From Candidatus Doudnabacteria bacterium RIFCSPHIGHO2_12_FULL_48_16 (GTDB lineage: Bacteria; Patescibacteriota; Doudnabacteria; UBA920; O2-02-FULL-48-8), in assembly GCA_001780035.1 (NCBI GenBank), contig MFEY01000004.1, forward strand, positions 81,405 to 145,404: DNA of 64,000 nucleotides, in the 5' to 3' direction. This document shows, piece by piece, positions 1 through 64,000 of this stretch; position 1 is the stretch's first letter; every line of letters starts with the position of its first letter. A program made the translations under genes and the position numbers. The notes below the pieces were generated by a model. The model was not told the DNA's origin, searched no databases, and saw only the letters and a list, made by a program, of their open reading frames with translations.

Positions 1-152
1 CCCGGCTGATCCGCCGCAATATCCAGGAATTGATCGAGGACCCGCTCGCCGAGCAAATAATCACCGGGGAACTGGCGGAGATGAACGAGGTCCGGGTCGG
101 CATTGAGAACGAAAAAATTACGATCCGCCAAATCGAACTGGCCAAAGCCTGA
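1..152 (+). CDS. C-terminal fragment of a Clp/Hsp100 AAA+ chaperone (ClpB/ClpC-like). The 5' end is cut by the window edge.
   Basis: Frame-3 translation is RLIRRNIQELIEDPLAEQIITGELAEMNEVRVGIENEKITIRQIELAKA*, which matches the conserved C-terminal tail of ClpB/ClpC. The stop codon TGA is at 150-152. Confidence 0.5.
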   Translation, partial: RLIRRNIQELIEDPLAEQIITGELAEMNEVRVGIENEKITIRQIELAKA

Positions 153-172
153 AATAAAATTTATAAATAAAC

Positions 173-883
173 ATGGGGCTGACCAAGAATTTCAAAAAAC
201 TTGGGCAAGACTTGCTTGACCTAATTTTTCCTATTTCCTGCTTAATCTGCGGGGCGGATCAAACTTTTTTGTGCGCCCAGTGCCAAGCCCAACTCCCCCG
301 CCTGGATCAGCAGCAATGTATCGGCTGCCAAAAGCCTTCCCCGTTTGGCAAAACTCATCCGGATTGCATTTCAAAAAATACCGCTGACGGAGCTTTGGCC
401 GCCGCTCCTTACCGTGATCCCAATGTTGCTAAAATCATTGAAACCTTCAAATATAATTTTGTCTTCGAATTAGCCCGACCTTTGGCTGACCTGATAGTCG
501 AAACGGTTAATCGGCAGGGGCTGGACGAGTATTTCGGAGAGTTTACAATCATCCCGGTCCCCCTGCATCCGAGGCGCTACAACTGGCGGGGATTCAACCA
601 GGCCGAATTGTTGATCGCTGCATTGGCGGAAAAGCTGCAAATCCCGTGCGACCTTAAGCTGGTGGTCCGCGGCAAATTCACCAAGCCGCAAATCAAACTG
701 TCCGCCGAGGAACGGAAAAAAAACCTGGATAACGCATTTTCAATCATCGGTGATCCGATTAATAAAAAAATCCTGATCGTAGACGACGTTGTCACATCAG
801 GATCGACCGTCAATGAGCTGGCAAAAATCCTCAAACGCGCCGGCGCCAGCGAAGTCTGGGCCCTTTCCGCTGCGCATGGCTAA
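173..883 (+). CDS. comF: ComF family protein (phosphoribosyltransferase-type competence protein ComFC)
   Basis: The N-terminus has Cys-x2-Cys zinc-finger pairs (CLICG...CAQC, CIGC). The C-terminus has the PRTase motif ILIVDDVVTSGSTVNE. Confidence 0.8.
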   Translation: MGLTKNFKKLGQDLLDLIFPISCLICGADQTFLCAQCQAQLPRLDQQQCIGCQKPSPFGKTHPDCISKNTADGALAAAPYRDPNVAKIIETFKYNFVFELARPLADLIVETVNRQGLDEYFGEFTIIPVPLHPRRYNWRGFNQAELLIAALAEKLQIPCDLKLVVRGKFTKPQIKLSAEERKKNLDNAFSIIGDPINKKILIVDDVVTSGSTVNELAKILKRAGASEVWALSAAHG

Positions 884-1038
884 CCAATAAGTATATTTAC
901 TTGATCTTATCTTTAGAAAACGTGGTGACCTGCTCTCCATTCCAAAAATCATCAAGAGCCAGCCATCTATACTGCAGACCAATATCACCTGCCATAATTG
1001 GCTCAACTAGGCAAGGGATGAAGCCTGCGTCAGTATCA

Positions 1039-1410
1039 TCATCTTCTATAGTTATTGACTTTAAAAAAAATTGCTTTTCCCTGAAAATCTTTATTTAAAG
1101 AACGAACTGACTGTGGCAAAAGAGCTTTGAGATCTCGCATATCTCCACAATCAGCCAGACGGCCTTGGTCTTTAAAGTAGTTGTAAATATCTCTTATCTT
1201 GGCTCTAGGTCTAGTGCGATCATCTGTATAGGACCAAAACTGTAATGATTTACTATCATACTCGGATGGACCAGTGTTAGCTAACTCCGGATGTCGCGGC
1301 CTGCCGACGGGTTCTCCAGCCATAAGCGGCATATTACGGTCGACATGTATAATAACCGACGCGTCTTCTTGTTCAGGGTTGTGATTGCCAGAATCTTTAA
1401 GTTCTCCCAT
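1039..1410 (-). CDS. hypothetical protein
   Basis: A 123-aa ORF with no recognisable motifs. It is preceded on the minus strand by conserved element copy 1. Confidence 0.3.
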   Translation of the reverse strand: MGELKDSGNHNPEQEDASVIIHVDRNMPLMAGEPVGRPRHPELANTGPSEYDSKSLQFWSYTDDRTRPRAKIRDIYNYFKDQGRLADCGDMRDLKALLPQSVRSLNKDFQGKAIFFKVNNYRR

Positions 1411-1457
1411 ATTTAATAAAATTTAATAATATTTATTATGATCTTAGCTTTTTCTAA

Positions 1458-1560
1458 CTGGCGGTGTACCTGAGTCTGGTGCCGCCTCTATTCAGAGGTA
1501 TCATAAAGGATTTTAAAAATTCGAATAAAGGACAATTTAGGGCACGTGGGTCGGATTATT
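1458..1560 (-). promoter_or_regulatory. conserved structured element of about 105 nt, copy 1 (candidate cis-regulatory RNA or small ncRNA)
   Basis: This copy is nearly identical to the copy at 2036-2137 (TGGCGGTGTAC...TCAGAGGTAT.ATAA.GGAT...ATTTAGGCA.GTGGGTCGG). Compensatory substitutions sit in the predicted stems. It lies between the stop of gene 1556-1972 and the start of gene 1039-1410. Confidence 0.4.
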
Positions 1561-1972
1561 TCGTTGGCTTTTGAAAAAAACGCAGTTCTTCTTCGTCAAG
1601 GGATTTTGACTCTAGACCAAATTCATTTCGGATAGCCTTAATCAGCGGCTTCACATCTTCAGCCGTAAGTTGGATGATTTTACCCTGTCGTCCCTCAGAA
1701 AATTGTTTTTCTCGTTGATTATATAATTTATTAAACTTCAAGACTTCTCGAACAACATTATCAGAAGAAAAAAAGAATGTGTCATTAAGTACTATCAACG
1801 TATGCTCTTCAGGATTATTACTTAGAAATGCAGATAAGGGCTCGATTAATTTACTATATCTTTCGGCCTTAAACCTTAATTCAGCCTCGGTGCGTAATTT
1901 ACGAATCCCAAAAAAATAAGTCAAACCCGAACTTAAAAGTGCAGCTAAAACTATTTGAATAAAATCTTTCAT
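1556..1972 (-). CDS. hypothetical membrane-anchored protein
   Basis: A 138-aa ORF with an N-terminal hydrophobic helix (IVLAALLSSGLTYFF). It is preceded by conserved element copy 2. Confidence 0.4.
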   Translation of the reverse strand: MKDFIQIVLAALLSSGLTYFFGIRKLRTEAELRFKAERYSKLIEPLSAFLSNNPEEHTLIVLNDTFFFSSDNVVREVLKFNKLYNQREKQFSEGRQGKIIQLTAEDVKPLIKAIRNEFGLESKSLDEEELRFFQKPTK

Positions 1973-2035
1973 GAATAATGTATCTAACTCAGTTTATAAA
2001 AACTACCGTGTTGATCGCTCGATAACTAATTTTCT

Positions 2036-2137
2036 TGGCGGTGTACTCAGGTCTAGTACCACCTGTTCAGAGGTATTATAAGGGATATTTGAGCGTTCTG
2101 GTAGAGGGCGATTTTAGGCATGTGGGTCGGGGTCTAT
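2036..2137 (-). promoter_or_regulatory. conserved structured element of about 105 nt, copy 2
   Basis: See copy 1. It lies 63 nt upstream (minus sense) of the ATG of gene 1556-1972. Confidence 0.4.
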
Positions 2138-2241
2138 GACAAAGAATGAGACAGTCCTTAAGCCCTGTGTTTTGTGTCTTTATTATACCTAGAATTTTGA
2201 GGCTCTAGTAAGATAGGGTTATTAAACAAGGCAACAGGAAA

Positions 2242-2700
2242 TTAATTTGCTTGTCCCGTTGCTGCTACGCTTGGTCGTATCTGGACGGTTTGCGCGGTAA
2301 CGCTGCCATCGCTGTTAGCGGTTCCATTAACGGTAACCTGCTTCCCAACAACTAGATCATCTTTGGTCCCGTCTGTCATTTTTGAGACGGTTGTATTCTC
2401 AGATAGAAAAATTATTTTTGATCCGCCATCTGCAAGCTTAACCGTAATACTCTTGTCGTCCATGCTGATAATTTCCCCTCCAGCAAAACCGCCCGCGGCG
2501 TTAGCGCCACGCATACTACCTCCGCCAAAACCACCACCGTTTTGCATAAATTGCTGGCGTTGCTCGGCTGTTAAATTTTGACCGGCTGGAAAATTCCCAG
2601 CCGGAGTTTTTCCTTTGACATAAGTCATGCCGCCATAAAACGCACCACCCGCGACCGCAATTGCTACTACAGCAATTATCACAATATTTTTCTTATTCAT
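2242..2700 (-). CDS. small secreted/anchored protein, last gene of the ABC exporter operon
   Basis: N-terminal signal anchor ([19 protein letters not shown]) followed by a Gly-rich linker. A paralog lies at 34035-34436. Confidence 0.45.
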
Positions 2701-2731
2701 ATTTTTTCCTTTCCATTAATAACTTAATTAA

Positions 2732-3967
2732 TTATTCGTATCTCAAAGCTTCGATGGGATTAAGCCTGGACGCGCGCCTTGCCGGATAATAACCAAAAAT
2801 GACACCTATCCCCGCTGATACCCCAAAAGCTAGTAGCACTGAAGTATAATCGATCTGACTGGTTATCCCAAAATTCGATGCTATGAGAGAAACCGCCCAC
2901 CCAAAAATAACGCCAATCCCTCCTCCCACGAATGTCAAAATAATTGCTTCGGTTAAAAATTGGAAATTAATGTCCGAACGGGTTGCTCCAATTGCTTTTC
3001 TAAGGCCTATTTCTCGTGTCCGTTCTGTAACGGTAGTAAGCATCATATTCATAATTCCGATTCCGCCGACTAATAAAGAAATGCCGGCTATTGAAGCCAA
3101 TAGAATGGTCAAGGTTTCCGTGACGCTCGAGGCCGCTGAAACTAAATCAGATTGATTTTGAACGGTGAAATCGGCTGTGGCAATATCGCTCATGTTATGC
3201 CTTTGTAGCATTATTTGTGTGACCTGATTCTGGACCTCAGTCATCACCTCGGGATTTTCAGCCGAAACAGCGATCGAGCTGACATAGGCTTTGCCCGAAG
3301 CGCTTAGGCCAACCAAGTAACGCTGAGAAGCCGAGATAGGAACGAAAATCATATCATCTTGGTTAGTAAAGCCACTGCCTCCCTTGGCTTGGGTAACGCC
3401 GATCACCTTGAACTGAGTGCCGTTGATTCTGATAGTCTGGCCTATGGGATCAGTGCCCTCACCAAACAAAGTGTCTCGGGTGGTTGGCCCCAACACTGCA
3501 ACTTTGGAGGCATTTTTTACCTGCTCATCGTTTAAAAAAGAACCACTATCAATATTAAGGTTTCTCACTGTGGGGTAACCCGTTTCTGCCCCAATAACTT
3601 GAGTATTAGTGTTTGTGCCTTTAGCTGTAACCTGATAACGTCGGGACAATTCGGGACTGACGGCTTTAATATTAGTCAACTCTTCCTTAAGAGCATCCGC
3701 ATCTTCCTGGGTTAAAGTCTGAGCGCTCCCTAAGCCACCACTTACAGCAGCCCCCGTTGTTCGCTGAACCCCAGAAGAGACGGTAATTAAGTTAGAGCCG
3801 ATAGATTGAATGTTGGCTTCAATTGATCCTTGCGCACCTTGGCCAATTCCGACCATGGCGATAACCGAACCAATTCCGATAACTATACCCAGCATTGTCA
3901 GCGCGGTACGGACCTTATTTGCCGCTAGGGCGGTATAACTTTCTTGAAATATGTCCCTAGTTTTCAT
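2732..3967 (-). CDS. ABC transporter permease, MacB/FtsX family
   Basis: It has a MacB-like periplasmic core plus a C-terminal FtsX four-helix domain. The likely start is an internal Met (MKTRDIF...) that overlaps the ATPase stop by 11 nt. Confidence 0.85.
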   Translation of the reverse strand: MKTRDIFQESYTALAANKVRTALTMLGIVIGIGSVIAMVGIGQGAQGSIEANIQSIGSNLITVSSGVQRTTGAAVSGGLGSAQTLTQEDADALKEELTNIKAVSPELSRRYQVTAKGTNTNTQVIGAETGYPTVRNLNIDSGSFLNDEQVKNASKVAVLGPTTRDTLFGEGTDPIGQTIRINGTQFKVIGVTQAKGGSGFTNQDDMIFVPISASQRYLVGLSASGKAYVSSIAVSAENPEVMTEVQNQVTQIMLQRHNMSDIATADFTVQNQSDLVSAASSVTETLTILLASIAGISLLVGGIGIMNMMLTTVTERTREIGLRKAIGATRSDINFQFLTEAIILTFVGGGIGVIFGWAVSLIASNFGITSQIDYTSVLLAFGVSAGIGVIFGYYPARRASRLNPIEALRYE

Positions 3968-4673
3968 CTGAATCGGAATTAAATATTTTTTTATCTTTAT
4001 TCTCTTCGTCACTTAAAATCTGTCCGTCTCGGATTTGAATTATGCGGTCAGCGTGCCGGGCAACGTAAGGTTCGTGGGTGATAAGAATGATGGTATGGCC
4101 TTGGTCATTGAGGCGCTGGAATGTGCCTAAAACTATGTCTCCGGTCTTGGTGTCCAAATTACCAGTCGGCTCATCCGCCAAAAGCAATGTCGGATTATTT
4201 ACTAAGGCTCGGGCAATCGCGACTCTTTGCATCTGTCCTCCCGAAAGCTGGTTTGATAAATGATAGAACCTTGATTCATCCAAACCTGCCTGAAGCGAGG
4301 CTTTCTTTGCGAGCTCTTCTCGTTCCATGTTATCTATCCCTGCGTAAACTAACGGTAATGCGACATTCCTGAGTACTGTTGCTCTGGGGAGAAGATTAAA
4401 AGATTGGAAAACAAAACCAATTTTTTGGCGACGGATAACTGCTAGTTCATCATCAGTCAAAGTCGAAACATCCTGGCCATCCAAAATATACTTCCCCTTA
4501 GAAGGCGTGTCCAAGGCCCCCAAAATATGCATCATCGTTGATTTACCACTTCCTGAAGGTCCCATAATGGCGACAAATTCTCCATCTTTGATTGTAAAAG
4601 AAACATCTTTCAAAACTTTAGTTTCTACATCACCGTTAACGTAAGTCTTATAAATATTCTGACATTCAATCAT
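3957..4673 (-). CDS. ABC transporter ATP-binding protein (MacB/LolD-like)
   Basis: Walker A GPSGSGKST, ABC signature LSGGQMQRVAIARAL and Walker B LLLADEPT. Confidence 0.9.
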   Translation of the reverse strand: MIECQNIYKTYVNGDVETKVLKDVSFTIKDGEFVAIMGPSGSGKSTMMHILGALDTPSKGKYILDGQDVSTLTDDELAVIRRQKIGFVFQSFNLLPRATVLRNVALPLVYAGIDNMEREELAKKASLQAGLDESRFYHLSNQLSGGQMQRVAIARALVNNPTLLLADEPTGNLDTKTGDIVLGTFQRLNDQGHTIILITHEPYVARHADRIIQIRDGQILSDEENKDKKIFNSDSDEN

Positions 4674-4682
4674 GCAATTAAA

Positions 4683-6398
4683 TTAACGAGCTTGAAAAAA
4701 CTGTCCGCCACCACCGGTTTGTCCGCGACCAGTGCCTCCACCTAAGCCCGGAATTTGGGTCGAGCCAGAACTTGCGGCGCCAGTGGAATTAGGATTAATA
4801 GTTTGGGTTACTATCTGGTCTCCCGCTACAATGCCCGATACTATTTCTGTCATAGTATCATTAGAGATTCCCACTTCAACCGGCAGATTTTGAGGTTGGC
4901 GGTTTGAGTCAAGTGTTTGAACATACTTCATATTTCCACTGGTTTTCACGGCAGAGCTGGGTACAGCCAAAACATCAGTTTTAACATCTATAATTATGTC
5001 TGCAGATATGCTCATTGAGGGCTTAACACTTTCATCCTGAGTGTCAAAGCCGATCTTCACAGTATAACTTACAACTCCTTGGCTTGTAGTACCTAAAGCA
5101 CCTACTTCTACAACCTGTCCCGTGAGACTTAAGTCCTCAATGGCATCAAATGTCAGGGTTGCTTTCTGTCCAATTTTGATTTTTGCAGCGTCAACTTCAT
5201 TTACCGAGACGGTGGCCAACTGTTGTTTAGTGATAATTGTGGCAACGACTGTAGCCGCTGTAACCTGATCTCCCTTTTTATTGTTAAGGACAGCTACAAT
5301 CCCGTCGAAAGCGGCTTTTAAATTGTTATTATTATAATTATTCGAGGCTGATTGGAGGGAGGCTTGGGCCGAAAGCAGAGATGCTTTGGCAGAAGTTACG
5401 TCCGCGTTATCAGCTGGGGCTAATTTTTCTTCAAAAACAAGCTTAGCATCCGCCAGATTTTCTTCTGCATCCACCACAGCATCCTCTGCTGAATCAATAG
5501 CGTCTTGGTCTGTTTGGATAGCTTTTGTTTGATTTGACAGAGAACTATTATACGCACTGAGATTAGTGTAATATGCGCTGGAAGTTTTATTTGGCACATC
5601 AATGGTTAAGGTTGTGAATGAATAAAGGGTACCACTTGTTCCAAATGTAATGTAAAGTCCGTTGCCCAGAGGTCGAGCAAATCCTCGGTTCACAGAGTCG
5701 GATTGACTACCTAAACCAGAGACACTGTAATATATACCGGCACCTGTTGTATCGTAGAGGCTTATCGCGTATTGACCTTCCGTAGTGCCCGTATAACTTC
5801 CGCTCAAAGTCATAGTGGCTGTAGATAATAAATTATTAGACACTACCGTTAAACCTGAATTTAATAAAGTATTGTAAGCTTTGTCCACAGCCTGTTGCTG
5901 TTCTGTTACGGTAGTGTTGTAATCACGTTTTGCTTTCTCAACATTTTCTTTGGCATTATCGATAGCTTTTTGCGCATCCGTCACAGTTTTTTGGGCTGCC
6001 GTCAAATCACTGCCCGTGAGTCCGGCAATGAGCTTATCGTAATTAGCCTGGGCCTGGAGAACAGAAGCGCGAGCCTGTGCTAACAATACGTTGTTGTTGC
6101 TTTGATCCACCACAGCTATAACTTGGCCAGCTTTAACTTGATCGCCAGCTTTAACATTGACTGAGGTTAAAGCTCCTGTCCCACCAGGTTTCAGGTCAAT
6201 CTGATTTTCCGCCGATACTTGGCCGGAAGTTGAGACGGATACTGCGATTGTCGTTTTTTCTGCGACCCCCGTTACATACTGAGCTTGGGCAGTAGTGGAG
6301 TGGGTTTTTTGGTACCAAAAATAGCCGCCTATAATGGCGACAATGAGTAACCCCCCGATAATCTTATGTTTTTTAACAAAAATAAGTATTCTTTGCAT
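4683..6398 (-). CDS. HlyD/MacA-family periplasmic adaptor (membrane fusion protein)
   Basis: N-terminal TM helix, a long coiled-coil region, a beta-barrel-like C-terminus and a Gly-rich tail. It sits upstream of the ABC ATPase and permease genes. Confidence 0.7.
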   Translation of the reverse strand: MQRILIFVKKHKIIGGLLIVAIIGGYFWYQKTHSTTAQAQYVTGVAEKTTIAVSVSTSGQVSAENQIDLKPGGTGALTSVNVKAGDQVKAGQVIAVVDQSNNNVLLAQARASVLQAQANYDKLIAGLTGSDLTAAQKTVTDAQKAIDNAKENVEKAKRDYNTTVTEQQQAVDKAYNTLLNSGLTVVSNNLLSTATMTLSGSYTGTTEGQYAISLYDTTGAGIYYSVSGLGSQSDSVNRGFARPLGNGLYITFGTSGTLYSFTTLTIDVPNKTSSAYYTNLSAYNSSLSNQTKAIQTDQDAIDSAEDAVVDAEENLADAKLVFEEKLAPADNADVTSAKASLLSAQASLQSASNNYNNNNLKAAFDGIVAVLNNKKGDQVTAATVVATIITKQQLATVSVNEVDAAKIKIGQKATLTFDAIEDLSLTGQVVEVGALGTTSQGVVSYTVKIGFDTQDESVKPSMSISADIIIDVKTDVLAVPSSAVKTSGNMKYVQTLDSNRQPQNLPVEVGISNDTMTEIVSGIVAGDQIVTQTINPNSTGAASSGSTQIPGLGGGTGRGQTGGGGQFFQAR

Positions 6399-6512
6399 AT
6401 GTATATAAATTATTACAAAAATCCAAGCATATTATTTCATTGATAAACCCCCGCTCATAACGGGGGTTAGCGTTCCAAATTATTGTTTTTTACTTTCCTT
6501 TTTTAGCTTCTG

Positions 6513-6953
6513 CTAGAACCACCCTCCACGGAACCCTCTTCCATGACCCTTGCCAGTCCTATTATCTATTCGTTCCTGGTCGACTTTCAATCTTTGATCA
6601 GCTTGAGCTTGAGTGATCACCCCTTTATCCACTAAAGATTTGAGCTGATTGGCCAATTTTTGCTTAGCGGCTGACTTCATTTTCTCTTGAAGATCGGTTT
6701 CGCTTATACCGTTGGCTGTGGCTATTTCAGATAAGGTTTTCCCTTCAGCCCACCCTTGTTTTACGGCATCAACACTAATCCCCAAAAGACTGGCTTGTTG
6801 GGTAAACATGTCGGTTTGACGTTGAGCTACTTCTTCTGGAGTCGCGTTGTTCATTGGACCGAACCATCCGTGTGCCGAGGCTTGGCTGACCCCAAAGACT
6901 GCAAACGCCATGACAGGCAAGATTGTGTAAGCTAGGAGTTTTTTCATCTTCAT
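6513..6953 (-). CDS. hypothetical secreted protein
   Basis: Signal peptide MKMKKLLAYTILPVMAFAVFGVSQASA. Confidence 0.4.
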   Translation of the reverse strand: MKMKKLLAYTILPVMAFAVFGVSQASAHGWFGPMNNATPEEVAQRQTDMFTQQASLLGISVDAVKQGWAEGKTLSEIATANGISETDLQEKMKSAAKQKLANQLKSLVDKGVITQAQADQRLKVDQERIDNRTGKGHGRGFRGGWF

Positions 6954-7116
6954 AAGTTTTCCCTTTGTGTTAAATTATTGCTCTCGACCTTTTCCCAGAG
7001 AGGAATGGGGGTGAAAAGGGCTGTAAAAACGAATCCTCTCGATCGGATTTTACAGCCCTTGTCATATATTACTACACTCATGAAATCGAATTATTTCAAA
7101 AAATAAAAACCGCCTA

Positions 7117-7863
7117 TTATCTAGGCGGCGGCCTTCTTCCTCTAAAGCCCGGAGGTGCAGGAAAATCGTTCTCTTCTACTTTTCTAATAGAATCTGCTGT
7201 GACTGTGGAATCTTGACGTTGGCCTAAAACTACGATGTGATTATCTACAGCAATATCTTTTCCCGTAGGAAACTCTGTCTTATCATCTATTATAATATCG
7301 ATAATATCTCCCCGTGGATCGCTAATCTTAAAGCCTTTATCTATTATTTCAGTTACAGTACCCACAGCCACGTTTCCTGGTGGTCTTTGCATGCCAAATT
7401 GTCGATAAAATCCGCCGCCGATGGGCAAACGATGATCACGGGCTCGATCAAATAACCCTCTATGGAGAGGGGTTTGTGCTATCACAAATCCTCCCGTCAA
7501 AACAACCAAAATAACTCCGATTGTGCTGTAAAGCAATGGTTTTCTATATCCAAAAGAATACTTTTTTACCAAAAATTCCAGGAGTATAATAAATATAATT
7601 GCAATCAAAACTAAAATCCAAGGCAAGGAAGTAAATAATAATCTTGGACCCCCAAATCCTGGTATGAACCAAACACCCGTTTGGTGCAGAATAAAAATAA
7701 TAAAGCTAACCAGGTATATCCCAGTAAGAATCGAGAGAACTGTGCCCACAACCAGCAAGGTTGCCTGCAATAGAAAATGCCACTTCGGTCGCATGATTAC
7801 CTTTCCTGTTTCGATCGCCCCAAGCACATTATCTTTTATTGATTTGTGGTCGTTATTGTTCAT
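7117..7863 (-). CDS. membrane protein, putative anti-sigma factor partner
   Basis: Multiple TM helices. It overlaps the 3' end of the upstream ECF sigma gene by 11 nt. Confidence 0.4.
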   Translation of the reverse strand: MNNNDHKSIKDNVLGAIETGKVIMRPKWHFLLQATLLVVGTVLSILTGIYLVSFIIFILHQTGVWFIPGFGGPRLLFTSLPWILVLIAIIFIILLEFLVKKYSFGYRKPLLYSTIGVILVVLTGGFVIAQTPLHRGLFDRARDHRLPIGGGFYRQFGMQRPPGNVAVGTVTEIIDKGFKISDPRGDIIDIIIDDKTEFPTGKDIAVDNHIVVLGQRQDSTVTADSIRKVEENDFPAPPGFRGRRPPPR

Positions 7864-8443
7864 AATTTATGAATTTGTTATATACTTTCTTAAGTATAGT
7901 TTTTGCCCTTGTTAATCTTACCCCGACCGTAGAAACAGGAATATGAATAATTTCAGAAATACTTTGATAATCCAGGTCTTCAAAATAATATAGCACTAGC
8001 GGTTCGCGATATTTGGGATCTAACTTATCCAAACATTTATTTAAAATTTCTTGAATTTGTTTTAAATCAATATCTTTTTCGACATTTTCTTTCGCCACCG
8101 GATGCGGAAACAAAGTATCCGAATCAAAAAAAGTCAAAGGTTCGTGTCCCTTTTTTTTGATTTTGTTTATAAACTCGTTGTGTGCAATTCGATAAAGCCA
8201 GGAAGAAAATTTCCGGCTAATATCAAATCCCTGGATATTCGAATACGCTTTTAAAAACACATCTTGAACCGCATCTTCGCCATCATGGTAGCCAAAAAGG
8301 AATTTCTTCGAGTATCGCATCATTTTTGCTTCATAACGCTCAACTAGTATCCCGAATTGTTGAGTATCCCCGTGTTTTACCTGATTTGCGATTTCTTCAT
8401 CTGTCAAACTCGAATGAGAGAGGTTCATTAACATATTATACAA
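7853..8443 (-). CDS. RNA polymerase sigma factor, ECF / sigma-70 family
   Basis: Sigma-70 region 2 (DAVQDVFLKAY...WLYRIAHNEFINKIKKK) and region 4 (YREPLVLYYFEDLDYQSISEI...STVGVRLTRAK). Confidence 0.85.
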   Translation of the reverse strand: MYNMLMNLSHSSLTDEEIANQVKHGDTQQFGILVERYEAKMMRYSKKFLFGYHDGEDAVQDVFLKAYSNIQGFDISRKFSSWLYRIAHNEFINKIKKKGHEPLTFFDSDTLFPHPVAKENVEKDIDLKQIQEILNKCLDKLDPKYREPLVLYYFEDLDYQSISEIIHIPVSTVGVRLTRAKTILKKVYNKFINYEQ

Positions 8444-8463
8444 CGAAACCCATATTTTATTTC

Positions 8464-8497
8464 AAAAAACCAGCAGTTGATTAACTGCTGTTTTTTT
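8464..8497. terminator. bidirectional Rho-independent terminator
   Basis: AAAAAAC-CAGCAGTT-gatt-AACTGCTG-TTTTTTT. It lies downstream of the minus-strand tRNA-Ser. Confidence 0.55.
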
Positions 8498-8594
8498 GAT
8501 TTTCCAAGAAAATCTACTATCGAGCGTTTCAGGGACTCCCGCCTTCGCCAAGGCTACGGCGGGCAGGCGGGTCTTGTTCGATAACAGGTTCTTT

Positions 8595-8685
8595 TGGCGG
8601 AGAGAGTGGGATTCGAACCCACGAGACGGGTATTAGCCGTCACAGGTTAGCAACCTGTTGCCTTAAGCCACTCGGCCATCTCTCC
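8595..8685 (-). tRNA. tRNA-Ser (anticodon GCU)
   Basis: The reverse complement folds as GGAGAGA..ACAGG-TTGCTAA-CCTGT with a long variable arm (GACGGCTAATACCCGTC) and T-arm GTGGGTTCGAATCCCAC. CCA is encoded. Confidence 0.85.
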
Positions 8686-8761
8686 CTCTTAATCTGATAT
8701 ATTTTAACCCAAAAGCTTCCAAATAGCAATATAATCATACAATTTACTAAGTAAACCTTCG

Positions 8762-8812
8762 TTTTACAAATGCTTCGTCATTCGCTATAATATTATCGAT
8801 CGATAATATTAT
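8762..8812 (+). promoter_or_regulatory. sigma-70-like promoter (TTTTAC-17-TATAAT) overlapped by a 26-bp perfect palindromic operator
   Basis: ATAATATTATCGATCGATAATATTAT (8787-8812) is a perfect palindrome. It sits 17 nt before the ATG of the PaaX-like regulator gene. Confidence 0.5.
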
Positions 8813-8828
8813 TACCGGGGTCAAACAA

Positions 8829-9389
8829 ATGAAGGAGTCGCAAAAATACTTAACAGTTCAAGTCCTCAAACTTTTAGGTATGGGGGTTACCTTGACAGCC
8901 GTATCTTTGCTGTCCCCCACTTTTGTCTACGGAGCCCTCAAACGCTATGTAAAATATCGTCTCAACCAACCATATAAACGGGAACAAATCCGCAAAGCGG
9001 TTAATTACTTAAAACAAAAACGCTTTATCGCTTATCAGACCAAATCGGCCAAGAAACTGATTATTTTAACCAAAGCCGGCCAGCGGCGTTTACTGGAACT
9101 AAAAATTCTGGAGCTGAAAATCAAAAAAATCTCCTGGGATCAGCAATGGCGACTTGTCACTTTTGATATTCCAGAAAACGACAAAGCGGCCCGGTTTCGC
9201 TTCTGTCGGATGCTAAAGGATTTAGGCTTTTTTCACTTCCAACGCAGTGTCTTCATCCTGCCATATGCATGCGACAAACAAATCAGCCTAATCACGGAAT
9301 ATCTTAAAATTGACGCTTACGTCCATATTTTGACAACCAAGCGATTTCGAAGTGACCATCAACTTATTAAGCATTTTAGGCTTAAATAG
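8829..9389 (+). CDS. PaaX-like transcriptional regulator (winged helix plus PaaX/Cas2-like C-terminal fold)
   Basis: The motif RLVTFDIPENDKAARFRFCRMLKDLGFFHFQRSVFILPY resembles the PaaX C-terminal domain. Confidence 0.4.
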   Translation: MKESQKYLTVQVLKLLGMGVTLTAVSLLSPTFVYGALKRYVKYRLNQPYKREQIRKAVNYLKQKRFIAYQTKSAKKLIILTKAGQRRLLELKILELKIKKISWDQQWRLVTFDIPENDKAARFRFCRMLKDLGFFHFQRSVFILPYACDKQISLITEYLKIDAYVHILTTKRFRSDHQLIKHFRLK

Positions 9390-9451
9390 CTTAGTGTGAT
9401 AAAATAAACCTTGACTTTGTAACACTTTGTCGGATAATAACGTCTCTATTT

Positions 9452-9994
9452 ATGACTGACTCGGAACTCAAACAATTCTTAGAAAGGGCCCAAAACGGCG
9501 ATAGCGCGGCATTTTCCCGCCTTTACGATGAATTTGCCGAAAAGCTATACCGCTTTATTTTCTTCCGCGTCGGCCACAAAGAAGTCGCCGAGGACCTCCT
9601 GTCCGACACTTTTGTCAAAGCTTGGCAAAAATTAAAACAAGTCAACTCCCCCGCGGCCATAACCGGCTGGTTCTACCAGATCGCCCGAAACAACATCATC
9701 GATTACTATCGGATCAAGAAAGATTTTGTCCCACTCGAAGAAGTGGCCGAATTTCTGGAAGACGCAGTCAACCCGATCGATACGATCAATCTGAATATGG
9801 ACCAGGCCAAAATTTTGGAACTGCTGGTCAAGCTGCCCGGTGAACAACGGCTCGTACTCCAATATAAATTTTTTGAAGACTTAACGAACGAAGAGATCGC
9901 CTACATCTTAAATAAAACCGAAGGCGCCATTCGTGTCATTCAGCACCGCGCGCTCATCAAATTGAAAGACTTAGTCAAACGCAAGTCCAAATAA
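9452..9994 (+). CDS. RNA polymerase sigma factor, ECF family
   Basis: Region 2 (AEDLLSDTFVKAWQKL...WFYQIARNNIIDYYR) and region 4 (QRLVLQYKFFEDLTNEEIAYILNKTEGAIRVIQHRAL). Confidence 0.85.
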   Translation: MTDSELKQFLERAQNGDSAAFSRLYDEFAEKLYRFIFFRVGHKEVAEDLLSDTFVKAWQKLKQVNSPAAITGWFYQIARNNIIDYYRIKKDFVPLEEVAEFLEDAVNPIDTINLNMDQAKILELLVKLPGEQRLVLQYKFFEDLTNEEIAYILNKTEGAIRVIQHRALIKLKDLVKRKSK

Positions 9995-9995
9995 C

Positions 9996-11066
9996 ATGCC
10001 TAACGATCCGGAACAATTTATCGAACAAATGATCGAAGCCGCCAAACAACGGCAGGATCTTTCGGCATGGCAACACCATCGTGATCGCGAGACCTCGGAT
10101 CTGGCCAACCTGATTTTGGACTTAAGCTCTCTTCCCCGCCACCAGATTGAAATGCCAGACCTGGCCAAAATCCAAGGCCGGGTGCTAGACCGTATCAGCG
10201 TCCCTCAATCCGAACACCGCGGCATCTGGGCCAGTATCCCGAGTTTTCTCAAAATCGGCTCAGCCGTCTTCGGTTCACTGCTGATTGTGGTCAGTTTAAC
10301 CATGGGCGTGGCGGTCGCAGCTTTACAGAGCGGTCCGGACTCGGCCATTTATCCCTTAAAGAAGATCGTCGAAAATATCGAATTGCGATTAACTCCGGAG
10401 CAAGAAGTCGCCTCCCGGCAAATGCAGTTTGCTATAACTCGCGTGGAAGAAATACAGGCGGTCATCGAACAACAGCAACAAGGGCAGTTGAGCAACCAGG
10501 AAGCCAAGCAAATTATTTCTGCAACCGTCAAGGATTTGCAAAAATCCACCTCGGCGGCGGCCCGCAACACCAAAGCTCAGCCCAGATCAGCCATCGTCAA
10601 CAAACTGGCGGACATTAATAACAAATTGAAAATCGCGTCGATTAACAGTGAAGGGGAAGTCAGAATTGAAATCGAGAAAGCTCTGCAGTCAACCCAGGAT
10701 TCTCAAGCGGAAGCGATTAAGAATTTCGAGGAATCTGGCGTTAAAATCGCCAATCCCCCCTCTGATAACAACATCACCGCTTCCGGCAAATTGACTCAAG
10801 TTACCGAATCAACCGTTAACATCGGCACTGCCAAATTTTTGCTAACCAAAGAGACCAAATACGTCAACCTCAGCGCTGCTGATTTGAAGGCGGGATTAGT
10901 GGTTGACATTATCGGTCAAATCAAAGATAATAAGTCATACGCTGACCAAATAACGCTGATTGAACCCAAAGTTTCCGGGGAATCAACGGTTAGAACGGAA
11001 ATTATCAACCCAGAAATAGTTCCGCTGGATCCGAACAGTACCACAGAAACACAGACCGCGCACTAA
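9996..11066 (+). CDS. putative anti-sigma factor (single-pass membrane protein, DUF5667-like)
   Basis: Its start is 1 nt after the sigma-factor stop. It has a cytoplasmic N-terminus, one TM helix (FGSLLIVVSLTMGVAVAAL) and a long extracytoplasmic domain. Confidence 0.45.
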   Translation: MPNDPEQFIEQMIEAAKQRQDLSAWQHHRDRETSDLANLILDLSSLPRHQIEMPDLAKIQGRVLDRISVPQSEHRGIWASIPSFLKIGSAVFGSLLIVVSLTMGVAVAALQSGPDSAIYPLKKIVENIELRLTPEQEVASRQMQFAITRVEEIQAVIEQQQQGQLSNQEAKQIISATVKDLQKSTSAAARNTKAQPRSAIVNKLADINNKLKIASINSEGEVRIEIEKALQSTQDSQAEAIKNFEESGVKIANPPSDNNITASGKLTQVTESTVNIGTAKFLLTKETKYVNLSAADLKAGLVVDIIGQIKDNKSYADQITLIEPKVSGESTVRTEIINPEIVPLDPNSTTETQTAH

Positions 11067-11164
11067 ATTTTTCTAATTATGGCTTTGAGCCGTAATTAAC
11101 CCCCGCACCAAAAAGTTGGTAAGGGGTAAATCCCTAAAAAGGAAAGAAACTCATATGCGAACAA

Positions 11165-11189
11165 GGCCACGGGCAACCGTGGTCTTTTT
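11165..11189 (+). terminator. Rho-independent terminator
   Basis: GGCCACGG-gcaa-CCGTGGTC followed by TTTTT. Confidence 0.55.
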
Positions 11190-11208
11190 CGTATAAAAAT
11201 TTTCTTCA

Positions 11209-11258
11209 AATTAGAACTCCCCTCTCCCTCGACGGGAGAGGGGCCGGGGATGAGGGTG
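11209..11258. repeat. GC-rich hairpin element, family D copy 1
   Basis: TTAGAACTCCCCTCTCCC-tcgac-GGGAGAGGGGCCGGGGATGAGGGT. It is nearly identical to 59178-59228, including the preceding TTTCTTCA. Confidence 0.6.
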
Positions 11259-11311
11259 AATATAGCTTTTCGGTTAAAAAAATGATAGAATTAAAAAAAG
11301 TATAAGCGACC

Positions 11312-11401
11312 CAGGTGGGGTCGCATAGTGGTTTAGTGCACCGGTCTTGAAAACCGGAGTCGGTTAACGCCGACCGCGAGTTCGAATCTCGCCCCCACCG
11401 C
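11312..11401 (+). tRNA. tRNA-Ser (anticodon UGA)
   Basis: GGTGGGG acceptor stem, anticodon stem-loop CCGGT-CTTGAAA-ACCGG, long variable arm, T-arm GCGAGTTCGAATCTCGC, then CCCCACC-G-CCA. Confidence 0.85.
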
Positions 11402-11409
11402 CAAAAATT

Positions 11410-11919
11410 ATGCCGATTTCCAAAACTCCAATCAAACAATCCCCAAAACCGCGGCCCCGGGAAATTTCCTGGAAAACCCAAAGTAGCACTAATCCCAAGC
11501 GTTCGCTTGCCTGGTATGTCATTTTCATCATTTTGTCGTTAGCCGCCCTGACGTTCGCCATATTTTACTCCGAAAGCATTATTACCGTCATTACCTTCAG
11601 TTTGATCATTTTGGTGGTTCTGACCTTGTCCTTCATCACCCGGACGGAAACAACCTATCGACTGAGCCCCCTGGGAATCAGCGCCGGGCGGATGATTTAT
11701 CCTTACAAAACCATTAAGAAATTTTGGATTAACTACCGGCCGCCGGAAGTTAAAACCCTCAATCTCGAAACCACTGCCTATATCAACAATATTATCGCGA
11801 TCCAGTTAGGCAATCAGGATCCCGTGGCGGTGAAGCAATTTCTGGCACAATATCTGCGCCAGGATCTCGATCATGAAGAAACCGCTGCCGAGATCCTGGC
11901 CAGGCGTCTGAAAATTTGA
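11410..11919 (+). CDS. hypothetical membrane protein
   Basis: Two predicted TM helices. The start abuts the tRNA. Confidence 0.35.
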   Translation: MPISKTPIKQSPKPRPREISWKTQSSTNPKRSLAWYVIFIILSLAALTFAIFYSESIITVITFSLIILVVLTLSFITRTETTYRLSPLGISAGRMIYPYKTIKKFWINYRPPEVKTLNLETTAYINNIIAIQLGNQDPVAVKQFLAQYLRQDLDHEETAAEILARRLKI

Positions 11920-11949
11920 TATAGTATCAATCCAGTTCGCCCTCATCCC

Positions 11950-12213
11950 TTGTCCGGATTCGTTTATATACTTAAAGATGATCTAAATAAATATTATATT
12001 GGTAGTTGCGAAGATATTGATATTCGGCATAAAAGGCATTTAACTGGTTGGGTTCACACGACAAACCGAATGGAAAATCCGCGTGTAGTATTTTCTCAAC
12101 AATATCCTACAATCGAAGAAGCTCGAAAAATTGAACAAAGGCTTAAAAAACTAAAAAGAAAAGATTATATTACAAAGATTATTAATGATGGATATATCAA
12201 AATAAAACCATAA
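11950..12213 (+). CDS. GIY-YIG nuclease family protein (UPF0213-like)
   Basis: FVYILKDDLNKYYIGSCEDIDIRHKRH...EEARKIEQRLKK. Confidence 0.7.
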   Translation: MSGFVYILKDDLNKYYIGSCEDIDIRHKRHLTGWVHTTNRMENPRVVFSQQYPTIEEARKIEQRLKKLKRKDYITKIINDGYIKIKP

Positions 12214-12222
12214 TCACTATAA

Positions 12223-12297
12223 GCACCTGTCGTTCAACGGATAGGACTCAAGCTTGCGGAGCTTGTAATCGAGGTTCGATTCCTCGCGGGTGCACCA
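12223..12297 (+). tRNA. tRNA-Arg. The anticodon reads GCG, which is unusual: G34 rather than A/I34.
   Basis: GCACCTG acceptor stem, D-arm GTTC/GGAC, anticodon stem-loop CAAGC-TTGCGGA-GCTTG, T-arm CGAGGTTCGATTCCTCG, then CGGGTGC-A-CCA. Overall similarity to bacterial tRNA-Arg(ACG). Confidence 0.7.
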
Positions 12298-12371
12298 GAA
12301 ATATCCATTCGGCGGCACTTTTGGCCGTTTTAATTTTGCCTGCCTGCCAGTAGGCAGGTTATAATTCAACT

Positions 12372-14411
12372 ATGTTTGATCTCTCAACCCCCATTGAACA
12401 ACTATATCTGGTCGGGCCGGCTCGGGCCAAGCTCCTAAAAAATCTCGGGATCCATACCCTGGAAGACCTGCTTTTTTACTTCCCCCGGGGTCACCACGAT
12501 CTGTCTAAATTCAGCCGGATTGGCGAACTTAAGCTGGGCGAAACGGCCAATGTCAAAGTTAAAATATTGGAGAGTAAAACCTTCCGCACCAAAGTCCGGC
12601 GTCTAACCATTACCCAAGCGCTGGTGGAAGACGAAAGCGGCAGTATTCTGTGCGTCTGGTTCAACCAGCCTTATCTGGCCAAGGTCTTTCACCCGCGCGA
12701 AGAATTTATTTTTTCAGGCAAAGTGGTGGCCAGTAAAAATAAGCTGCAGCTGCAAAACCCCATTTATGAGCCGGTGCGGGACGAACAAGTCCACACCTCC
12801 CGCCTAGTACCGCTCTATGGCCTGACCGCCAATTTGACCCAAAAGCAGTTGCGTAGCATTATCAAGCTATATTTGGATAAGGTGCCGATTCCGGAATACT
12901 TACCCGCTCTGATATTAAAATCAGAAAACCTACTGGGCGAAACGGCCGCCGTCAGGCAGTTCCATTTTCCCGCCGATTACGCCGCCCTCAACAGCGCTCA
13001 AACGCGCTTGGCCTTTGATGAAATTTTCCAAACCCAGCTGCGCGTCCTGCGATACAAAAAATCCCGGGAACAAAACCGCGGCATCGTGATCCCCTTGGAC
13101 CCCGGGCTGGATCAAAAAATCGAATCACTTCCGTTTAAACTGACGCTAAGCCAAAAGGAGGCTTTGGCGGAAATCATCGAAGACTATCAGCGTCCCTATC
13201 CGGCCAACCGGCTGTTGGAAGGAGATGTTGGTAGCGGCAAGACGATTGTCGCGGCTCTGACTATGTGGCTAGCGGCCCAAAACGGGCTCCAGACGGCTTT
13301 GTTGTGCCCAACAGAGGTCCTCGCCAGCCAACACTATGCCAATCTGCTTAAATTATTCCTAAATGACGGACTGGACGTGGCGATTCTGACTTCCTCCCAA
13401 GCCAAACTCAACGGCAATCCGGTTTCCAGGCCGACCGTACTGGCTGCGATTCAAAACGGCAAATCAAAGATAGTCATCGGGACCCATGCCCTGCTGGAGC
13501 CACAGATTCGTTTCAAGACATTGTCCGTGATAGTAATCGACGAACAGCACCGGTTTGGGGTCCAGCAGCGATCCTGGCTCAAACACGACAGTCCCGCCCA
13601 CTTGTTAACGATGTCAGCCACGCCCATCCCCCGCACCCTGGCCCTGACCTTATACGGCGATTTGGATATTTCGATTCTCAAAGAGTTGCCGGCGGGCCGC
13701 CAGAAAATCCTGACCAAAATCGTCTCCGAACAGAATCGGGCCAAGGCCTACGAATTCATTGCCAAACAAATCGAAGCTGGCCGCCAGGCCTTCGTGATTT
13801 GCCCGTTGATTGAGGAGTCGGATAAACTGGAGGTCAAATCCGCCACGGCCGAATACAAAAAACTGGCGGCAGACGTATTTCCGCAGCTGAGAATCGGGCT
13901 CCTACACGGCAAGCTCAAGCCGGTGGAAAAAGAGCAGGTTATGCAAAAATTTAAGGACAACGAGTTGCAAATTCTGGTCTCCACTTCGGTCATTGAAGTC
14001 GGAGTGGATATAGCCAATGCAACCGTGATGATGATCGAAGGGTCAGAACGCTTCGGCCTGGCCCAACTGCATCAATTCCGGGGTCGGGTCGGCCGGAGCG
14101 ATCACAAATCCTACTGCTTTCTTTTTTCCAACGATCCCGAAGCGGAAAAAAATCCTCGACTGAAAGCCTTGGTGGAAAATTCCAACGGATTCGAATTGGC
14201 CGAAAAGGACCTGGCCATCCGAGGCGGCGGCGACCTGTATGGCACCCAGCAATCGGGCTATGATTTTAAAATTGCAACGCTCTCCAACCTGGATTTGGTC
14301 CAGCGCTCGCGTCGCTATGCCCAAGCCCTGATCAACGAAGATTTGACCCTAAATTCTCACCCCTTGCTAAAACAAAAAATCGACCGCGCGCCGGCGGTCC
14401 ATTTGGAATAA
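12372..14411 (+). CDS. recG: ATP-dependent DNA helicase RecG
   Basis: N-terminal wedge/OB domain, then helicase motifs DVGSGKT and DEQHRFGV, with a C-terminal RecG-type helicase domain. Confidence 0.9.
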   Translation: MFDLSTPIEQLYLVGPARAKLLKNLGIHTLEDLLFYFPRGHHDLSKFSRIGELKLGETANVKVKILESKTFRTKVRRLTITQALVEDESGSILCVWFNQPYLAKVFHPREEFIFSGKVVASKNKLQLQNPIYEPVRDEQVHTSRLVPLYGLTANLTQKQLRSIIKLYLDKVPIPEYLPALILKSENLLGETAAVRQFHFPADYAALNSAQTRLAFDEIFQTQLRVLRYKKSREQNRGIVIPLDPGLDQKIESLPFKLTLSQKEALAEIIEDYQRPYPANRLLEGDVGSGKTIVAALTMWLAAQNGLQTALLCPTEVLASQHYANLLKLFLNDGLDVAILTSSQAKLNGNPVSRPTVLAAIQNGKSKIVIGTHALLEPQIRFKTLSVIVIDEQHRFGVQQRSWLKHDSPAHLLTMSATPIPRTLALTLYGDLDISILKELPAGRQKILTKIVSEQNRAKAYEFIAKQIEAGRQAFVICPLIEESDKLEVKSATAEYKKLAADVFPQLRIGLLHGKLKPVEKEQVMQKFKDNELQILVSTSVIEVGVDIANATVMMIEGSERFGLAQLHQFRGRVGRSDHKSYCFLFSNDPEAEKNPRLKALVENSNGFELAEKDLAIRGGGDLYGTQQSGYDFKIATLSNLDLVQRSRRYAQALINEDLTLNSHPLLKQKIDRAPAVHLE

Positions 14412-15443
14412 CTATTTACTGACGACATGAAGATTGCCGTCGCCGGTATTGATAAAAAACAAACTGCTGCCAATCAACATTAGGTTTTTGGCAAAAATCT
14501 GCTGGTCGGATGAAAAAAAGTCATTCTGACGAAAGGTCAAAAGATCTTCCGTAAGAAAATCGTCCCCGCCGCCGTCTTTTTTGGGAATGGCAGCATAGAC
14601 CGTTTTGCCTTCCTTGTCGACCACTATCTTGTCCAGAGAAGTGTTCAGGTCCAGATCCGTCGCCTGTTTGCTGATCATATCAAATAAATAAACCCGCGGG
14701 TAAGCCGTAATCGCGCTTTGGGAAAATAAAAACCGGTTGGCTGAAATCCAGATTGCCTCCAGATTTTTGCCCGAATCAATTACCGTTAGAATTTCTCCTG
14801 TTTCCAAATTGACCGAATAAATCTTATTGACATTCCCGTCAACGATTGAACGGTAAAGCAAGGCGGTTTTGCCGTCCGGAGAAACTTTAATCTGTAAATC
14901 CGGCCAAAAGACGTCTTTAATTATAACAAAACCCGTGCCATCGCCATTGGCCATGGCCAGCTGCTGATGTTGATTGTCGGCTGATTGCCAGATATAAACG
15001 ATGCGCCGGCTATCCGGCATCCAATCGAGGCTTTTTATGTTGGCTGGCAGGGTAGTATAAACTTTTTTCTGGCTATTATAGTAGTCCTTGATTTCGCCGG
15101 TTGAACCCGAAGATATGGCAATAAAATCTTCGCCGGCCTGCGGCCATAAAATTTTTCGGATTGTGCCGGAAAGCAGCGGCAACGGATATTCGGTCAAACC
15201 TTCACCGTCGAGGTTGATCCGAAACAGCCGTCCTTCAGCATTAAAATACCAAATTCCTCCATTGTTTATCGCTGGAATTGGCGAAACCACCCGGTCGTTG
15301 CCGATTTTTTTTATTTGCGGCGCCGCGGCAATTGGTGGTTTGGTTTGATTTTTTACTTTCATGGCCCAAACCAAAAGCCCGCCGATAACGGCTAAAATCA
15401 ATGCTCCGATTGCCGCGATAATAACAAATTTGCGATTCATCAT
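14412..15443 (-). CDS. membrane-anchored TolB-like beta-propeller (PD40 repeat) protein
   Basis: TM helix (FVIIAAIGALILAVIGGLLVW). PD40-like SPDGKTALLY motif. The start was chosen at an internal Met to avoid overlap with the upstream gene. Confidence 0.4.
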   Translation of the reverse strand: MMNRKFVIIAAIGALILAVIGGLLVWAMKVKNQTKPPIAAAPQIKKIGNDRVVSPIPAINNGGIWYFNAEGRLFRINLDGEGLTEYPLPLLSGTIRKILWPQAGEDFIAISSGSTGEIKDYYNSQKKVYTTLPANIKSLDWMPDSRRIVYIWQSADNQHQQLAMANGDGTGFVIIKDVFWPDLQIKVSPDGKTALLYRSIVDGNVNKIYSVNLETGEILTVIDSGKNLEAIWISANRFLFSQSAITAYPRVYLFDMISKQATDLDLNTSLDKIVVDKEGKTVYAAIPKKDGGGDDFLTEDLLTFRQNDFFSSDQQIFAKNLMLIGSSLFFINTGDGNLHVVSK

Positions 15444-15454
15444 ATTGATTAAAT

Positions 15455-16828
15455 TTAATCGGTCGGCGGCGGATTCGGAAACGGCGCGCAATAACTGCCG
15501 GTCGGCGGCGTGGGAATATTGAATTCCACATGCACGTGCCCGGCGGTGGCGTTACGGGCAGGATTATGATATTCATCCAGCGTATTGGTCGCCGCGCCAT
15601 TGGGGAAATATCTTTGCGCGATGGCGAATAACCTGGCTATCCGGCCGTCTTGGTAGCCGGGCGGCAATGAATGAGTGTTTTGGTTCCAAGGCACGGTGGG
15701 ATTCCGCAAAGAAATATCCACGGCCTCGCCGCGACTATGGGCTGACGTTGTGCCGCTGGCCGTTTCTCCGTCCCCACGAAAGGCGCTGGTTATGGTGATT
15801 GAAAGCCCGGCCGCAGCAGCATCATTGGAAATTTGCTGAATCTTAACCAGCATACACTGTCTGACTCTGGGGTCGGACGTTCCCGGATCAACGCTGACTC
15901 CGCTCAATGCCACCAAATCAGATGGCTCCCAATCAAAACTGCCTGAAGCTCCGCCGCCGCCGCTCGCTCCCCCGCCAAAATTAGTGATGGCCAGCTTGGC
16001 GCAGATATCAACCGGAATGGCGCCGGTCCAACTGCCGACCTTGGAAACAACGCGGGCGGATAAGCCAGTTAAGCCCTTTTCGTTACACTTGCCAACCATG
16101 GCTGTAAATATAAACATCACTAGGGCGAAGAAGATTATTAGGCCCAGGATAATGAGCAGCGCGGGACCCCAAAATTCGACAGTCCCGGCAGCCACTCCAG
16201 CAGCTTCTGCGCCTTCGGCCGCTGTGGCCGCGCCGGCTGCCGCGCCGCCTTCGGCAGCGCCTGCAGCTTCCGCGCCCTCCATGCCGGCTTCTTCCGCTCC
16301 CATACTTTCCGCTTCAGCCGATTCAGCTTCTGCTTCCGGATTTTGGTCCTCGGATTGATTCTCTCCCTCTCCCTCTTCTTCATCTCCCTCTTCCTTGTCT
16401 TCGTCCTCGCCGCCTTCCTCATCCGCATTTTCTTTCTCCGGCTCTTCTTCCTCGTTTGATTCTTCCTGCTCTTCCGGCTCCGATTCTTCTTCAGATTCTT
16501 CTTCGGAAGGTTTTTTCTCAGGTTGGGGTTGTTCCTGCGGCCGCGGTTGTTCTTCCTGACTGGATTGCCGGCGGGTCTCGTCATCCAGGCGATCAGTAAT
16601 CTTAACCTTCCCCTCCGACCTGAGTCGAAGCTCCAGTATTTCTTTTTGTTGCAAATCTAAAAGAGTATCTTGACGAAGCTGTTCCTCGGCCTCTTGCAGG
16701 ATCCGCATCTCTTCTACTGACGGACCGGAAGCCTTCAATTTTTCCACAAACCAGTCATTGGCAGCAGCTAAGTCATCCTGTGGTTTGACCTCGTCCGTAG
16801 AATCTTCTTCCAGCGCATTATTGGCCAT
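15455..16828 (-). CDS. LAS-family zinc metallopeptidase (peptidase M15 / VanY-like peptidoglycan hydrolase). It has an N-terminal coiled coil, a poly-acidic tract and a TM helix.
   Basis: The C-terminal domain carries SAHSRGEAVDI (the H-x6-D zinc-binding motif) and HVHVE (the H-x-H motif). The upstream segment is E/D-rich (EEESEEESEPEEQEESNEEEEPEKENADEEGGEDEDKEEGDEEEGE) and is followed by the helix LLIILGLIIFFALVMFIF. Confidence 0.55.
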   Translation of the reverse strand: MANNALEEDSTDEVKPQDDLAAANDWFVEKLKASGPSVEEMRILQEAEEQLRQDTLLDLQQKEILELRLRSEGKVKITDRLDDETRRQSSQEEQPRPQEQPQPEKKPSEEESEEESEPEEQEESNEEEEPEKENADEEGGEDEDKEEGDEEEGEGENQSEDQNPEAEAESAEAESMGAEEAGMEGAEAAGAAEGGAAAGAATAAEGAEAAGVAAGTVEFWGPALLIILGLIIFFALVMFIFTAMVGKCNEKGLTGLSARVVSKVGSWTGAIPVDICAKLAITNFGGGASGGGGASGSFDWEPSDLVALSGVSVDPGTSDPRVRQCMLVKIQQISNDAAAAGLSITITSAFRGDGETASGTTSAHSRGEAVDISLRNPTVPWNQNTHSLPPGYQDGRIARLFAIAQRYFPNGAATNTLDEYHNPARNATAGHVHVEFNIPTPPTGSYCAPFPNPPPTD

Positions 16829-16831
16829 CTC

Positions 16832-18667
16832 CTATTCTCCTGTCACCGCTTGGGTTTGTTGCGCCTGCAGTTCTTTTTTCGCTTCCTCGATCTCGAGGGC
16901 CCGTTTGGGGTCAGTTGTAATTATCTGGTCTTCCATATAGGAAGCGATAATTTTGATCGCCACGTGCTTAATCCCGGCAAAAAATATTCCTTCCCCGACA
17001 TCGGATTCCAGCAGCAGATATTTTTCGCCTTCAGTTAAGAAGAAAGTTTTGGCAATCAGATCCACCGCAGCCGGCGATTGTTTCAACAGCAGCTGAATGG
17101 AGGAATTAGTGACAATTGGCTTGCCGTAAGGGCTTTGTAAAAAGTCGGTAACGTCCTGGGTGATGGTGGTCACGCCCAAATAATATTTGCGGGCGCGCTT
17201 CGCCATGCCGAATAAAAACTTAGCGGAATCATCATGCTGCATCATCCACCAGGCTTCATCTATGACCAAGATGCGTTTTTTGAGCGATGACCGCACGACG
17301 TTCCAGATGTAATTCAAAATGACGTAAATGGCAATTGGCCGGAGCGTATCTTCCAAATCCCGCACCGAAAATACGGCCAGCTGGTTATTTAGATTGATAT
17401 TGGTGGGCTGATTGAAGATGCCGCTGAATGTCCCTTGGGTATATTTGGTCAGCCGCTGCGCCAACGATTCGCCGCCGACCATGCCGGATAAAATTTCAAC
17501 CAGATCCTGCATAATCGGCGGTTCAATATTGTTGAAATTGGAGTTAGCCGTAATGTCTTTTTTGGCATAAGTTTCCCAAAGAGCACGATCCATAATCGCC
17601 TCTTCCGTAGGATCCAGTTTGCCCAACATTAAATTCATGAGCCCCAAAAGGCTGACGACCGCGGCCCGCAGGACATCTTCATTAGTCTCGCCTTCGATGC
17701 CGCGCGGCAAATCAAACGGATTAACCCGGGAATCCGAGTTGAGCGAGATATTGAGGAAGCTGCCGCCGACGGAATCGGACAAATGCTTATATTCGTTTTC
17801 CGGGTCGATGGCGATGACGTCCGCACCAAGCATTAAGGAGCGCAGAATTTCCAGCTTGACCGCGTAACTTTTACCACTGCCCGATTTGGCGAAAACAACG
17901 GAATTGGCGTTTTCCATCTGGAAGCGGTCAAACAAGATCAAACTGTTATTGTGCCGGTTGATTCCATAAAGAATCCCGTCGTTCGAGGTCAGTTCCGAAG
18001 AGACAAAGGGAAACGTCGTTGACAGCGGCTCGGTATTCATATTGGCGGCGATCGCCAGCTCGTCATTGCCGAGCGGTAAGGTGGAATTAAAACCCTGCTC
18101 CATCTGCAGCACGGCGGGCTTGGCGATGATTAATTTCGAGCCAAGCAGCGACTCGAGCGTGGAAGAAAGCTGGTCGAGTTCTTTGAGATCCCCGGCATAA
18201 ACCGTAAAGTAAATAGAGAAACGGAAATATCGTTCCGTGCCTTGCTGCAGCTTGTCCCGCAAAGATTCCACGTCCTGAAAGGCGGTTTGCATCATCGGAT
18301 CGCGGACGTTGCCTTTTTCCTGGCTGATCCGCATGCTGGCTTCGATGCGGCCAACCTGGCTTTTGAGCTTCTTCATAATCTCATCGGTCGACATCGGATA
18401 AATAAACTGGGCCATATCCATTTCCGCATCCATGTTGATGATCGGCGACAGCCAATCAACGGAAACGAACCGCGGGTAAGCCAACACGAAAAATGACCGG
18501 GCAAATTTGCCGGAAATCTCGACCGTATTCTGGCCGACCCGGAATGCCGCCGGAGCAATCAGGTCTTTGAGGGTATTAAGCCCCTCTTTATATTCCCGCT
18601 CCTTCTGCAGGATTTGCCGCTGCAAATCCCGGTTCGGATCGATCGATTGTGATTTAAATAGCGCCAT
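16832..18667 (-). CDS. type IV secretion ATPase, VirB4/TrbE/CagE family
   Basis: Walker A VVFAKSGSGKSYAV and Walker B RILVIDEAWWMM, with VirB4-type N- and C-terminal regions. Confidence 0.75.
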   Translation of the reverse strand: MALFKSQSIDPNRDLQRQILQKEREYKEGLNTLKDLIAPAAFRVGQNTVEISGKFARSFFVLAYPRFVSVDWLSPIINMDAEMDMAQFIYPMSTDEIMKKLKSQVGRIEASMRISQEKGNVRDPMMQTAFQDVESLRDKLQQGTERYFRFSIYFTVYAGDLKELDQLSSTLESLLGSKLIIAKPAVLQMEQGFNSTLPLGNDELAIAANMNTEPLSTTFPFVSSELTSNDGILYGINRHNNSLILFDRFQMENANSVVFAKSGSGKSYAVKLEILRSLMLGADVIAIDPENEYKHLSDSVGGSFLNISLNSDSRVNPFDLPRGIEGETNEDVLRAAVVSLLGLMNLMLGKLDPTEEAIMDRALWETYAKKDITANSNFNNIEPPIMQDLVEILSGMVGGESLAQRLTKYTQGTFSGIFNQPTNINLNNQLAVFSVRDLEDTLRPIAIYVILNYIWNVVRSSLKKRILVIDEAWWMMQHDDSAKFLFGMAKRARKYYLGVTTITQDVTDFLQSPYGKPIVTNSSIQLLLKQSPAAVDLIAKTFFLTEGEKYLLLESDVGEGIFFAGIKHVAIKIIASYMEDQIITTDPKRALEIEEAKKELQAQQTQAVTGE

Positions 18668-18711
18668 GGGTATAAATGTCTAATATCAAATTTCTAATGA
18701 CTAACAAAATG

Positions 18712-19017
18712 TTAAATGCTTAATTCTTTAATTTTATTAGCTTTAGATTTCTTTATAATAGCAACAAATATTAAAGTTAATTCGTTTGTTTCTTTCATAA
18801 GCTCTGTCGCTCTATCTTTTAATTCGGGAGTCGTGGTTATGAGCATTCTTAACCAGTGCTTCGTTTCTTTGGATTCTTTTTTACAAATCCCTAATTTATG
18901 CTCGAAATCTTTTCTAGTCTCTGCACAATCTGCCTCACAATAATTCGCTCCCACGCTAGTGCCAGATTTCACCAGCTGCCCAATTATTGGCAAAGTAACA
19001 ACATCTTTTGGGATCAT
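18712..19017 (-). CDS. four-helix-bundle protein (23S rRNA-IVS / Avd-like family). The N-terminus has no canonical start codon.
   Basis: It contains SVGANYCEA...RKDF...ICKKESKETKHWL. Family-typical sequence (DLEERTARFGEEIIKFAR) continues in frame upstream to a stop at 19111-19113. There is no ATG, GTG or TTG in between. Confidence 0.55.
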   Translation of the reverse strand: MIPKDVVTLPIIGQLVKSGTSVGANYCEADCAETRKDFEHKLGICKKESKETKHWLRMLITTTPELKDRATELMKETNELTLIFVAIIKKSKANKIKELSI

Positions 19018-19121
19018 CCTCGCGAATTTTATAATTTCTTCTCCAAATCTCGCCGTTCTTTCTTCTAAATCATAAACTTTATCGTTAGAAATTTTATTAG
19101 AAATTAGGCATTAGTAATCAG

Positions 19122-19865
19122 TCATTCTCCCGGACTCAAGTCGAGATCGCCGATGCTTTTGATCTTGATAGGTGAAGCCGTATTCAGGTTGTAACTGTTA
19201 TACATTAATTCCACCAGCTCTTCGGTGCTTAAAACCAGGGATTTAAGACTCATACCTCCCATGGCGCCGGCAACCTGGCTGACCCGCTTCATGAGTTCTT
19301 CCCGGCTTTTGTCAAAATCAGTTTGTTTTACGGAAATCTCGCGAGCCGGGCTCAACAGATTCATGATTTTCGACATGAATCCGGTTTTCCCGCCGCCGGC
19401 GATCAAAGGTATGATGACGTAAAAAGTTTTATTCATAATGCTGGCAAACTCAATCAGCTTGCCGACGTATTCGATATATTCTTGAGTTTGCAAACGCAAC
19501 AGCTCATTGGTTTGCTGCTGCATCACCGATCTCAACTTGTCCAGATAGCTATGGATATCAAGCTTTCTTGACTGCATTAAGATCTGGATTGGAAATTCCA
19601 GCGAATTTAAAAAATTCTGGTAGGTCGCAATCAGGGCATTTTGTTCCTCGCCGCTCTTTAAAGAAAAATTGACTGACGAGACCACAAGCACCGCCCGCAG
19701 CGAACCATCCTTGAGGACCACAACGCCTTCCTTGATCTCTTTGATATCCAAATACGCCTGGGTCGATGCCGAAGGCTTGTTCCCCGTCATAGAACTGGAT
19801 TGCATCTCTTGCTGGTTCATATTAAGTGTTGTGAGCTGCGTGACCGACCAACTCTTCCTCTTCAT
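19122..19865 (-). CDS. hypothetical T4SS-associated protein (VirB4 N-terminal-domain-like)
   Basis: The motif YLDIKEIKEGVVVLKDGSLRAVLVVSSVNFSLKS...FLNSLEFPIQI resembles the VirB4/TraC N-terminal region. Confidence 0.3.
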   Translation of the reverse strand: MKRKSWSVTQLTTLNMNQQEMQSSSMTGNKPSASTQAYLDIKEIKEGVVVLKDGSLRAVLVVSSVNFSLKSGEEQNALIATYQNFLNSLEFPIQILMQSRKLDIHSYLDKLRSVMQQQTNELLRLQTQEYIEYVGKLIEFASIMNKTFYVIIPLIAGGGKTGFMSKIMNLLSPAREISVKQTDFDKSREELMKRVSQVAGAMGGMSLKSLVLSTEELVELMYNSYNLNTASPIKIKSIGDLDLSPGE

Positions 19866-20265
19866 GGACTTTTTGGTCGAGCAAATAGGCTAATTTTTTC
19901 AAGCGGCTCTCCGGAGCTTCGATAGTGGTTCGTAACTGCGGCTGTTCCTGTTGCTTGGCAACTTTTTTGATTGTGATGATCGGTTCGACCCGATGAAACA
20001 CCCGGACATGGGGTTTGGATAAAAAATTTATAAAAGCTCCGATAAAACCAACCATGGGCCGGCCGTTAAATTTAGCGAAAGCCAAGGCCAGGCCCAATAC
20101 GGCAAACGGGAAGGAAAAAAAGAAAAAGAATACTGAAATTTTTAAAACTGAATAAAATAAGAGGATGATCCCGCCGGTCAGCAATAAAATCAAGAATTGC
20201 TTGAGGGTCAACGGACCGATCAGTTTATCCTCGACATCGGTAAATTGAGGGATGGCATACTGCAT
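19822..20265 (-). CDS. small two-TM membrane protein, VirB3/PrgI-like candidate
   Basis: Two hydrophobic helices (FLILLLTGGIILLFYSVL and AVLGLALAFA) followed by a charged tail. It lies upstream of the VirB4-like gene. Confidence 0.35.
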   Translation of the reverse strand: MQYAIPQFTDVEDKLIGPLTLKQFLILLLTGGIILLFYSVLKISVFFFFFSFPFAVLGLALAFAKFNGRPMVGFIGAFINFLSKPHVRVFHRVEPIITIKKVAKQQEQPQLRTTIEAPESRLKKLAYLLDQKVHEEEELVGHAAHNT

Positions 20266-20292
20266 GAAATATTGAATATGAATTATGAACTA

Positions 20293-20655
20293 TTAAAGAT
20301 TTTTAATAGTTCCCATTAACATTGCGCCAATTTTTTTCGAAAGCGAACTGGCGTTTTCGTACTCAGGTTTAGATATTAATCCTTCAGCAAACGAAAACTC
20401 GATAAGGTATTCGGATTCTTTTAGTGACCCGAACGATATTAGTAAAAAATTTTTGTGACTTTTGTCGCTCATGCGGGCATAACCCTCAATGTAATTTAAA
20501 ACCACAGAAAGACTCGCTCGTCGTAATTGAGAAATTATCCCATATATCTCATTTTTCGGAAATTTACGGGTTAAGGCGTAAATAAAATGGGCAAAATTGT
20601 CCATTTTTTGCCGTAATTGCTGATGGAAAATCATATTTATTTTAGTTTCAAGCAT
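20293..20655 (-). CDS. four-helix-bundle protein (23S rRNA-IVS / Avd-like family)
   Basis: Roughly 120 aa with a four-helix-bundle pattern. Family assignment is by similarity to the other copies, and confidence is moderate. Confidence 0.55.
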   Translation of the reverse strand: MLETKINMIFHQQLRQKMDNFAHFIYALTRKFPKNEIYGIISQLRRASLSVVLNYIEGYARMSDKSHKNFLLISFGSLKESEYLIEFSFAEGLISKPEYENASSLSKKIGAMLMGTIKNL

Positions 20656-20722
20656 TTTGATTTATATTTCAAATTTCATCCTTTATACTTCAAACATTAT
20701 ACCATAAAGGGCAAGACTTATC

Positions 20723-20749
20723 AAAAAAGCCCGGACGGGCTTATTTTAT
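20723..20749 (-). terminator. Rho-independent terminator (bidirectional)
   Basis: GCCCG-ga-CGGGC flanked by an A6 run and a T run. It sits immediately after the PIN gene stop. Confidence 0.6.
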
Positions 20750-21181
20750 GAAGTTTGAGAGCCAATTTACCCACCCCTCGCCTTCATCCTCCCAAATGCT
20801 CCAGAATTCCGCCGGCCGGACAATCCGCACCCCATGATACTTTTCCAATTTCAACAGATGCAAATCCGACGTGATCAAATAGTCTGCGCCGCTTGCTACG
20901 GCTGACTCTAAAATTTTATCGTCCTCAGGATCTTCCACAATCCGCAATTTCTCGCCCGTTGCCACGGGTTGGACGACTTCGAAAAAATATTCCAGCTTTT
21001 TAAGATAACCTTCGTCCGAAATTTTTCTCCGGGCCAAAAATTTATTTTCATTCAAGGTTGCCCGATTGGCGTAAGCCATAATCTGGTTGGCGATCACCAA
21101 ATCCAAGATTCTGTTTGCATACCGGTAATAATCTTCCGAAGCATCAATCAGCACATTGGTATCAATCACGACTTTGAGCAT
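20741..21181 (-). CDS. PIN-domain nuclease (VapC-like)
   Basis: VIDTNVLID at the N-terminus. Acidic residues in DPEDDKILESA and YLITSD match the PIN catalytic arrangement. Confidence 0.7.
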   Translation of the reverse strand: MLKVVIDTNVLIDASEDYYRYANRILDLVIANQIMAYANRATLNENKFLARRKISDEGYLKKLEYFFEVVQPVATGEKLRIVEDPEDDKILESAVASGADYLITSDLHLLKLEKYHGVRIVRPAEFWSIWEDEGEGWVNWLSNFIK

Positions 21182-21312
21182 GAGTTAAAAATGACTAATT
21201 ACTAATTTCTAATGACAAATAAAATTTTAAATTAAAAATGTCTAATGGTTTAATCATTGAGACATTATATCATTTTATTAGAAATTTGTAATTGGAAATT
21301 TGACATTCCGAC

Positions 21313-22614
21313 TTATAGCCGTTCTATTTCCTTCCGCAAATCCGCCATGGCCTCAAACTCGGCTTGGGTCATTTCTCCGGCGGCACCAGAACCGACCACC
21401 TTTGAATTGCCGTGAGCCATGTATGATTTGAATAAAGGGCTTTGTTCAAAAGCCGTGACCGCATAGTAAGGCAAAACATTGTTGGCTCGGGCCAAATTAG
21501 AAATTAGAGATTTTAAATTGGAAATTTGCGACTGCAAACTTCCTTGGCGCAAAAAACTCAAGTCAAGTTTTTTTAGATCATCGATAGTTTGAATCACTGA
21601 CATACGCGGACTGGACGCGGAATGCGGTGGACGTGTCTCGTCTTTGCGAGCGGCCATTTGACTAAGCACTGCTGTCGATGGCCGCGAAGCAATCTCTGAT
21701 TTGTGCCCGGGCAATTCGACGGTCTTGACTTCCCGTTGTATTTCTTGCGGAGTCATGGATATGGCCGGTTGAGGCTTGGGAGTAAATTTAACCGTCCCGG
21801 CTTGCATTTTGGCCTTAAATTCCTCCAAGGGAGCGCCGTGCGGAATTGGTGGCTTGCTTATGATCGGAAAAGCAATCTTCGGGCTAGTGGGCACGGGAGG
21901 GGTTGGGCGCAGAATCGACGACTGGGGGGTTCTTTCCACCACCGGGATATTCTTGGGATATTTAAGGTGATTATACACAGTTAGAATATTGGTGAGGAGT
22001 TGCCGGTCAGCCATGCTTAAGGTTTTCACATTGGGACTTGAATAAAAATACTGAGTCATCTCATAAGTCCCGGTTCTCAGTTTGGCCGGATCGGAATAGC
22101 TAATATAATCTTTCAGCCAATTGGCTATCGAGCCGATGACCTTGTCGCCCGATTTAAGGATCAAGGCTTGCGGGCCCAAAATTTCCTGATTACGGATTAA
22201 AGCGTCAATGAACATCTGACGTTCTCCGGCATCAGGGCCAATGCCCAATTCAAACATTCGCAGATACCGCTCCAAGCAATAGACGATGTCAATTTGCTTT
22301 TTGATTGACGGAATCACATTGCGCACCAAAATCCGCTCCTTGATTTTTTTGGTCTGATTTTGCAAAGACTGCCATTCCAGGGTTGATAAAACCACAAGCA
22401 GCCGGGCCGAAATATTTTGGTTCCGGATTGCTTTGCTGTTCTCTAAGAGTTTGGCCAACAAATCATAAAATTCCCTGGCCAAACCTGGCTCATAATTATA
22501 CATCGGATCCGCGGCAATTTTTTCGATCTGAATTATAACTTGCTGATTATTCAACTCATCCGGGGTCAGATGGTCGAGATCCTCTACTTGTATATTTTCT
22601 ATTTGAATGGTCAT
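21313..22614 (-). CDS. hypothetical protein (T4SS locus)
   Basis: A 433-aa ORF. Its stop overlaps the upstream gene start by 4 nt (ATGA), suggesting translational coupling. Confidence 0.35.
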   Translation of the reverse strand: MTIQIENIQVEDLDHLTPDELNNQQVIIQIEKIAADPMYNYEPGLAREFYDLLAKLLENSKAIRNQNISARLLVVLSTLEWQSLQNQTKKIKERILVRNVIPSIKKQIDIVYCLERYLRMFELGIGPDAGERQMFIDALIRNQEILGPQALILKSGDKVIGSIANWLKDYISYSDPAKLRTGTYEMTQYFYSSPNVKTLSMADRQLLTNILTVYNHLKYPKNIPVVERTPQSSILRPTPPVPTSPKIAFPIISKPPIPHGAPLEEFKAKMQAGTVKFTPKPQPAISMTPQEIQREVKTVELPGHKSEIASRPSTAVLSQMAARKDETRPPHSASSPRMSVIQTIDDLKKLDLSFLRQGSLQSQISNLKSLISNLARANNVLPYYAVTAFEQSPLFKSYMAHGNSKVVGSGAAGEMTQAEFEAMADLRKEIERL

Positions 22615-25600
22615 GGTCTGATTGGGTTACCTTCCCTGTCGATAGGGTTACCTCGGGCGTCAGTAAGAAAAGGTGCGGCTGGCGGCGCGGGCGGCTGAGG
22701 AACTTGAGCGCGCTGTTGTTGGCCGCCTCCTCCACCATCTACATTCTGTGCGCCTTTGGCTTGAGCGGCTTTCTTCATTACAAAAGAATAATTAAAATCA
22801 ACCGCTCTGTCACCATCCACGAAAACTTCTCTTTTGGCCGGGTCAGACTCGTAATTCAGATAAAGTTTCATGGTGGATAGCCCGCCTCTTTGGTTCTGGG
22901 GCAATCCCAATTTTTCCGCATACAACACTTGGGCCTGATCTCTCTGGTGAGTCCACAAATTCTGAACTTTTCTCAATTCATCGGAATTGTTAATGATCAG
23001 CCGGCCGTCATGCGTAACTTTCGTGGCCAGTTGGGTATCCTTAACCCGTGGTTGAATGTTCTGCACGCGATCCAGAGTTACCGGATCATTCATCAAATTA
23101 TTCTGCTGATCATAAAAGGCCTTCGAGGCGTCTGTGATATCGGTGGCACCCCAGTAAGTATTTCTGATTTCTTTACCATCGGTTCGAACATCAAACATCA
23201 GCTTGCCGTTAGCATCCCGCTTCTGCTCAGGCTCGGTAAACATCAGCTCGCCGGTATTCGCATTCCGCTTCTGCTGCCCGGTCGCCTCATCCATTATTGG
23301 TTTGACCGTCGTTGGATCCATGATCGGAGTTTTGCTCGTAATGATTTTTCCATCTGCATCCAACTCACCCATAATCGGCGCCAGACCGTGGGGAGCCATA
23401 GTGACCAAATCATTGACCTTTTTCTTGCTAAACTCACCTTTGGCATAATCGGCCTGATGAGTATTATCAAGTGTCTTGATCTTATGGCCAAAGCCGTTGT
23501 CTCTTTCCGGCCCGACTTCCTTCATGCCCTCTTCCCACATGCTGGTATCTGGATTGAAGAAAGTGTGTCCCAAGTATTCCGGATGATTGGTATTTTTGCC
23601 CATATCCTCCATATCTTCTCCGATAAACCGCATGGCCTGCTCGCCTTTTCCCAAATAAGTCATTAATAACCGGTGAACGGTGTCCGGGCTATTAATGGCC
23701 ACTGACTGGGTGCCGTCGGGGTGCGTGATTTTCTCTCCATATTTTTCAGTAAAATGCTTCATTCTCATTAAATCATCAGTAAAGCCGTTGGCCGCGACTG
23801 CCTTCATTATTGCCAACCGGGTCGTTTCCCCTTCATGGCCGCCGATACCTTCGGCTTCGACCGCCAGCTGCATCAACTGCTCTTTCTTCATATCGGTCAA
23901 AAACTTCAGCTTTTCATTTTCCGCTCGTCGTTCGACCAATTGCGCATGCGGTAGGGTCGTGCCGGTCCATAAGCGTTCGGCGATTTGTTGGCCATAAGCG
24001 GTGGCGAGCTCTGTTTGATGGTGAGCCAGTTCTTCGCCTCTTTTCGAAAAACCCTTATACGTGCCGACTGGATTAAGCGCGGCATAAGCAAATCGGGCCA
24101 GTTTGCTCGGCTTCTTGCCGCCTTCCGTATGCAGCAATTTGCCCGTGGCTTCGTTATATTTTCGGCCGGCAAAACGGCCCATCCCGTGGCCAATCCCCTT
24201 TAGGGCTGCTGTAGCCGTTCCTTGCACCCCATGCACAATCATCTCCCCGCCCACCATGCCGGCTTCCTTGGCCACCAACAATGACGCGGCCAGAAATGCG
24301 CATAAAATCCAAAATTTAAACGAGGTGTTCTCCGCTCCGGTAATCGCAAATCGCGGGTCGTTGGCGACCAGGATGGTCAACCGGATCATAAACATGGCCA
24401 CCGGCGCCCAGATTAAATATTTAACAAAATGGCTCCACCACTCTTCCGAATATTTTTCCGTAGCCGGCAAAATCCGGGCCACATAAGCCACCGGCGAAAA
24501 AATGATCAGGACATAGAGCCCGACCAGCCGGATAATAAACATCGCGGCCAAAGCCAGATAAACCACCAGCCCCACGATCGCGTAAGCGATCTTGCCAAGA
24601 CCCAGGGCCAAACCCTCCTGCCAGCTGACATTGCCGCTGAATAACTCCTTAAAATCCAGCACGCTGAAAATCGCGCCCATGACCCCGTCGAGCCCATTGC
24701 CGCGGAAAATCAAAGCCAACAAATTGACCGCCTTCATGATCTCGACCGCGATAACCTGGCTAAAGTTAACCAAAATTGCCATGATGACCAGGTGGCCGAG
24801 CAAGTGGCGATAATCATAACTTTCGATATGCAAAATCGCAGCCAGAGCAATCACAATCAAAATGATAATAAAGAACATGTTGCAGATATCGCGAACGATT
24901 GCCCAACCGATATTGACCGCGGCAGGCATGGTCGAGATATCCAGGGCCGCTCCGGATGCATACGAGAACACTTCCGCCGCCAAGGCCGTCAAAATCGAAA
25001 GAGCGGAGGCCACGACGGACAAAACCATATTTAAGATCCAGCCAATGAAATCCCCACCGGCTGAAGCGCCCACGATCTTACCAACGTTCGCTTTCTGTTT
25101 GGTTGCCCATTGATCTTGAGTAAATGTAGTCCCTAAGACCAATTTAGTTTGAAAATTAAGAGCCAAGGTGCTTCGGGCGAGCTTGCCGTCTTTATTCCAA
25201 AATCCATTGGTGTCTACTTGGACAGTGCCGTCGACCACCTCACAAATTGTCGTGGGACGTTGGGCGTTAATCGGTCCGGTTAACCCTTGTCCCAACGCGG
25301 CTTTGAGATCCCCACCGGTTACTATGCTGACCAATCTGGACAATATATCGCAATTGGCCTTGCTGGCCGGGTTATTGGCAGCGTCAAAATCAGTTTTTGT
25401 AACTTTTACTGCCGGCGTCTTGGCGGACGGCGTCCAGGTTCCGCCCGCTGCAATGCAACCCTTTTGCCAACGATCAGGACCCGTACCGACCGGAGCCACA
25501 GGGGATGTTGCACCAGTGCAGGTCCCGTCGTCCGAAACCTGGGCAAACGCCAAATTCGCCAATGCAAAATTAGCGAGCAGGACAAGTGCTAGCAGTTGGA

Positions 25601-25631
25601 TTATTCGGTTATGTTTCGGGTTCGAGGACAT
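22611..25631 (-). CDS. VirB6/TrbL-like polytopic membrane protein with a large C-terminal hydrophilic domain
   Basis: Signal peptide, a block of at least six TM helices (about residues 200-480), then a hydrophilic tail of about 500 aa ending in a G- and P-rich segment. It sits in a VirB4 neighbourhood. Confidence 0.45.
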   Translation of the reverse strand: MSSNPKHNRIIQLLALVLLANFALANLAFAQVSDDGTCTGATSPVAPVGTGPDRWQKGCIAAGGTWTPSAKTPAVKVTKTDFDAANNPASKANCDILSRLVSIVTGGDLKAALGQGLTGPINAQRPTTICEVVDGTVQVDTNGFWNKDGKLARSTLALNFQTKLVLGTTFTQDQWATKQKANVGKIVGASAGGDFIGWILNMVLSVVASALSILTALAAEVFSYASGAALDISTMPAAVNIGWAIVRDICNMFFIIILIVIALAAILHIESYDYRHLLGHLVIMAILVNFSQVIAVEIMKAVNLLALIFRGNGLDGVMGAIFSVLDFKELFSGNVSWQEGLALGLGKIAYAIVGLVVYLALAAMFIIRLVGLYVLIIFSPVAYVARILPATEKYSEEWWSHFVKYLIWAPVAMFMIRLTILVANDPRFAITGAENTSFKFWILCAFLAASLLVAKEAGMVGGEMIVHGVQGTATAALKGIGHGMGRFAGRKYNEATGKLLHTEGGKKPSKLARFAYAALNPVGTYKGFSKRGEELAHHQTELATAYGQQIAERLWTGTTLPHAQLVERRAENEKLKFLTDMKKEQLMQLAVEAEGIGGHEGETTRLAIMKAVAANGFTDDLMRMKHFTEKYGEKITHPDGTQSVAINSPDTVHRLLMTYLGKGEQAMRFIGEDMEDMGKNTNHPEYLGHTFFNPDTSMWEEGMKEVGPERDNGFGHKIKTLDNTHQADYAKGEFSKKKVNDLVTMAPHGLAPIMGELDADGKIITSKTPIMDPTTVKPIMDEATGQQKRNANTGELMFTEPEQKRDANGKLMFDVRTDGKEIRNTYWGATDITDASKAFYDQQNNLMNDPVTLDRVQNIQPRVKDTQLATKVTHDGRLIINNSDELRKVQNLWTHQRDQAQVLYAEKLGLPQNQRGGLSTMKLYLNYESDPAKREVFVDGDRAVDFNYSFVMKKAAQAKGAQNVDGGGGGQQQRAQVPQPPAPPAAPFLTDARGNPIDREGNPIRP

Positions 25632-25708
25632 GGGGGTTTAAAATTTCAAATGTCAAATTACAAATGTCAAACAAAATACTTAGTTTTGAAATTTGTTATT
25701 TGTCATTT

Positions 25709-27820
25709 CTAACATGGCGTATTAGTGAGGTAACACGCGTCGGCCGGATCACCCGGGTCAATCGGGGCGGAATAATGGACTCCCGGATCACCGGATGGCG
25801 GCATCGGCAGCCAGGCCGGGATATTGGTTTCGCTGACGCTGCCCAAGATATCAACTCCAGAATTATCGGGATAGGAGAACACGTCGGCAGAGAAGCCGTT
25901 GCATTGACTGGTATGGTAAGTGACCGTCAGCCCGGCGCCTTCTCCCCGCAGGGCCCAGGCGACGCGTTTGACGATTTCAAATCCCCCGCAATAGCTGTTC
26001 AGGGCAATGCCTTTGGATTCGACGTATCGTTTGACATTGGCGACCAGCTCCGTGCGATCGGCGGACTTGCAGGCAATGTTGTCCGGCTCATCGACGCAAG
26101 TCGGACCGTCTTCGTCGCCTTCATCGCCCGGATCAATAATGTCCGGCGGAACCACCTCCCCGGCCGCCTGGACATTGGGGTTGTCGCACCGGCCAATGGC
26201 TGCTTTGGTGTCCTTCAAATATTGAAGCATATCCTGGTTGCTCTGAATCAGAGCACCCAAGCCGCCGCCGCCGTTGCCGCGCAGGCGGGAGAGATCCATG
26301 TCCTGATCCTTCTGGATCGATTGGCTCATTTTCGACAGGAAATGCTGATAGCGGCTGATCGCAATTTCCATATTGTCGAAATAATTGCTCCGGTAATTTT
26401 GAATATTGTTAAGCAGGTTATCGATCGCCGAATCCGCCAGACCGGCGCGGCGGGCCCAGATATCAGCATCAGACTTGTTTACAAAATTGTCGCCGTCCGG
26501 CTTGATATGATCTTTGTGCGTCAAAATAAAGTCGTTAAATTCGGCCAGCGCGGCTACGGCCTGATCCAGGGATTGGCAGATCGGCGTAAAATAAGGCGAG
26601 GTTTTGACTTCGCTGGATTTTTTGCAATTCGGCGCCGTGCCGCCGTGGTAACAAACGTCGGAGATAGTATTGAGCTGATTGTCGCCGTCGACGTCCTGGC
26701 CCTCCGGAATATTGTCACCATCCAGATCAAGATCCCGAATCAGCGGCGCCACGCCGTTATCGGCTTGATAGCCGCTGCCGGATTCGTTAAAGGTCCCGCC
26801 GGATTTGGTGAGGTTTAATTTATTAAAAATGAAACTGCCCAGCAGCGACCCGATGGTGCTGTAGAGATTGTCATGGAGGCCAAAGTTATCCTGGAAGACG
26901 GTCTGAATCGCATTCGTGGCAAAATTATGGATGAACGCGGATGGATTCTGAATGGCGGACTGAGCAATCCCGGTGGAATCAACTTTCCACTCCCCGCCGG
27001 CGAGGATGCAATCTGACAGATTGGTAATCGGCTGCTTGGGATAATAAAAAGTCTCAGCTTCAGGATCGGACGGATCCGACGAATAGATTTCCGGATAGGA
27101 GAACTGGACGTTGGTGCAAATGCGCGGCACAATCCCGGTCGGGGTCGAGCGGTCGTTTTTCAACCCCTGGCTGTTGGCAGTTTCCGACCCGGCCGCTTTC
27201 TCCGAATCGGCGACCATGCGGCCAAACTCCCCATACAACTCTTGCTGGGTAAAATCCGGCGGACTGGAAAAATATGCCCGCGCCGCGGCAAAATAATACT
27301 TATCTTCCACGAACGCCCCATTTGGATTTAAAATCCGGTTGGAGTTGATGCCGCCCCGCTCGTAATAAAATTTATCGATTTTTTGCCGCAGCGCAGCCAT
27401 CAACGGCTTGCTGTTGCCCGAAGAGTCCGTAACCGTGGCGCGGTTATTGATGTCGCGGGCCAGCAATCCATAAATGGCGCGCAGATCGGGATCCGAAACA
27501 TTGTCGTATATATATTTATTCAAATAATATCCGGACAAGACTTTGTCGTAAGCCAGATAATCCTTAATCCGATATTTATCAATCAGTTTGTCGACAAATC
27601 TAGTCAGATATTTGTTAGCATAGCTGATGGCGATTCGCTGCGCGGCCGCCAAGCCGATGTCTTTGAAAACATCATACCAGTTGGCCACCTCGGTATTGAA
27701 TGTAAAGTCGCCGACGCCGAATAGCGCTTCAGCTGGCTTGGGTTTGATCACGAAAAACTGCCCGCCAACCAGTGAAATTAGGACCAAGCCTATGGCAATT
27801 TTTCGAAAAATCATTTTCAT
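25709..27820 (-). CDS. large secreted protein with a Cys-rich C-terminus
   Basis: Signal peptide (IAIGLVLISLVGG), acidic DxDGD-type motifs and 14 Cys residues in the last 150 aa. Confidence 0.4.
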   Translation of the reverse strand: MKMIFRKIAIGLVLISLVGGQFFVIKPKPAEALFGVGDFTFNTEVANWYDVFKDIGLAAAQRIAISYANKYLTRFVDKLIDKYRIKDYLAYDKVLSGYYLNKYIYDNVSDPDLRAIYGLLARDINNRATVTDSSGNSKPLMAALRQKIDKFYYERGGINSNRILNPNGAFVEDKYYFAAARAYFSSPPDFTQQELYGEFGRMVADSEKAAGSETANSQGLKNDRSTPTGIVPRICTNVQFSYPEIYSSDPSDPEAETFYYPKQPITNLSDCILAGGEWKVDSTGIAQSAIQNPSAFIHNFATNAIQTVFQDNFGLHDNLYSTIGSLLGSFIFNKLNLTKSGGTFNESGSGYQADNGVAPLIRDLDLDGDNIPEGQDVDGDNQLNTISDVCYHGGTAPNCKKSSEVKTSPYFTPICQSLDQAVAALAEFNDFILTHKDHIKPDGDNFVNKSDADIWARRAGLADSAIDNLLNNIQNYRSNYFDNMEIAISRYQHFLSKMSQSIQKDQDMDLSRLRGNGGGGLGALIQSNQDMLQYLKDTKAAIGRCDNPNVQAAGEVVPPDIIDPGDEGDEDGPTCVDEPDNIACKSADRTELVANVKRYVESKGIALNSYCGGFEIVKRVAWALRGEGAGLTVTYHTSQCNGFSADVFSYPDNSGVDILGSVSETNIPAWLPMPPSGDPGVHYSAPIDPGDPADACYLTNTPC

Positions 27821-27923
27821 CCCGTTAGAAATAATGATTAGTTAAATAATTAATGTTTTTGATAATCAACCCGTTGGAGTATAATTTGTCTGATGTTTTG
27901 CTATGTAAAATTTCTAACGGGAT

Positions 27924-28853
27924 TCATTGCGGGAATTCCTTGGCCAAAAATTGTTTTTCGAAATCCAGGCGTTGTTGGACCGCCAAAAATTGCTGGACTT
28001 TGTCATACCAAGCATCGCTGCCAGCGGCGGATAAATCAGTCGGTGCCGGTAAAATTTCCGACAACAGGCCAAACATGGCGATGTTATATTTATGGAACAT
28101 CAAAAATCTTTTCGGGACCGGAATGGTTTTTAATTCCATCGCGAGCAAACCGGCTTTGATCTTGATATCGGTGACCTCGGCATCGGATCCGGATTTCAAA
28201 ATCTGCGTGATGCCGGCGAGATTCTGCTGCGGAAAATATTGGCTGACGGCGGATTGCATCCGCGAGCTGTATTCGTTGTAAGCGCTGGCGGTTTCCAAGT
28301 AAACTATTTGCAGCTTGTCATCTTCCACCAGGGGCAGTGTGACCTTGGCAATATCGTTCGAATCAGCCACCATCTTCTGGATGTCTTCGGCAAAGACCAA
28401 GCTCTCCCCGAGGATGTTGTCCGGGTCGGCCTGTTGCTCAAACGTCACGCGGCCATGCTTACTCGGATCAAATCCCGCCGTGACCAGTTGCCCGTCATTG
28501 AGCGTGTCTTTGGCCGTGTAAGGATTGAGCGGCTCGGTGTGATAAAAATATTCCTGTGCATTGGTCAGCTTGTCCTGATCCGGATCGGCGTCCATCTGAC
28601 AAGTCGACTGATCGCATACGGAGCTGCCAAAGTATTCCTGCAGCCACCAGCCGGGCAGGCCAAGATCAACCGGTTTGGTATCGGCCAGGGTATTGCCGGT
28701 TTGATTATGCGGCCGGAAAAATGCTGAAATTCCGGCGACGGAGAGAGCCAAAATTAAAACAGCCAAAACAGCTTTCCGTTTGTATTTTTGGAAGCGGCCG
28801 GTGGCTGCCAGAAACGTGCCGTAATTGTGATTTTTCTTTTTGTTTCGGTGCAT
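27924..28853 (-). CDS. membrane-anchored protein with thrombospondin-type-3-like acidic repeats
   Basis: N-terminal TM helix (AVLAVLILALSVAGISAFF). DADPDQDKLTNAQE motif. Confidence 0.4.
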   Translation of the reverse strand: MHRNKKKNHNYGTFLAATGRFQKYKRKAVLAVLILALSVAGISAFFRPHNQTGNTLADTKPVDLGLPGWWLQEYFGSSVCDQSTCQMDADPDQDKLTNAQEYFYHTEPLNPYTAKDTLNDGQLVTAGFDPSKHGRVTFEQQADPDNILGESLVFAEDIQKMVADSNDIAKVTLPLVEDDKLQIVYLETASAYNEYSSRMQSAVSQYFPQQNLAGITQILKSGSDAEVTDIKIKAGLLAMELKTIPVPKRFLMFHKYNIAMFGLLSEILPAPTDLSAAGSDAWYDKVQQFLAVQQRLDFEKQFLAKEFPQ

Positions 28854-28950
28854 TGAACAATAAGACCCGGGCAGGCCTTACTCTCTCATTATTGATTGTT
28901 TTTGGGCGTTTTTGTTTTTGTTTCGAACTTTATCTCAAACTTGTATATAT

Positions 28951-28979
28951 ATTATAGCACAAAAAGCCGAACTTGTCTA
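28951..28979 (-). promoter_or_regulatory. sigma-70 promoter TAGACA-17-TGcTATAAT
   Basis: The reverse complement of 28951-28979 gives the -35, a 17-nt spacer and an extended -10. A nearly identical module lies downstream of the paralogous 4HB gene at 40309-40337. Confidence 0.5.
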
Positions 28980-29029
28980 GCCCAAAAAGAACGAACAGCG
29001 TTGAGCGTGCAGCGTAGAGAAAGGGCTAC

Positions 29030-29383
29030 TTAATTTTTGAGCTTGAAGATCATTGAATAAAGCATTTTTTGTACTTCTTCTAACAAGGCTTCTGCCCTAA
29101 AGTAATCAATATTAGAATACTGTTCTTTGGAAATAACAACCTGAGTTTCCAGTTCCGCAGCTGAACCCATAGCAATGCCCAAAAACTGAATAAACTCCCT
29201 CTGGTGATTCCTTCGATATCCTTCCGCGATGTTCGACGGGATTGCAACTGCTGCTCTTTGCATCTGAGAAACTAATCCATACATTTCAGTCTTAGGCATT
29301 TGTTTAGTGGCTGAATAGATCTCGTTTACGAGCTTAATTGCTTTTTGCCAAACTATAAGTTCTTTGAATGAATTTACTTTCAT
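29030..29383 (-). CDS. four-helix-bundle protein (23S rRNA-IVS / Avd-like family)
   Basis: MKVNSFKELIVWQKAIKLVNEIY...QMQRAAVAIPSNIAEGYRRNHQREFIQFLGIAMGSAAELETQ is a textbook family signature. Confidence 0.75.
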   Translation of the reverse strand: MKVNSFKELIVWQKAIKLVNEIYSATKQMPKTEMYGLVSQMQRAAVAIPSNIAEGYRRNHQREFIQFLGIAMGSAAELETQVVISKEQYSNIDYFRAEALLEEVQKMLYSMIFKLKN

Positions 29384-29393
29384 AAATTTTAAA

Positions 29394-30314
29394 TTAATTA
29401 TTTTCTGAACGCTGTCCGCTGTACGCTACACGCTTATAGAGTTCCACCCACTGTTCGATCTTCAAATCCTGGGGGCGAGTGGTCGGCTCAATCCCCGCTT
29501 GTTTGAGTAATTGCCATGTCTGCTCTTTGTTCATTTTCAAGCCGTTGGCCAGGGTGTTGTGAATCTGCTTTCGTTTGCCGGCAAAAGCAATCTTAACGAT
29601 GCGGAAAAAAGTTTTTTTGTCTTTGATCTCCGGATATTTGTCGCGCGGCGTGATTTTTAAAACCACGGAGTCAACTTCCGGCTGGGGCCAGAAACTTTCC
29701 TTGGGCACGCTCAGGACAATTTCAGCGTCGGCGTAAATCTGCACCGAAATCCCCAGAATGGAAAGTTCGCCCGCGCTAGCTGTCACCCGCTCCCCCACTT
29801 CCTTCTGGACCATGAGGACCATCGAGGTTGGTTTGTTTGCCATTTCCAGAAAAGTTTGTAACAGTTTGCTGGTGAGGTAATATGGAATGTTCGCCACGAC
29901 TTTATAATCGCCGGTAATGTGCTCAGAAAGATTGAATTTTAAAATATCTAAATTAAAAACTTTGTTTTTCTGCAACCCCGAACCTTGTCCCGGACTCCGA
30001 TCCGGGATTGATTCGGGGTCTTTTCGACGAGATCCTGAATTAAATTCAGGATTGCGCCGCAGCAACTCCGCCAACTTTGAATCCTTCTCGACCGCGATAA
30101 CTCGCCCCGCTCGTTTCACCAGTTCAAAAGTCAACACGCCCAACCCCGGGCCGACTTCCAAAACCACATCGCCCGGCTGCAGCTCGGCCGCGGCCACAAT
30201 CCCCTGCAAGGCAGCTTGGTCAACCAAAAAATTCTGACCGAGATAATCGCGAGGTTTCAAGCCGTGATGTTTTAAAAAAGTTTTAAGATTTTCTACGTCT
30301 ATGAGATTATTCAT
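29394..30314 (-). CDS. rsmA: 16S rRNA (adenine1518/1519-N6)-dimethyltransferase RsmA/KsgA, with a roughly 25-aa in-frame insertion
   Basis: SAM-binding motif LEVGPGLGVLT, and NIPYY. The insertion EFNSGSRRKDPESIPDRSPGQGSGLQ is encoded by nested palindromes. Confidence 0.85.
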   Translation of the reverse strand: MNNLIDVENLKTFLKHHGLKPRDYLGQNFLVDQAALQGIVAAAELQPGDVVLEVGPGLGVLTFELVKRAGRVIAVEKDSKLAELLRRNPEFNSGSRRKDPESIPDRSPGQGSGLQKNKVFNLDILKFNLSEHITGDYKVVANIPYYLTSKLLQTFLEMANKPTSMVLMVQKEVGERVTASAGELSILGISVQIYADAEIVLSVPKESFWPQPEVDSVVLKITPRDKYPEIKDKKTFFRIVKIAFAGKRKQIHNTLANGLKMNKEQTWQLLKQAGIEPTTRPQDLKIEQWVELYKRVAYSGQRSENN

Positions 30315-30423
30315 GATTTAAATGTCAAATTTCTAATTTCCAATGACTAATGAAATGTTTAATGCTAAAATGCTTTAATTTTTAAAAAATTATGGCATTT
30401 GGCATTTTGTTTGAAATTAGTCA

Positions 30424-32445
30424 TTAATAATTTGTTATTCTTGTTATTAGCTCCTCCGGTATTGCCTTCAGGATCCTCGACGGAACGCTGATGTTCCTCG
30501 AGCCGTATTGCCGGCGTGACTGGGCGTGCACCAAAAACAGCATCTTGCGCGCCCGCGTCACCCCGACATAAGCCAGCCGCACTTCTTCGGCAATATCTTT
30601 AGGATCGAGGATCGAGCGCGAGTGCGGCAGTAAACCTTCTTCCAATCCGACCATAAACACTGTGTCAAACTCCAGACCCTTGGCCTGATGCAAGGTCATT
30701 AGGGTAACTTTGGGGGTGTTCAGATCCGCTTCGTCGGCCGAGGTCATCAGGGCCACTTCCTCCAAAAAACGGCTGACCGCTTCCTTCCAGGGCAAACGCT
30801 TGAATGCCCCGGCGACGTTGATCAGCTCCAGCACGTTTTCCCACCGGCCCTCGCCCTCTTCGCTGCCGTCCCGCAAAAACTTCTCATAACCGCTCAGCTT
30901 AATCACCTGGCCCAGGACATCCAGGATATTCGCCGACTCTTCTATGCCGGTTATAAAATTAATCATTTCAAAAAAACCTTTAACCGACGGCTTCTTGAAA
31001 AACAACTCCGAGAGCAGCGGTTCGTCCTTTTCCAGCAGAGCATCTTTGAGGAGTTTGAATGACTGCTCACCGATCCCGCGCGCGGGCTTGTTGATCACCC
31101 GCTTGAGGCTGACCAGATCATTTTGATTGACCAGCAGGCGCAGGTAGCAAAGGATATCTTTGATTTCCGCGCGCTCGTAGAATTTCAATCCGCCAACGAT
31201 CTGGTATGGAATCGAGGAGGCGATAAAAGCTTCTTCGAATGCCCGGGATTGAAAATGCGTCCGGTAAAGCACGGCGATCTGGTTGAGGCCCTGGCGGTTT
31301 TTGAGTTTGGGCAACACGCGGCCCCAGGATTTCTTCATCAGGCGCGACAAAATACCCTGATCTTCCGACTGGTCATCAGTTAAATATTCCAGTTCGGTTT
31401 CCTTGGTCGTAACCGGCGGATCCTGAATGTTCAAAATTCGACCGGCAACGAAATAGGCTTCGGTTGTTTCGTCTTCGGCCGAAAATAAGTTGGGCAGGCC
31501 GCCGGTTTCGTTATCGGTCCAGAGGCGTTTTTTGTGCTGATGGGAATTGAGTTCGATGATTTTTTCGGCAATCCGCAAAATCGGCGAGGTGGAACGGTAA
31601 TTCTGCTCCAGGCGGATAATTTTGCAATCCGGGTAATCATCCTCAAAATCCAGGATATTCTGCAAATTGGCGCCGCGAAAACCATAAATGGCCTGAGCAT
31701 CGTCGCCGACCACAAAAATGTTTTTATGCGCTTGCGCCAACATCTTGGTCCACAAATATTGCACATGGTTGGTGTCCTGATACTCATCGACCAGAATATA
31801 CTGCCAGAGCGCCTGATATTTTTTCAAAATTTCCGGATGCTTCTGAAAAATTTGAACCGGCAGCATAAGCAGATCGCCAAAATCCACGGCATTGTTTTTG
31901 AGCAAACCGTCCTGGTAACGGCGATAAACTTCGCGGGCGGTTTGGGTGAACTTTTTGTCCTTTTCGTCCAAATCCCCGGGCTCCAGGAGGTTATTTTTGG
32001 CCCGGTCAATAACAGCGGCAAACAGCGCCGGTTTAAATTTGGTCGGATCCAGCTTGAGCGCAATCAAAATATCCTTAAGCAGGCTTTCCTGGTCATCGTT
32101 GTCATAAATCACAAAATTGGGCGTTAAGCCGACTAGGCGACTTTCGGCCCGCAGGATCCTGACCCCGATCGAATGGAAGGTTCCCATAGTAGGAGAATTT
32201 GAAATTTTATCAGGCGCTTGCAAAAGCTTAACAATCCGTTCCTTCATCTCCCCCGCTGCCTTATTGGTAAAGGTCACTGCCAAGATATTGTGCGGCTTAA
32301 TCCCCAATTTCTTGATAAGATAAACGATGCGCATGGTTAAGCACCGAGTCTTGCCGCTGCCGGCCCCGGCCAAGATCAAAACCGGCCCCAGCGGGGCGGT
32401 CACGGCTTCAAGCTGGGCTTTATTTAGACCGGAATTAGTATCCAT
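30424..32445 (-). CDS. pcrA: ATP-dependent DNA helicase PcrA/UvrD/Rep family
   Basis: AGAGSGKT Walker A, VTFTNKAAGEMKERI, and the UvrD C-terminal domain. Confidence 0.85.
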   Translation of the reverse strand: MDTNSGLNKAQLEAVTAPLGPVLILAGAGSGKTRCLTMRIVYLIKKLGIKPHNILAVTFTNKAAGEMKERIVKLLQAPDKISNSPTMGTFHSIGVRILRAESRLVGLTPNFVIYDNDDQESLLKDILIALKLDPTKFKPALFAAVIDRAKNNLLEPGDLDEKDKKFTQTAREVYRRYQDGLLKNNAVDFGDLLMLPVQIFQKHPEILKKYQALWQYILVDEYQDTNHVQYLWTKMLAQAHKNIFVVGDDAQAIYGFRGANLQNILDFEDDYPDCKIIRLEQNYRSTSPILRIAEKIIELNSHQHKKRLWTDNETGGLPNLFSAEDETTEAYFVAGRILNIQDPPVTTKETELEYLTDDQSEDQGILSRLMKKSWGRVLPKLKNRQGLNQIAVLYRTHFQSRAFEEAFIASSIPYQIVGGLKFYERAEIKDILCYLRLLVNQNDLVSLKRVINKPARGIGEQSFKLLKDALLEKDEPLLSELFFKKPSVKGFFEMINFITGIEESANILDVLGQVIKLSGYEKFLRDGSEEGEGRWENVLELINVAGAFKRLPWKEAVSRFLEEVALMTSADEADLNTPKVTLMTLHQAKGLEFDTVFMVGLEEGLLPHSRSILDPKDIAEEVRLAYVGVTRARKMLFLVHAQSRRQYGSRNISVPSRILKAIPEELITRITNY

Positions 32446-32824
32446 AGTCTAACCATTATAACCCAGCCTTCGAATTAAGAATAACGAATTATGAATTAGG
32501 GTATTTTCCATAATTCCTCATTCCTACTTCCTTATTCCGGCTTGTGGATAAGAACATTGACCAAACCGGCCGGGTCTGGTAAAATTGACCCTAGTGATTT
32601 CGGACGTAACGGATCCCACAGTTAACCCCACAATTTGGCTTATATAAGGTTTTTTTGTGAGTAATTTCGTATGGGTAAAGTAAGCTTTTGAGTGGGTTTA
32701 AAAGGCGACTATTATTTTATCTATTTATCAAAAATTTGCCTCTCTCTGCATCCGGCTGGCAACGAACTGGAAAACCAACGGCAAATTTACAATCCATCCG
32801 TTCAAATCCCTGCATTCTCGGCAC

Positions 32825-33982
32825 TTGCTGCCTTTGTCTATTGGGGACTACGCGGCGCGTTTCAGTCTCGAGCTGGTGCTGGTCGGTTTGACCATTGCCG
32901 GCATCTGGGCCAATGTTCTCGTCACTCATCACGCTTCCACTTCCAATCCGGACCAAAGCGTGATTTTTTCATTCTTAAAATCGCATCCCGGCCTGAACCG
33001 CAAACTGCTTTCGGCCGCGGACACAACCACGATTTTCTCCAAATCCGACCAGCGCTTAACCCTCTCCTCGCAGTCTTTGGGGGTGGTCCTGGCCGCACAG
33101 CCGGTGGACACCAATCCTCATGCCACTACGGCTTCCACCATGCAGGACGATGTCATTGTTAAAACCAACCCGTCGGACACTCAAGGGGTCCCCCGCAACG
33201 GCTTTACCACTTATCAAGTCCAGCCCGGCGACACGCTCATCGATATCGCCTCCAGCTTCGGAGTTTCCCCCCAGACCGTGATGCTGGAGAACAAAATTAC
33301 CGACGACCGGCAGCTCAAAGCCGGCCAGGATCTGACCATTCTGCCGACGACCGGCATCAGCCATACTGTCGGAGAATCAGATTCCTTGGAATCCTTACTG
33401 GCCAAATACAAAATCTCTGCCGATGACTTTTTGGATGCCAATAACATTGAGTCCTTCGACGACTTGGCCATCGGCACCGACATCGTAATCCCCCTGCAAA
33501 ACGTCACACTCCCCGCTCTGGTCAAACCCGCAGCCAGGTTTGTCAAAGACGAAAGCAATAAAATCGCCCTCAAACAAGCCTCTGTTCCAGCCGACTTCCT
33601 GGGCGCCGCACTTGATTTTATCTGGCCGACTCCGGTCCGCACAATCACCCAGGGCTTCTCCAAACGCCACACCGGCCTGGATATTTCCGACAGCAAAAAG
33701 GAGCCGGTTTACGCGGCCTGCACCGGATTCGTGGAAATCTCAGGATACCAGGCTAACGGCTACGGCAATAATATCGTCATAAATTGCGGCAGTGGATTCA
33801 AGACCCGCTATGGCCATCTTTCCGAACTTTATGTTTCAGCCGGTGATTATGTGACCAAGGGACAATTGATCGGCAAACAGGGCCGCACCGGCCGCGTCCG
33901 CGGCGCCACCGGCATTCACCTGCACTTTGAGGTCATCAAAAACGGCGTCCGGGTCAACCCTCTAAGCTACGTCAAACCATAA
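32825..33982 (+). CDS. LysM-domain M23 family metallopeptidase
   Basis: LysM repeats (YQVQPGDTLIDIASSFGVSPQTV). M23 motifs HTGLDI...GHLS...GIHLHFEV. The true start is uncertain. Confidence 0.7.
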   Translation: MLPLSIGDYAARFSLELVLVGLTIAGIWANVLVTHHASTSNPDQSVIFSFLKSHPGLNRKLLSAADTTTIFSKSDQRLTLSSQSLGVVLAAQPVDTNPHATTASTMQDDVIVKTNPSDTQGVPRNGFTTYQVQPGDTLIDIASSFGVSPQTVMLENKITDDRQLKAGQDLTILPTTGISHTVGESDSLESLLAKYKISADDFLDANNIESFDDLAIGTDIVIPLQNVTLPALVKPAARFVKDESNKIALKQASVPADFLGAALDFIWPTPVRTITQGFSKRHTGLDISDSKKEPVYAACTGFVEISGYQANGYGNNIVINCGSGFKTRYGHLSELYVSAGDYVTKGQLIGKQGRTGRVRGATGIHLHFEVIKNGVRVNPLSYVKP

Positions 33983-34034
33983 ATAGTGGCATATAAAAAT
34001 CCTCCGGCATGCCGGAGGATTTTTGTTGTTTAGT

Positions 34035-34436
34035 CTATTGGCCGATGATCTGAATCTTGTCCGCCTGATAAACTCCGGCCTTGGGCGGATCGGAAAAATA
34101 AACCACGATCTGCTGTTTGTCCTTGAAATCTGCAAGTGTCGCATCCACAATCTTTATGGTCTTGCCATCTTTGGCCTGCTTCACCAATTTGGTTTCAGCG
34201 GAAATCTGAGCTGAATAATTGTTCGCACCTTCGGCAAAATCAATCTTGGTCGCTGAAACAGCGGACACGGTCCCCATAATGAAGTTGGGGTTCTTCGGGT
34301 CAAATGTTTCGCTAGTTTGCTTGCTGCTGTCGAGCTTTTTTTCGTCATCAGAATTATTTGATTTAGATTGCATTGCCACATATGCTCCGACGGCGAGCAC
34401 CGCGACCACGACCACTGTGATAATTGTTTTATTCAT
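34035..34436 (-). CDS. small secreted protein (paralog of 2242-2700)
   Basis: Signal anchor (IITVVVVAVLAVGAYVA). Confidence 0.4.
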   Translation of the reverse strand: MNKTIITVVVVAVLAVGAYVAMQSKSNNSDDEKKLDSSKQTSETFDPKNPNFIMGTVSAVSATKIDFAEGANNYSAQISAETKLVKQAKDGKTIKIVDATLADFKDKQQIVVYFSDPPKAGVYQADKIQIIGQ

Positions 34437-34483
34437 ATTTTTAGTTAATTATTTATTAATTAGTTAATTATTTATTTTATGGA

Positions 34484-36634
34484 TTAGGGTGGAAAGTTCT
34501 GCGTACATGGCGTATTTACCGGACAATTATTGACCTGCCAGTTATACCCGGGTTTATTGGCCGGAGTGATGGTCCAGCTGCTGTAAGGCTTGGCAGAATA
34601 GGATCCGGTGCTGCTGCCACCACCGGCTGAGACACTTGGACAGGCCGGGCTGGTCAGCGGGCAGGTAATCGTCCACGTGGTAGGTGTCGAGGAATTAACT
34701 TCAATCGTGCCTTGATTAAGTTTGGTAAAGGAAGCGCTACCACAAGCGCCCAATGAAGTTCCATAATTCTCATTGGTGGCGTAGACATGAACATTCATAA
34801 CTCCAAGCCCGGAGTGATTATTCAAAATGACGGTCGCGGTCCAAGTTCCCCCGCCGGCATTAGCCCCCTGATACCAGATAATATCATCCTGTCCGTCTTG
34901 GTCGGACCATATCGGGAATTGGACGGCTGTCGCATTTGCGACCCCAGTGGCTGACACGACCATGGTGCTGGCGGACGTCGTCCATGTCCCGGCGGCAGAA
35001 CCGCCCGTGCACGTCGGCTGCGCATTGATATTGATGATGACTGTATCCGTAGCTGTTCCATTCGCGCCCGTGCAATCGACGCGATAAGTGTTATTGGTCG
35101 TCATGTTGCCGGTCGCAACACTCGGTTGCGCTGTCCCAGTCCAGCCCGTATCTGCATTGTTAAGTCCGCCACCGGTAACATACAATGAGCAAGAAGTAGT
35201 GTTGATTGAGGTCCAGCTTAAGGTCGCTGAAGTATTGTTATTGATAGAAATCGGGCCGTCCGAACCATTGGCTTTAATATCCACAGTTGGTAGCGCACAA
35301 ACAAAAGCGGAAACTGGCGAATAAATCAGGTCCGGATTTCCGCCACTATTAAGATCAATGGCATACATATTGATCGTATGACTGGCGCCATCTTTCCAGG
35401 CACTTGGAATAGTATATGTGAAGCCATGATTCTTATTGCCTGGCAAATCGCCTCGGAAATCCCCAGCCGAGATATTCGTATAGAAACTGCCGTTGTGGTA
35501 GATGTGGATTTGGATGGCGGTATCCGAAAAATCAGGATCCCAAGCCCAACCGGACATGGTCGCACAGTTGCTATTATTATTCGTACTGTTGGTATTGCTT
35601 TCCAAAACTCCTGTGGCCTGTTGGGAAGCAGCCACGGTCACGGTTACCGTAGCTCCAGGATTTCCGCCAGCTACACCCGAACAACTTATGTTGTACGTGG
35701 TTTCGCCGGTGATATTGGTCGCAGTCCATGTGCCGCTTACGCCTCCTGTGCCGCCTGGAGGTGTGGGACCCGGGCCGGAGACCTTGCCCACAGCGCACGA
35801 GGTAGTGCTGGCGGTGGACCAGGCCAAGGTGGATGAACCGCCAAAAGCGATTGAGGTCGGGTCGGCAGTAAAGCCGATGGTGTAGGGGGCGTAAGTAGTG
35901 TAGGTAGCCTGATCACAATACGTATCGCCAGTGGTGGCATTCGACATGTAGGCATGGGTGAAAACGGTTCCATAGCCTGGATGGCTACTCATATTTATAT
36001 CGATATACCACGTACCGCTTCCCGCATTTGTCCCATCGTACCAAACAATATCGTCCTGACCCCCTGATTCGGACCAAGTGGGGAAAAGCACAGCCGTGGC
36101 ATTGGCCACACCATTGGCGTTTACGCGTTGCGTGGTATTGCCGTAAACAGCCGTGCCGTCAGGAGTTGCTGAGGAACAGGTGGGCGGCGGAGGAGGGGGA
36201 GGCGGATTGGCACAAGTATAGTAGCCGTCCGACTGGGGTCCCCAGTTACCCCAACCGTCCCGTGCATGTATCCACCAGTGGTAACTATGCCCAGGCGTGG
36301 TGCTGATCGAGGTCGAAGGTCCAGTGTAGGGCTTGTTTTCGGGAATCCAAAAGCTGGTTAGGTAAGCACCGCCCGCCGTATCGTCCGCGATTCGAAAATA
36401 TGCATCATACGGAGGCATGGCATTCCAGCTCATAGAAGCAGTGGTTCCGGCACCCCCGCAGGAGCCAACTAAACCGGTGGGAGTTGGGAACCAATCAATG
36501 TAGGTCGCCGCCTTGGCTGATTTGGCCGCAATAAATAATCCCGCGAACAGGAGGACAGAAAAAATAATTGTGAGTTTAAGTTTGTTTGTCATTTGAAATT
36601 TGATGTTTGTAATTTCCATAAAATTGCTTCGCAA
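34484..36634 (-). CDS. secreted surface protein with Ig-like repeats and a repeated W..GQDDI.WY domain
   Basis: Signal peptide, a poly-Pro linker (PPPPPPPPT), and repeated Cys-pair Ig-like modules of about 90 aa (ATLSWTSINTTSCS...YRVDCTG). Two copies of the VLFPTWSESGGQDDIVWY-type domain. Confidence 0.5.
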   Translation of the reverse strand: MRSNFMEITNIKFQMTNKLKLTIIFSVLLFAGLFIAAKSAKAATYIDWFPTPTGLVGSCGGAGTTASMSWNAMPPYDAYFRIADDTAGGAYLTSFWIPENKPYTGPSTSISTTPGHSYHWWIHARDGWGNWGPQSDGYYTCANPPPPPPPPTCSSATPDGTAVYGNTTQRVNANGVANATAVLFPTWSESGGQDDIVWYDGTNAGSGTWYIDINMSSHPGYGTVFTHAYMSNATTGDTYCDQATYTTYAPYTIGFTADPTSIAFGGSSTLAWSTASTTSCAVGKVSGPGPTPPGGTGGVSGTWTATNITGETTYNISCSGVAGGNPGATVTVTVAASQQATGVLESNTNSTNNNSNCATMSGWAWDPDFSDTAIQIHIYHNGSFYTNISAGDFRGDLPGNKNHGFTYTIPSAWKDGASHTINMYAIDLNSGGNPDLIYSPVSAFVCALPTVDIKANGSDGPISINNNTSATLSWTSINTTSCSLYVTGGGLNNADTGWTGTAQPSVATGNMTTNNTYRVDCTGANGTATDTVIININAQPTCTGGSAAGTWTTSASTMVVSATGVANATAVQFPIWSDQDGQDDIIWYQGANAGGGTWTATVILNNHSGLGVMNVHVYATNENYGTSLGACGSASFTKLNQGTIEVNSSTPTTWTITCPLTSPACPSVSAGGGSSTGSYSAKPYSSWTITPANKPGYNWQVNNCPVNTPCTQNFPP

Positions 36635-36636
36635 TT

Positions 36637-39600
36637 TTATGGCGCGACTTCCCGGAAACTCGGCACCTGGCCTTTGTTCTTATTCACGATAATCGTCGGC
36701 GCGCAGGCGATTTTGGATCGTGCCTCGCTATCCGTATAATAAACTACGCCGCAGTTGGTGACAATTTCCTGCGATCCGCTGCTGGCACTGGCAGTAAAAG
36801 TTGCATCAAATGTCACCAGCCAGTTGTTGGCGATATTTTTGATACCGCTGACATTGAATCTTAACCCGGAATTACCGCCAGCCAAACAGGCGGCATTGTT
36901 TTGGCTGATGCCGGAGCTAGCTGAGCCGCTGCCGCTCACGCTCAGGTTTCGGATATCCGTCAGATTGCCGCTGGCGTTGTCGCAGATGTAATTAACCGTG
37001 GCGTTCGCCGGACCGTCGTTGACGATGGTGATTTGGTAGGTCAGAGTATCCCCGTCTTTGATCACGGTAGTCCCACTATAGGCTGCGCCATTGACCCTGA
37101 TCAAGGCTTTGGATGAAGATGAGAGGTTGGCAACACAGGCCACATTCATGGCATTGGCGCTGCCAGAATAAGCTTCCAACGGATCAATAACAACGCCGCG
37201 GTGCGCGCTGACGCGATAATAATACCGGACATTGGTCTGCGGAGGTGTATCTTGGTAGGAGCGGACACCGGTGCCGAGCAACCCCGAGATCGGACTGCCC
37301 CAGGTAGCGCCATCTATAGAGCGGTAAACATAAAAGCCATTCTCTACGCCATTGTTACTGTAGCTCCAGGTCGTCGTAATGGTCTGGCAGGGAATATTGC
37401 TTACTGAGACACCGGTAGGCTCATTCAATGTCAGAGCTGTATATGTGATGCCAAACACCAGGCTCGCCGAAGCAGTGACTGTAAAATTCGCACTGTCGCA
37501 CCAGACAAACCCGGCAGATCCGTTCCAAAGGTATACGTGGACGTTGACCCCGCCGGTGCCCGGATGAGCGGACATGGGAATATCGTAATACCATTGATTG
37601 CCGCTGAGGATATTACCCTCATACCAGATTAAATCGTCTTGCCCCCCTGTATCAGTCCAGGCTGGGAAATAAACCATTCCGGTATTGCCACTGACACCGT
37701 TGGCAAAAGTCCGACGGGTGGATTGGGCGGTGGAAATGCTGTCGCTGTCCGGAGTAGCTGAAGTGCAAGTCATCCCCGAAGGAGCGTTAACGTTCACTGT
37801 CACGCTGGCAGTGGCAGCACCGTTATCGCAATTGACCGTGTAGGTGGTGGTAGCGGTGAGATTTCCAGTGCTGTTACTGCCCGAAGTCCCGGTCCACCCA
37901 CCGGGTGAAACCGAACAAGAAGTAACATTAGCCGAACCCCAAGTGATATCTGCCGCAGTGTTGTTGGAAATAGTAATTGAAGTCGGTTGGCCGTTGGCTT
38001 TGATCCAGACTGTGGGACCGGCTGGTGGAACGGTGACATTGAAATTCGCCGAGTCGCACCATTGATTGCTGAAATTAGCATTGGTCATGTAAACATGAAC
38101 ATTGACGTGGCTGGCTGGCAGGTTCCCGGAAACGGGAATATCCACGTACCATTCATTGCCGCTTAGGATCGCGCCTGGGTACCAAACGGCACCGGCCCCG
38201 CCTTGGGCATCAGTAAATGTCGGGAACCAGACATTTGTCGCGTTGACCACGCCATTGGCATAGGTGCGCCGGGTGGGGGCGGTTGTATAAACCGAATCCT
38301 CATCTGGGGTGGCGGATGTGCAAGTCGGGGCCGTAGGAGGGGGTGGCGCAGAATTCACGTCCACAGTCACGCTGTCCGAGGCTGAGCCTCCTGCGCCAGT
38401 GCAATTGACTGTATAAGTAGAAGCGGCGGTAAGATTGCCCGTGCTTTGACTGCCCGACGTGCCGGTCCAGCCGGTTTGAGCAACTGTGCAGGAACTGGCA
38501 TTGGTCGAGGACCAAGAAACTGTGCTGGCGGTATTGTTATCAACCGGGTTCGGATTGGCGGAAATTGATGCGGTGGGAGCTACCGGCGGAGGGCCGCCGC
38601 AGTTTGCCTGGGTGGCGCTGATACTAAGAGTATTTGAAGAAGTGGTGCTGCCACTGGGGTTGCTGGCAATTATATGGTACTCATAAGTTTGATTCTTCGA
38701 AACGCTATCAGCGTATTGATCGAGCTCGGCATATGTCAGGTTGGATGCCACCACTGCCCACGAACCGCTGCCCTGCCTTCTTTCAAGCGTATATGTGACC
38801 GCACCCGAAGATTGACTGCTGTTGACTTCGACTTCCGGGTTGGGCCAGTTGAAACAGGAAAGATTTGTAAGGCTAAAGGCTCCGGGCGGACTGCCGCCGG
38901 ATGATTGGACTGTCACTATCGTATCCCAGGTGCGAAAATCTTCTCCGCCCATACGGGCCGGCCCAGCAACTCGCAGACTAAAAATATATGTGCCGGGAGT
39001 ATTTAAAGCTATGGGCAAACTCCAGCTCTCAGTATCCTCCGGCATACCGTCGCTGTCATCCCAGAAACCACCGATGCCGTTTGGCCCCTCCATAAACATC
39101 TGGCGGCTCGGCACAGTCCCAGTGGTCGTCCAAGAAAACTGCGGTGACACTCCGGTCGCAATCGAAGGAGTAAGAAGACTAGAGCTGTCCAAACTTGTAA
39201 ATTCGCGGCGATGCATTGTCCATTTGACTTGCACGTCATTTTCGTTGAAAAATGTTTGATGAACCTTGAGCCTGACTACCAAATGAGAATAGTAAGTGTA
39301 GTCCAAAGAATCAATGCCGCCAGTAACGATTGAAGGGCTTCCAGTATCATCTCCCGGTGAGCCTTCATATGTTTGGACTGTATTGCAAAAGCCGTCGCCC
39401 CAGGCCGATGTGTTATTGACACAAAATTCGATACCCGGGGAGGGATTGTCGTTTTGCAAAATTTGCCAGTCAATTTGATAAACCTGGCCCCAATTGCCAG
39501 GAAAGACAGATAAAAATAAAGCTGTGACCGGGTCATTCCTTCCATCAGAAGAAAGTCCGGTTGTGACGGTTTTGGTCGTGCCATCGGACCCCTCTGGATC

Positions 39601-39759
39601 GGGCTGCGGCGGATCGTCTTCCTGGCAGGTATCGGTAAAATCCTGGTTCGGCGGCGGGCAATCGCCAGCAGCGTGAACCCGATGCGGGCTGATCAAATAA
39701 ACGCCGACCAGAAGCGGAATTAAAAATAATAAAACTTTAGTTGAATTGTTGAGCTTCAT
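36637..39759 (-). CDS. secreted surface protein, paralog of 34484-36634 (Ig-like repeats, three QDD..WY domains, fibronectin-like modules)
   Basis: Signal peptide. Repeated SWSSTNASSCTV...YTVNCTG modules. QGGAGAVWYPG and GGQDDLIWYEG domains. Confidence 0.5.
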   Translation of the reverse strand: MKLNNSTKVLLFLIPLLVGVYLISPHRVHAAGDCPPPNQDFTDTCQEDDPPQPDPEGSDGTTKTVTTGLSSDGRNDPVTALFLSVFPGNWGQVYQIDWQILQNDNPSPGIEFCVNNTSAWGDGFCNTVQTYEGSPGDDTGSPSIVTGGIDSLDYTYYSHLVVRLKVHQTFFNENDVQVKWTMHRREFTSLDSSSLLTPSIATGVSPQFSWTTTGTVPSRQMFMEGPNGIGGFWDDSDGMPEDTESWSLPIALNTPGTYIFSLRVAGPARMGGEDFRTWDTIVTVQSSGGSPPGAFSLTNLSCFNWPNPEVEVNSSQSSGAVTYTLERRQGSGSWAVVASNLTYAELDQYADSVSKNQTYEYHIIASNPSGSTTSSNTLSISATQANCGGPPPVAPTASISANPNPVDNNTASTVSWSSTNASSCTVAQTGWTGTSGSQSTGNLTAASTYTVNCTGAGGSASDSVTVDVNSAPPPPTAPTCTSATPDEDSVYTTAPTRRTYANGVVNATNVWFPTFTDAQGGAGAVWYPGAILSGNEWYVDIPVSGNLPASHVNVHVYMTNANFSNQWCDSANFNVTVPPAGPTVWIKANGQPTSITISNNTAADITWGSANVTSCSVSPGGWTGTSGSNSTGNLTATTTYTVNCDNGAATASVTVNVNAPSGMTCTSATPDSDSISTAQSTRRTFANGVSGNTGMVYFPAWTDTGGQDDLIWYEGNILSGNQWYYDIPMSAHPGTGGVNVHVYLWNGSAGFVWCDSANFTVTASASLVFGITYTALTLNEPTGVSVSNIPCQTITTTWSYSNNGVENGFYVYRSIDGATWGSPISGLLGTGVRSYQDTPPQTNVRYYYRVSAHRGVVIDPLEAYSGSANAMNVACVANLSSSSKALIRVNGAAYSGTTVIKDGDTLTYQITIVNDGPANATVNYICDNASGNLTDIRNLSVSGSGSASSGISQNNAACLAGGNSGLRFNVSGIKNIANNWLVTFDATFTASASSGSQEIVTNCGVVYYTDSEARSKIACAPTIIVNKNKGQVPSFREVAP

Positions 39760-39777
39760 TATTGAGCTATATAAACT

Positions 39778-40275
39778 TTATAATGCCTGGAACGATTCCA
39801 AGAAATTTTCCACGCTCTGATCCATCTTGGCCGGCTGGCCGGGCGAGATTTCAAAAATTATTTTGCGGCCATCAGGCGCTTGCCACAGCAAATCGGTAAA
39901 CGTTACGGTCGAAGCGGCTCGCCCCTCCATGGCCGGCACTTGCCTTTCGATATCGACGCGGATCATGGTTTTGCCGCCAACTGTTATCTGACGGCCTTTA
40001 TCAAGACCCAAAGCCTCAATGATACTTTCGGGGTATTCGATTTTCACCAAAATGCTGGGTTTCGATGAATCCGCGGCATTTTCGCTAACCCGAACATAAC
40101 CTTGGGACGGCGAAGCGAGCCAGGTTTCCGGCTTCTCAAAACTGACTTTATTGGTCTGATCTATGTAAGGCTGATAAACCAGCGGAGCGGGACTTTGATT
40201 GCGTAAATAGAAAAAAGCCCCTGCTACAAGGACTAAAATTACAATTATGGAGATAACTGTGACCTTTAGTTTCAC
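39778..40275 (-). CDS. membrane-anchored hypothetical protein (GTG start)
   Basis: The promoter at 40309-40337 lies inside the longer ORF. The first in-frame start after it is GTG, giving MKLKVTVISIIVILVLVAGAFFY. Confidence 0.4.
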   Translation of the reverse strand: MKLKVTVISIIVILVLVAGAFFYLRNQSPAPLVYQPYIDQTNKVSFEKPETWLASPSQGYVRVSENAADSSKPSILVKIEYPESIIEALGLDKGRQITVGGKTMIRVDIERQVPAMEGRAASTVTFTDLLWQAPDGRKIIFEISPGQPAKMDQSVENFLESFQAL

Positions 40276-40308
40276 TTTTGTTTCGATCGTCTTTCTGAAT
40301 TTGAATAT

Positions 40309-40337
40309 ATTATAGCATATATTCGACAAGTGCGCAA
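40309..40337 (-). promoter_or_regulatory. sigma-70 promoter TTGCGC-17-TGcTATAAT
   Basis: This is a paralog of the promoter at 28951-28979. Confidence 0.45.
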
Positions 40338-40378
40338 CTCTTTGAAAGCGTGGGGCGTTGAGCGTACAGCAGAGAGGT

Positions 40379-40699
40379 TTATTTATCCTTAAGCTTTGAA
40401 ATCATGACGTAAAGCATTCTCTGTATTTCATCTAAAAGCGCTTCAGCTTTGGAATAATCGATATCCGTATATTGTTGCTTACAAATAATAAGCTGGGTCT
40501 CGAGTTCAGCAGCTGATGAAATGGCAATCGCTAAAAATTGTATAAATTCTGCTCTATGATTTCTCCTATAGCCTTCTGCAATGTTCGAAGGAATTATAAC
40601 GGCAGCCCGCTGCATTTGCGAGGATAGACCATAAATTTCATTGACCAATTCAATTGATTTTTGCCAAACAATGAGTTCTTTGTACGAATTTAGTTTCAT
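40379..40699 (-). CDS. four-helix-bundle protein (23S rRNA-IVS / Avd-like family). Paralog of 29030-29383 with an internal deletion of about 9 aa.
   Basis: MKLNSYKELIVWQKSIELVNEIY...QMQRAAVIIPSNIAEGYRRNHRAEFIQFLAIAISSAAELETQ. The start was moved to an internal Met (MKLNSYKEL) by homology with 29030-29383. Confidence 0.65.
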   Translation of the reverse strand: MKLNSYKELIVWQKSIELVNEIYGLSSQMQRAAVIIPSNIAEGYRRNHRAEFIQFLAIAISSAAELETQLIICKQQYTDIDYSKAEALLDEIQRMLYVMISKLKDK

Positions 40700-40812
40700 A
40701 AATATTTTAGTTATTTTTCTCAACGCTCTACGCTTGGCAATAAAAAACAGGGAGCGACGCTTGTGCATCACTCCCCGCAAACAGACGAAGGTGGCCTGAC
40801 CGCAAGATCAGA

Positions 40813-41292
40813 TCACTGAACGATCAGCGTCGGCGACTGGCGAGAATCCGCGCCGTAGGCGTCGCTGATCTGCGCCATCGGGGTGTATACGCCGGTCTTC
40901 TTCGCCACGAAGTCGGTGAGCATGTTGGCGTTGAAGCTTGCTTGCACAGGGCTGTCCGGGCGGCTGATCTCGGCAACGACGTTGCCGGCCGGATCAAAGA
41001 CCTTGAGGCTCCGATTCACGTTGCGGTCCGTGTTGACCGTGGCTATCATGACAACCCGGATATTCGAACCCATGGGCACGGGTCCGGTCACGAGTGGGCC
41101 GCGCGGATCCCCGAGTCCCGTCGGCGCGTAGTGGAACTCGATGCCGGTGATGACGGGGGCCGTGGGCGTAGTTCCCACCGGCGGCGGATCCGGCTGAGTC
41201 GGGCTCCGCTTTCCGCAGGCGGCGAGGGCGCTGAGCATCAAGCACAGCGCCAAGATCACGACGACGTTCGACGCGGCGTTGCGCTTGGTCAT
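40813..41292 (-). CDS. lipoprotein (GC-rich island gene 1)
   Basis: Lipobox LSALAAC. Strong SD GGGAGG sits 7 nt before the ATG. GC is high. Confidence 0.5.
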   Translation of the reverse strand: MTKRNAASNVVVILALCLMLSALAACGKRSPTQPDPPPVGTTPTAPVITGIEFHYAPTGLGDPRGPLVTGPVPMGSNIRVVMIATVNTDRNVNRSLKVFDPAGNVVAEISRPDSPVQASFNANMLTDFVAKKTGVYTPMAQISDAYGADSRQSPTLIVQ

Positions 41293-41402
41293 TACATCCT
41301 CCCTTTGGATGTGTGAAGGCCCTTGTGGGGCCGGTTGTGTGCTAGTGGTTCTATCGTAACTGGGAATTATACACCTGAACAGGGATTTTGTCAAGTGGAA
41401 AA

Positions 41403-41438
41403 GTCAAAAAAACGGCTGTGGTTAGCCGTTTTTTTGAC
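41403..41438 (-). terminator. Rho-independent terminator (bidirectional)
   Basis: GTCAAAAAAACGGCT-gtggtt-AGCCGTTTTTTTGAC. Confidence 0.65.
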
Positions 41439-41529
41439 TTTATATAATCTTTAAATAAGCATAAAAACAGGGGTTTCCCAGAACTCTCTGGAAAACCCCG
41501 TATAACGAGCACCTGCCACAGGTCGCCGA

Positions 41530-42399
41530 CTACCGTTGCAGCGTCGTGGTAGCGGCTGCTAGTACCGATTCCAATTCAGCGGCGAACTGAGCCGTGAGAT
41601 CGCCCTTGCTGTCCCCGTCTTCCACCCAGGGCTTCTTGTTGATGCCGCCCTCGTGTTTGCGCTGGAAGACCCGAACGCGAACAGTAGCAGCGCCGTTGTT
41701 ATCGATGACCTGGACCACGGCCCTGTCTTCACAGCGATTGCCGATGCCGCAGCGTCGATTGTGACCCCACTCGGTCGAAATCCGATCGCCCTCGATCTTG
41801 TAGTCGGCGTTGCGGCTTTCGAAAAACGTTTTCAACGTTTTCGTTACCGCGATAGGCGCCAGCGTTGTCGGAATTACTGCCGGCTCGCCGTCCTTCAACT
41901 TCTTGCCGTCAACGGTGCTGCTGTCCTTCTTACCGCCGACGAGCCCCGCCAGTCCAAACATCGGAAACTTGCGGCCGCGGGAGGCGGGTTTCTGGTCAGG
42001 AGCCTCCGGGGTAATCGTTGGAGCGGTCGGAACGGTGGTGGCCACAACTGGCGTCGCGTTCACTGGTGCGGGTTCGGGCGAATACGGTTTGCCCAAGACG
42101 GCGGCAATGACTCGGCCCGAAAGCTTGACGGCCTTGAGCGCGATGAGGCCGTCGGCCGAAGTATCAAACGATTTATTCGACGCCGCCTCGATCGCGTTCA
42201 CGATCTCTTGTTCGGTGAACCCGGCGGCGTGCAGTTTGAGCACGTCTTCGTTCGTGAATGGTCTTGGCTTCGCCGATTCGGCAGGAGCCGGTGCTTGTGT
42301 CGCGGCCGCGGGCTTGGGCTTGGCCTTGGTAGCCTGCGCCCAGACCACGCTTCCCGACAGGACGAAACAGATTGCCGCGACAAACAGACGACTTCTCAT
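41530..42399 (-). CDS. secreted protein (GC-rich island gene 2)
   Basis: Signal peptide LFVAAICFVLSGSVVWAQA. SD GGAGG sits 5 nt before the ATG (MRSRLF...). Confidence 0.45.
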   Translation of the reverse strand: MRSRLFVAAICFVLSGSVVWAQATKAKPKPAAATQAPAPAESAKPRPFTNEDVLKLHAAGFTEQEIVNAIEAASNKSFDTSADGLIALKAVKLSGRVIAAVLGKPYSPEPAPVNATPVVATTVPTAPTITPEAPDQKPASRGRKFPMFGLAGLVGGKKDSSTVDGKKLKDGEPAVIPTTLAPIAVTKTLKTFFESRNADYKIEGDRISTEWGHNRRCGIGNRCEDRAVVQVIDNNGAATVRVRVFQRKHEGGINKKPWVEDGDSKGDLTAQFAAELESVLAAATTTLQR

Positions 42400-42556
42400 A
42401 ATTTCCTCCATCAAGTTGTGATCAATTCAGTAGCCTAATTGTAGTCCAAACCCAATTTAAAATCAAAACGCCAAACTACGGGAATAGCTTGGCTACAGTG
42501 ATAAAAAACGAGGGGTTCTCCGGAAAATGAATCCCGAAAAACCCCTAGCGACCGCT

Positions 42557-43219
42557 TCACCTCGGCCAGTATACGACCTGGACTAAGCCCTTGTAGGCGC
42601 CTAGGGTGTCCAGGCCATACGCGGCGACCGTGACTGTGAGATGCCGCGACGGCGAAGCGGTTGCTCCGACGCCGAGACCGAAGATCGGCAGCCAGGAATG
42701 GCCTTCGAAAATTTCGACCACGCTCTCGGAAGATATGGGCGGTCCATCGTATCGCCGGGTTCCGGGCGCGGGCTGGAACTTGGCGACTGAACCGCTGACC
42801 TTCCCGACCCCGCCGTGAACTGTAAGCATGGGCGCCACCGGCCACTTGGTCGGGCCGAAGCGGAACTGCCTCTCGACCTTGAGACCGCGAATCGCGACGT
42901 TGTCCGTGACAAAGCGGTAGAAGCCGTCGTTGGCCGAGCTCCCGTCTTTTATTCGGATCTGCGTGAACGTAATCCGGATCATGGAATGACCCGGGCGGCC
43001 GCGCGCCGCGCCGACATCGAATGTCCGGCCGGTCATGTCGAGCTCCAGCCCGATCTTCTCCATGAACGTGGACAGCGGCCCGCTGTCGAGCTTGCCGAGT
43101 GTCCCGCCCGCCGTCGGCGCCCATTGCGAGTCCTCTTTGGATTGCGCCGCGACCGGTGAAGCGGCACAGAGGGCCGCCAGACCAACCACCATCGCCACCA
43201 TCAGTCGTAACCGTGTCAT
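42557..43219 (-). CDS. secreted protein (GC-rich island gene 3)
   Basis: Signal peptide MVAMVVGLAALCAASPVAAQ. SD AGGAGG sits 6 nt before the ATG. Confidence 0.45.
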   Translation of the reverse strand: MTRLRLMVAMVVGLAALCAASPVAAQSKEDSQWAPTAGGTLGKLDSGPLSTFMEKIGLELDMTGRTFDVGAARGRPGHSMIRITFTQIRIKDGSSANDGFYRFVTDNVAIRGLKVERQFRFGPTKWPVAPMLTVHGGVGKVSGSVAKFQPAPGTRRYDGPPISSESVVEIFEGHSWLPIFGLGVGATASPSRHLTVTVAAYGLDTLGAYKGLVQVVYWPR

Positions 43220-43402
43220 GTTGATCCTCCTCAGAATCTGACGTGTTGATTGCCGTGATTGCCTCGCATCATAACTCAAGCAAAGCCCCGCAGTCAAGGC
43301 CGCGGGGCTTTATAAAAACTCTAGAATTATTTGATCTTGCCCTACTCGCCGATGCGGCCGGAGACGCCATCTAAAACCTTAAGTTTTTTTAGACCATATT
43401 TC

Positions 43403-45172
43403 CTACTGCACCGTCGTGCCCTTATTGTTGAGCGTATCGTCGTCAATTGACGCTGTATCCACCACCGCAATTGGGACGGTTTGCAAGGCTTGCCCCACAA
43501 ACGCATCAGTACCGGTGGCCGCAATGTCTTTGAGCAGAATCATGGGCTTGTTGCGGTCCGAGTCGGTCGGCGTAACTTCGATCTGGAATGTAACTTTGGC
43601 CGCGGGCGAAAACTTGCCGGTGAATGCCGGCACGGTTCCGAGGAGCCAGCGAATCTTGCCGGAATTGGAATCATAAACCAAGCGGCTCTTTTCCGAATCT
43701 GGCACGATGACATTTTTCCAAGCGGAGGGCGCTAGGGGCATAGAGGCCACAACCTGGGTATCGGTGGAATCGTTGGAGGAATTGGACAGCAGGAACGTCA
43801 CAGCGAACAGGGTCGGCTTGCCGACTTCCATGGGCGCGCTACCGGAAACAAAATCCCCCTGCACCTGCAGATCAAGGCTGGAGATGAGTTTCAAAGATGA
43901 GGCCAGAGCCTTGGTCGGCTTACTCGCTTCGTCGGAGCTGATGCTGGCGGAAACCGCGACCGACTGGTTTTTGAGATTGCTGCCGATGGTCGATCTAAGC
44001 GGCACGCTGAACCGCAGCCGGCCGGCTTCGTTCGGCGACAGGATCGACAGACCGGGACTGGTCGCGGCTTTCCAGGTGATCGTATGATTGGTGATGATGG
44101 CGTCGGAGGCGACAATCCGGGCATAATCAATGGCCGGGCTTTCCAGCTGAACCGCAATCACCAGATTGTTGAGACCGATGTTGCCCTTGTTGGAATAATC
44201 AAGATCGTAATTGATCGTCTCGCCGAGCCGGACAAAATCTTTGTGATCGGCGCTCACGCTAAGGGATAGCGCGGCCGGGACAATCCGGAACGTGGCCGTG
44301 GCCGTAATCTGCGGCGCAAAGTTGTTATTGATGATCTGGCCCAGCCAGGCCGTGACCAGCTGTTGTGAATTGGCGTCCCCGGTAAAGCTGCCCGTGATAT
44401 CGAGGCTGGCGGAACTGTTGGTTAGGAGCTTGGGCAATTTCCAAAAATTGTTGCCACGCGACGGGGGTTGCTCACTGGAGCTGAAGATATAACCGGGCGG
44501 GTAGCTTAATTCCACGGCCAGATTGTCGAAATCCTGAGGCGTGACATTGGTAAAGGTCACGGAAAAAGTCGTGTCCTGTCCGCCGATGACATCGACCGGG
44601 CCCGCAATGTCCATGGTCAGATCCGGCGGCAGGATGTTGGTGTGGATGGATTCCTCGATGACAAAAATCGAATTGAAATTGGACAGCTTGTATTGCAGCC
44701 TGGCTTTGATTTGCTTGTCCTCGCCGGTCGAGCCGGATAATTTGCCGCGCACCACGACCGCGCTGTCCTGGCCGGCCGGCACCGGCGGGAGATTAAAGCT
44801 CGATCCCCCGGCCATGGTCGGCATGGGCGTGGCGGATTTAAACGTCCAACCCGAGGGATAAAAAATTTCCAGCGTCAGCCCGACCAAGTCGGCGTTCTCA
44901 CCGTTGCGGTAAGTGATCGTATATTCCGCTTCGTTGTTGGAGGTAATCTGCGACGGGCCCTTGATCAGGAGCAAAACGTTGCTGGACTTGGGCGCAATGC
45001 TGTTGTTGCCCGACAGGAAATACCAAAAAATTCCGGCGATCAGAAGAAGGGCCGCGGCGGCGGCGATCCAGACCGTGTTTTTTTTGAACCAATGCCGAAA
45101 CCCCCTGTCCGGGTTATTATACTCAACCGGAATCTCGCTGCGGGTTTTATCGTCTAAAATTTGATCTTCCAT
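43403..45172 (-). CDS. membrane-anchored surface protein with DUF11/CARDB-like repeat domains
   Basis: N-terminal TM helix (VWIAAAAALLLIAGIFWYFL) followed by repeated beta-sandwich-like modules. Confidence 0.4.
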   Translation of the reverse strand: MEDQILDDKTRSEIPVEYNNPDRGFRHWFKKNTVWIAAAAALLLIAGIFWYFLSGNNSIAPKSSNVLLLIKGPSQITSNNEAEYTITYRNGENADLVGLTLEIFYPSGWTFKSATPMPTMAGGSSFNLPPVPAGQDSAVVVRGKLSGSTGEDKQIKARLQYKLSNFNSIFVIEESIHTNILPPDLTMDIAGPVDVIGGQDTTFSVTFTNVTPQDFDNLAVELSYPPGYIFSSSEQPPSRGNNFWKLPKLLTNSSASLDITGSFTGDANSQQLVTAWLGQIINNNFAPQITATATFRIVPAALSLSVSADHKDFVRLGETINYDLDYSNKGNIGLNNLVIAVQLESPAIDYARIVASDAIITNHTITWKAATSPGLSILSPNEAGRLRFSVPLRSTIGSNLKNQSVAVSASISSDEASKPTKALASSLKLISSLDLQVQGDFVSGSAPMEVGKPTLFAVTFLLSNSSNDSTDTQVVASMPLAPSAWKNVIVPDSEKSRLVYDSNSGKIRWLLGTVPAFTGKFSPAAKVTFQIEVTPTDSDRNKPMILLKDIAATGTDAFVGQALQTVPIAVVDTASIDDDTLNNKGTTVQ

Positions 45173-45190
45173 ATGATTTTCTTTTTAGAT

Positions 45191-45230
45191 CTCCCCTCCC
45201 CTGACGAGGGGAGGGGGTCGGGGGTGGGGT
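45191..45230. repeat. GC-rich hairpin element (family C-like)
   Basis: CTCCCCTCCCCT-gac-GAGGGGAGGGGG followed by TCGGGGGTGGGGT. Confidence 0.55.
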
Positions 45231-45234
45231 CAAT

Positions 45235-45783
45235 TTAATTTATAATAAGCATAAACTCTTCGGATTTCAGATGGCGGTCCAGAATCGATTCCACGAAATC
45301 CACTACCGCGCTGTGGGACTGGGCCTGCTTAGGCGAACCAAAGCCCAAATCTTGAGCCAGGTTCAGCGCAAAGTTGTCGATCAGATCATGGCCGTGGATC
45401 TGTTCCGCCTTATCCAGCTCCTGCAGGAAATTTTTCAACAGCTCAAAGGCCTGCTCGTTGGGATGCTCATCCGCGGTCATCTTGAGCATCAGCTCCGCGG
45501 CATAGAACGCCACCGCCGCTTTTTTTAGATCTTCGCGCAGGCTGCCGAACTGCCGGATGGATTTGACGCCAATCAGAGTTGCCAGGCCGTGATGGCCGGC
45601 TAGGTCAATCTCGCAAATCCCCAAGTCGGCCAAGCAAAAATTTAGTTTGCTTTTAAGCAGACGCACGCCGCGCGCTAGGGCCCGCACTTTGCCCGCCTGT
45701 TTGGTCCAGAGCGTTAAAATTTGATCCGCCTCGCGGTAATTTTGTTTTTTTAAAATAATGCCTGTTAGTTTTTTGTATTTCAT
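45235..45783 (-). CDS. recO: DNA repair protein RecO (short form)
   Basis: N-terminal OB-fold pattern GIILKKQNYREADQILTLWTKQAGKVRALARG. Confidence 0.55.
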   Translation of the reverse strand: MKYKKLTGIILKKQNYREADQILTLWTKQAGKVRALARGVRLLKSKLNFCLADLGICEIDLAGHHGLATLIGVKSIRQFGSLREDLKKAAVAFYAAELMLKMTADEHPNEQAFELLKNFLQELDKAEQIHGHDLIDNFALNLAQDLGFGSPKQAQSHSAVVDFVESILDRHLKSEEFMLIIN

Positions 45784-45790
45784 AGTGTTA

Positions 45791-45903
45791 TTCCCCTCCC
45801 CTCCCCTCCCAGGGGAGGGTGGCCGGAGGCCGGGTGGGGTAGTTTATATAAGCTACCTCTCTGTCGCTTCGCGACATCTCTCCTGAAAGGAGAGATGAAC
45901 TGC
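45791..45903. repeat. composite hairpin element: family C tail followed by family B head
   Basis: CCCCTCCCAGGGGAGGGTGGCCGGAGGCCGGGTGGGGTAGTTTAT followed by TATAAGCTACCTCTCTGTCGCTTCGCGACATCTCTCCTGAAAGGAGAGATGAACTGC. Confidence 0.6.
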
Positions 45904-45910
45904 CACTAAA

Positions 45911-48900
45911 CTATTCTAATTTTAGAGATATCTTCTTGCCATCCACGTCAATTTCCGTCCCGCCGGATTCTTTCACCATCTTCGAAATATACTTCTTTTT
46001 GGTATCAATCAACTCCATTGCTGCGGCTAAATCCGAGTCATCTGTATTATAACTCAATGTTACCGGTTGCCCAACTTTAAACCCGAGCTTTTTGCGCATT
46101 TCCTGCACCGCGCGGGTAAGTTCCGCTGCCAGGCCTTCCTGCTTGAGTTCTGAAGTAATGTTTAGATCAAATTCCAGCTTGTCCCCTGCTTTGACGGCTT
46201 TGACGTTCAATTCGTCCGCGAGAATTTCTTCAAACTCTTGGGCCAGTTGCTTGCCTGAATAACCAAACGAATTCAACGGCTGGCGCAGTTTGATGTTCGC
46301 CGCCTTGCGCAAAGAGTGCCCCTGCTCCACCAGATCCCGCACCATTTGCATTTGATTCAAGACTGCTGTTTGATCTGGGGTCAATTCCAATTGCTCCGGC
46401 CATTTGGCCAAGTGAACCGATGGCACTTCCAGACGGCGGTTAAGATTTTGATATATCAGTTCTCCGAGATAAGGCATGGTCGGGGCGATAACTTTGGCCA
46501 ATGTCAGCAGGGCGTGGCGCAAGGTGCCAAAAAAATGAGCATCTTTGCGGCCGCGACTTCTGCGCAGATACCAAGTTGATAATTCATTGATGTAATTTTC
46601 AATCGCGCGCGTGGCTTTAACCGTATTGTAACCATCGAGCTGATCGGTAACTTCATTCACAAGCTCTTGAGTTTTGGCCACGATCCAAAGATCAAGAACT
46701 GATTTGAAATTTGAAATTTGAAATTTGAAATTTTTCTCAGGTTCCCAACCCGCCTCGTTGGCATAAGTCACGAAGTAATTAAACACATTCCATAGGATCA
46801 AAATATTCTTGCGGTAAATTATGCCCAATTCCCGTTCGCTGAAATTCAAATCCTCGGCCTGCATGACCGGCGAATTCATCAGGTAAAACCGCAGGGCGTC
46901 GACCCCGTATTTTTCGATCATCAGCCACGGATCCGGATAATTGCGCTTGGATTTGCTCATCTTCGCCCCATCCTCAGCCAGGATCGTGCCAGTGGTCAGG
47001 ATATTTTCAAATGGCGCAGAATTGAACAAAATCTGGGCCATGACATGCATGACGTAAAACCAGGCCCGGGTTTGGGGCAAGTATTCCACGACAAACTGCC
47101 CGGGAAACCGGCTCTTAAAAATTTCTCCTTGGGCGAACGGATAGTGATATTCGGCAAACGGCATGGAACCGGCTTCAAACCAGGAGTCAAAAATTTCGCT
47201 GATGCGATGGGCCGGCTGGCCACATTCTTTGCATTTGATCACAACTTCATCAATATATGGCCGATGCAAATCCAGAATGCTGACATCAATCTCATAAATC
47301 TTATCAGTGTGGTTATTCGGATTCTCCTGTTCCGAGCCATAATGCTCCAACAACACCCATAAGGGGTCGCCGTGACCCACGACCACTATGCGTTTGCCTT
47401 CGTATTTTTGATTAATTTCATTCACGAACGCCACCATTCGCTGTTGCACCTGGGTCAGCGTTTCGCCGCCTTCCGGCGCTTCTTTCCAAATATCATGATG
47501 CGCAATATAATCATAAAATTCTGAGACCGGCCGATTGTCATAAATGCCGGTGTCGTATTCACGCAAGCGGGCATCTGTCATTACCGGAGCCCCTAAGTGC
47601 TTACCGATAATTTCGGCGGTGGATTTGGTGCGTAAAAAATCCGAGGAAAAAATTAAATCGACGCCACCTCTGTCTTTGAGGCCTTGGGTGACTTTTTCAG
47701 CATTCTCGAATCCCTTGTCCGTCAAAGGGTATTTATCCGTTTCGAGTTTAGTGCTACTGACCCGCAATGTATTTTTGGTGGATTGTCCATGGCGCACAAA
47801 ATAAAACGTATTTCGGTTCAGACCAAGATCTTTGATGGATCCCACTACATTCACATGTCCGACTTCGCACTTCCAGACCGGAATCGGATTGCCCCAGTAG
47901 CGGTTGCGGGAAATATTCCAGTCCGGCGCGGCTTCCACGGATTTCTGGTAGCGGCCATGCTTAAGATGGTCAGGATACCAGTTCATCTGCGCCTCGTTGG
48001 TGCGCAACAAATCCGGTTTCACTTTCTGCACATTTACAAACCAGGCCGGAATGGCATTGTAGAACAGCGCCGTGCCGCAACGCCAGCAGTGCGGATACGA
48101 GTGCTGGTGCTGCTGTTTGGCAAACATCAATCCCCTGGCTTCCAAATCTTTCTTGATTGTTTTTTCCGCCGCTTTGAAATACTGACCCCGGATCAAACTT
48201 GGCGCGTTATCGTTAAAAATGCCTTTTTCGTCCAAAAGCGGGACAACCGGCAGGCCTTCTTTAAGCCCCAAATTGTAATCGTCTTCGCCATAAACCACAG
48301 CCGTGTGCACCACGCCGGTGCCATCTTCAATATTAACAAAATCCGCGGCGTAGACTTTGTAAGATTTGTCCGAGTGAACCGCCGGCACGTCGAACAGGGG
48401 CTCATAGGAGAGACCGACAAGTTCTGAACCCTTAAACGGAAAATCGAGAATCGAGAATCGAGAATCGGGGTGCAATTTCATGAGATCGTTCACCCGATCT
48501 TTAGCCAAGAGATAAACCTCCTGATTCATTTTTACCTTCACATAATCAATATCCTTACCAACGGCGAGAGCTACGTTACCGGGTAGAGTCCATGGTGTTG
48601 TGGTCCAAGCCAATATAAAAGTATTAACGAATTTCGGATTACGAATTGCGAATTTTACGGTCACCGCTTCTTCCGTCACATCCCGGTAGCTATTATCCAT
48701 AGCAACCTCAAAGTTGGACACCGGCGTTTCGCAGCGCGGGCAATACAGCAGCACCTTGCGGCCTTCGTAAATCAAACCCTGCTCGTAAACCTGTTTGAAC
48801 GCCCACCAAACGGATTCCATATAATCCCGATCCATGGTCTTGTAGGAATTGTCGAACTCCACCCAGCGCGCGATCCGCCGGATGGTTTTGCGCCACTCGG

Positions 48901-49285
48901 CGACATACATCAGCACCATACTGCGGCAGGTTTCGTTGAATTTCTTGATGCCCAACTGTTCGATCTGCTTTTTGCCGGAAATTTTGAGTTCGCGTTCGAC
49001 AATTTCTTCGATCGGCAGGCCGTGGCAATCCCAGCCCCAGCGCCGCCGGACAAACCGGCCCTGCATCGTCTGATAGCGCGGGATTGCGTCTTTGACGACC
49101 GACGGCAAAATGCTACCGTAGTGCGGCAGGCCGGTGGCAAACGGTGGGCCATCATAAAAAGTATAAGGTTTCCCTTGTTTGGTTTGCTCCAGGGATTTCT
49201 GAAAAATCTGGTTGTCCTCCCAAAACTTCAGTATCTCTTCTTCCAGTTTCGGAAAATCTGGCTTTGGTTGTATTGGGTTAAACAT
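45911..49285 (-). CDS. ileS: isoleucyl-tRNA synthetase, carrying an inserted histidine-phosphatase (PGM-like) domain and several short-repeat insertions
   Basis: HIGH-type motif PPFATGLPHYGSIL, KMSKS, and an anticodon-binding C-terminus. The segment of about 176 aa from FYFVRHGQS to VVVGHGDP (residues about 493-668) matches GpmB/SixA-type histidine phosphatases. Confidence 0.9.
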   Translation of the reverse strand: MFNPIQPKPDFPKLEEEILKFWEDNQIFQKSLEQTKQGKPYTFYDGPPFATGLPHYGSILPSVVKDAIPRYQTMQGRFVRRRWGWDCHGLPIEEIVERELKISGKKQIEQLGIKKFNETCRSMVLMYVAEWRKTIRRIARWVEFDNSYKTMDRDYMESVWWAFKQVYEQGLIYEGRKVLLYCPRCETPVSNFEVAMDNSYRDVTEEAVTVKFAIRNPKFVNTFILAWTTTPWTLPGNVALAVGKDIDYVKVKMNQEVYLLAKDRVNDLMKLHPDSRFSILDFPFKGSELVGLSYEPLFDVPAVHSDKSYKVYAADFVNIEDGTGVVHTAVVYGEDDYNLGLKEGLPVVPLLDEKGIFNDNAPSLIRGQYFKAAEKTIKKDLEARGLMFAKQQHQHSYPHCWRCGTALFYNAIPAWFVNVQKVKPDLLRTNEAQMNWYPDHLKHGRYQKSVEAAPDWNISRNRYWGNPIPVWKCEVGHVNVVGSIKDLGLNRNTFYFVRHGQSTKNTLRVSSTKLETDKYPLTDKGFENAEKVTQGLKDRGGVDLIFSSDFLRTKSTAEIIGKHLGAPVMTDARLREYDTGIYDNRPVSEFYDYIAHHDIWKEAPEGGETLTQVQQRMVAFVNEINQKYEGKRIVVVGHGDPLWVLLEHYGSEQENPNNHTDKIYEIDVSILDLHRPYIDEVVIKCKECGQPAHRISEIFDSWFEAGSMPFAEYHYPFAQGEIFKSRFPGQFVVEYLPQTRAWFYVMHVMAQILFNSAPFENILTTGTILAEDGAKMSKSKRNYPDPWLMIEKYGVDALRFYLMNSPVMQAEDLNFSERELGIIYRKNILILWNVFNYFVTYANEAGWEPEKNFKFQISNFKSVLDLWIVAKTQELVNEVTDQLDGYNTVKATRAIENYINELSTWYLRRSRGRKDAHFFGTLRHALLTLAKVIAPTMPYLGELIYQNLNRRLEVPSVHLAKWPEQLELTPDQTAVLNQMQMVRDLVEQGHSLRKAANIKLRQPLNSFGYSGKQLAQEFEEILADELNVKAVKAGDKLEFDLNITSELKQEGLAAELTRAVQEMRKKLGFKVGQPVTLSYNTDDSDLAAAMELIDTKKKYISKMVKESGGTEIDVDGKKISLKLE

Positions 49286-49299
49286 GAGTTTGGCTTTAT

Positions 49300-49410
49300 C
49301 TATAACTCCCTCGCTAACGCTGTATCTGACGCACCCCCTCTTACATTAAGAGGGGGTAAGACAGCATCTGCCCCTCCCCTTAATGTAAGGGGAGGCTGGG
49401 AGGGGTTATA
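49300..49410. repeat. TIR-flanked double-hairpin element, family A copy 1
   Basis: TATAACTCCC...CCCCCTCTTAcatTAAGAGGGGG...CCCCTTAatgTAAGGGG...GGGAGGGGTTATA. It lies in the ileS leader. Confidence 0.7.
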
Positions 49411-49608
49411 ATTCTTAGTTAAAAAATAAAAACAAATAAAAGCCTTGTTGTTTTGCGATCCCTTCCGCCGGCTGGCGGAGGGAGGTACCATCGCAATTCC
49501 TTTTGGCTCTTAATTCTGCTCTTTACGCCGAGCGCGCGGTAGGCTTCGCATCCGGTTGATAGCCGGCATCGCCTTTAACCTCCATATTATAGCAAATTGG
49601 CCAAAATT

Positions 49609-49636
49609 AAACACCCCACATGGGTGCGGGGTGTTT
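49609..49636 (-). terminator. Rho-independent terminator
   Basis: Minus sense reads AACACCCCGCACCCATGTGGGGTGTT followed by TAATTTT. Confidence 0.5.
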
Positions 49637-49649
49637 AAAATCTTATATA

Positions 49650-50405
49650 TTACGATTGGGCAAAAGCGGCCTTCAAATTTTGCCGGGCGGTTTCCAGAGC
49701 GGCCTTGAATGCCTGGTTGGCATCCCGCACCGCCTGGTTGCGGGTTTGGGTCAAATTCTTAATTTGCCCACCCAGCTTGTCCAGGTCTTTGTTGGCCTGC
49801 TGAAATTTATCTTTCGCCGCCTGCTGGGCGCTCATAAGTGTCCGGCGCACGGTGGCGGGATCAACCGAAGCGGCGCAATCGGTTTTGGCTTTGGCCATAG
49901 CCGCCGCAACATCGGCCTTAAACGTGGTGGCATTGGCTTTGATGGCATCCTGCCGTTTGGTAACCAGACTTTCCTGACTGGTGCGGAAATCCGCCATCGC
50001 TTTATCGACGGCGGCTTTGCGCACCTCTTGCGCGGCCGCAACGGCAGCCCTAAACGCGGCTAGGGCCGAGAGCTGCGCCTCGGTCAGAGCGTCGGATTCC
50101 AAATCGGAAAGGCGTTCATCCAAATCGGCTTTGGCCTGGTCGCGTTTTTCCTGAACCTGTTTCACACGACTCTCTTTGCGCTCCTTAAGCTGATTGAACA
50201 CCTCCGTTCGCTTACTGCCCCGATCCTGATCGACTTTGACCAGTTTGGAATTGACTTCACCGGTAACGTTGGCAATCCGGGTGCAGAAATTTTTGGCATC
50301 CGAAGCTGGGGCGGTCGGTTTGTCTTCGCGGGCCAGGCCCAGCGCCGGGGTCAGAATGAATCCCAGGGTCGCCAGAATCAAACTGAAATTTTTAATAGTT
50401 CGCAT
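49650..50405 (-). CDS. secreted coiled-coil protein
   Basis: Signal peptide (MRTIKNFSLILATLGFILTPALGLA), then an Ala/Lys/Gln-rich helical sequence. Confidence 0.4.
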   Translation of the reverse strand: MRTIKNFSLILATLGFILTPALGLAREDKPTAPASDAKNFCTRIANVTGEVNSKLVKVDQDRGSKRTEVFNQLKERKESRVKQVQEKRDQAKADLDERLSDLESDALTEAQLSALAAFRAAVAAAQEVRKAAVDKAMADFRTSQESLVTKRQDAIKANATTFKADVAAAMAKAKTDCAASVDPATVRRTLMSAQQAAKDKFQQANKDLDKLGGQIKNLTQTRNQAVRDANQAFKAALETARQNLKAAFAQS

Positions 50406-50640
50406 TGGTCGCTCCTTCATAGTCGTTAACGATCGTCTGGTCGGAATTTATGACATCGTCATCGGACTGTAAATTAACTGCTTCTTCGCTATCCACGCTC
50501 GCATTAAGGTTGCTGACCGCGGCGTCCACCCGGCTCGCCGAGTTGGATTCCGTGGAATTGCCGGTGCTGGCTTGGTTGCCGGCATTGCAGGCGGCCGCCA
50601 GCAGCATTAACCCGGCGGTTAAAAACAGAATTTTTTTCAT
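50392..50640 (-). CDS. small lipoprotein-like secreted protein
   Basis: MKKILFLTAGLMLLAAAC lipobox. Confidence 0.4.
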   Translation of the reverse strand: MKKILFLTAGLMLLAAACNAGNQASTGNSTESNSASRVDAAVSNLNASVDSEEAVNLQSDDDVINSDQTIVNDYEGATNANY

Positions 50641-50702
50641 AAATCTCTAGTTAATGACATTTCAATTATATCACATAATGAAACGGCCTAACGGCAGCAA
50701 TG

Positions 50703-50987
50703 TTACATCCCGCACCTTTTTGCTTGGAGAATACTGTTTTCGAGTCTGATCTTAAGTTCACTTAAGCCCTTACCGTGATGTTTAAGTTTCTTTTCTCTGG
50801 CTGCCGCATCATCCACCGAAAGGTATGCTTCGTAATAAATTAAGTGCCAGGGACCAAACTTACTAGTGAATCCGTTCTGGCCAGAGTTATGTTCAAATAT
50901 CCTTCTGTCCAAATCGTTAGTGATACCAACATAAAATTTTCTTTTCGCGGATGGTTCCAGATTATACAGAATATATGTATAGTACAT
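50703..50987 (-). CDS. GIY-YIG nuclease family protein (UPF0213-like)
   Basis: YYTYILYNLEPSAKRKFYVGITNDLDRRIFEHN...AAAREKKLK. Confidence 0.7.
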   Translation of the reverse strand: MYYTYILYNLEPSAKRKFYVGITNDLDRRIFEHNSGQNGFTSKFGPWHLIYYEAYLSVDDAAAREKKLKHHGKGLSELKIRLENSILQAKRCGM

Positions 50988-51005
50988 CGCAAAAAAAGTG
51001 CGGGA

Positions 51006-52652
51006 TTACATTTCCTCGAGGGCTTGAATCCCCAATAACTCCAAGCCTTTGCCCAGTGTATTTTTGGCTTTGGCAATCAAAGCCAGGCGGAAATTTTTTA
51101 CAGTTTGGTCTTTTTCGGACAGAATATGGCTTTCGTGGTAAAACTTGTTGATCAAACCGGCCAAATTATACAGATAATTGGCCAGGATATTGGGCAGATA
51201 ATCCGCCAGGGTATCGTCAACAATTTCGGACAGGATAGAAAGCTTAAACAAAAGCTCCCTTTCGGTATTTGAAATTTGGGATTTGGGATTTATTTGAAAT
51301 TTGGGATTTGTAATTTGAGATTTCTTCAATATGCTAGAGAGTCTAGCATAGGCATATTGCAAATACGGGCCACTGTTCCCTTCGAAATCCAAAACTTCTT
51401 CCCAGCTAAACTCAATGTCACTGTGACGGTTGTGTTTGAGGATAAAATATTTCAACGCGCCTTTGGTCACGGCCTTAATTACACCTTGTTTATCCTTTAA
51501 ATCCGGATTTTTCTCCGCAATGACTTGCGCCACTTTTTCTTCGGCCTGAGCAATTACATCCAAAGCCAAAATCATATTCCCCTTACGGGTCGAGAGCGCT
51601 TCACCTTTGAAACTGACAAAGCCATAATCAATATGCGCGCCTTCTCCCTCTTCGATTTTTTCCATTCGGTGCAGGATGGCAAACAGCTGCTTATAATGAT
51701 GCGACTGCCGGTTATCGACAACATATAAGTGTTTTTTGAATCCCTCTTTTTGCGCAAATATAAAGGTTGCCAAATCGCGTAATAAATAAGTCGTGCCACC
51801 GTCAGATTTCACAATCACAGCTATTCCAAGTTTCTGTTGTTCAAGATTAACAATCCTCGCTCCCCGCTCTCCGGTTTGCAAAATATCCTTGCTTTCAAGT
51901 TCGGTAAGCACCCCGGGCATTTTGTCTTCGTAAAAACTTTCCGGCCAGTGATGATCAAACGGCAAGATATCCATCAGTTGATTGATCTGCAAAAACTGCT
52001 TCACGCTGTCCTCGACCAAGTCCTGCCAGATTTTTCGATTCTCCTGATCACCCTGTTCCAATTTCACGAACTCTTGCTTCGCTGACTCGTGAATCGACGG
52101 ATCTTTTTCTGCCTCTTGGTTAAGTTGAGCGTAGATTTTCTCGTTCACTTTGCCGAATTTTTTGACAGCCAAAATCAAAAATCCAAATTGCGTGCCCCAA
52201 TCCCCCATATGGGTATCGGATTCCACTTTTTCTCCAACAAACAGCAACATGCGCTTGATTGCATCGCCAATAACCGCAGTTTCCAAATGGCCGATATGAA
52301 GAGGCTTGGCAATGTTGGGCTGGAAGTATTCGAGGAGGATCTTCTCCGAGCGCTGAGGGTTGAGCGCTGAGGGTTGAGTTAACAACTCGTTGTTCTTTAA
52401 GCGAAAATTGATAAATCCCGGCCCGGCTATTTCCACAGTTTCAAACATAGCCTTATCCATTTTCTCAATCAAATTTTTGGCCACATCCTGCGGTTTTTGC
52501 TTTGACAATTTGGCCCAAACCAACGCGGCATTGGTGGCATAATCGCCAAACTTCGCATCCGGATATGTCAGATCAAAGTTAAATTCGGCTGACGCTGGTC
52601 CCATCGCCGTCTGGATGATTTGTTTGATCTTTTCGCGCATTAGCATGAGCAT
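51006..52652 (-). CDS. argS: arginyl-tRNA synthetase
   Basis: HIGH motif PNIAKPLHIGHL, a DALR anticodon-binding C-terminus, and an in-frame low-complexity insertion KKSQITNPKFQINPKSQISNT. The start was placed at an internal Met because the annotated N-terminus overlaps repeat A2. Confidence 0.85.
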   Translation of the reverse strand: MLMLMREKIKQIIQTAMGPASAEFNFDLTYPDAKFGDYATNAALVWAKLSKQKPQDVAKNLIEKMDKAMFETVEIAGPGFINFRLKNNELLTQPSALNPQRSEKILLEYFQPNIAKPLHIGHLETAVIGDAIKRMLLFVGEKVESDTHMGDWGTQFGFLILAVKKFGKVNEKIYAQLNQEAEKDPSIHESAKQEFVKLEQGDQENRKIWQDLVEDSVKQFLQINQLMDILPFDHHWPESFYEDKMPGVLTELESKDILQTGERGARIVNLEQQKLGIAVIVKSDGGTTYLLRDLATFIFAQKEGFKKHLYVVDNRQSHHYKQLFAILHRMEKIEEGEGAHIDYGFVSFKGEALSTRKGNMILALDVIAQAEEKVAQVIAEKNPDLKDKQGVIKAVTKGALKYFILKHNRHSDIEFSWEEVLDFEGNSGPYLQYAYARLSSILKKSQITNPKFQINPKSQISNTERELLFKLSILSEIVDDTLADYLPNILANYLYNLAGLINKFYHESHILSEKDQTVKNFRLALIAKAKNTLGKGLELLGIQALEEM

Positions 52653-52685
52653 AGTATATCTGATAAAATTAACGCAGACAATAAT

Positions 52686-52792
52686 TATAACTCCCCCGCG
52701 AACTCTCAGTTGACGCACCCCCTCTTACATTAAGAGGGGGTGGAGTAGCGGCTGCTCTCCCCTTAATGTAAGGGGAGGGTGGGAGGGGTTAT
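52686..52792. repeat. TIR-flanked double-hairpin element, family A copy 2
   Basis: Same architecture as 49300-49410. It lies between the argS start and smpB. Confidence 0.7.
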
Positions 52793-52803
52793 TTTTCCTC
52801 CCT

Positions 52804-53253
52804 ATGCCTTCCCTCGCCAACAACCGCAAAGCTTTCCATGATTACTCGATCGAATCCACGCTCGAGGCCGGCTTGGTCTTGGCCGGCCATGAAGTCAAAA
52901 GCATCCGCAACGGGCAGGTCTCGCTCAATGGCGCCTATGTCACGATCCGCCTGGGCGAAGCCTGGCTGCGCAATGCGTATATTGGCAAATACAAACAAGC
53001 CTCGGGCCTGGAGGGCATCGATGAATCCCGCGAACGAAAGCTGCTCCTCAATAAACACGAGATCATTAAACTGCAGGATCTGCTCAAATCCAAAGGCTTA
53101 ACTCTGGTGCCGCTGGAAATTTACACATCCAAGGGGCGGCTGAAATTAAAAATCGGCGTCGGAAGAGGCAAAAAGCAATTCGACAAGCGCGAATCGATAA
53201 AGAAGAAAGAACTTAAAAGAGGCTTGGATAGAAAGATGAGGACGCGGGTATAA
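52804..53253 (+). CDS. smpB: SsrA-binding protein SmpB
   Basis: NRKAFHDYSIE...AGLVLAGHEVKSIRNGQVSLNGAYV. Confidence 0.9.
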   Translation: MPSLANNRKAFHDYSIESTLEAGLVLAGHEVKSIRNGQVSLNGAYVTIRLGEAWLRNAYIGKYKQASGLEGIDESRERKLLLNKHEIIKLQDLLKSKGLTLVPLEIYTSKGRLKLKIGVGRGKKQFDKRESIKKKELKRGLDRKMRTRV

Positions 53254-53727
53254 CTACCTCTCTGTCGGCTTCGCCGACATCTCTCCTGGAAGGAGAGATG
53301 AACTGCAGGTTAATTAAATATATGAAACTGCTTGAAAATTTAATTTTGGGTTCCCGGAGTTTAAGAAAAAACCAAACGCCTTGGGAAAATAAACTTTGGT
53401 ATAATCTCAGAGCCAAAAGATTTAAAGGATACCGTTTCCGAAGACAATTTGTTATTGGTTACTATATAGTTGACTTTTGCTGCTTTGAAAAGAAACTAAT
53501 TATAGAATTAGATGGGGGCCAACACAACGAAGAACAAACTCAACTAAATGATAAAGAAAGAACCGAATTTCTGAAATCACAAGGCTTCAAAGTAATAAGA
53601 TTTTGGAACAATGATATTCAAAAAAATCTCCCGGAAGTTTTAGAAACTATATTAGATAACTTGAAATAAAAAAATCCCCTCCCCTTCCAGGGGAGGGTGG
53701 CGCGAAGCGCCGGGTGGGGTAGTTATT
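53250..53727 (+). mobile_element. TIR-bounded element of about 478 bp carrying a DUF559 endonuclease gene (family B head, gene, family C tail)
   Basis: TATAACTACCTCTCTG (left) and GGGGTAGTTAT (right) are inverted repeats. A gene-less B+C version sits at 54316-54429. The element's first bases overlap the smpB stop codon. Confidence 0.5.
53322..53669 (+). CDS. DUF559 endonuclease-domain protein (Vsr/restriction-endonuclease-like fold)
   Basis: LRKNQTPWENKLWYNLRAKRFKGYRFRRQFVIGYYIVDFCC...IELDGGQHNEE. An alternative start lies at 53298, inside the repeat. Confidence 0.65.
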   Translation: MKLLENLILGSRSLRKNQTPWENKLWYNLRAKRFKGYRFRRQFVIGYYIVDFCCFEKKLIIELDGGQHNEEQTQLNDKERTEFLKSQGFKVIRFWNNDIQKNLPEVLETILDNLK

Positions 53728-53730
53728 ATT

Positions 53731-53757
53731 CTGGTGGAGCTGGGGAGAATTGCACTC
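53731..53757. repeat. 27-bp exact direct repeat of the tmRNA 3' end (the second copy, 53886-53912, is part of ssrA)
   Basis: CTGGTGGAGCTGGGGAGAATTGCACTC occurs identically twice, 128 bp apart. Confidence 0.8.
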
Positions 53758-53886
53758 GTTCGCGCTTATGCGCTCACCTCGGGGCAGCGCCGAAAGCTAT
53801 TAATACGCTTTCGTCGACGCTCGACTTCGGCTGATGCCTCGTCTCGCTTCTGCCCGGAGTGCAATCAATGTGCTTTATTAAATTCC

Positions 53887-54271
53887 TGGTGGAGCTGGGG
53901 AGAATTGCACTCCCGTCCAAAAATTTTTGGCAAACACGTCTACAAGCTTAGACCGCTTTATGGTGTCCCCCAAGCAATAGAAGCGGACCAAAGCTGCTTG
54001 AGGTGAGCTCTAAGTGTCTTTTGGCTGTCGAGCACCGGCCAAAATGAGTCCGGATAATATAACACCTGTGATCCGCGCACAGACTTTACGGAGCAGATGG
54101 GTTATCGCTTAATTAAGCAACAGCCAGAGCAGGAGAGAATGCAAAAGCATTCTTAATTCTGCTTACCAATGAATTGGCATTTATGATTTGCCTTATTTTT
54201 TTAACCGAGAAATTAGGCTAATCGGACTTGCGGTATCTGTCAAAGAACTCTTGTCGAAGCTTAGCAGCCCC
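53887..54271 (-). ncRNA. ssrA: tmRNA (ssrA)
   Basis: Minus-strand 5' end GGGGCUGCUAAGCUUCGACAAGAG and 3' end GGACGGGAGUGCAAUUCUCCCCAGCUCCACCA (T-arm plus acceptor with a G3-U pair). An internal tag-like ORF ends ...SPALAVA-UAA. It is adjacent to smpB. Confidence 0.75.
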
Positions 54272-54281
54272 TCGTCAAAGC

Positions 54282-54310
54282 ATTTTAGCATAATATAAGA
54301 GTATTTTCAA
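54282..54310 (-). promoter_or_regulatory. candidate ssrA promoter TTGAAA-17-TAAAAT
   Basis: Located about 10 nt upstream of the mature tmRNA 5' end. Confidence 0.35.
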
Positions 54311-54315
54311 GCTTT

Positions 54316-54429
54316 TTAATTACCTCTCTGTCGGCTTCGCCGACATCTCTCCTGGAAGGAGAGAATAAACTGCTGATTTGCCCTCCCCTTCCAGGGGAAG
54401 GTGCCGCGAAGCGGCGGGAGGGTAGTTAC
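54316..54429. repeat. gene-less B+C double-hairpin element (a MITE-like derivative of the 53250-53727 element)
   Basis: The family B hairpins (GTCGGCttcgGCCGAC, TCTCTCCtggaaGGAGAGA) and the family C hairpins (CCCTCCCCTtccAGGGGAAGG, GCCGCGAAGCGGC) are directly joined, flanked by ...TTAATTACCTC and GGTAGTTAC. Confidence 0.65.
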
Positions 54430-54483
54430 TCTTTACAAAAACTGTATTTTCCTCTATAATTACTGCGTATTAAACATAAACCG

Positions 54484-54999
54484 ATAGCATTTAGAACTCG
54501 CATCAACAATCAAATAAGAGTCCCGGAGGTCCGCTTGATCGATGACCAAGGCAAAATGCTTGGGATCATGAAGATCGAAGAGGCAATGGCTTTAGCCAAA
54601 GAGCGCGAAGTCGATTTGGTTGAGGTCTCCCCCACGGCCAAGCCGCCGGTGGTCAAGCTTCTGGACTACGACAAATACCGCTATCAGCAGGAAAAAGCGG
54701 CGCAAGAAGCCCGAAAAAAAGTAAAAAAGGTTATGGTCAAAGGGATCCGGCTTTCCGTCCGCATCGGTGACCACGATCTGGTGTTCAAAGCCAAGAAAAC
54801 CTCGGAGTTTCTGGCCGAAGGCCATAAAATCAAGGTTGATGTGGTTATGCGCGGCCGCGAACAGGCCCACCCGGAATTGGCTTTCAATCTCATGAAGCGG
54901 TTTCAGGAAACTATCACCACTCCCTTTGTCAAAGAAACTGGCCCGTCCCGCATGGGGGGAACTATAAGTATAATCATAGCTCCCTCAAGCAAATCCTAA
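54484..54999 (+). CDS. infC: translation initiation factor IF-3, probably with a non-AUG (ATA/ATT-class or TTG) start
   Basis: The in-frame upstream extension ...INNQIRVPEVRLIDDQG matches the IF-3 N-terminus. No ATG is available; the ORF caller used TTG at 54535. A TATAAT box lies at 54454-54459. Confidence 0.75.
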   Translation: MAFRTRINNQIRVPEVRLIDDQGKMLGIMKIEEAMALAKEREVDLVEVSPTAKPPVVKLLDYDKYRYQQEKAAQEARKKVKKVMVKGIRLSVRIGDHDLVFKAKKTSEFLAEGHKIKVDVVMRGREQAHPELAFNLMKRFQETITTPFVKETGPSRMGGTISIIIAPSSKS

Positions 55000-55074
55000 T
55001 GATTCGAATTAGGAATCAGGAATTAGGAATAACGGGGCCCTAATTCATAATTCATTATTCATAATTCCTTTTAC

Positions 55075-55260
55075 ATGCAAAAGACGAACAAGCGAATCAG
55101 CAAAACTTTTTGGAAAACCGGATCCGGCAAGCTTATGCGCCGCAAGTCTGGCCAAGCCCATTTCAACTCCCGCGAACGCGGCAACACCACCAGCAATAAG
55201 CGCCGCGATTTGGCGGTCTCCAAGGCCGACCGCAGAATTTCATTAGTAATGGGTAAGTAA
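55075..55260 (+). CDS. rpmI: 50S ribosomal protein L35
   Basis: A basic 61-aa protein (MQKTNKRISKTFWKTGSGKLMRRK...) following infC. Confidence 0.85.
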   Translation: MQKTNKRISKTFWKTGSGKLMRRKSGQAHFNSRERGNTTSNKRRDLAVSKADRRISLVMGK

Positions 55261-55334
55261 AGATTAAAAATTGCGGATTACGCATTACGGATTAATTCGT
55301 AATCCGAAATCCGTAATTAACTAATTAAACAATT

Positions 55335-55679
55335 ATGACCAGAGTCAAACGCGGCGTTGCCGCCCACAAGCGACGCAAATATTTTCTCAAACGCACCAAA
55401 GGGTTTACCAACCGCCGGTCCACCAACGCAATCGCGGCCAAGGAAGCCTTGCTGCATGCTGATTCTTACACCTATGCCCACCGCCGGCTGCGCAAGCGGG
55501 ATTTAAGAAAACTCTGGACGATCCGGACCAATGCCGCCAGCCGCGAACACGGCATGACGTTCAGCAAGCTGATGGGCAGCCTGCGCAAGCAGCAAATCGG
55601 CATCAACAAAAAAATGCTGGCCGAGCTAGCCGTCCGCCACCCGGAAGTGTTTGAAAAAATCGTCGCTTCGGTTAAGTAA
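55335..55679 (+). CDS. rplT: 50S ribosomal protein L20
   Basis: MTRVKRGVAAHKRRKYFLKRTKGF...LRKLWTIRTNAA. Confidence 0.9.
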   Translation: MTRVKRGVAAHKRRKYFLKRTKGFTNRRSTNAIAAKEALLHADSYTYAHRRLRKRDLRKLWTIRTNAASREHGMTFSKLMGSLRKQQIGINKKMLAELAVRHPEVFEKIVASVK

Positions 55680-55687
55680 GCTTGGAG

Positions 55688-55813
55688 TATAACTCCCCCG
55701 CTGACTCCTTTATGACGCACCCCCTCTTATATTAAGAGGGGGTTTTAAAAAACCTGTCTTTCCTCCCCTTAAAATAAGGGGAGGTGGCGCGTTAGCGCCG
55801 GAGGGGTTAATAT
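55688..55813. repeat. TIR-flanked double-hairpin element, family A variant (loops TAT/AAAA, extra GCGCGTTAGCGCC hairpin). It doubles as the rplT terminator.
   Basis: CCCCCTCTTAtatTAAGAGGGGG is followed by TTTTAAAAAA. Confidence 0.65.
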
Positions 55814-55819
55814 ATAGGC

Positions 55820-56518
55820 ATGTCAACAAAACTTAAATCTATCACTAAAGGCTCTCAAATTATGGATCAAATTTTTTGGGAGCTTTTAAAATTGCTAAAC
55901 AGCGGTCAGCCAGCCACTGAATTAAGCCTGGCGCAGTTTATTAAAAAACGAGCCAAACAATTGGGCGCCTCGGGCTTGGCCTTCCCGCCAATTGTCTCCT
56001 TTGGCCCGAACTCGGCGGAGATTCATCATAAGCCCAACAAAACGCGCATTGGGAAAAACAATTTCTTAATGCTGGATTATGGCGTTAAGGTTAACGGTTA
56101 CTGCTCGGATTTCACCCGGACTTTGTTCCTGGGCAGGCCGCAAAAAATCCACGAAAAAATTTATAACACGGTTCTGAGAGCGCAGTTAGCAGGCTTAAAA
56201 CTGGTAAAACCCGAGGCTGAGTGTTTCCGGATTGATCTGGCCGCCCGAGAAGTAATAATTGAGGCCGGTTTTGGCCGGCATTATAACCACCATACCGGAC
56301 ATGCCGTTGGTAAAAAAATCCATGAACCCCCGAGCTTCTCGGCGACATCTCCCTCCACGCTCTCCGCTTCCCGCTCCCCCCTCATTATGACTGTCGAGCC
56401 TGGTATTTACCTGCCCGGCAGGTTTGGCGTCAGAATCGAGGATATGGTTTTAGTTTCAAACAAGCCCAAGATATTTTCCAAAGTGCCGAAAGATTTTAAA
56501 TCGATGATAGTGGCTTAG
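55820..56518 (+). CDS. M24-family metallopeptidase (aminopeptidase P / methionine-aminopeptidase-like catalytic domain)
   Basis: LDYGVKVNGYCSDFTRT...HHTGHAVG...EPGIY...RIEDMVLV carries pita-bread fold metal ligands. There is an S/P-rich insert (SFSATSPSTLSASRSP). Confidence 0.6.
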   Translation: MSTKLKSITKGSQIMDQIFWELLKLLNSGQPATELSLAQFIKKRAKQLGASGLAFPPIVSFGPNSAEIHHKPNKTRIGKNNFLMLDYGVKVNGYCSDFTRTLFLGRPQKIHEKIYNTVLRAQLAGLKLVKPEAECFRIDLAAREVIIEAGFGRHYNHHTGHAVGKKIHEPPSFSATSPSTLSASRSPLIMTVEPGIYLPGRFGVRIEDMVLVSNKPKIFSKVPKDFKSMIVA

Positions 56519-56521
56519 ATA

Positions 56522-56630
56522 TATAACTCCCCCGCAAACGCTTGATCTAACGCACCCCCTCTTACATTAAGAGGGGGTAAGATAGCAGTTGCTCCTCCCC
56601 TTAATGTAAGGGGAGGCTGGGAGGGGTTAT
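56522..56630. repeat. TIR-flanked double-hairpin element, family A copy 4
   Basis: Same architecture as the other family A copies. Confidence 0.7.
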
Positions 56631-56709
56631 TTTCCAACCAACCGAAAACCGCCTGGGCTTTTCCCGAGGCGGTTTTCGTAATTCCTAATTCGTACTTCGT
56701 AATTCGATT

Positions 56710-59160
56710 CTATTTCACTCCCGCGATAACCTGGTCGATATCGGCGGTATCTTGCTTGTTGGCGACCAGAATTTCTCGCACTTTTTCGAATGCGCTAAGC
56801 GCCTTGGCCTTATCCCCTTTTTGCTGATACGCTAGCCCGAGGCTGTAGTGAGCATTGGCGTATTCGGCATTCAAAGCCACCACTTTCTGGAAAATTCCGA
56901 TAGCTTCATCGTAATTTTTCTGATTGTAGGTGAGGCGACCTTGTTCAAACAAGACGTCCGGGTTAGTCGGGAACAGCCCGGCGGCTTCATCCATTTTCTT
57001 TTTGGCTTCCTCGGCTCTTTGGTCGGCTTCCAAAACGCGCGAGAGCTGGATGTAGAATTCCGGCAGATCATTTTTCAGTTCTATCGCCTTATTTAGCTCG
57101 GCCACCGAATGCTTGATCATTTCCGGATCGATTTTGGTCGGCTGATTGCCATTGGCGTCCGGCTCTTTGGAACTATCAGCCACATTGGCGGCGCCAAAGT
57201 AAGCCTGGCCCAATTGATAGTGCAGCGCCGGATTGTTGGGATCATGCTCAATCGCCGATTTGAGCGAACTAATGACATATTGATCGGCGCCGGCAGCCAA
57301 GGGCTTGATGTCGGCGTAAAACTGCGCCAAGGCCTGCCAGTTGGATGCTTTGGCCGGAGAAATCTGCACGGCCAGTTGGCCGGCTTTGATCAATTCGCTC
57401 ATTAGATTCTGGATTAGATTGGCGTCCGGTTTGGGCTTAGACCCTTCTTCCTGGGCGCGCAAGATTATGCTTTGACCGTAAGTCAGATAATAGACGTCCC
57501 GGTAAGGATTCAGACTGATGGCGCGGGCGAACTGGTTGGAGAGCGCCGTCGGGTCCGGTTTTTCCCGGTTAGCTTGCTTGATGCCGGTGGCGTAGGCGAC
57601 TTCTCCGCCATAAATCGTGGCTTCAAAGAACGCTCCGATCAGAATGGCCGCCAGCAAGAGGAGGGAAACGAACATCCACGATAGCGCAGCGCGAGGCGAC
57701 GATGACATGGACATGGGCGATGATTCCAATTCGCTTTCTTCCCCGCTCATGTGAGCCATAGCCATAAAGACGCCGAGCGAGAGCCAGTAAAGGAAATAAA
57801 ACGTCGCGTTGAAAAAATAGAAGAAGTGAGCGATATAAAGCGCGAGCCAGACGACGAAAAAGCCAAAAGCGTGCTTCCAGCCGACATGCTCGGCTTTTTT
57901 GAGCAAGAAATACAACCCATAAACCAGGAACAGTAGGCTTAAGAGCTCGAACACCAGCAGGCCCAAAATGCCGGTTTCAATGGCGATATTGCCGATCTCG
58001 GACGACGCCCGGTCAAAATTCAGGCTCCAGACAATCGTCTTGTTCAGTTCCGGCGGTTTGATCTGACCAAAAACAATTCCGGTGGTGCCAGGGCCCGAGC
58101 CGAGGATCGCGCTTTTGGCCCCTTCTTTCATGGAGTTGCCAACCAGGGTCCAAGTGGTGGAATTGGATAACTGCACTTCCACCGGCAGGTCAATGTTGAC
58201 CAGGTTGCGGGGGTTAACGGCCGCCGGCAAAAATTGGAACGAAATGAACAAAACGCTGATGACCAGCATGACCATGGGTTTCCAAAACCAGGTCGGCGAG
58301 GATTGATGCTCCCCCTGGATTGCCATGGAGATGGCGAGGAACGCGACCATAGCCAGGCCCAAGACCAGCCAGGCGACAAAGGCGTTGATCAAAAACAAAA
58401 TTGCCAGAGAGACCAAGGTCAGCAGCCACAACATGGCGGTTTTGACCCGGCCCCGGCTGCTACCCATGAAGAACATCCATTGGACAAACACGACAGAGAC
58501 CGCGCTAAAGATCGCCAAACCCACCTGGCTGCCGATGGGATTGAATCCGCGGTTATGGGTAAAGGCCGCTGGCAGAAGATAAATCCCCAACAGCTGGAAC
58601 AAACTGTATACCAAAACGATGCCGGAGCCGAGCAAAAAATAGTTGGTGAGCCGTTTGATTGTCTGTTCCCGTTTCAAGTTGTTGACGATCACGAAGTAAA
58701 ACAAGACCAGGCTGAGGACAGAAATGAAACTACCGGAAAACCGGCCATAATAGCCCAGAAAAGACGAGACCTTATCAATCGACATCAGGCTGGTGAGCAG
58801 GTAAACGCCCAGGTAGGCCAAGAGGATATAATCAAGCGACGTTTTGACCCAGGAGACAGACCGGGTAGTTAAAATTTTAATGACCCAGACAGCCAGCATA
58901 AGGACGACGCCGAAAAAGATCAAGGTCAGTTTGTTGAAGTCGCGGACTTCGGTGGTTAAGGAAGTAAACAGCACCGGCACCAGCAGAACCAAGGCATAGA
59001 GACAGAAATTAATGATCTTGTGGAACCGCGAAAAATCCACAGTCTGGGCGGCCGCCGCCGCATGGCCGGAAGCATGCTGAACCAGGTTGTGGTGGTCAGC
59101 GGCTGGCCCGCCTAGACTCGCGCTAGGCGAGGCTGGTTTGCGCTTCATAAAATCGAGCAT
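56710..59160 (-). CDS. O-antigen ligase/polymerase-like polytopic membrane protein with a C-terminal TPR domain
   Basis: A Wzy_C-like domain of about 12 TM helices, followed by TPR repeats (YHLGQAYFGAAN..., AHYSLGLAYQQKGDKAKA). Confidence 0.55.
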   Translation of the reverse strand: MLDFMKRKPASPSASLGGPAADHHNLVQHASGHAAAAAQTVDFSRFHKIINFCLYALVLLVPVLFTSLTTEVRDFNKLTLIFFGVVLMLAVWVIKILTTRSVSWVKTSLDYILLAYLGVYLLTSLMSIDKVSSFLGYYGRFSGSFISVLSLVLFYFVIVNNLKREQTIKRLTNYFLLGSGIVLVYSLFQLLGIYLLPAAFTHNRGFNPIGSQVGLAIFSAVSVVFVQWMFFMGSSRGRVKTAMLWLLTLVSLAILFLINAFVAWLVLGLAMVAFLAISMAIQGEHQSSPTWFWKPMVMLVISVLFISFQFLPAAVNPRNLVNIDLPVEVQLSNSTTWTLVGNSMKEGAKSAILGSGPGTTGIVFGQIKPPELNKTIVWSLNFDRASSEIGNIAIETGILGLLVFELLSLLFLVYGLYFLLKKAEHVGWKHAFGFFVVWLALYIAHFFYFFNATFYFLYWLSLGVFMAMAHMSGEESELESSPMSMSSSPRAALSWMFVSLLLLAAILIGAFFEATIYGGEVAYATGIKQANREKPDPTALSNQFARAISLNPYRDVYYLTYGQSIILRAQEEGSKPKPDANLIQNLMSELIKAGQLAVQISPAKASNWQALAQFYADIKPLAAGADQYVISSLKSAIEHDPNNPALHYQLGQAYFGAANVADSSKEPDANGNQPTKIDPEMIKHSVAELNKAIELKNDLPEFYIQLSRVLEADQRAEEAKKKMDEAAGLFPTNPDVLFEQGRLTYNQKNYDEAIGIFQKVVALNAEYANAHYSLGLAYQQKGDKAKALSAFEKVREILVANKQDTADIDQVIAGVK

Positions 59161-59177
59161 TTGGTTTGGTTTTCTTC

Positions 59178-59228
59178 ATCTTAGAACTCCCCTCTCCCGC
59201 TCCGGGAGAGGGGCCGGGGGTGAGGGTA
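59178..59228. repeat. GC-rich hairpin element, family D copy 2
   Basis: TTAGAACTCCCCTCTCCC-gctcc-GGGAGAGGGGCCGGGGGTGAGGGT. It is a paralog of 11209-11258. Confidence 0.6.
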
Positions 59229-59306
59229 ATCTAAAATTTAATATTTTTAATAGTTATTAACAGCTATTTCTCCCCAATAATAGCAAATTTTAATAGATTT
59301 GGGAAT

Positions 59307-59790
59307 TATAACTCCCCCGCTAACCCTCAGCTGAGGCACCCCCTCTTACATTAAGAGGGGGTGAACTGCAGATTAATTCTTTGGGCAGTATTCTAAGATT
59401 TTGTCGTATATCCCGTCGATATTTTCTATTACCTCATTATTCCAAAATCTTAATTCTCTAATATCGTTAGCTAATAAATAAGCCGTTCTTTCCTGATCAT
59501 ATTCTTTTTGTTCATCAGCGTGCTGACCTCCATCTAACTCAATGGCTAACCTCAATTCGGGACAATAAAAATCGAGAATATAATACCCGACGCTATATTG
59601 CCTTAAAAATTTATAGTCATTGCATTGTTTATTTCTTAGTACCTTCCAAAGTAACGATTCACAATCAGTTTGATTTTTTCTTAACTGCTGTCTTCGTGAT
59701 TTAATTTTCGGGTTGTTATATATTAGCTTCATCTTTGCGTTAGATGGCAGTTAACCCTCCCTTAATGTAAGGGAGGGTTAGGGTGGGTTA
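59307..59790. mobile_element. Family A element split by a DUF559 gene: a roughly 484-bp putative full-length copy of the family A double-hairpin element
   Basis: The left half is TATAACTCCCCCGC...GCACCCCCTCTTAcatTAAGAGGGGGT (59307-59362). The DUF559 gene lies at 59373-59732. The right half is AACCCTCCCTTAatgTAAGGGAGGGTTAGGGTGGGTTAT (59751-59790). Confidence 0.5.
59373..59732 (-). CDS. DUF559 endonuclease-domain protein
   Basis: LRKNQTDCESLLWKVLRNKQCNDYKFLRQYSVGYYILDFYC...IELDGGQHADEQ. It is a paralog of 53322-53669. Confidence 0.65.
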   Translation of the reverse strand: MKLIYNNPKIKSRRQQLRKNQTDCESLLWKVLRNKQCNDYKFLRQYSVGYYILDFYCPELRLAIELDGGQHADEQKEYDQERTAYLLANDIRELRFWNNEVIENIDGIYDKILEYCPKN

Positions 59791-59792
59791 TT

Positions 59793-62700
59793 TTACGGTG
59801 CTACTGGCTCCCCTGCCTCGCCAGCAGGCAGGTCGGCCGGCGGTGGGGTACCAGAATCAGCTGATGGGGTCACATCTTCTCCGCTTGGCAACTCTGAACT
59901 GGTTTCAGAGTCCCCGGTTTGAGATCCTGCCTGCCCGCCGGCTTGTCCGTCCGTAGTTTCAACGGAGGCGGAAGCGTCAGATGAAGGCTGGGATTCCTCT
60001 ACCGGCGGCTCTTCTGCAGGCGGAGTTTCTTCTCCCCCGCTCGTGCTGTCCCCGGAAACTGTTCCCTGTTCGCTGTTATCTGTCGTCTGACTATTCAAGC
60101 CCGCGTTCTGCAACAGCGTCTGCAACTGATTCTTGTCGATACAAACATCTTCCAGGCAGAGCCGCACGGCCACGATGGTGCCGTCCTCGCCAATGCTCCA
60201 CTTTCCTTGCAAGCCGGCAATGGATTTGACGTTGACGAACGCATGGCCGTTGCCGTCCAGATCCTGGGCCAGACTGATTAGCTGGCCGGAGAGATCCTGC
60301 GCCACATCGATATGCTGATAGCCGAGATTAACAAAAACCAAAACTGAATCTAATCCTTCTGTGCCACCCTGTGAATCTTCCAAAGCAATACCAATGGATT
60401 GGCCCGATTCGGTCATCTTGGCGGCGTATCCTGGCAATTGACTGGAAACAGTCAGCCGATCACCGGCATGGATCTGGCCGTTTTCTTCGGAAACCTTCAC
60501 CGGCACGCGACCAACTAAGGCCACGGGTTTTTGCAGGGCAAGTTTCCCCGGATTTTTCCAATCATAATTCATGACCGGACCCGGGGCCGTGGAAATTACC
60601 CCGATAAGCGTATGAGCGCCGGTGGCTGGGGCCACGGCAAAGCCATCGTCATTCGAGCTGGTGGCCACCATTTCCACAACCTCCCCGGGCTGGGGCGAGC
60701 CTTGGGTGTAATACATTTCGGCGACGTCGGCGGGAGTGGAATAGACATTGGCATCAGAATAGACTGAGCCGTCAGCCGTGATCTTAAAGTGCACAGTATC
60801 CACCCCGGAACCGACCGTGGAATCGGATTCAATGGAGAAGACGGATTGGGCGTCCGTGGATTCTTCAGTATTGATGTAGATACCTTCCAGGTTAGCGGCA
60901 TCGGTTTGGTTAATGACTAATTTACCGGTAGTCGGGCTGGTTTCCCCAATCCCGACGTTGCCGGCGCCTGTAATATGCATCGCTTCTGTTAGAACTCCCG
61001 CGTTATATGTCCGCAATCGCAATGCCGTCGTGCCTGAACTGTCCGAACGACGAGCTTGTAGGTAAGTGATATCACCTCCGGAAATAGGTACCATGTAGAT
61101 ATTGCCTACGGCATAGAATGCGCCGCTAGCGTTAGTGCCACTATCCGCTAACCAAATATCCCCGGAGCTATCAACATCTAATTTCCCCCTAGGGCTCGTG
61201 CTCCCGATGCCGACATTGCCGCCTAAGAAGGCCGCGGCGTAGTTGGCGCCAGCCCCGGTCGGAGTATTCACAGTTAAGCCATAGGCATTAGTCGCGGTCG
61301 AGACAGCGGTGACAGGAACTAAAATACCATGCGAGTTTGTAATGGCTACATTTGTGGACTTGATGGGGTTGGCTACGATTAAGCCTGCGGCATCAGTTAC
61401 GGTCTGGTTGGCATTGGTGCCGACCAGAGTCATGGCACCAATCTGGGCGCCGTAGAAAGTAGCGTAAGTGGTAGGGTCAGCGCCGGAAAGAGTAACTGTG
61501 TGGGCTCTTTGAGTGATACCGGAGACTCCCGCGGCGGCAAAGGTGCCAGTGGAGAGAATATCCAGCTTGGATGCGGGAGCAGTGGTGCCAATGCCGACGT
61601 TGCCGCCATTTAAGATTGTAAGGACTCCACTGCCTGCTCCGGAAGTGCCCAAACGCAAATTATTTCCAGTGGCGGCGTTTACGTCAGTATTTGTGCCGTC
61701 CACTGTGATACTAAACCTTGTGGCAGCTGTAGCGGCAGCGCCAATTCTGAATGCTTCACCTGTGACATCCGCACCCAGAGATAGGTGTAATTTAGTGCCT
61801 GGAGTCGTCGTCCCGATGCCGACGAGGCCGGCGGAATCGATTGTCATCCGCGTGCCCGTACCAGCAGCGCCGTCAGTCTGGAACAAAAGTTTGGAATAAG
61901 CGCTTGTGGCATGATCGTATTGTGCCACAATACCGGCTTCTATTGAGCTGGCTCCCATCAATGAAATCTTGGCGTAATCAGTATTGGCGGCTTGGGTTAC
62001 CAAACCTTGAGTTCGACTGACCGCACGAGTGGTGGTGGAAGATGAATATACGTGCAATAATTGAGCTGGATTCGTCGTCCCGATGCCGACGTTGCCCCCT
62101 AAGAACGCCGCCGCATAGTTGTTGGTAGCGCCAGTGGAAGCATTTACTGTCAGGCCGTAAGAATTAGTGGCGGTAGAAACAGCAGTAGCGGGAATCAAAA
62201 TTCCGTGAGTATTGGTAAGAGCCACATTCGTAGATTTAATCGGGTTGGCTACAATTAGTCCGGCCGCATCTGTGACGGTCTGGTTGATATTAGTGCCTAC
62301 TAAGGTCACAGCACCAATCTGGGCGCCGTAGAAAGTGGCGTAAGTAGTTGGGTCTGCGCCGGAGAGAGTGATGGTGTGGGCTCGCTGTGTAATTCCAGAA
62401 ACGCCGGCTGCGGCAAAGGTACCGGTGGAAAGAATATCCAGCTTGGAGGCGGGAACGCTAGTCCCAATGCCGACGTTGCCACTTGGAACAATGAAATTTT
62501 CTGTGTCCCGAGGAACCTGCCAAATATTGTGATAAACACTTGAGTAATATGTACGGAATAAAACATCGTCTGTTCCACCTGCTCCATCAATGAGGATTTC
62601 AGCATAGTTATTGTCAGCTCCACCAAGTGTCGAGCCTTGTCTCCAGGCTATACGCGGACTACCACCAGCTACGTCAGAAGATGAAATGATGCCGACTACG

Positions 62701-64000
62701 TCCAAAGGATTGATCGGATCCGTCGTCCCGATACCGACGTTGCCGGAACTTTCTATCCTCATCCTCTCCACTGCCGCCGAGGTAGTGGCTGTGCCGAATA
62801 CCAAGGCCGTGCTGTTGACTGTGGCGCTAAAAGTCGCTTCTGCTTCTGCCCAGATTCCAGCACCGGCGAGTATTGCATCAGAGCCATCGGATTCTAATGG
62901 TGAATTGAAATTGATTCTTCCTAGTTGATCATCATCAATGATGGTGAGTTCCTTGGTGGATAAAGTGAGAATACCTGCGCTTGTTGCTCCTGTGCCTACT
63001 GGTCCTTGGACGTCGAGAAGGGATTGCGGGACGGTGGTATTGATGCCGACGTTGCCATCCTTAGTCAGACGCATCTTTTCGGTTGGAGAGGTATCACCGG
63101 TTTCCCAAGCGAAGTATCCACCGCCTGCCGCAAACGAACCACTCGTCTGAATCTTCGTTCTGAAAACAAGACCTGCGCCAGAACCGTTCGGACGAAGCAT
63201 CTCCATCTCTGATGTGGCCAACTTCAGGCCGTAAGTTGTACTCGGAGCGCTGAGAATCAGGCCGAACTGCCCGACCGTGTCGGTCGTGTTGATATCTAGT
63301 TTCTGGCTTGGGTCTGTTCTCCCGATGCCGACTTCACCAGTGCCTAAGATCGTCATGCGGGCCGTATTGGCCGTGCCGAAATGGATATTCTTATTTGTGC
63401 TTAAAGTACTGGCATACAAGATGGTGTCGTAAGCGCTACTACCCGGAAGCAGTGCGCCAGCAGAGCTACCCTCAACTGCCAAATAACCGTTGTTGCCCGT
63501 ATTGGCAAATCCTAATACCACTCCGTTAGTTCCAGTAGTTGAAGTTATTTGCACCCGGCCGGTTGCCGCCTGAACTTCCAGCGGGAAGACTGGATTCGTC
63601 GTCCCGATACCCACATTCCCTCCCAAGAATGCTGCGGCATAGTTGTTGGTTGCGCCAGTTGGAGTATTAACTGTCAGGCCGTAAGAATTAGTGGCGGTAG
63701 AGACAGCGGTAACAGGAATTAAAATTCCATGAGTATTGGTGAGAGCCACATTAGTGGATTTGATTGGGTTGGCCACGATCAGACCAGCGGCATCTGTGAC
63801 GGTCTGGTTGATATTAGTGCCAGCCAAAGTCATGGCACCAATCTGAGCGCCGTAGAAGGTAGCGTAAGTAGTCGGGTCAGCGCCAGAGAGAGTGACTGTG
63901 TGTGCTCTTTGAGTGATACCGGAAACCCCGGCGGCGGCAAAGGTGGCTGTTGGGAGAATGTCGAGTTTGGAAGCCGGGCTTGCTGTGCCGATACCGATAT
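59793..64000 (-). CDS. giant tandem-repeat surface/fibre-like protein. It is N-terminally incomplete: the ORF stays open to the window edge.
   Basis: At least four repeats of about 165 aa (…AGVSGITQRAHTITLSGADPTTYATFYGAQIGAVTLVGTNINQTVTDAAGLIVANPIKSTNVALTNTHGILIP…GGNVGIGTT). It has a C-terminal globular region and an acidic S/P/E-rich tail. Region 63834-64000 continues the repeat in frame with no stop codon. Confidence 0.5.
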   Translation of the reverse strand, partial: IGIGTASPASKLDILPTATFAAAGVSGITQRAHTVTLSGADPTTYATFYGAQIGAMTLAGTNINQTVTDAAGLIVANPIKSTNVALTNTHGILIPVTAVSTATNSYGLTVNTPTGATNNYAAAFLGGNVGIGTTNPVFPLEVQAATGRVQITSTTGTNGVVLGFANTGNNGYLAVEGSSAGALLPGSSAYDTILYASTLSTNKNIHFGTANTARMTILGTGEVGIGRTDPSQKLDINTTDTVGQFGLILSAPSTTYGLKLATSEMEMLRPNGSGAGLVFRTKIQTSGSFAAGGGYFAWETGDTSPTEKMRLTKDGNVGINTTVPQSLLDVQGPVGTGATSAGILTLSTKELTIIDDDQLGRINFNSPLESDGSDAILAGAGIWAEAEATFSATVNSTALVFGTATTSAAVERMRIESSGNVGIGTTDPINPLDVVGIISSSDVAGGSPRIAWRQGSTLGGADNNYAEILIDGAGGTDDVLFRTYYSSVYHNIWQVPRDTENFIVPSGNVGIGTSVPASKLDILSTGTFAAAGVSGITQRAHTITLSGADPTTYATFYGAQIGAVTLVGTNINQTVTDAAGLIVANPIKSTNVALTNTHGILIPATAVSTATNSYGLTVNASTGATNNYAAAFLGGNVGIGTTNPAQLLHVYSSSTTTRAVSRTQGLVTQAANTDYAKISLMGASSIEAGIVAQYDHATSAYSKLLFQTDGAAGTGTRMTIDSAGLVGIGTTTPGTKLHLSLGADVTGEAFRIGAAATAATRFSITVDGTNTDVNAATGNNLRLGTSGAGSGVLTILNGGNVGIGTTAPASKLDILSTGTFAAAGVSGITQRAHTVTLSGADPTTYATFYGAQIGAMTLVGTNANQTVTDAAGLIVANPIKSTNVAITNSHGILVPVTAVSTATNAYGLTVNTPTGAGANYAAAFLGGNVGIGSTSPRGKLDVDSSGDIWLADSGTNASGAFYAVGNIYMVPISGGDITYLQARRSDSSGTTALRLRTYNAGVLTEAMHITGAGNVGIGETSPTTGKLVINQTDAANLEGIYINTEESTDAQSVFSIESDSTVGSGVDTVHFKITADGSVYSDANVYSTPADVAEMYYTQGSPQPGEVVEMVATSSNDDGFAVAPATGAHTLIGVISTAPGPVMNYDWKNPGKLALQKPVALVGRVPVKVSEENGQIHAGDRLTVSSQLPGYAAKMTESGQSIGIALEDSQGGTEGLDSVLVFVNLGYQHIDVAQDLSGQLISLAQDLDGNGHAFVNVKSIAGLQGKWSIGEDGTIVAVRLCLEDVCIDKNQLQTLLQNAGLNSQTTDNSEQGTVSGDSTSGGEETPPAEEPPVEESQPSSDASASVETTDGQAGGQAGSQTGDSETSSELPSGEDVTPSADSGTPPPADLPAGEAGEPVAP

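Follow-up and report, generated by a model that had tools for sequence, protein, structure and literature searches.

The window, that is, the whole stretch of 64,000 nucleotides of Candidatus Doudnabacteria DNA that was analysed, carries a ~100-nt non-coding repeat in two copies near one end. Read along the minus strand, the order is a tRNA-Ser(gct) gene, a block of genes running from a sigma factor to a DUF5666 gene, copy 2 of the element, a unit with a 138-aa ORF, copy 1 of the element and a 123-aa ORF (Table 1). The copies are direct repeats in the same orientation. The original prediction had described two such copies at 1458-1560 and 2036-2137, with long shared blocks around a variable middle, and this was borne out: the copies are 72% identical over ~100 aligned nucleotides, with the middle more variable than the rest. 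Pattern searches and nhmmer profiles of the window returned no element copies beyond these two.

Table 1. Coordinates of the element copies, their flanking features and the tRNA-Ser genes in the window.
Feature	Position	Strand	Remarks
123-aa ORFan downstream of copy 1	1039..1410	-	no element copy after it
Element copy 1	1459..1555	-	nhmmer E = 2.6e-23
138-aa cargo ORF	1556..1972	-	N-terminal transmembrane helix
Flank of copy 2 resembling a trailer (AGAAAATTAGTTATCGAGCGAT); also opens the 138-aa unit	2014..2035	-	homologous to the sequence after the L001 tRNA-Ser; similar to the tRNA-Ser(gct) trailer
Element copy 2	2036..2133	-	nhmmer E = 1.6e-27
5' extension of copy 2 (TGTCTCATTCTTTGTCATAG)	2134..2158	-	common to the L019 copy; contains the 8-mer TGTCTCAT
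Inverted 20/28 copy of the copy-2 junction motif	8501..8528	+	70-95 nt downstream of tRNA-Ser(gct)
tRNA-Ser(gct) 3' end and trailer (CCGCCAAAAGAACCTGTTATCGAACAAG)	8573..8600	-	direct 20/28 match to the copy-2 junction (2014-2041)
tRNA-Ser(gct)	8595..8685	-	co-oriented with both copies, which lie 6.5 kb (copy 2) and 7.1 kb (copy 1) downstream
tRNA-Ser(tga)	11314..11403	+	ends in CACCGCCA, the same 8 nt that end both element copies

In gene sense (minus strand) both copies have the layout stop codon - C[CT]GACCCAC... ...GTACACCGCCA. Copy 1 opens with CCGACCCAC, 1 nt past the TAA (1558-1556) of the 138-aa ORF, and terminates with ...GTACACCGCCA at 1459, whereas copy 2 opens with TAG-ACC-CCGACCCAC about 100 nt beyond the DUF5666 gene and terminates with ...GTACACCGCCA at 2036. 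As had been predicted, each copy lies between co-directional minus-strand genes some 50-60 nt before the next start codon: 48 nt separate the end of copy 1 from the ATG of the 123-aa ORF, and 63 nt separate the end of copy 2 from the ATG of the 138-aa ORF. These two downstream proteins are unrelated (BLASTP E = 7.1), and no T-run follows either copy; both points agree with the earlier description.

Three sequence blocks had been listed as shared between the copies. On the plus strand the first, TGGCGGTGTAC, occurs in the window solely at 1459 and 2036, and the second, TTCAGAGGTATnATAArGGAT, solely at 1491 and 2066; this 21-mer gave 0 matches in 100 shuffles. The third holds only approximately as it had been written, because copy 1 has ATTTAGGGCACGTGGGTCGG where copy 2 has ATTTTAGGCATGTGGGTCGG; its consensus GGCAyGTGGGTCGG occurs in the window solely at 1541 and 2117. 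A short coding frame of 22 codons (MPKIALYQNAQISLIIPLNRWY and a stop) is kept in the three closest copies, yet it is broken in copy 1 and in the L002 copy, lacks a Shine-Dalgarno sequence and shows no synonymous bias in its substitutions by manual codon comparison. A micro-ORF was therefore rejected.

A check for recurrence near small genes in related CPR genomes had been proposed, and four further independent copies with 54-85% identity were found in contigs of other Patescibacteria (L001, L002, L018 and L019). This brings the total to six independent copies (two in the window, L001, L002, L018, which equals L010, and L019), with nhmmer E-values of 1e-22 to 1e-28. The copies of L018 and L019 came from exact-pattern scans of genome and metagenome collections and were confirmed with the nhmmer profile; in the public collections scanned, matches were very few and came from two metagenome contigs and one genome contig. 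Neither pattern scans of viral contigs nor BLASTN of viral, phage and plasmid collections detected the element, and a full-text search of the literature found no paper on it. The nearest relatives of copy 2 are the L019 copy (85%) and then the L018 copy (82%). Between the window and L018 the ComF proteins share only 35% identity, and the tRNA-Ser genes 85% and 74%. The likeness of copy 2 and the L018 copy may reflect vertical inheritance under strong constraint, judged by 82% identity in the element against 74-85% in the tRNAs.

Each of the copies starts 1-3 nt past a stop codon. The ORFs upstream of them, where present, are unrelated and belong either to the 138-aa family or are a 255-aa ORF. 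The 138-aa protein gave no significant Pfam match, only a weak sub-threshold one to DUF6323 (E = 0.019), and just two close homologues were found among 5.8 billion proteins, in L002 (82% amino acid identity) and L001 (60%). All three orthologues have the element 1-2 nt behind their TAA stop but differ in the gene that comes next: the 123-aa ORFan in the window, a dCMP deaminase in L001 and a membrane ORF in L002. In the Patescibacteria MAG L018 the element abuts the TAA of the unrelated 255-aa ORF and is followed by a terminator and greA. The L019 copy is preceded by non-coding DNA rich in the 8-mers TGTCTCAT and ATGAGACA, the former repeated 4 times. Defence-like neighbours occur beside both of these copies, a DUF4238-Pers gene immediately upstream in L018, where the 255-aa ORF follows it, and a TOTE PrimPol-helicase with DUF3800 at 1-2 kb downstream in L019.

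When the window and L002 were compared in 30-nt windows, identity fell from 80-93% in the 138-aa gene to 57-67% in the element and then to 40-47% past its end. The drop at ...CCGCCA therefore marks a sharp outer edge, and the element is constrained above background. It is the upstream gene that the element accompanies, whereas a 5' leader would go with the gene downstream. A link to the wider 138-aa family was also considered and rejected, as the distant homologues P0126, P0128 and P0133 have neither the element nor an adjacent tRNA-Ser; the association is confined to a close subfamily. Taken as a sequence feature, the element is conserved, recurrent, non-coding, uncatalogued and common to distant Patescibacteria.

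The original prediction had interpreted the repeat as a structured RNA, though one of no known class. The latter agrees with the Rfam searches: none of 4227 families matched at the element in gathering mode, a search of the 1-kb window region at E <= 10 returned only noise, and in L001, L002, L018 and L019 no family covered the element even at E <= 1-10. RNA folds of either strand were no better than those of dinucleotide shuffles (z = -1.24 to +0.93), and the same was true for single-stranded DNA folds of the six copies on both strands (z = -1.96 to +2.27). RNAalifold on the six copies gave -3.95 kcal/mol in sense and -3.73 kcal/mol in antisense orientation, with positive covariation terms, i.e., penalties. 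No inverted repeats were found within the element, some 70 of its 100 nucleotides have no predicted pairing, and a weak 4+5-bp pairing of the ends seen in a four-sequence alignment was absent with six sequences.

The copies share a single fold, a hairpin of 9 bp close to the 3' end (GGyGG-TAC...GTA-CCGCC). In the six homologues it pairs in 81.5% of cells, against 20-48% in slid controls. However, its covariation is not above control, since 150 of 500 shuffles reach its score, in a test based on six sequences and thus of low power; the covariation beyond chance that had been expected was not obtained. The compensatory exchange proposed for the first stem (GGCGG:CCGCC versus GGTGG:CCACC) turned out to be one-sided, because both copies have GGCGG on the plus strand and only the partner differs, which produces a C-A mismatch on the plus strand and a G-U pair on the minus strand. 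The second proposed exchange (CTGAG/TCAGG) lies in the hairpin loop and not in a stem. In view of the z-scores, the RNAalifold penalties and the one-sided change, selection on RNA structure is not supported, and the structured-RNA reading does not hold.

One remark of the original prediction, that the minus-sense 3' end recalls a tRNA acceptor end, was supported. Both copies end in ...GGTACACCGCCA, and their last 8 nt equal those of tRNA-Ser(tga), the end of which reads ...CCCACCGCCA; the copies outside the window carry degenerate versions of the CACCGCCA end. Beyond the terminal 6-8 nt, the 3' part of the element (last 32 nt) showed no significant similarity to tRNA-Ser 3' ends (p = 0.03-0.99). 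ARAGORN and the Rfam tRNA model detected the genuine tRNAs and nothing at the element. A whole element derived from a decayed tRNA-Ser was rejected, since the profile had no match on tRNAs and local alignment was significant for the last 8 nt only. The original prediction had listed a remnant tRNA end among the outcomes that would refute it, and this applies in part: the terminal CACCGCCA together with the flanks of copy 2, L018 and L002 resembles a tRNA-Ser end and trailer.

The similarity extends into the sequence that follows the element. The 28-mer spanning the copy-2 junction has only two matches of at least 19/28 among 128,000 window positions, the direct one at the tRNA-Ser(gct) end and trailer and the inverted one close by (Table 1). 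When the flanks were shuffled, the p-values were 0.004 and 0.018 (copy 2), 0.010 (L018 copy) and 0.016 (L002 copy). Sequence resembling the tRNA-Ser(gct) trailer follows three of the six copies. The A-rich, TTATCG-containing sequence found at the copy-2 and L001 junctions (see below) also comes after the genuine tRNA-Ser(gct) genes in both the window and L018, and a recognisable version of it follows the L002 and L018 copies. The L001 contig begins inside the 3' half of a tRNA-Ser (T-arm GGTTCAAATCC, ...CTCTCCGCCA), which Rfam treats like the two bona fide tRNA-Ser genes of L018. Directly after this tRNA-Ser 3' end comes the 138-aa unit, with ...CTCCGCCA joined to AGATAATTTAATATCGTGCGAT. The homologous junction in the window joins the copy-2 end ...CACCGCCA to AGAAAATTAGTTATCGAGCGAT, and therefore copy 2 occupies the place of the tRNA-Ser 3' end.

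A tRNA-Ser(gct) gene lies upstream on the same strand at all loci with upstream DNA, at 65 nt in L001, 2 kb in L018 and the distances given in Table 1 in the window; this count covers the window, L001 and L018. Both the window and L018 loci neighbour ClpB-ComF and perhaps descend from one ancestral ComF/tRNA-Ser neighbourhood, in which case the tRNA linkage would represent two and not three independent loci. In these two loci the tRNA-Ser(gct) keeps its conserved trailer and hairpin, and the units are therefore not flush with the tRNA. L018 also contains truncated tRNA-Ser duplicates.

The region after the DUF5666 gene is a variable hotspot. Where relatives have the same sigma / anti-sigma / HlyD / ABC / MacB / DUF5666 block, their content after DUF5666 is different, namely Phd-ParE with a SoFic-like Fic protein in L003, a short-chain dehydrogenase (SDR) in L004, a glycosyltransferase (GT2) in L006 and an IS256 transposase fragment in L032. 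The element is absent at this position in L003-L006 and L032, and no clean empty site was recovered from the relatives that differ here. In 24 contigs from the same population the arrangement was identical throughout, with neither a variant without the 138-aa unit nor an excised circle among them.

Genes for the mobilisation of such units were searched as well. Pfam searches of about 34 window ORFs, including those flanking tRNA-Ser(gct), gave no integrase, transposase or resolvase, and no cognate integrase or excisionase was found in the window, L001, L018, L019 or the small units. One feature that defines tRNA-linked islands is present, a co-oriented adjacent tRNA gene in L001, L018 and the window. 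For another, a direct repeat of the tRNA 3' end at the distal boundary, the element is a possible candidate, with 8/8 identity to the tRNA-Ser(tga) end and 20/28 between the copy-2 junction and the tRNA-Ser(gct) end and trailer, the similarity of the last 32 nt to tRNA 3' ends being otherwise not significant. As no integrase was found, the element could belong to such islands only as part of an integrase-less derivative. Assignment to MITEs or other IS-derived elements is not supported, as there are no terminal inverted repeats or target-site duplications and only a single hairpin near one end. Assignment to integron attC sites was rejected: the ends read C[CT]GACC... and ...CCGC[CT]A, without GTTRRRY at the 3' boundary of any copy, there is no imperfect palindrome and single-stranded DNA folds on both strands resemble shuffles, and no Phage_integrase match, hence no IntI, was found among the scanned window ORFs.

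Among the explanations considered, the element is most likely a DNA-level, att-like or cassette-boundary end of recombinase-less accessory-gene units stacked at a tRNA-Ser hotspot. This builds on what is observed, i.e., that the element recurs and follows stop codons of unrelated ORFs, that it is linked to tRNA-Ser in the same orientation, that its junction is homologous to a real tRNA-Ser 3' end, and that the locus varies between relatives. The element would then form the conserved right-hand end of small accessory-gene units arranged head-to-tail downstream of tRNA-Ser. Each unit would start with tRNA-trailer-like sequence (AGAwAATT..TATCG..), best resolved for the 138-aa unit of the window and L001, continue with one or a few cargo ORFs, the last stop codon of which abuts the element, and end with the tRNA-Ser-like ...CCGCCA of the element. 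Under this model the window would read tRNA-Ser(gct) ... copy 2, then the 138-aa unit with copy 1, then the 123-aa ORF, a layout commonly met where units accrete in tandem at an att site or form a cassette array.

Since no recombinase and no empty site were found, the mechanism is one that we infer: a recombinase encoded elsewhere may bring in units by site-specific recombination at ...CCGCCA or close to it. The block with the strongest conservation (ATCCnTTATAATACCTCTGAA) might serve as a protein-binding core, as an outward-facing -10 promoter for the next gene, or as both, and an excised circle would join the 3' end of the element to AGAAAATTAG.... The same two gaps, together with the failure of the attC features and the shortness of the tRNA similarity, are why we hold the model tentatively and somewhat below even confidence. 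A bolder version of it, which we regard as decidedly improbable, would be a new integron-like mode of gene capture, in which single-ORF cassettes with a ~100-nt non-palindromic site mimicking tRNA-Ser are inserted serially at tRNA-Ser, through a recombinase whose gene lies elsewhere in the genome, until small arrays of defence or accessory genes have formed.

The element could also act on the expression of its neighbours. As a promoter or cis-regulatory module of the downstream gene it would use TATAAT as -10, CCCACrTGC as operator and the GGyGG...CCGCC hairpin as part of a 5' leader. The most conserved block does read TATAAT in four of six copies and TATGAT in copy 1, and the window copies end 48-63 nt before the next start codon; as an outward promoter on the end of a unit, this function would even be compatible with a boundary module. 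However, a consensus scan made no call, because no acceptable -35 was present, and in L001, L018 and probably L019 the element is separated from the next gene by a terminator or T-run. The downstream genes are unrelated and include housekeeping genes such as greA and the dCMP deaminase, and a promoter leaves the abutment on stop codons, the tRNA-Ser linkage and the CCGCCA-plus-trailer junction unexplained, so that we consider it unlikely. The terminators and T-runs after the element in L001, L018 and L019 also mean that the element probably lies in a 3' UTR, which leads to the idea of the original prediction shifted to the 3' side: the element would share a transcript with the upstream gene, as a structured non-coding RNA or 3'-UTR element that ends in a tRNA-like minihelix (GGTG-G-TAC / GTA-CACC plus a GCCA tail) and has a role in processing, stabilisation or regulation. 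Such an RNA would account for the constant start right past the stop codon, for the hairpin retained in more cells than in the slid controls and for a conservation between the window and L018 (82%) that equals that of the tRNAs. It is nevertheless quite unlikely in view of the missing Rfam match, fold z-scores like those of shuffles, a consensus fold of about -4 kcal/mol with covariation penalty, hairpin covariation within the shuffle control and the ~70 of 100 nucleotides without predicted pairing.

Two further readings concern the origin of the copies, and both appear very unlikely to us. A non-autonomous transposable element (MITE or PATE-like, or a one-ended rolling-circle terminus), inserting after stop codons or tRNA-like ends and mobilised in trans, would agree with near-identical copies (79-85%) in hosts with so divergent ComF proteins, with the strand specificity of the element and its subterminal hairpin near one end, and with the sequence ...CCAAG at which both junctions of the 138-aa unit end. 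Against it speak the absence of terminal inverted repeats, target-site duplications and a second-end hairpin, the presence of only two copies in 64 kb and very few in the collections scanned, the failure to find a full-length transposase-bearing parent, and the co-divergence of the copy after the 138-aa gene with that gene. Functionless leftovers, either decayed duplicates of a tRNA-Ser locus (pseudo-tRNA and trailer) or an intergenic segmental duplication, have similarly little probability. The terminal CACCGCCA and the trailer-like flanks would fit them, as would the evidence from L018 that tRNA-Ser genes in these genomes leave truncated duplicates, but the ~90-nt body has no detectable similarity to tRNA-Ser (the tRNAs gave no nhmmer match at E <= 20, and the element gave no tRNA in Rfam at E <= 10), conservation among the six copies exceeds that of the neutral flank (57-67% versus 40-47%), and identities of 79-85% persist across distant hosts.

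CPR bacteria (Patescibacteria) have tiny genomes with few recognisable mobile elements and no genetic tools, and their acquisition of accessory and defence genes is poorly understood. If the element is indeed a boundary of gene units at a tRNA-Ser hotspot, it would provide a searchable signature for such units and a candidate recombination site that could be exploited if active, and it may mark how minimal CPR genomes shuffle accessory genes. Should it be no more than a promoter or 3'-UTR module, distant Patescibacteria would still share a conserved non-coding element that is uncatalogued. In either case the structured-RNA reading is corrected and a testable hypothesis at the DNA level is offered instead.

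Several known systems share single features with the element. Like intrinsic terminators and 3'-UTR stem-loops it has a GC-rich hairpin near its 3' end, which in L019 is directly followed by a T-run; in contrast to intrinsic terminators, the hairpins of the window, L001, L002 and L018 lack a following T-run, and the conserved ~70 nt upstream of the hairpin would be unexplained. The 8-mer GGTGGTAC in copy 2, L018 and L019 recalls the T-box leader, in which GGUGGUAC is the core of the T-box sequence. However, Rfam gave no T-box match at E <= 10, stem I and a specifier are missing, and the element, with a length of only 100 nt, sits after genes and not before aminoacyl-tRNA synthetase genes. With integron cassettes, including CALIN arrays, the units share small promoterless-looking ORFs, a ~100-nt site that follows each stop codon directly and is variable in its middle but conserved at its ends, and a co-directional ORF array with unrelated cargo. 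This resemblance is superficial and the element is not an attC, as it has neither R''/R' core sites (RYYYAAC / GTTRRRY) nor an extended imperfect palindrome or folded hairpin, no IntI or attI lies nearby, and the array is anchored at tRNA-Ser.

Genomic islands at tRNA genes are known with att direct repeats, tandem accretion and integrase-less derivatives of the CIME type, and tRNA-flanked islands are known from Prochlorococcus. It is these tRNA-linked islands and their integrase-less derivatives that the element appears to work most like. Differences exist: the repeat described here is ~100 nt long and matches the tRNA by its last 6-8 nt alone, a unit can be a single small ORF, no integrase was seen at any locus, and the repeats are old and imperfect and not exact att cores. 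Like in tRNA-linked islands, however, a tRNA gene is followed, in its own orientation, by accessory or defence-like cargo, the unit end seems to repeat the 3' end and trailer of the tRNA, units follow each other head-to-tail with a hybrid site in between, and the locus varies among relatives.

The position of the element relative to the serine tRNA genes was compared between the window (884-8685) and L018, a contig of another member of the Patescibacteria that carries the element. In L018 the genes run on a single strand in the order ComF, tRNA-Ser(tga), tRNA-Ser(gct), cargo and element (L018:2071-5381). Unlike in L018, the entire segment of the window from tRNA-Ser(gct) via copy 1 of the element to the 123-aa ORF is inverted relative to ComF. 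This difference in gene order suggests an ancestral ComF/tRNA-Ser neighbourhood that was later rearranged by an inversion.

Immediately upstream of its intact tRNA-Ser(tga), L018 contains two tRNA-Ser 5' halves (L018:2917-3120), both truncated within the anticodon loop and each followed by the same 50-nt spacer with two hairpins (2985-3034 and 3071-3120). The second remnant (3035-3070) matches the window's own tRNA-Ser(tga) over its 5' half at 36 of 36 positions. Together, the truncated halves, shared spacers and this identity suggest that the tRNA-Ser(tga) gene has been a site of repeated internal recombination.

The junction at the 3' end of copy 2 (window 2014-2041, CCAAGAAAAT...TATCGAGCG) recurs as an inverted and a direct copy near tRNA-Ser(gct), with a GC-rich hairpin just 3' of the tRNA gene lying between them. 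These copies and the junction itself bracket the 6.5-kb sigma-to-DUF5666 block. The arrangement may represent a long terminator stem, sites for a recombinase or what is left of an inversion. The features are listed in the table.

Features of the window and of its relatives
Feature	Location	Strand	Remark
Inverted copy of copy-2 junction motif	window 8501-8528	+	20/28 match
Direct copy of copy-2 junction motif	window 8573-8600	-	20/28 match
186-aa protein with PaaX-central / Cas2-like domain	window 8829-9389	+	
VirB4/TraG-type P-loop ATPase	window 16832-18667	-	
Phd-ParE and SoFic-like Fic protein	L003:5423-7173		after MacB-DUF5666 operon
SDR	L004:6825-7517		after MacB-DUF5666 operon
GT2	L006:5855-6469		after MacB-DUF5666 operon
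IS256 fragment	L032:3797-4114		after MacB-DUF5666 operon

A frame of 22 codons (M/V-[PL]K[IT][AS]LY[QP]N[AP]Q[IK]SLIIPL[NK]RWY*) is kept in the three closest copies of the element (window 2036-2133, L018:5283-5381 and L019:3990-4091). The frame is interrupted in copy 1 and L002 and lacks a ribosome-binding site; it has therefore probably survived as a side effect of DNA conservation.

The 8-mer TGTCTCAT / ATGAGACA occurs four times upstream of the L019 copy, in both orientations (L019:4103-4215); it is found once just upstream of copy 2 (window 2146-2153) and also after DUF5666 in the element-free L006 (5763-5770). This 8-mer may be bound by a protein. Two GC-rich hairpins lie some 70 nt downstream from the L019 copy and precede ...GAATCTCACCGCTTCCGCCA (L019:~3900-3975, minus strand), an arrangement that resembles a degenerate tRNA 3' end; neither ARAGORN nor Rfam called a tRNA there. 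One assembly of the window's population, L024 / L027 (contig ANAN16-1...scaffold_3099), breaks at copy 2, 30 nt upstream of the start codon of the 138-aa ORF. The repeat itself probably caused the assembly to break there, but population heterogeneity could also be hidden at this point.

The gene for the 186-aa PaaX-central / Cas2-like protein and tRNA-Ser(gct) are transcribed in opposite directions, away from each other; after the protein gene comes a second ECF sigma / DUF5667-DUF5666 pair. Many hypothetical ORFs surround the VirB4/TraG-type ATPase at about 14-28 kb, a region that may encode type IV secretion or a conjugation-like system. The site 3' of the MacB-DUF5666 operon is a hotspot of gene flux, with a different gene content in each of the four relatives that share the sigma-to-DUF5666 block.

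Follow-up and report, generated by a model that had tools for sequence, protein, structure and literature searches.

A minimal type IV secretion-like locus without relaxase or coupling protein genes in a Candidatus Doudnabacteria genome, interrupted by four-helix-bundle cassettes and an orphan PIN nuclease gene

The closest described systems are the type IV secretion systems (T4SS) of the Patescibacteria clade (Quinonero-Coronel et al., 2025; PMC12102498) and the essential SEML1_0006-0019 cluster of Southlakia epibionticum (Wang et al., 2023; PMC10633639). In many Patescibacteria, coupling protein (T4CP) homologues have been reported far from virB4, and only 15 relaxase genes lay near virB4 in a set of 2,474 virB4 genes (PMC12102498). 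[quoted passage not shown] We have analysed a 64-kb stretch of DNA (hereafter the window) from a Rifle groundwater MAG of Candidatus Doudnabacteria (public proteins identical to those encoded here carry the name Candidatus Doudnabacteria bacterium RIFCSPLOWO2_02_FULL), in which an earlier note had described a co-directional minus-strand gene block (14412-28853) as a T4SS-like locus lacking a relaxase and a coupling protein. All twelve ORFs of the block do lie on the minus strand at the coordinates first reported, profile and structure searches bore out the reading as a secretion system, and each of the apparatus assignments held up when tested. The block is a T4SS-like locus of a CPR bacterium, minimal and of the monoderm type, with neither relaxase nor T4CP, and its core is already known, because the gene set and the KsgA...RecG order match the published Patescibacteria T4SS class; the proposed fit to the minimal T4SS-like systems of CPR is thus a fit to a class already in print (PMC12102498, PMC10633639, PMC12857230). 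The features of the locus, in order of position, are as follows.

14382-14399, minus strand, terminator-like hairpin at the block end (from sequence), overlapping the convergent RecG 3' end
14412-15491, minus strand, membrane-anchored PD40/TolB-like beta-propeller
15455-16828, minus strand, bitopic LAS/M15-like protein
16832-18667, minus strand, VirB4-family ATPase (Walker A KSGSGKS, Walker B LVIDEAW; profile searches)
18671-19126, minus strand, four-helix-bundle cassette 2 (frame 18712-19110; inverted arms 19078-19126 and 18671-18717)
19122-19865, minus strand, TrsD-like protein
19822-20265, minus strand, PrgI family protein (VirB3 analogue, two TM helices; PF12666)
20252-20705, minus strand, four-helix-bundle cassette 1 (ORF 20293-20655; weak inverted arms 20661-20705 and 20252-20296)
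20696-20724, minus strand, promoter-like site P2 (TTGATA-17-TATAAT; consensus match)
20727-20742, minus strand, terminator-like hairpin (AAGCCCGTCCGGGCTT, then a T run) directly 3' of the PIN gene
20741-21181, minus strand, orphan PIN_3 nuclease gene, a putative transcription unit of its own
21186-21307, no strand, ORF-less inverted-repeat hairpin in the g433/PIN gap (arm family shared with cassette 2; fold z -3.85)
21313-22614, minus strand, g433, cytoplasmic two-module protein with no assigned family and a 4-nt overlap between its start and the VirB6 stop
22611-25631, minus strand, extended VirB6/TrbL-like polytopic membrane protein (profile and structure searches)
25638-25684, no strand, solo copy of the AT-rich arm repeat in the g703/VirB6 gap
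25709-27820, minus strand, g703 (703 aa, 12 Cys, secreted or anchored, from sequence)
27924-28853, minus strand, g309, first gene of the first unit, N-terminally anchored
28951-28979, minus strand, promoter-like site P1 (TAGACA-17-TATAAT with TG; consensus match only) ahead of the first T4SS unit
28997-29427, minus strand, four-helix-bundle cassette 3 (ORF 29030-29383; arms 29391-29427, with AGCGTAC heptamers, and 28997-29036)
30317-30440, no strand, ORF-less inverted-repeat hairpin in the UvrD/KsgA gap (arm family shared with cassette 2; fold z -4.36)

The components are thus an extended VirB6, PrgI/VirB3, TrsD and the VirB4 ATPase, an anchored LAS/M15-like hydrolase and an anchored beta-propeller, along with three lineage-specific proteins, g309, g703 and g433. 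Shared with the Patescibacteria T4SS are a monoderm MPF-FATA-like VirB4, TrsD, PrgI/VirB3 and VirB6, a wall hydrolase downstream of virB4, the lack of a relaxase or coupling protein nearby and a chromosomal position adjoining ksgA and recG; the Doudnabacteria locus differs in having no VirB2-like pilin array in the window, in possessing g309, g703, g433 and the anchored propeller, and in being interrupted by IVS-like cassettes and the orphan PIN unit. PIN and four-helix-bundle (4HB) genes receive no mention in the text of the 2025 survey (PMC12102498). When the Gram-positive MPF-FATA systems (pGO1 TrsD/TrsE, pCF10 PrgH-I-J-K-L and the C. difficile CD1110 family) are taken for comparison, the VirB4 lies above the CD1110-family cut-off and TrsD and the ATPase have a gene each, as in pGO1, whereas relaxase, T4CP, oriT context and PrgB-type adhesin are absent, no VirB8-like protein was recognised, and the locus is chromosomal and vertically inherited. 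The order VirB6...VirB3-VirB4-hydrolase is one that we take to resemble prgH-I-J-K. Among ORFs of at least 150 aa in the window there was no VirD4, relaxase or VirB9/10/11, and a search of the window for a small two-TM pilin-like ORF gave none, both in agreement with the earlier note. A T4CP or relaxase may sit elsewhere in the genome, beyond the window.

The VirB4 assignment holds under profile search, with matches to the Pfam TraG P-loop (3.5e-24) and CagE_TrbE_VirB (4.4e-6) models and a score of 356.7 bits against NCBIfam NF045971 (CD1110 family; cut-off 325). The ATPase spans positions 183-733 of this 752-position model, and the 247-aa protein that had been credited with a VirB4-N-terminal-like sequence matches positions 9-100, the N-terminal stretch missing from the ATPase gene; in full-length VirB4 models its match falls in the N-terminal part, and it also matches TrsD. 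Likewise, the proposed two-TM VirB3-like protein exceeds the PF12666 cut-off (35.5 vs 27 bits), and the TolB-like beta-propeller is upheld by PD40 hits in 5 of 12 orthologues together with a weak TolB match. Revision from ortholog alignments places the start of TrsD probably at 19820 and that of the propeller gene probably near 15443. The M15/LAS hydrolase is predicted to be bitopic, a single TM helix joining a cytoplasmic N-terminus, which is acidic, to an extracellular peptidase domain; the motifs SAHxRGEAxD and GGHVHVE are conserved, but Pfam matches are weak only, and its role would be of the VirB1/PrgK type. In the first unit, g309 (309 aa) is anchored, as had been claimed, but contains a single acidic Ca-binding-type motif, DADPDQDKLTNAQE, rather than acidic repeats; it is conserved out to Moraniibacteriota loci and has a weak Amuc_1099-family match (0.006). 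A fold search with g703 identified no fold. In the VirB6/TrbL-like protein, a signal peptide and an N-terminal domain are followed by about six TM helices, and the C-terminal domain measures about 530 aa. Its hydrophilic tail, previously regarded as unusual, belongs to the known 'extended VirB6' type (Rickettsiales VirB6 paralogues and others; PMC12857230), which likewise combines a membrane core of at least five helices with large hydrophilic extra domains; it differs in that a structural search found no recognisable relative of the C-terminal domain, which is poorly conserved even within Doudnabacteria. Length varies among orthologues, from 667 to 1150 aa.

Promoters and terminators were predicted from sequence alone. 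The PIN gene is followed by a terminator-like hairpin and by P2, the extended -10 of which, TGTGGTATAAT, is kept ahead of PrgI in 7 relatives, and the hairpin upstream of PIN contains the promoter-like site TGATATAAT. Therefore, the block is probably not the single apparatus operon that had been assumed, and it appears to form three transcription units: g309-g703-VirB6-g433, PIN, and PrgI-TrsD-VirB4-hydrolase-propeller. Gaps within units range from -17 to +14 nt; those flanking PIN are 57-1072 and 66-213 nt.

The 4HB genes are PF05635 by Pfam search, as their description implied, but there are three at the locus rather than two, the third at 29030-29383; a degraded fourth copy lies at 40379-40807. 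They are foreign IVS-type cassettes, about 450 nt long, in which inverted arms enclose a PF05635 ORF, and not T4SS subunits. Cassette 1 interrupts the 5' leader of the PrgI-VirB4 unit and has a weak stem (inverted-repeat score 25). Cassette 2 occupies the TrsD/VirB4 junction; its whole-cassette fold z is only -2.08, and ORF 18712-19017 is what remains, its start lost, of a full-length frame that has no canonical start ahead of the Met at 19017. Cassette 3 lies between KsgA and the first unit, its left arm overlapping the KsgA 3' end, and its stem is weak (whole-cassette fold z -1.66). Minimum-energy folds enclose the cassette ORF in the loop. The 23S rRNA IVS of Coxiella burnetii (PMC4990558) and Leptospira share with these cassettes a 400-500-nt element with terminal inverted repeats forming a stem, an S23p/PF05635 4HB ORF in the loop, tandem heptamers immediately ahead of the start codon, and decay of the ORF that extends to its translation signals. 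The Doudnabacteria cassettes differ in lying between protein-coding genes of mRNA operons and not in 23S helix 25 or 45, in their many independent copies with differing arm sequences, in the alternative cargo of a GxxExxY nuclease, and in that their excision is proposed from sequence data only: the arms would pair in the transcript and RNase III would cut, releasing the cassette from the polycistronic RNA. Decay in place would then leave ORF-less hairpins.

Across 80 related loci, 30 4HB ORFs occur in 21, at six or more different junctions. Their flank-to-flank inverted-repeat score averages 32.5, vs 19 for PrgI and PIN controls, and own arms pair better than those of other cassettes (33.2 vs 18.9, p = 1e-16); the inverted arms are built of 7-nt repeats, with lag-7 periodicity of 0.61-0.67 (controls about 0.43). 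These AT-rich arms hold promoter-like hexamers and could be regulatory DNA. That the 4HB proteins are instead true accessory T4SS parts, for example chaperones or adaptors selected for encoding inside the operon, is improbable. Such a role would accord with the co-orientation of all 30 genes with the operon, with the presence of three of the window's four copies at the T4SS locus, and with a concentration on the T4SS side (29 in 591 kb upstream of virB4 vs 1 in 555 kb downstream; binomial 8e-8, a statistic that ignores phylogeny), a skew that random insertion of purely selfish cassettes leaves unexplained. However, the genes are missing from 59 of the 80 loci and their slot differs between genomes, their composition is foreign and AT-rich (GC3 0.29-0.38 vs 0.51-0.63 in neighbour genes), and inverted arms specific to each cassette enclose them. 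A given junction can carry a full, a decayed or an ORF-less version, depending on the genome: that between TrsD and VirB4 is empty (3-12 nt), or holds a hairpin of about 90 nt or a full cassette, and in locus L010 the arms are kept there around a C-terminal remnant, a decay matched here by start-codon loss. Cassettes that share the arm design but carry a GxxExxY nuclease fill these slots too, and the same type of cassette also adjoins PIN away from any T4SS locus. The earlier picture of special parts inserted in the apparatus operon thus gives way to one of foreign, sporadic cassettes.

For the PIN gene, the nuclease identity that had been proposed is real (PIN_3, 1.5e-17 in Pfam; above the curated TIGR00305 cut-off), but the gene appears to lie between two T4SS units and not inside an operon. 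It shares with VapC-type PIN toxins of type II toxin-antitoxin systems (TIGR00305/PF13470) the PIN_3 fold signature and all acidic catalytic residues, and differs in lacking an antitoxin gene, in its conservation as a lone orphan, found in two distinct neighbourhoods of housekeeping type, and in a conserved extra C-terminal tail, FW..EDEGEGW.KWL.NFI. We read it as a resident orphan gene for a PIN_3 nuclease, probably active, in an inter-operon gap of one Doudnabacteria subclade. A functional part in the T4SS, as an RNase effector or toxin secreted to the host cell or as a toxin-antitoxin remnant stabilising the locus, seems unlikely to us. The gene does keep the same slot in 12 related loci (50-73% identity), which is also compatible with a functional link to secretion, its residues D7, E45, D84/E86/D87 and D106 are invariant and its acidic, Trp-rich tail is conserved; as a lead only, a 2026 preprint describes a patescibacterium that feeds on host RNA, with tubular structures suggested as possible T4SS pili. 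Against this, PIN has its own promoter-like and terminator-like sites, native composition (GC3 0.54), no signal peptide or TM helix, and no antitoxin or immunity ORF beside it, the 131-nt upstream gap being filled by the hairpin; most Doudnabacteria lack it at their T4SS locus, as do all of the more distant loci, and orthologues of about 50% identity stand in an RmuC-NYN-PIN-AddA context with no T4SS nearby. Least probable of all, and very unlikely indeed, is that the block belongs to a conjugative or integrative element with its relaxase and coupling protein outside the window. NF045971 is typified by conjugative-transposon ATPases, tRNA genes lie nearby (11314-12297), and T4CP homologues are distant from virB4 in many Patescibacteria; yet housekeeping genes stand on both flanks (RecG, KsgA, UvrD, aminoacyl-tRNA synthetases, tmRNA), the composition of the apparatus genes is native, the 64 kb contain no integrase, relaxase or T4CP, and relaxase genes near virB4 are as scarce in the published survey as given above. 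Indeed, the synteny comparison across Patescibacteria that the earlier note had suggested found the core order KsgA...RecG kept in all 80 loci, from Doudnabacteria out to Moraniibacteriota, so that the neighbourhood recurs throughout a class and beyond.

We consider it likely that the block is a chromosomal, vertically inherited Doudnabacteria copy of the Patescibacteria-type T4SS, derived from the monoderm MPF-FATA type, in which the 4HB genes are foreign cassettes and PIN is a resident orphan. In such an apparatus, a VirB4 hexamer docked via PrgI and VirB6 would power a channel through the single membrane, and the hydrolase would open the cell wall. By analogy with the essential Saccharibacteria system, the Doudnabacteria T4SS would serve host interaction rather than conjugation.

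The genes between 14412 and 28853 encode a type IV secretion system (T4SS) lying between two housekeeping genes, RecG and KsgA, and interleaved with genes of other kinds. The features concerned, listed with the block genes in transcription order, are as follows.

Genes of the T4SS block, its flanks and the four-helix-bundle ORFs at the locus
27924-28853, minus strand, 309-aa protein (g309)
25709-27820, minus strand, 703-aa protein (g703)
22611-25631, minus strand, VirB6
21313-22614, minus strand, 433-aa protein (g433)
20741-21181, minus strand, PIN nuclease
19822-20265, minus strand, PrgI
19122-19865, minus strand, TrsD-like protein
16832-18667, minus strand, VirB4 ATPase
15455-16828, minus strand, putative hydrolase
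14412-15491, minus strand, propeller
12372-14411, convergent with the block, RecG, housekeeping flank
29394-30314, KsgA, housekeeping flank
30424-32445, UvrD/PcrA helicase, housekeeping flank
18712-19110, four-helix-bundle ORF, between TrsD and VirB4
20293-20655, four-helix-bundle ORF, T4SS locus
29030-29383, four-helix-bundle ORF, T4SS locus

The twelve minus-strand ORFs that the earlier note had listed in this block are all present and translate to the proteins described, and its reading of them as a T4SS is sound and already in print. The locus fits a published Patescibacteria class of MPF-FATA-like, relaxase-less systems found near ksgA and recG (PMC12102498), so that the core finding is correct but known; the class is essential in a cultured Saccharibacterium (PMC10633639). 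The VirB4 assignment survived profile searching (356.7 bits on NCBIfam NF045971, VirB4-like ATPase of the CD1110 family, cut-off 325; Pfam TraG P-loop, 3.5e-24; CagE_TrbE_VirB also matched), and the Walker motifs KSGSGKS and LVIDEAW are intact in the sequence. Structure comparison bore out the 1006-aa protein as VirB6, and the locus has the VirB6/TrbL-type polytopic membrane protein of Patescibacteria-type, MPF-FATA-like systems. Equally, no relaxase, VirD4/T4CP or VirB9/10/11 was found among ORFs of at least 150 aa in the 64 kb. The proposed synteny comparison across Patescibacteria, made with one genome per species (140 relatives of the window VirB4, 80 loci kept; VirB4 identity from 87% in Doudnabacteria down to 57% in Moraniibacteriota), showed gene order to hold over the 80 loci: BLAST of the window proteins against ORFs of the relatives gave KsgA - g309 - g703 - VirB6 - g433-like - PrgI - TrsD - VirB4 - (hydrolase) - propeller - RecG. 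KsgA and RecG flank the locus in the window and in relatives, with class-wide synteny, and a conjugative or ICE reading was rejected on these two grounds. The window also lacks domains of the hallmarks of such elements, namely relaxase, coupling protein, integrase (domain search of the window ORFs, 64 kb) or plasmid backbone. The T4SS locus is chromosomal and vertically inherited, and not a mobile element.

The ATPase gene spans only positions 183-733 of NF045971, and the 247-aa TrsD-like protein encoded upstream of it aligns to positions 9-100 (7e-5) and to positions 97-233 of the mycoplasma VirB4 model NF045975 (1.8e-8), its match to the TrsD model itself being weak (26 bits against a cut-off of 200). 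Because the two genes cover complementary stretches of NF045971, TrsD corresponds to the N-terminal part missing from the ATPase gene, and together they span the length of full-length VirB4 models. TrsD is likewise separate from the ATPase gene in pGO1, and is the commonest T4SS component reported in Patescibacteria (PMC12102498). The protein adjoining virB4 is PrgI/VirB3 (PF12666, 35.5 bits, cut-off 27), with two transmembrane helices. M15 matches of the putative cell-wall hydrolase beside virB4, a candidate for the VirB1 role, were weak (0.045 here; four of 11 orthologs, best 3.9e-4), with conserved LAS motifs H-x6-D and H-x-H (SAHxRGEAxD, GGHVHVE), and the propeller had PD40 repeats in five of 12 orthologs plus a weak TolB match.

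Intergenic distances inside the conserved gene groups run from -17 to +14 nt. The gap upstream of PIN is 131 nt and carries a promoter-like site, TGATATAAT; downstream of PIN, a G+C-rich hairpin and its T run (20742-20727) precede TTGATA-17-TATAAT (20724-20696). The extended -10 ahead of PrgI (TGTGGTATAAT or TGTGTTATAAT) is kept in seven relatives, several of which likewise have a terminator-like hairpin behind PIN, and a third strong promoter-like site lies ahead of g309. With promoters putatively assigned in this way, the block would be read as three transcription units, [g309-g703-VirB6-g433], [PIN] and [PrgI-TrsD-VirB4-hydrolase-propeller].

The PIN gene was noted earlier as an unusual insertion within the apparatus operon; it appears instead to be an independent orphan gene in a unit of its own. 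It is a clear family member (PF13470, 1.5e-17; TIGR00305, 50 bits against a curated cut-off of 29), and ten orthologs all retain D7, E45, D84/E86/D87 and D106. The orthologs also share a conserved acidic, Trp-rich C-terminal tail beyond the PIN core (FW..EDEGEGW.KWL.NFI). PIN matches its neighbours in GC3 (0.54); just 12 of the 80 loci, members of the closest subclade without exception, have it in the gap between g433 and PrgI. A type II toxin-antitoxin (VapBC-like) role, which a PIN domain would suit, was rejected because a partner gene is lacking: no antitoxin gene adjoins the window copy, which has nothing but a hairpin in the 131 nt before it and is followed by a terminator-like site. In other MAGs, orthologs of about 50% identity follow RmuC and NYN and precede an AddA-like helicase-nuclease gene, and neither a T4SS nor an antitoxin or other partner gene accompanies them. 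The order RmuC - NYN - (cassette) - PIN_3 - AddA-like UvrD/PDDEXK_1 helicase is conserved in other Patescibacteria MAGs (L081, 5946-11842; L083, 5466-11578), which suggests a nucleic-acid-processing gene group containing the PIN ortholog. In PADLOC neither PIN nor any of the four-helix-bundle and unknown proteins matched a defence system convincingly; the PIN match, at 3.6e-5, was confined to the N-terminus of a candidate family. PIN might be a substrate of the T4SS, a reading that nothing supports directly; it is most simply taken as a conserved orphan nuclease gene in an inter-operon gap of this subclade.

Several lines of evidence mark the four-helix-bundle genes as foreign cassettes. Two had been described at the locus; we found three, all PF05635 (Pfam E 5.8e-35, 8.1e-26 and 5.2e-11), and a fourth, degraded one lies at 40379-40807. 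Among solved structures the nearest is 2gsc_A, XCC0516 (2.6e-18). Their GC3 is 0.29-0.38, against 0.51-0.63 for every apparatus or housekeeping gene tested. The 18712-19110 frame matches the family profile at full length, yet has no ATG, GTG or TTG before residue 32, which marks this copy, between TrsD and VirB4, as decaying. The fourth gene (minus strand; E 1e-20; GC3 0.38) is N-terminally truncated (profile positions 36-123), sits between two unknown ORFs near large surface-protein genes and has no detectable inverted arms. Beside 29030-29383 the arm reads AGCGTAC AGCGGAC AGCGTTC, and the left arm of this cassette (29391-29427) overlaps the last codons of KsgA (end at 29394), placing the insertion hard against, or inside, the KsgA 3' end. 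The two best cassettes of the window, folded to minimum energy, pair at the flanks and leave the ORF looped out between them, at modest whole-cassette z (-2.08 and -1.66); arm pairing is weak in two of the three window cassettes. Two ORF-less hairpins, at 21186-21307 (fold z -3.85) and 30317-30440 (z -4.36), repeat the arms of the 18671-19126 cassette, and 25638-25684 is a solo copy of the arm repeat.

The PF05635 family was first found inside intervening sequences (IVSs) of 23S rRNA, and the cassettes here carry the features of these elements: an S23p/PF05635 ORF, paired terminal inverted repeats and tandem heptamers by the start codon. The Coxiella IVS is of the same design: it is 428 nt long, RNase III cuts its 28-bp terminal stem, GACAGAT heptamers stand in tandem ahead of the start codon, and its S23p ORF is decaying (PMC4990558). 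The 23S rRNA IVSs lie in helix 25 or 45, whereas all the cassettes here lie between protein-coding genes, and the window has no rRNA gene. Four-helix bundles could also be accessory (Avd) proteins of a diversity-generating retroelement (DGR), and the proteins do give bAvd-like matches, of 35.8 and 26.2 bits against a cut-off of 40; we rejected this since no reverse transcriptase domain occurs among the window ORFs and the window has no long direct repeat pair. The genes had been put forward as unusual insertions in the secretion machine; their composition, sporadic spread, arms and decay point instead to selfish cassettes of IVS type.

Across the 80 loci there are 30 copies in 21, always co-oriented, in slots before VirB6, between g433 and PIN, PIN and PrgI, PrgI and TrsD, and TrsD and VirB4, and after VirB4. 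When the 160 nt upstream were aligned to the reverse complement of the 160 nt downstream, the arm-pairing score averaged 32.5 (about 19 for PrgI and PIN controls), with z at least 3.7 in 27 of 33 cassettes, and the arms lie directly beside the ORF. Pairing is far stronger between the two arms of one cassette than between arms taken from different cassettes (33.2 and 18.9, p = 1e-16), so that complementarity is conserved rather than sequence. At lag 7 the autocorrelation reached 0.61 in upstream and 0.67 in downstream arms; other lags and the controls gave about 0.43. Gaps between RecG and p169, used as a folding control, were themselves strongly structured (mean z -2.09; the window's gap holds tRNA-Arg), and this control is therefore not clean. 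The TrsD-VirB4 junction measures only 3-12 nt in four loci (L002, L003, L015 and L038), contains a heptamer-rich insert of about 90 nt in two (L005 and L006) and a full cassette in the window and L028. Between g433 and PIN the cassette is complete in L001 and, within the same arms, reduced to about the last 20 ORF codons in L010; the window and L003 have an ORF-less hairpin there. No target-site duplications were seen by eye at three junctions.

The cargo varies. In relatives, inserts of about 380-480 nt in the same T4SS junctions encode GxxExxY-type PD-(D/E)XK proteins of about 125-145 aa, within inverted arms of short repeats of the same kind (scores 30-46). Small GIY-YIG ORFs occur between g433 and PIN or PrgI and elsewhere; L012 has moderate inverted arms, L002 weak ones or none. 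At two non-T4SS loci the slot between NYN and PIN holds an inverted-armed cassette, four-helix-bundle in one genome and PDDEXK_3 in the other, which shows the design to be general and not bound to the T4SS.

Nuclease ORFs in relatives
GxxExxY-type PD-(D/E)XK: L001 9577-9999; L008 8862-9290; L020 7630-8040
GxxExxY-type PD-(D/E)XK: L021 6890-7285 and 8191-8634; L026 8762-9142; L027 8000-8416
GIY-YIG: L002 7859-8143; L012 7967-8269; L081 4336-4719

We propose, with less than even confidence, that a broader class of small mobile cassettes colonizes Patescibacteria operon junctions, with rRNA as no more than the most familiar of its targets. Such a cassette would consist of inverted arms of 7-nt repeats around one small ORF, for an S23p four-helix bundle or a GxxExxY PD-(D/E)XK nuclease. 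Patescibacteria cassettes would settle in the short gaps within conserved operons of protein-coding genes, in the orientation of those genes and mostly at the T4SS locus; the cassettes would probably be cut out of mRNA by RNase III, and would then decay to ORF-less hairpins littering intergenic regions. As a raw count that ignores shared ancestry, 29 four-helix-bundle copies lie in 591 kb upstream of virB4 and one in 555 kb downstream; possible causes are that long co-directional operons tolerate them, that recombination through strongly conserved flanking genes spreads them, or that they regulate secretion genes. The literature we searched, of incomplete coverage that does not prove novelty, yielded no description of cassettes outside rRNA genes, and the cassette pattern is the sole part of this work with some novelty.

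Neither g309, g703 nor g433 has a recognizable family or fold. The N-terminal half of g703 modelled poorly in AlphaFold (mean pLDDT 61), and Foldseek against the PDB returned generic helix bundles only (best E 0.68). For g433, 389 relatives were found in a library of 1.84 billion proteins, with no Pfam domain in 40 family members and no PDB relative; the family has two modules, each also found separately. The more remote Doudnabacteria-like loci L029-L056 have, between VirB6 and PrgI, two successive g433-like or unknown ORFs (about 300-400 and 250-330 aa) where the window has g433 and PIN. The remaining window genes include an ABC/MacB exporter, a sigma factor, an M23-LysM peptidase, large surface proteins, RecO, IleRS, ArgRS, MetAP and tmRNA. 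The IleRS-like ORF (45911-49285, minus strand, 1124 aa) contains a complete histidine phosphatase domain (His_Phos_1, residues 494-652, 6e-34) that splits the class I catalytic domain in two. At 34484-39759 and 43403-45172, on the minus strand, two very large ORFs (716 and 1040 aa) with GBS_Bsp-like repeats and a DUF11 protein are probably episymbiont surface proteins, and a 1346-aa ORF (59793-63833, minus strand) has no Pfam match at E <= 0.001.

The picture of the secretion system is much as before: the window locus adds one more clearly resolved case of a published Patescibacteria machine that is probably essential. Its component map is now cleaner, with TrsD and the ATPase covering VirB4, a VirB6, three inferred units and three conserved partners without known fold (g309, g703 and g433), which are obvious candidates for the host-contact part. 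In annotating or comparing CPR operons, four-helix-bundle, GxxExxY and GIY-YIG genes should not be read as system components; in these loci their behaviour is that of foreign cassettes. A real bias to T4SS operons would mean that the cassettes home to conserved sequences or else alter expression of the secretion genes. Full, decayed and ORF-less cassettes at identical junctions offer an uncommon opening for comparative study of how IVSs arise and move.

Follow-up and report, generated by a model that had tools for sequence, protein, structure and literature searches.

Each of the four four-helix-bundle (4HB) genes in the window, by which the whole analysed stretch of 64,000 nt of Candidatus Doudnabacteria DNA is meant, was found inside a unit of the same build: a 5' heptamer array, the ORF, and a 3' array of the reverse-complement heptamers. 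All four units were insertions relative to related Candidatus Doudnabacteria genomes. Each unit is probably a self-contained insertion cassette with a 4HB gene as its ORF, of the same kind as the ORF-bearing 23S rRNA IVS and with a stem processed by RNase III.

The four 4HB genes and their heptamer arms

The assignment of the four genes in the preliminary description was borne out by profile matches. All four ORFs, which lay on the minus strand (Table 1), matched PF05635 with 48-120 bits (cut-off 33.8) and TIGR02436 with 70-120 bits, and searching the six frames of the window with the profile brought up no fifth copy. The nearest solved structure to the protein of gene A was 2GSC (XCC0516), with an E value of 2.6e-18. 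Genes A and B (the 29030 and 40379 copies) were close paralogs, as had been described; their proteins were 76% identical, and for this reason they were rejected as recent copies of each other. The internal deletion reported for gene B was present, but it comprised 36 nt (12 aa) and not 9 aa. Gene D (the 18712 copy; 18712-19017, or to 19110 with its open upstream part) was indeed start-less: 31 codons (93 nt) were open in frame upstream of the first ATG and encoded helix-1 sequence, but none of them was ATG, GTG or TTG. The public record gives a 126-aa product for this gene, which implies a start at the ATT codon 19092-19090.

The cassettes were about 0.42-0.45 kb in size, and each had its own heptamer unit. 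The AGCGT/ACGCT pentamers with 7-nt spacing that had been noticed beside genes A and B were real and specific: AGCGTNNAGCGT had 9 matches in the window with at most 1 mismatch against 2.6 expected (0/100 shuffles reached 9), and 8/9 of these flanked the two genes. However, their limitation to two copies did not hold, because inverted heptamer arrays bracketed all four. The units of the 29030 copy lay at 28997, 29004 and 29011 (+ strand), with ACGCT-type units at 29409, 29416 (CCGCT), 29423 and 29430. Those of the 40379 copy lay at 40347, 40354 (GGCGT) and 40361, with further units at 40723 and 40730.

As to the genomic setting, cassette A was located within the final codons of rsmA, immediately 5' to the promoter of the next gene. 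The right-flank repeat had correctly been placed within these codons, and rsmA reads through the array to end in ELYKRVAYSGQRSENN before its stop codon. Cassette B had a terminator on one side (the intrinsic terminator of the upstream gene, 40778-40747) and a promoter on the other. Furthermore, cassette C was located in the 5' UTR of prgI, and cassette D in the traC-like/virB4-like gap of 9-20 nt, where its 5' arm began right behind the traC-like stop codon and extended into the start-less N-terminus.

Table 1. Positions of the 4HB genes, cassette arms, adjoining promoters and ORF-less arrays in the window.
Feature	Position	Strand	Description
4HB gene A	29030..29383	-	117 aa, cargo of cassette A; PF05635 120 bits, TIGR02436 120 bits
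4HB gene B	40379..40699	-	106 aa; 76% identical to A; 12-aa deletion at end of helix 1
4HB gene C	20293..20655	-	120 aa; PF05635 91 bits
4HB gene D	18712..19110	-	open from 19110; no ATG/GTG/TTG before 19017
Cassette A 5' arm	29409..29434	-	four heptamers AGCGTGT AGCGTAC AGCGGAC AGCGTTC; encodes C-terminal tail of rsmA
Cassette A 3' arm	28997..29019	-	three ACGCT units CTACGCT GCACGCT CAACGCT
Cassette B 5' arm	40720..40736	-	AAGCGTA GAGCGTT GA; directly follows intrinsic terminator of upstream gene
Cassette B 3' arm	40347..40372	-	CTGCTGT ACGCTCA ACGCCCC ACGCT
Cassette C 5' arm	20656..20688	-	GATGAAA TTTGAAA TATAAAT; downstream of resident promoter 20724-20696
Cassette C 3' arm	20266..20292	-	TAGTTCA TAATTCA TATTCAA TATTTC; adjoins prgI start codon at 20265
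Cassette D 5' arm	19093..19121	-	CTGATTA CTAATGC CTAATTT CTAATAA
Cassette D 3' arm	18676..18704	-	ATTAGAA ATTTGAT ATTAGAC; end 8 nt from virB4-like ATG at 18667
Promoter of downstream 309-aa gene	28951..28979	-	TAGACA-17-TGcTATAAT; 11/12, with TG; outside cassette A
Promoter of downstream 165-aa gene	40309..40337	-	TTGCGC-17-TGcTATAAT; outside cassette B
ORF-less inverted heptamer arrays	21183..21308	-	CTAAT/ATTAG type as in cassette D; loop of ~50 nt; z-score -3.6
ORF-less heptamer-array hairpin	25635..25713	-	intergenic gap; fold z-score -2.4
ORF-less heptamer-array hairpin	32469..32540	.	82.5% identical to hairpin 55006-55067
ORF-less heptamer-array hairpin	55001..55074	.	copy of hairpin 32472-32530
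ORF-less heptamer-array hairpin	55267..55320	.	GCGGATTA CGCATTA CGGATTA / its complement; fold z-score -5.2

Empty sites and adjoining promoters

In the alignment, the rsmA site was filled in the window, held an ORF-less hairpin in the relative L107 and was empty in L108, from which the 5' arm of cassette A was missing. The L107 hairpin was an ORF-less derivative of a cassette, in which the last 4HB codons (CTCAAAAAT.AAG) and the beginning of the 3' arm (CTCTACGCT) were retained. The site of gene B was empty in L109 and L110. Moreover, neither the site of gene C (between PIN_3 and prgI) nor that of gene D (the traC-like/virB4-like gap, of 9-20 nt) held a 4HB gene in L111, L112 and L113. In another Doudnabacteria genome, an AGCGT-type cassette was present elsewhere, with a tRNA_edit gene and scpA as its neighbours.

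The promoters beside cassettes A and B were resident host sequence. The preliminary description had regarded them as a conserved promoter carried by the cassette; the sites do exist, that at 40337-40309 reading TTGCGC-17-TGCTATAAT, but relatives have both of them at empty orthologous sites as well. The empty L108 and the ORF-less L107 sites had the promoter that follows the 29030 copy, with its TGTGCTATAATATATATACAAGTTTGAGA, and the empty L109 and L110 sites had the one that follows the 40379 copy (GAATATATGCTATAAT). In addition, TCGAAACAAAA, which is common to both copies, was a motif that this lineage typically has immediately ahead of start codons (GAAAC[AC]AAA in L111-L113). Since the promoters occur at empty sites, the module is not a 0.5-kb unit including the promoter. 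A small cassette in place of independent genes was nevertheless supported, and more strongly than had been suggested.

Build among relatives and RNA structure

The array-ORF-array build was shared by most of the relatives, a pooled sample of 115 external loci drawn from genomes, metagenomes and viral contigs. A 5' array was found at 75/115 loci (65%), a 3' array at 62/115 (54%) and both at 49/115, a detectable array being missing on a given side in 35-45% of loci at the threshold used. Where both were present, they were inverted in 43/49 cases and direct in 4/49. The 5' arm had more G than C at 68 loci and the reverse at 6, while the 3' arm had more C than G at 58 and the reverse at 4. At 58/97 loci, lag-7 arrays on one or both sides were above the 99th percentile of the control, compared with 1-6/97 for lags 5, 6, 8 and 9; inverted complementarity was above it at 54/97 loci and direct similarity at 7/97. 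Among 75 cassettes there were 69 distinct heptamer consensuses, and the proportion of arms matching at 6/7 positions or better was 65% within one cassette and 3.3% between cassettes. The fixed polarity of a G-rich 5' arm and a C-rich 3' arm is not explained by pairing alone.

In the 461-nt RNA of cassette A, a stem of the 5' and 3' arms closed the ORF in both the MFE and the centroid folds. The fold of the whole cassette was unexceptional (z=-1.25). Arm pairing was without strand asymmetry, the duplex energies of sense and antisense being alike (12/23, p=0.47), and G:U pairs therefore offer no argument for an inverted repeat acting as RNA rather than as DNA.

According to the preferred explanation, a cassette begins with an array of 2-4 heptamers in tandem, followed by a short spacer, the PF05635 ORF and then the reverse-complement 3' units; it has no promoter of its own here and depends on transcription from the host. 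Once transcribed, the arrays are predicted to form a stem of about 25 bp, made of 4-6-bp helices with 2x2 internal loops every 7 nt, which would seal off the ORF. If it forms in vivo, this stem is probably a site for a double-strand RNase (RNase III), by analogy with the IVS of Coxiella, Leptospira and Salmonella. Cleavage there would separate the RNA of the cassette from that of the host, and the protein might have a role in mobility. Such a release, if true, would allow operons and rRNA to tolerate the insertion. Cassettes that lose the ORF would persist as ORF-less heptamer hairpins, of which this genome has many. A stem broken every 7 nt may be a poor substrate of RNase III, which speaks against the RNase III reading. 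The symmetric duplex energies, the unexceptional fold, the loci with no array on one side and the unexplained polarity of the arms likewise count against the explanation, as does the occurrence of arrays that are single or lie within coding regions (the ileS and argS ORFs).

Comparison with known systems and other explanations

The closest known thing to the window cassettes is the S23p-bearing 23S rRNA IVS of Coxiella. The IVS in helix 45 of Coxiella burnetii and that of Leptospira encode the same protein family as the window (S23p = PF05635) (PMC4990558). In Coxiella, the S23p ORF is preceded by 3-4 tandem heptamers (GACAGAT) in strain-variable number, and RNase III cuts the 28-bp terminal stem at the first repeat (PMC4990558). 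Like the window cassettes, the rRNA IVS have an ORF enclosed by terminal complementary stem-forming sequences, tandem purine-rich heptamers directly 5' of it, a poor or absent ribosome-binding site with decay-prone ORFs, and a sporadic distribution suggesting horizontal spread. CPR bacteria, too, have PF05635 ORFs within insertions of their 16S and 23S rRNA (10.1101/2024.02.27.582315). However, the window cassettes are found between protein-coding genes or at the end of one, and the 64-kb window contains no rRNA. The near-perfect stem of the IVS also differs from the interrupted heptamer-array arms of the window, and RNase III cleavage has been shown for the IVS, whereas for the window cassettes we infer it.

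It is possible, but on the whole unlikely, that the 4HB protein is a dedicated partner of the arrays, binding DNA or RNA and promoting their spread or maintenance in a RAYT/REP-like manner. The 4HB cassette would then be the autonomous form, from which the many arrays and hairpins without an ORF derive as non-autonomous ones, and RNA processing would be secondary. The 24 heptamer arrays of the window (0.35 expected), the pair of ORF-less hairpins that are copies of each other and the deletion derivative in L107 are in agreement with such a partner. So is the finding that 36% of ORF-less arrays shared the type of a 4HB arm on the same contig, against 4.9% for arms of other loci (p=3e-12), but common descent or local homogenisation might account for this in place of recognition. 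Moreover, the window types GAATTNN and GAGAATC had no matching 4HB gene within 64 kb. In favour of a partner, XCC0516 of Xanthomonas campestris carries the GGGAATC unit of 186 genome-wide arrays, one of which overlaps the start of this 4HB gene (PMC4692102 supplement). The 4HB fold, on the other hand, has no catalytic domain, and the proteins are only mildly basic (pI 4.9-9.5). The Avd proteins of DGRs (bAvd; PF22296, NF033474) are homologues of the same four-helix-bundle fold family by weak profile matches, and their binding of a reverse transcriptase and RNA would also suit such a partner; the window genes, however, scored far below the Avd cut-offs and are solitary cassettes.

In REP/REPIN and RAYT systems, a gene is flanked, in inverted orientation, by a short repeat that is dispersed genome-wide as ORF-less hairpins. 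The window cassettes share this arrangement by resemblance only. RAYT belongs to the Y1/HUH transposases, while no catalytic domain can be recognised in the 4HB protein, and REPs are not tandem heptamers. In MITEs and autonomous insertion sequences, full-length and ORF-less forms share arms. The same was observed here for ORF-bearing and short forms, with an internal-deletion derivative at an orthologous site (L107), but for the cassettes no transposase or transposition function was identifiable, no target-site duplication was seen, and the arms were unconserved between copies.

It is quite improbable that the arms are DNA-level hairpin or cruciform sites (ssDNA) for a recombinase or transposase encoded elsewhere, similar to integron attC sites or IS200/IS605 ends, with the 4HB gene as a passenger. 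Watson-Crick complementarity of the arms without sense-strand bias, presence/absence polymorphism and insertion very tight against neighbouring genes would suit such sites. However, the cargo always belongs to one protein family and keeps the same orientation with respect to the polarity of the arms (68:6), unlike that of integron cassettes. The diversity of arm types would not be tolerated by a sequence-specific recombinase, and no candidate enzyme was present within the window.

Duplication in the genome of a module of about 0.5 kb (gene, AGCGT/ACGCT repeats and outward promoter), perhaps as a remnant of a DGR Avd, is very improbable. Both copies do share the AGCGT unit, TGCTATAATATAT and the downstream TCGAAACAAAA, but the promoters at the empty orthologous sites contradict it, the motifs shared downstream are promoter and 5'-UTR sequences typical of the lineage, and the identity of the proteins is only 76%. 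The DGR Avd equivalog model gave 24-30 bits against a cut-off of 80, and a search of the window found no reverse transcriptase and no template/variable repeats, in agreement with the preliminary description.

Intergenic heptameric repeats further include the STRR of heterocystous cyanobacteria. The simple repeats GGGAATC of Xanthomonas and GGGGA(C/T)T of Nostoc (PMC4692102) and TAACTGA of Beggiatoaceae (PMC4679880) have a 7-nt unit and a G-rich strand as here. Like the window arrays, they lie for the most part between genes, often immediately before a start codon, vary in length between relatives and frequently form inverted pairs capable of stem-loops (70-75 pairs in Xanthomonas). Their genomes have one dominant unit each, whereas the Doudnabacteria window has several, and they were treated as free-standing G-quadruplex or regulatory candidates without a link to PF05635 genes (PMC4692102, PMC4679880). 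For the heptameric simple repeats that many bacterial genomes contain in excess, replication slippage has been suggested as the origin (PMC4679880, PMC4692102), and array copy numbers that differ between Coxiella strains would suit it. That the arrays here are neutral slippage products in intergenic DNA, adjacent to 4HB genes by coincidence, is hardly credible, being contradicted by the inverted complementarity and fixed polarity of the arms and by the comparison with controls: arrays on both sides were found under a strict threshold at 12/98 loci against 0.05% of random positions in the same loci.

4HB genes and their heptamer arms

The four four-helix-bundle (4HB) genes reported in the preliminary description were confirmed on the minus strand by translation and by profile searches. 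The scores were 48-120 bits for PF05635 and 70-120 bits for TIGR02436, against cut-offs of 33.8 bits (Pfam PF05635) and 24 bits (TIGR02436), respectively. The conserved 4HB family motif GxxRxxxSxxxNxxE (PMC3936711) was present. In the alignment of the copies, Q40, N51 and E54 were invariant and R43 and G55 nearly invariant; in copy D, K replaced the motif R. Among solved structures, 2GSC, XCC0516 of Xanthomonas campestris, came nearest to gene A (E 2.6e-18). Homology to the solved structure 2RLD was also found, and on the strength of these two homologies the window proteins may assemble as four-helix-bundle pentamers. Their pI ranged from 4.9 to 9.5, and charge was uninformative about nucleic-acid binding. 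A profile built from the family detected no fifth 4HB gene and no remnants in ORF-less loops at E<1 in any frame of the window.

Gene D had been described as start-less, and 31 codons were indeed open upstream of its first ATG without ATG, GTG or TTG. This stretch encodes helix 1, and the public record, a 126-aa product, implies an ATT start at 19092. Genes A and B had been called close paralogs with a 9-aa internal deletion in B; the proteins were 76% identical and the deletion was found, its size being 36 nt, or 12 aa. The protein of gene A recurs on 24 near-identical contigs in public records, GCA_001777855.1 and GCA_001777635.1 among them; these contigs were 99.98-100% identical to the window and thus carried no comparative information.

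Only two of the four genes had been placed among repeats. A repeat search at the four loci revealed an inverted pair directly outside every ORF, and this limitation was accordingly abandoned. Each cassette therefore consists of a 5' heptamer array (5' arm), the 4HB ORF and a reverse-complement 3' array (3' arm). In all four, the arms were tandem 7-nt units, the unit being specific to the cassette (A and B alike). From arm to arm, the cassettes extend over 28997-29434 (A), 40347-40736 (B), 20266-20688 (C) and 18676-19121 (D). The assignment of the AGCGT/ACGCT pentamers to the flanks of A and B held: AGCGTNNAGCGT with at most one mismatch occurred nine times in the window versus 2.6 expected, and eight of these matches lay there. 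The overlap with the end of rsmA was also borne out, the 5' array of A being translated as the last 12 codons of that gene.

Positions of the cassettes and other features (window coordinates unless a related locus is named)
Feature	Position	Strand	Sequence or remark
Cassette A, 4HB gene	29030-29383	-	5' arm unit AGCGTNN; 3' arm unit NNACGCT
Cassette B, 4HB gene	40379-40699	-	5' arm unit AGCGTNN; 3' arm unit NNACGCT
Cassette C, 4HB gene	20293-20655	-	5' arm GATGAAA TTTGAAA TATAAAT; 3' arm TAGTTCA TAATTCA TATTCAA
Cassette D, 4HB gene	18712-19017/19110	-	5' arm CTGATTA CTAATGC CTAATTT CTAATAA; 3' arm ATTAGAA ATTTGAT ATTAGAC
9-mer TCAGAAAAT	29397-29405
9-mer TCAGAAAAT, locus L108	3844-3852
GAAAC[AC]AAA sites	28916-28926, 40276-40286
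ORF-less hairpins, two copies	32472-32530, 55067-55006
ORF-less hairpin, locus L112	1879-2047		xxCAAAA x6, TTTTGxx x6
Tandem heptamers in ileS	46695-46739, 48430-48475, 48625-48656
Tandem heptamers in argS	51260-51323, 52344-52379
IleRS gene	45911-49285	-	1124 aa
rsmA	29394-30314	-
tmRNA gene	53887-54271
~110-nt element, five copies	49291-49409, 52686-52795, 55688-55787, 56511-56633, 59304-59363
Short dispersed repeats	45797-45903, 53249-53306, 53675-53724, 54317-54428
~390-nt internal repeats	61196-61604, 62066-62480, 63590-63978
ORF with ~390-nt repeats	59793-63833		1346 aa
Perfect palindrome, 30 nt	33995-34024		between convergent genes ending at 33982 and 34035
Perfect palindrome, 26 nt	8787-8812

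Occupied and empty cassette sites

All four cassette sites were empty in related genomes, which is presence/absence polymorphism at orthologous sites; the window cassettes are insertions that come and go between close relatives. For the rsmA site, RsmA homologues led to two syntenic loci of related Doudnabacteria, L107 and L108, with the order LysM/M23, UvrD, RsmA and a 310-aa gene. The site was empty in L108, where rsmA ends in ...YQKISHTG and its TAG stop falls within the -35 TAGACA of TGTGCTATAATATATATACAAGTTTGAGA. In L107, the same spot was occupied by an ORF-less hairpin, namely GGGGCGA GCGCCGA GCGCCGA G, a 25-nt loop and TCTACGC TCACCCC TCGGCCC TCAGCGC. Two stretches of cassette A persist in this hairpin: CTCAAAAAT.AAG, which corresponds to the final codons of gene A plus its stop, and CTCTACGCT, with which the 3' arm of the cassette opens. 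The hairpin is therefore best read as a deletion derivative. From this sequence comparison, loss of the ORF appears to leave heptamer hairpins. The 9-mer TCAGAAAAT, situated between the 5' arm of cassette A and the ATG, was also found at the empty L108 site in a different reading frame of rsmA, which may be either a coincidence or a hint of host sequence kept inside cassette A. RsmA of the window had a ~27-aa insertion (EFNSGSRRKDPESIPDRSPGQGSGLQ...) at residues ~90-125; most homologues lacked it, and unrelated sequence stood at this position in a few other Doudnabacteria.

The cassette B site was empty in L109 and L110, both of which showed a terminator, a spacer of ~20 nt and a homologous TTGCCC...GAATATATGCTATAAT promoter. 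The sites of cassettes C and D were empty in L111, L112 and L113, with PIN_3, prgI, traC-like and virB4-like genes adjacent and a gap of 9-20 nt from the traC-like to the virB4-like gene. Cassette C replaces the prgI 5' UTR and sits downstream of a resident promoter (TTGATA-17-TATAAT) conserved as TATGGTATAAT.

The preliminary description had proposed a copied cassette of about 0.5 kb with a carried promoter. The cassette stood and was found to comprise all four genes, and the promoter had to be removed from it, since promoters occurred at the empty orthologous sites of relatives (L108; L109 and L110). Similarly, TCGAAACAAAA, regarded as cassette sequence, matched a GAAAC[AC]AAA motif before start codons in relatives. 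In this genome, which belongs to Candidatus Doudnabacteria (Patescibacteria/CPR), the cassette consists of the arms and the ORF, without a promoter of its own, and it was always co-oriented with the neighbour genes. The GAAAC[AC]AAA motif was located 0-70 nt upstream of start codons, at the expected Shine-Dalgarno place (in L111-L113 just ahead of the prgI start codons), and may be a lineage-specific translation-initiation region. On seven viral contigs (L123, L127, L132, L140, L141, L145 and L146), the interval from the 5' arm to the 4HB start codon contained, ~10-40 nt ahead of the ATG, a TAnnTTTG-like motif, which matches the Bacteroidetes-type -7 promoter element. In that lineage, unlike in the Doudnabacteria copies, a promoter belonging to the cassette may lie within the arms.

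Another Doudnabacteria genome harboured an AGCGT-type cassette with 70% identity to A, its neighbours being a tRNA_edit gene and scpA, which indicates that related cassettes occupy different sites. No target-site duplication was evident at the four cassette junctions, and no transposition enzyme was encoded in the cassette.

Heptamer arrays in the family and outside the cassettes

The relatives were taken from 20 genome loci (mostly Patescibacteria), 80 metagenome loci and 34 viral-contig loci. Their printed flanks contained 3-9 heptamers ahead of the start codon and the reverse complement past the stop, the extreme being L051, with TAGGGAC/TAGGGAT x9 paired with CCCTAAT x9. Periodicity and complementarity were compared with random positions in the same loci, and the control 99th percentile was the threshold. 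In 58/97 loci, lag-7 periodicity exceeded it in one flank or both, whereas lags 5, 6, 8 and 9 did so in only 1-6. Similarity of the two flanks in inverted orientation (upstream against reverse-complemented downstream) passed the threshold in 54/97 loci, and direct similarity in 7/97. These two scores took the place of the duplex energy of 70-nt flanks against random window positions, which was dropped as uninformative because GC heterogeneity broadened the null.

For the pooled external loci (n=115), a 5' array was found in 75, a 3' array in 62 and both in 49, and the latter were inverted in 43 cases and direct in 4. Moreover, the polarity was pronounced: G exceeded C in 68 5' arms versus 6, and C exceeded G in 58 3' arms versus 4. 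The heptamer consensus was of 69 types in 75 cassettes, and arm agreement of at least 6/7 reached 65% within a cassette versus 3.3% between cassettes. This within-cassette agreement despite the diversity of units is covariation at the repeat-unit level. Tandem-heptamer arms of fixed polarity are present in most 4HB members and are a hallmark of the family. A stop triplet in the heptamer would stop all frames; its enrichment was only modest (5' arms, 64% vs 47% expected; 3' arms, 47% vs 27% expected).

Heptamer arrays were not confined to the cassettes. In the window, 24 lag-7 arrays (30 before merging) were detected versus 0.35 expected from shuffles, and 0-2 arrays at lags 8-11. Fourteen of the lag-7 arrays were intergenic, the non-coding share of the window being only 12.5%. 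Several were adjacent inverted pairs folding as hairpins (z-scores -2.4 to -5.2), and two ORF-less hairpins were 82.5% identical copies. GAATTNN and GAGAATC were among the units of the ORF-less arrays. For ORF-less arrays at distances above 150 nt from a 4HB gene in the external loci, the unit agreed with that of the gene's own arms in 36% of cases and with that of the arms of other loci in 4.9% (p=3e-12). In L112, an ORF-less hairpin after PIN_3 takes the place of the intrinsic terminator that the window, L111 and L113 have there, which suggests that such hairpins can substitute for terminators. Tandem heptamers such as (ATTTGAA)x5 and (GAGAATC)x4 were also seen inside the uninterrupted ileS and argS ORFs, where translation would turn them into peptide insertions. 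In addition, the tRNA-synt_1 catalytic domain of IleRS was split by a His_Phos_1 histidine-phosphatase domain (residues 494-652).

The over-representation of heptameric repeats in bacterial intergenic DNA has been known for decades, and we know of no accepted function for them. In Xanthomonas campestris, 186 GGGAATC arrays were reported, 70 of them in convergent pairs (PMC4692102). The published tables of that study place array #15 (GGGAATCGGGAGTGGAGAATCGGGAATC) on the strand of XCC0516, in overlap with the annotated start of this gene. XCC0516 is thus an independent case of a 4HB gene immediately preceded by a G-rich array whose unit, GGGAATC, is dispersed genome-wide, and it motivated the reading of the 4HB cassette as the autonomous form of heptamer-array hairpins. 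Tentatively, 4HB genes with inverted heptamer arms might be the autonomous form of an element of wide distribution, the intergenic heptameric repeats and hairpins of many bacteria its ORF-less derivatives, and the 4HB pentamer a factor that recognises or propagates cognate arrays. It is equally doubtful, though conceivable, that the element covers the repeats of CPR bacteria, the Xanthomonas GGGAATC pairs and the cyanobacterial STRR and GGGGAYT arrays. If this were true, one system would embrace rRNA intervening sequences, the 'S23p' genes at scattered loci and heptameric simple-sequence repeats.

Relation to rRNA intervening sequences and other repeats

PF05635/TIGR02436, a very large family without an assigned function, owes its name (S23p) only to finds inside rRNA intervening sequences (IVS). 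The window cassette is an S23p-type IVS element outside rRNA, with heptamer-array arms as the family hallmark, and its closest documented system is the Coxiella burnetii 23S rRNA IVS. There, the S23p ORF is preceded by 3-4 tandem GACAGAT, the number being strain-dependent, the terminal stem has 28 bp, and excision was achieved by RNase III in vitro, RACE placing the 5' cut at the first repeat (PMC4990558). PF05635 ORFs were also reported within 16S and 23S insertions of CPR bacteria (10.1101/2024.02.27.582315). Like the rRNA IVS, the S23p-family ORFs of the window were enclosed by complementary ends able to form a predicted stem, and, like the Coxiella IVS, they had tandem heptamers directly 5' of the ORF (4/4 window copies and 75/115 relatives). 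Unlike the rRNA IVS, the cassettes were not in a 23S or 16S rRNA helix; the window was without rRNA, and the neighbours were rsmA, prgI, traC-like, virB4-like and hypothetical genes. For the 461-nt RNA of cassette A, taken from window 28985-29445 on the minus strand, the MFE and centroid folds both paired the 5' with the 3' array, enclosing the ORF, and the predicted stem was 4+6+4+6+5 bp with 2x2 loops every 7 nt. Because of this predicted stem, the Coxiella precedent and the CPR rRNA occurrence, the window cassettes are read as IVS-type elements living in mRNA. The non-rRNA 4HB members share the closed-hairpin build with the rRNA IVS.

Judging from the modelled fold and the Coxiella analogy, we infer that the arms most likely function as a processing stem, which would separate the cassette RNA from the host RNA. 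This reading has its weaknesses: the pairing of the helices is interrupted, some arrays stand alone or lie within ORFs, and the strict G-rich-5' polarity is not accounted for. Sense and antisense arm pairing were alike, without a sense-strand G:U signal, and did not tell RNA from DNA pairing. The whole-RNA fold z-score of cassette A was unremarkable. Rfam yielded no known RNA family over the arms or hairpins, giving only tmRNA and three tRNAs in the window.

Unlike in REP/RAYT systems, the flanked gene encodes no Y1 (HUH) transposase, the sole matched families being PF05635 and, below cut-off, its relative bAvd (PF22296), neither of them a transposase family. A DGR remnant was ruled out within the window: in agreement with the preliminary description, no reverse transcriptase domain was found in the scanned ORFs (several without a Pfam match) and self-BLAST gave no template/variable repeat pair near any 4HB gene; furthermore, no convincing YxDD motif was present in the window, and the DGR Avd equivalog NF033474 scored only 30.5 and 24.1 bits in two copies versus a cut-off of 80, with no match in the other two.

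In the full-text literature, the coverage of which was incomplete, no paper was found on a general link between PF05635 genes and flanking inverted heptamer arrays, and only the Coxiella IVS paper noted heptamers upstream of S23p. If the present findings are confirmed, part of the heptamer-repeat load would have a concrete, testable origin, and "S23p" genes would be carried as cargo by selfish cassettes of IVS type, which can reside in rRNA and equally in operons; RNase III mapping and 4HB-array binding would be simple experiments in cultivable hosts. For annotation, the cassette accounts for odd C-terminal tails (rsmA), for start-less 4HB ORFs and for 4HB genes squeezed between the genes of operons, for example in cas or type IV secretion clusters.

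Other repeats were observed in the window. A dispersed element of ~110 nt, present in five copies 78-93% identical, was bounded by inverted repeats (TATAACTCCCCC ... GGGAGGGGTTAT) and contained two hairpins (CCCCCTCTTACATTAAGAGGGGG and CCTCCCCTTAATGTAAGGGGAGG); it was located at gene boundaries, looked MITE-like and was unrelated to the heptamer arrays. Two short dispersed repeats, ~50-59 nt long with 90-95% identity, lie on either side of the tmRNA gene and are met again near 45.8 kb. Three internal repeats of ~390 nt, 78-83% identical, were contained in a long ORF without a Pfam match. In addition, two perfect palindromes were found, the longer of them between convergent genes.
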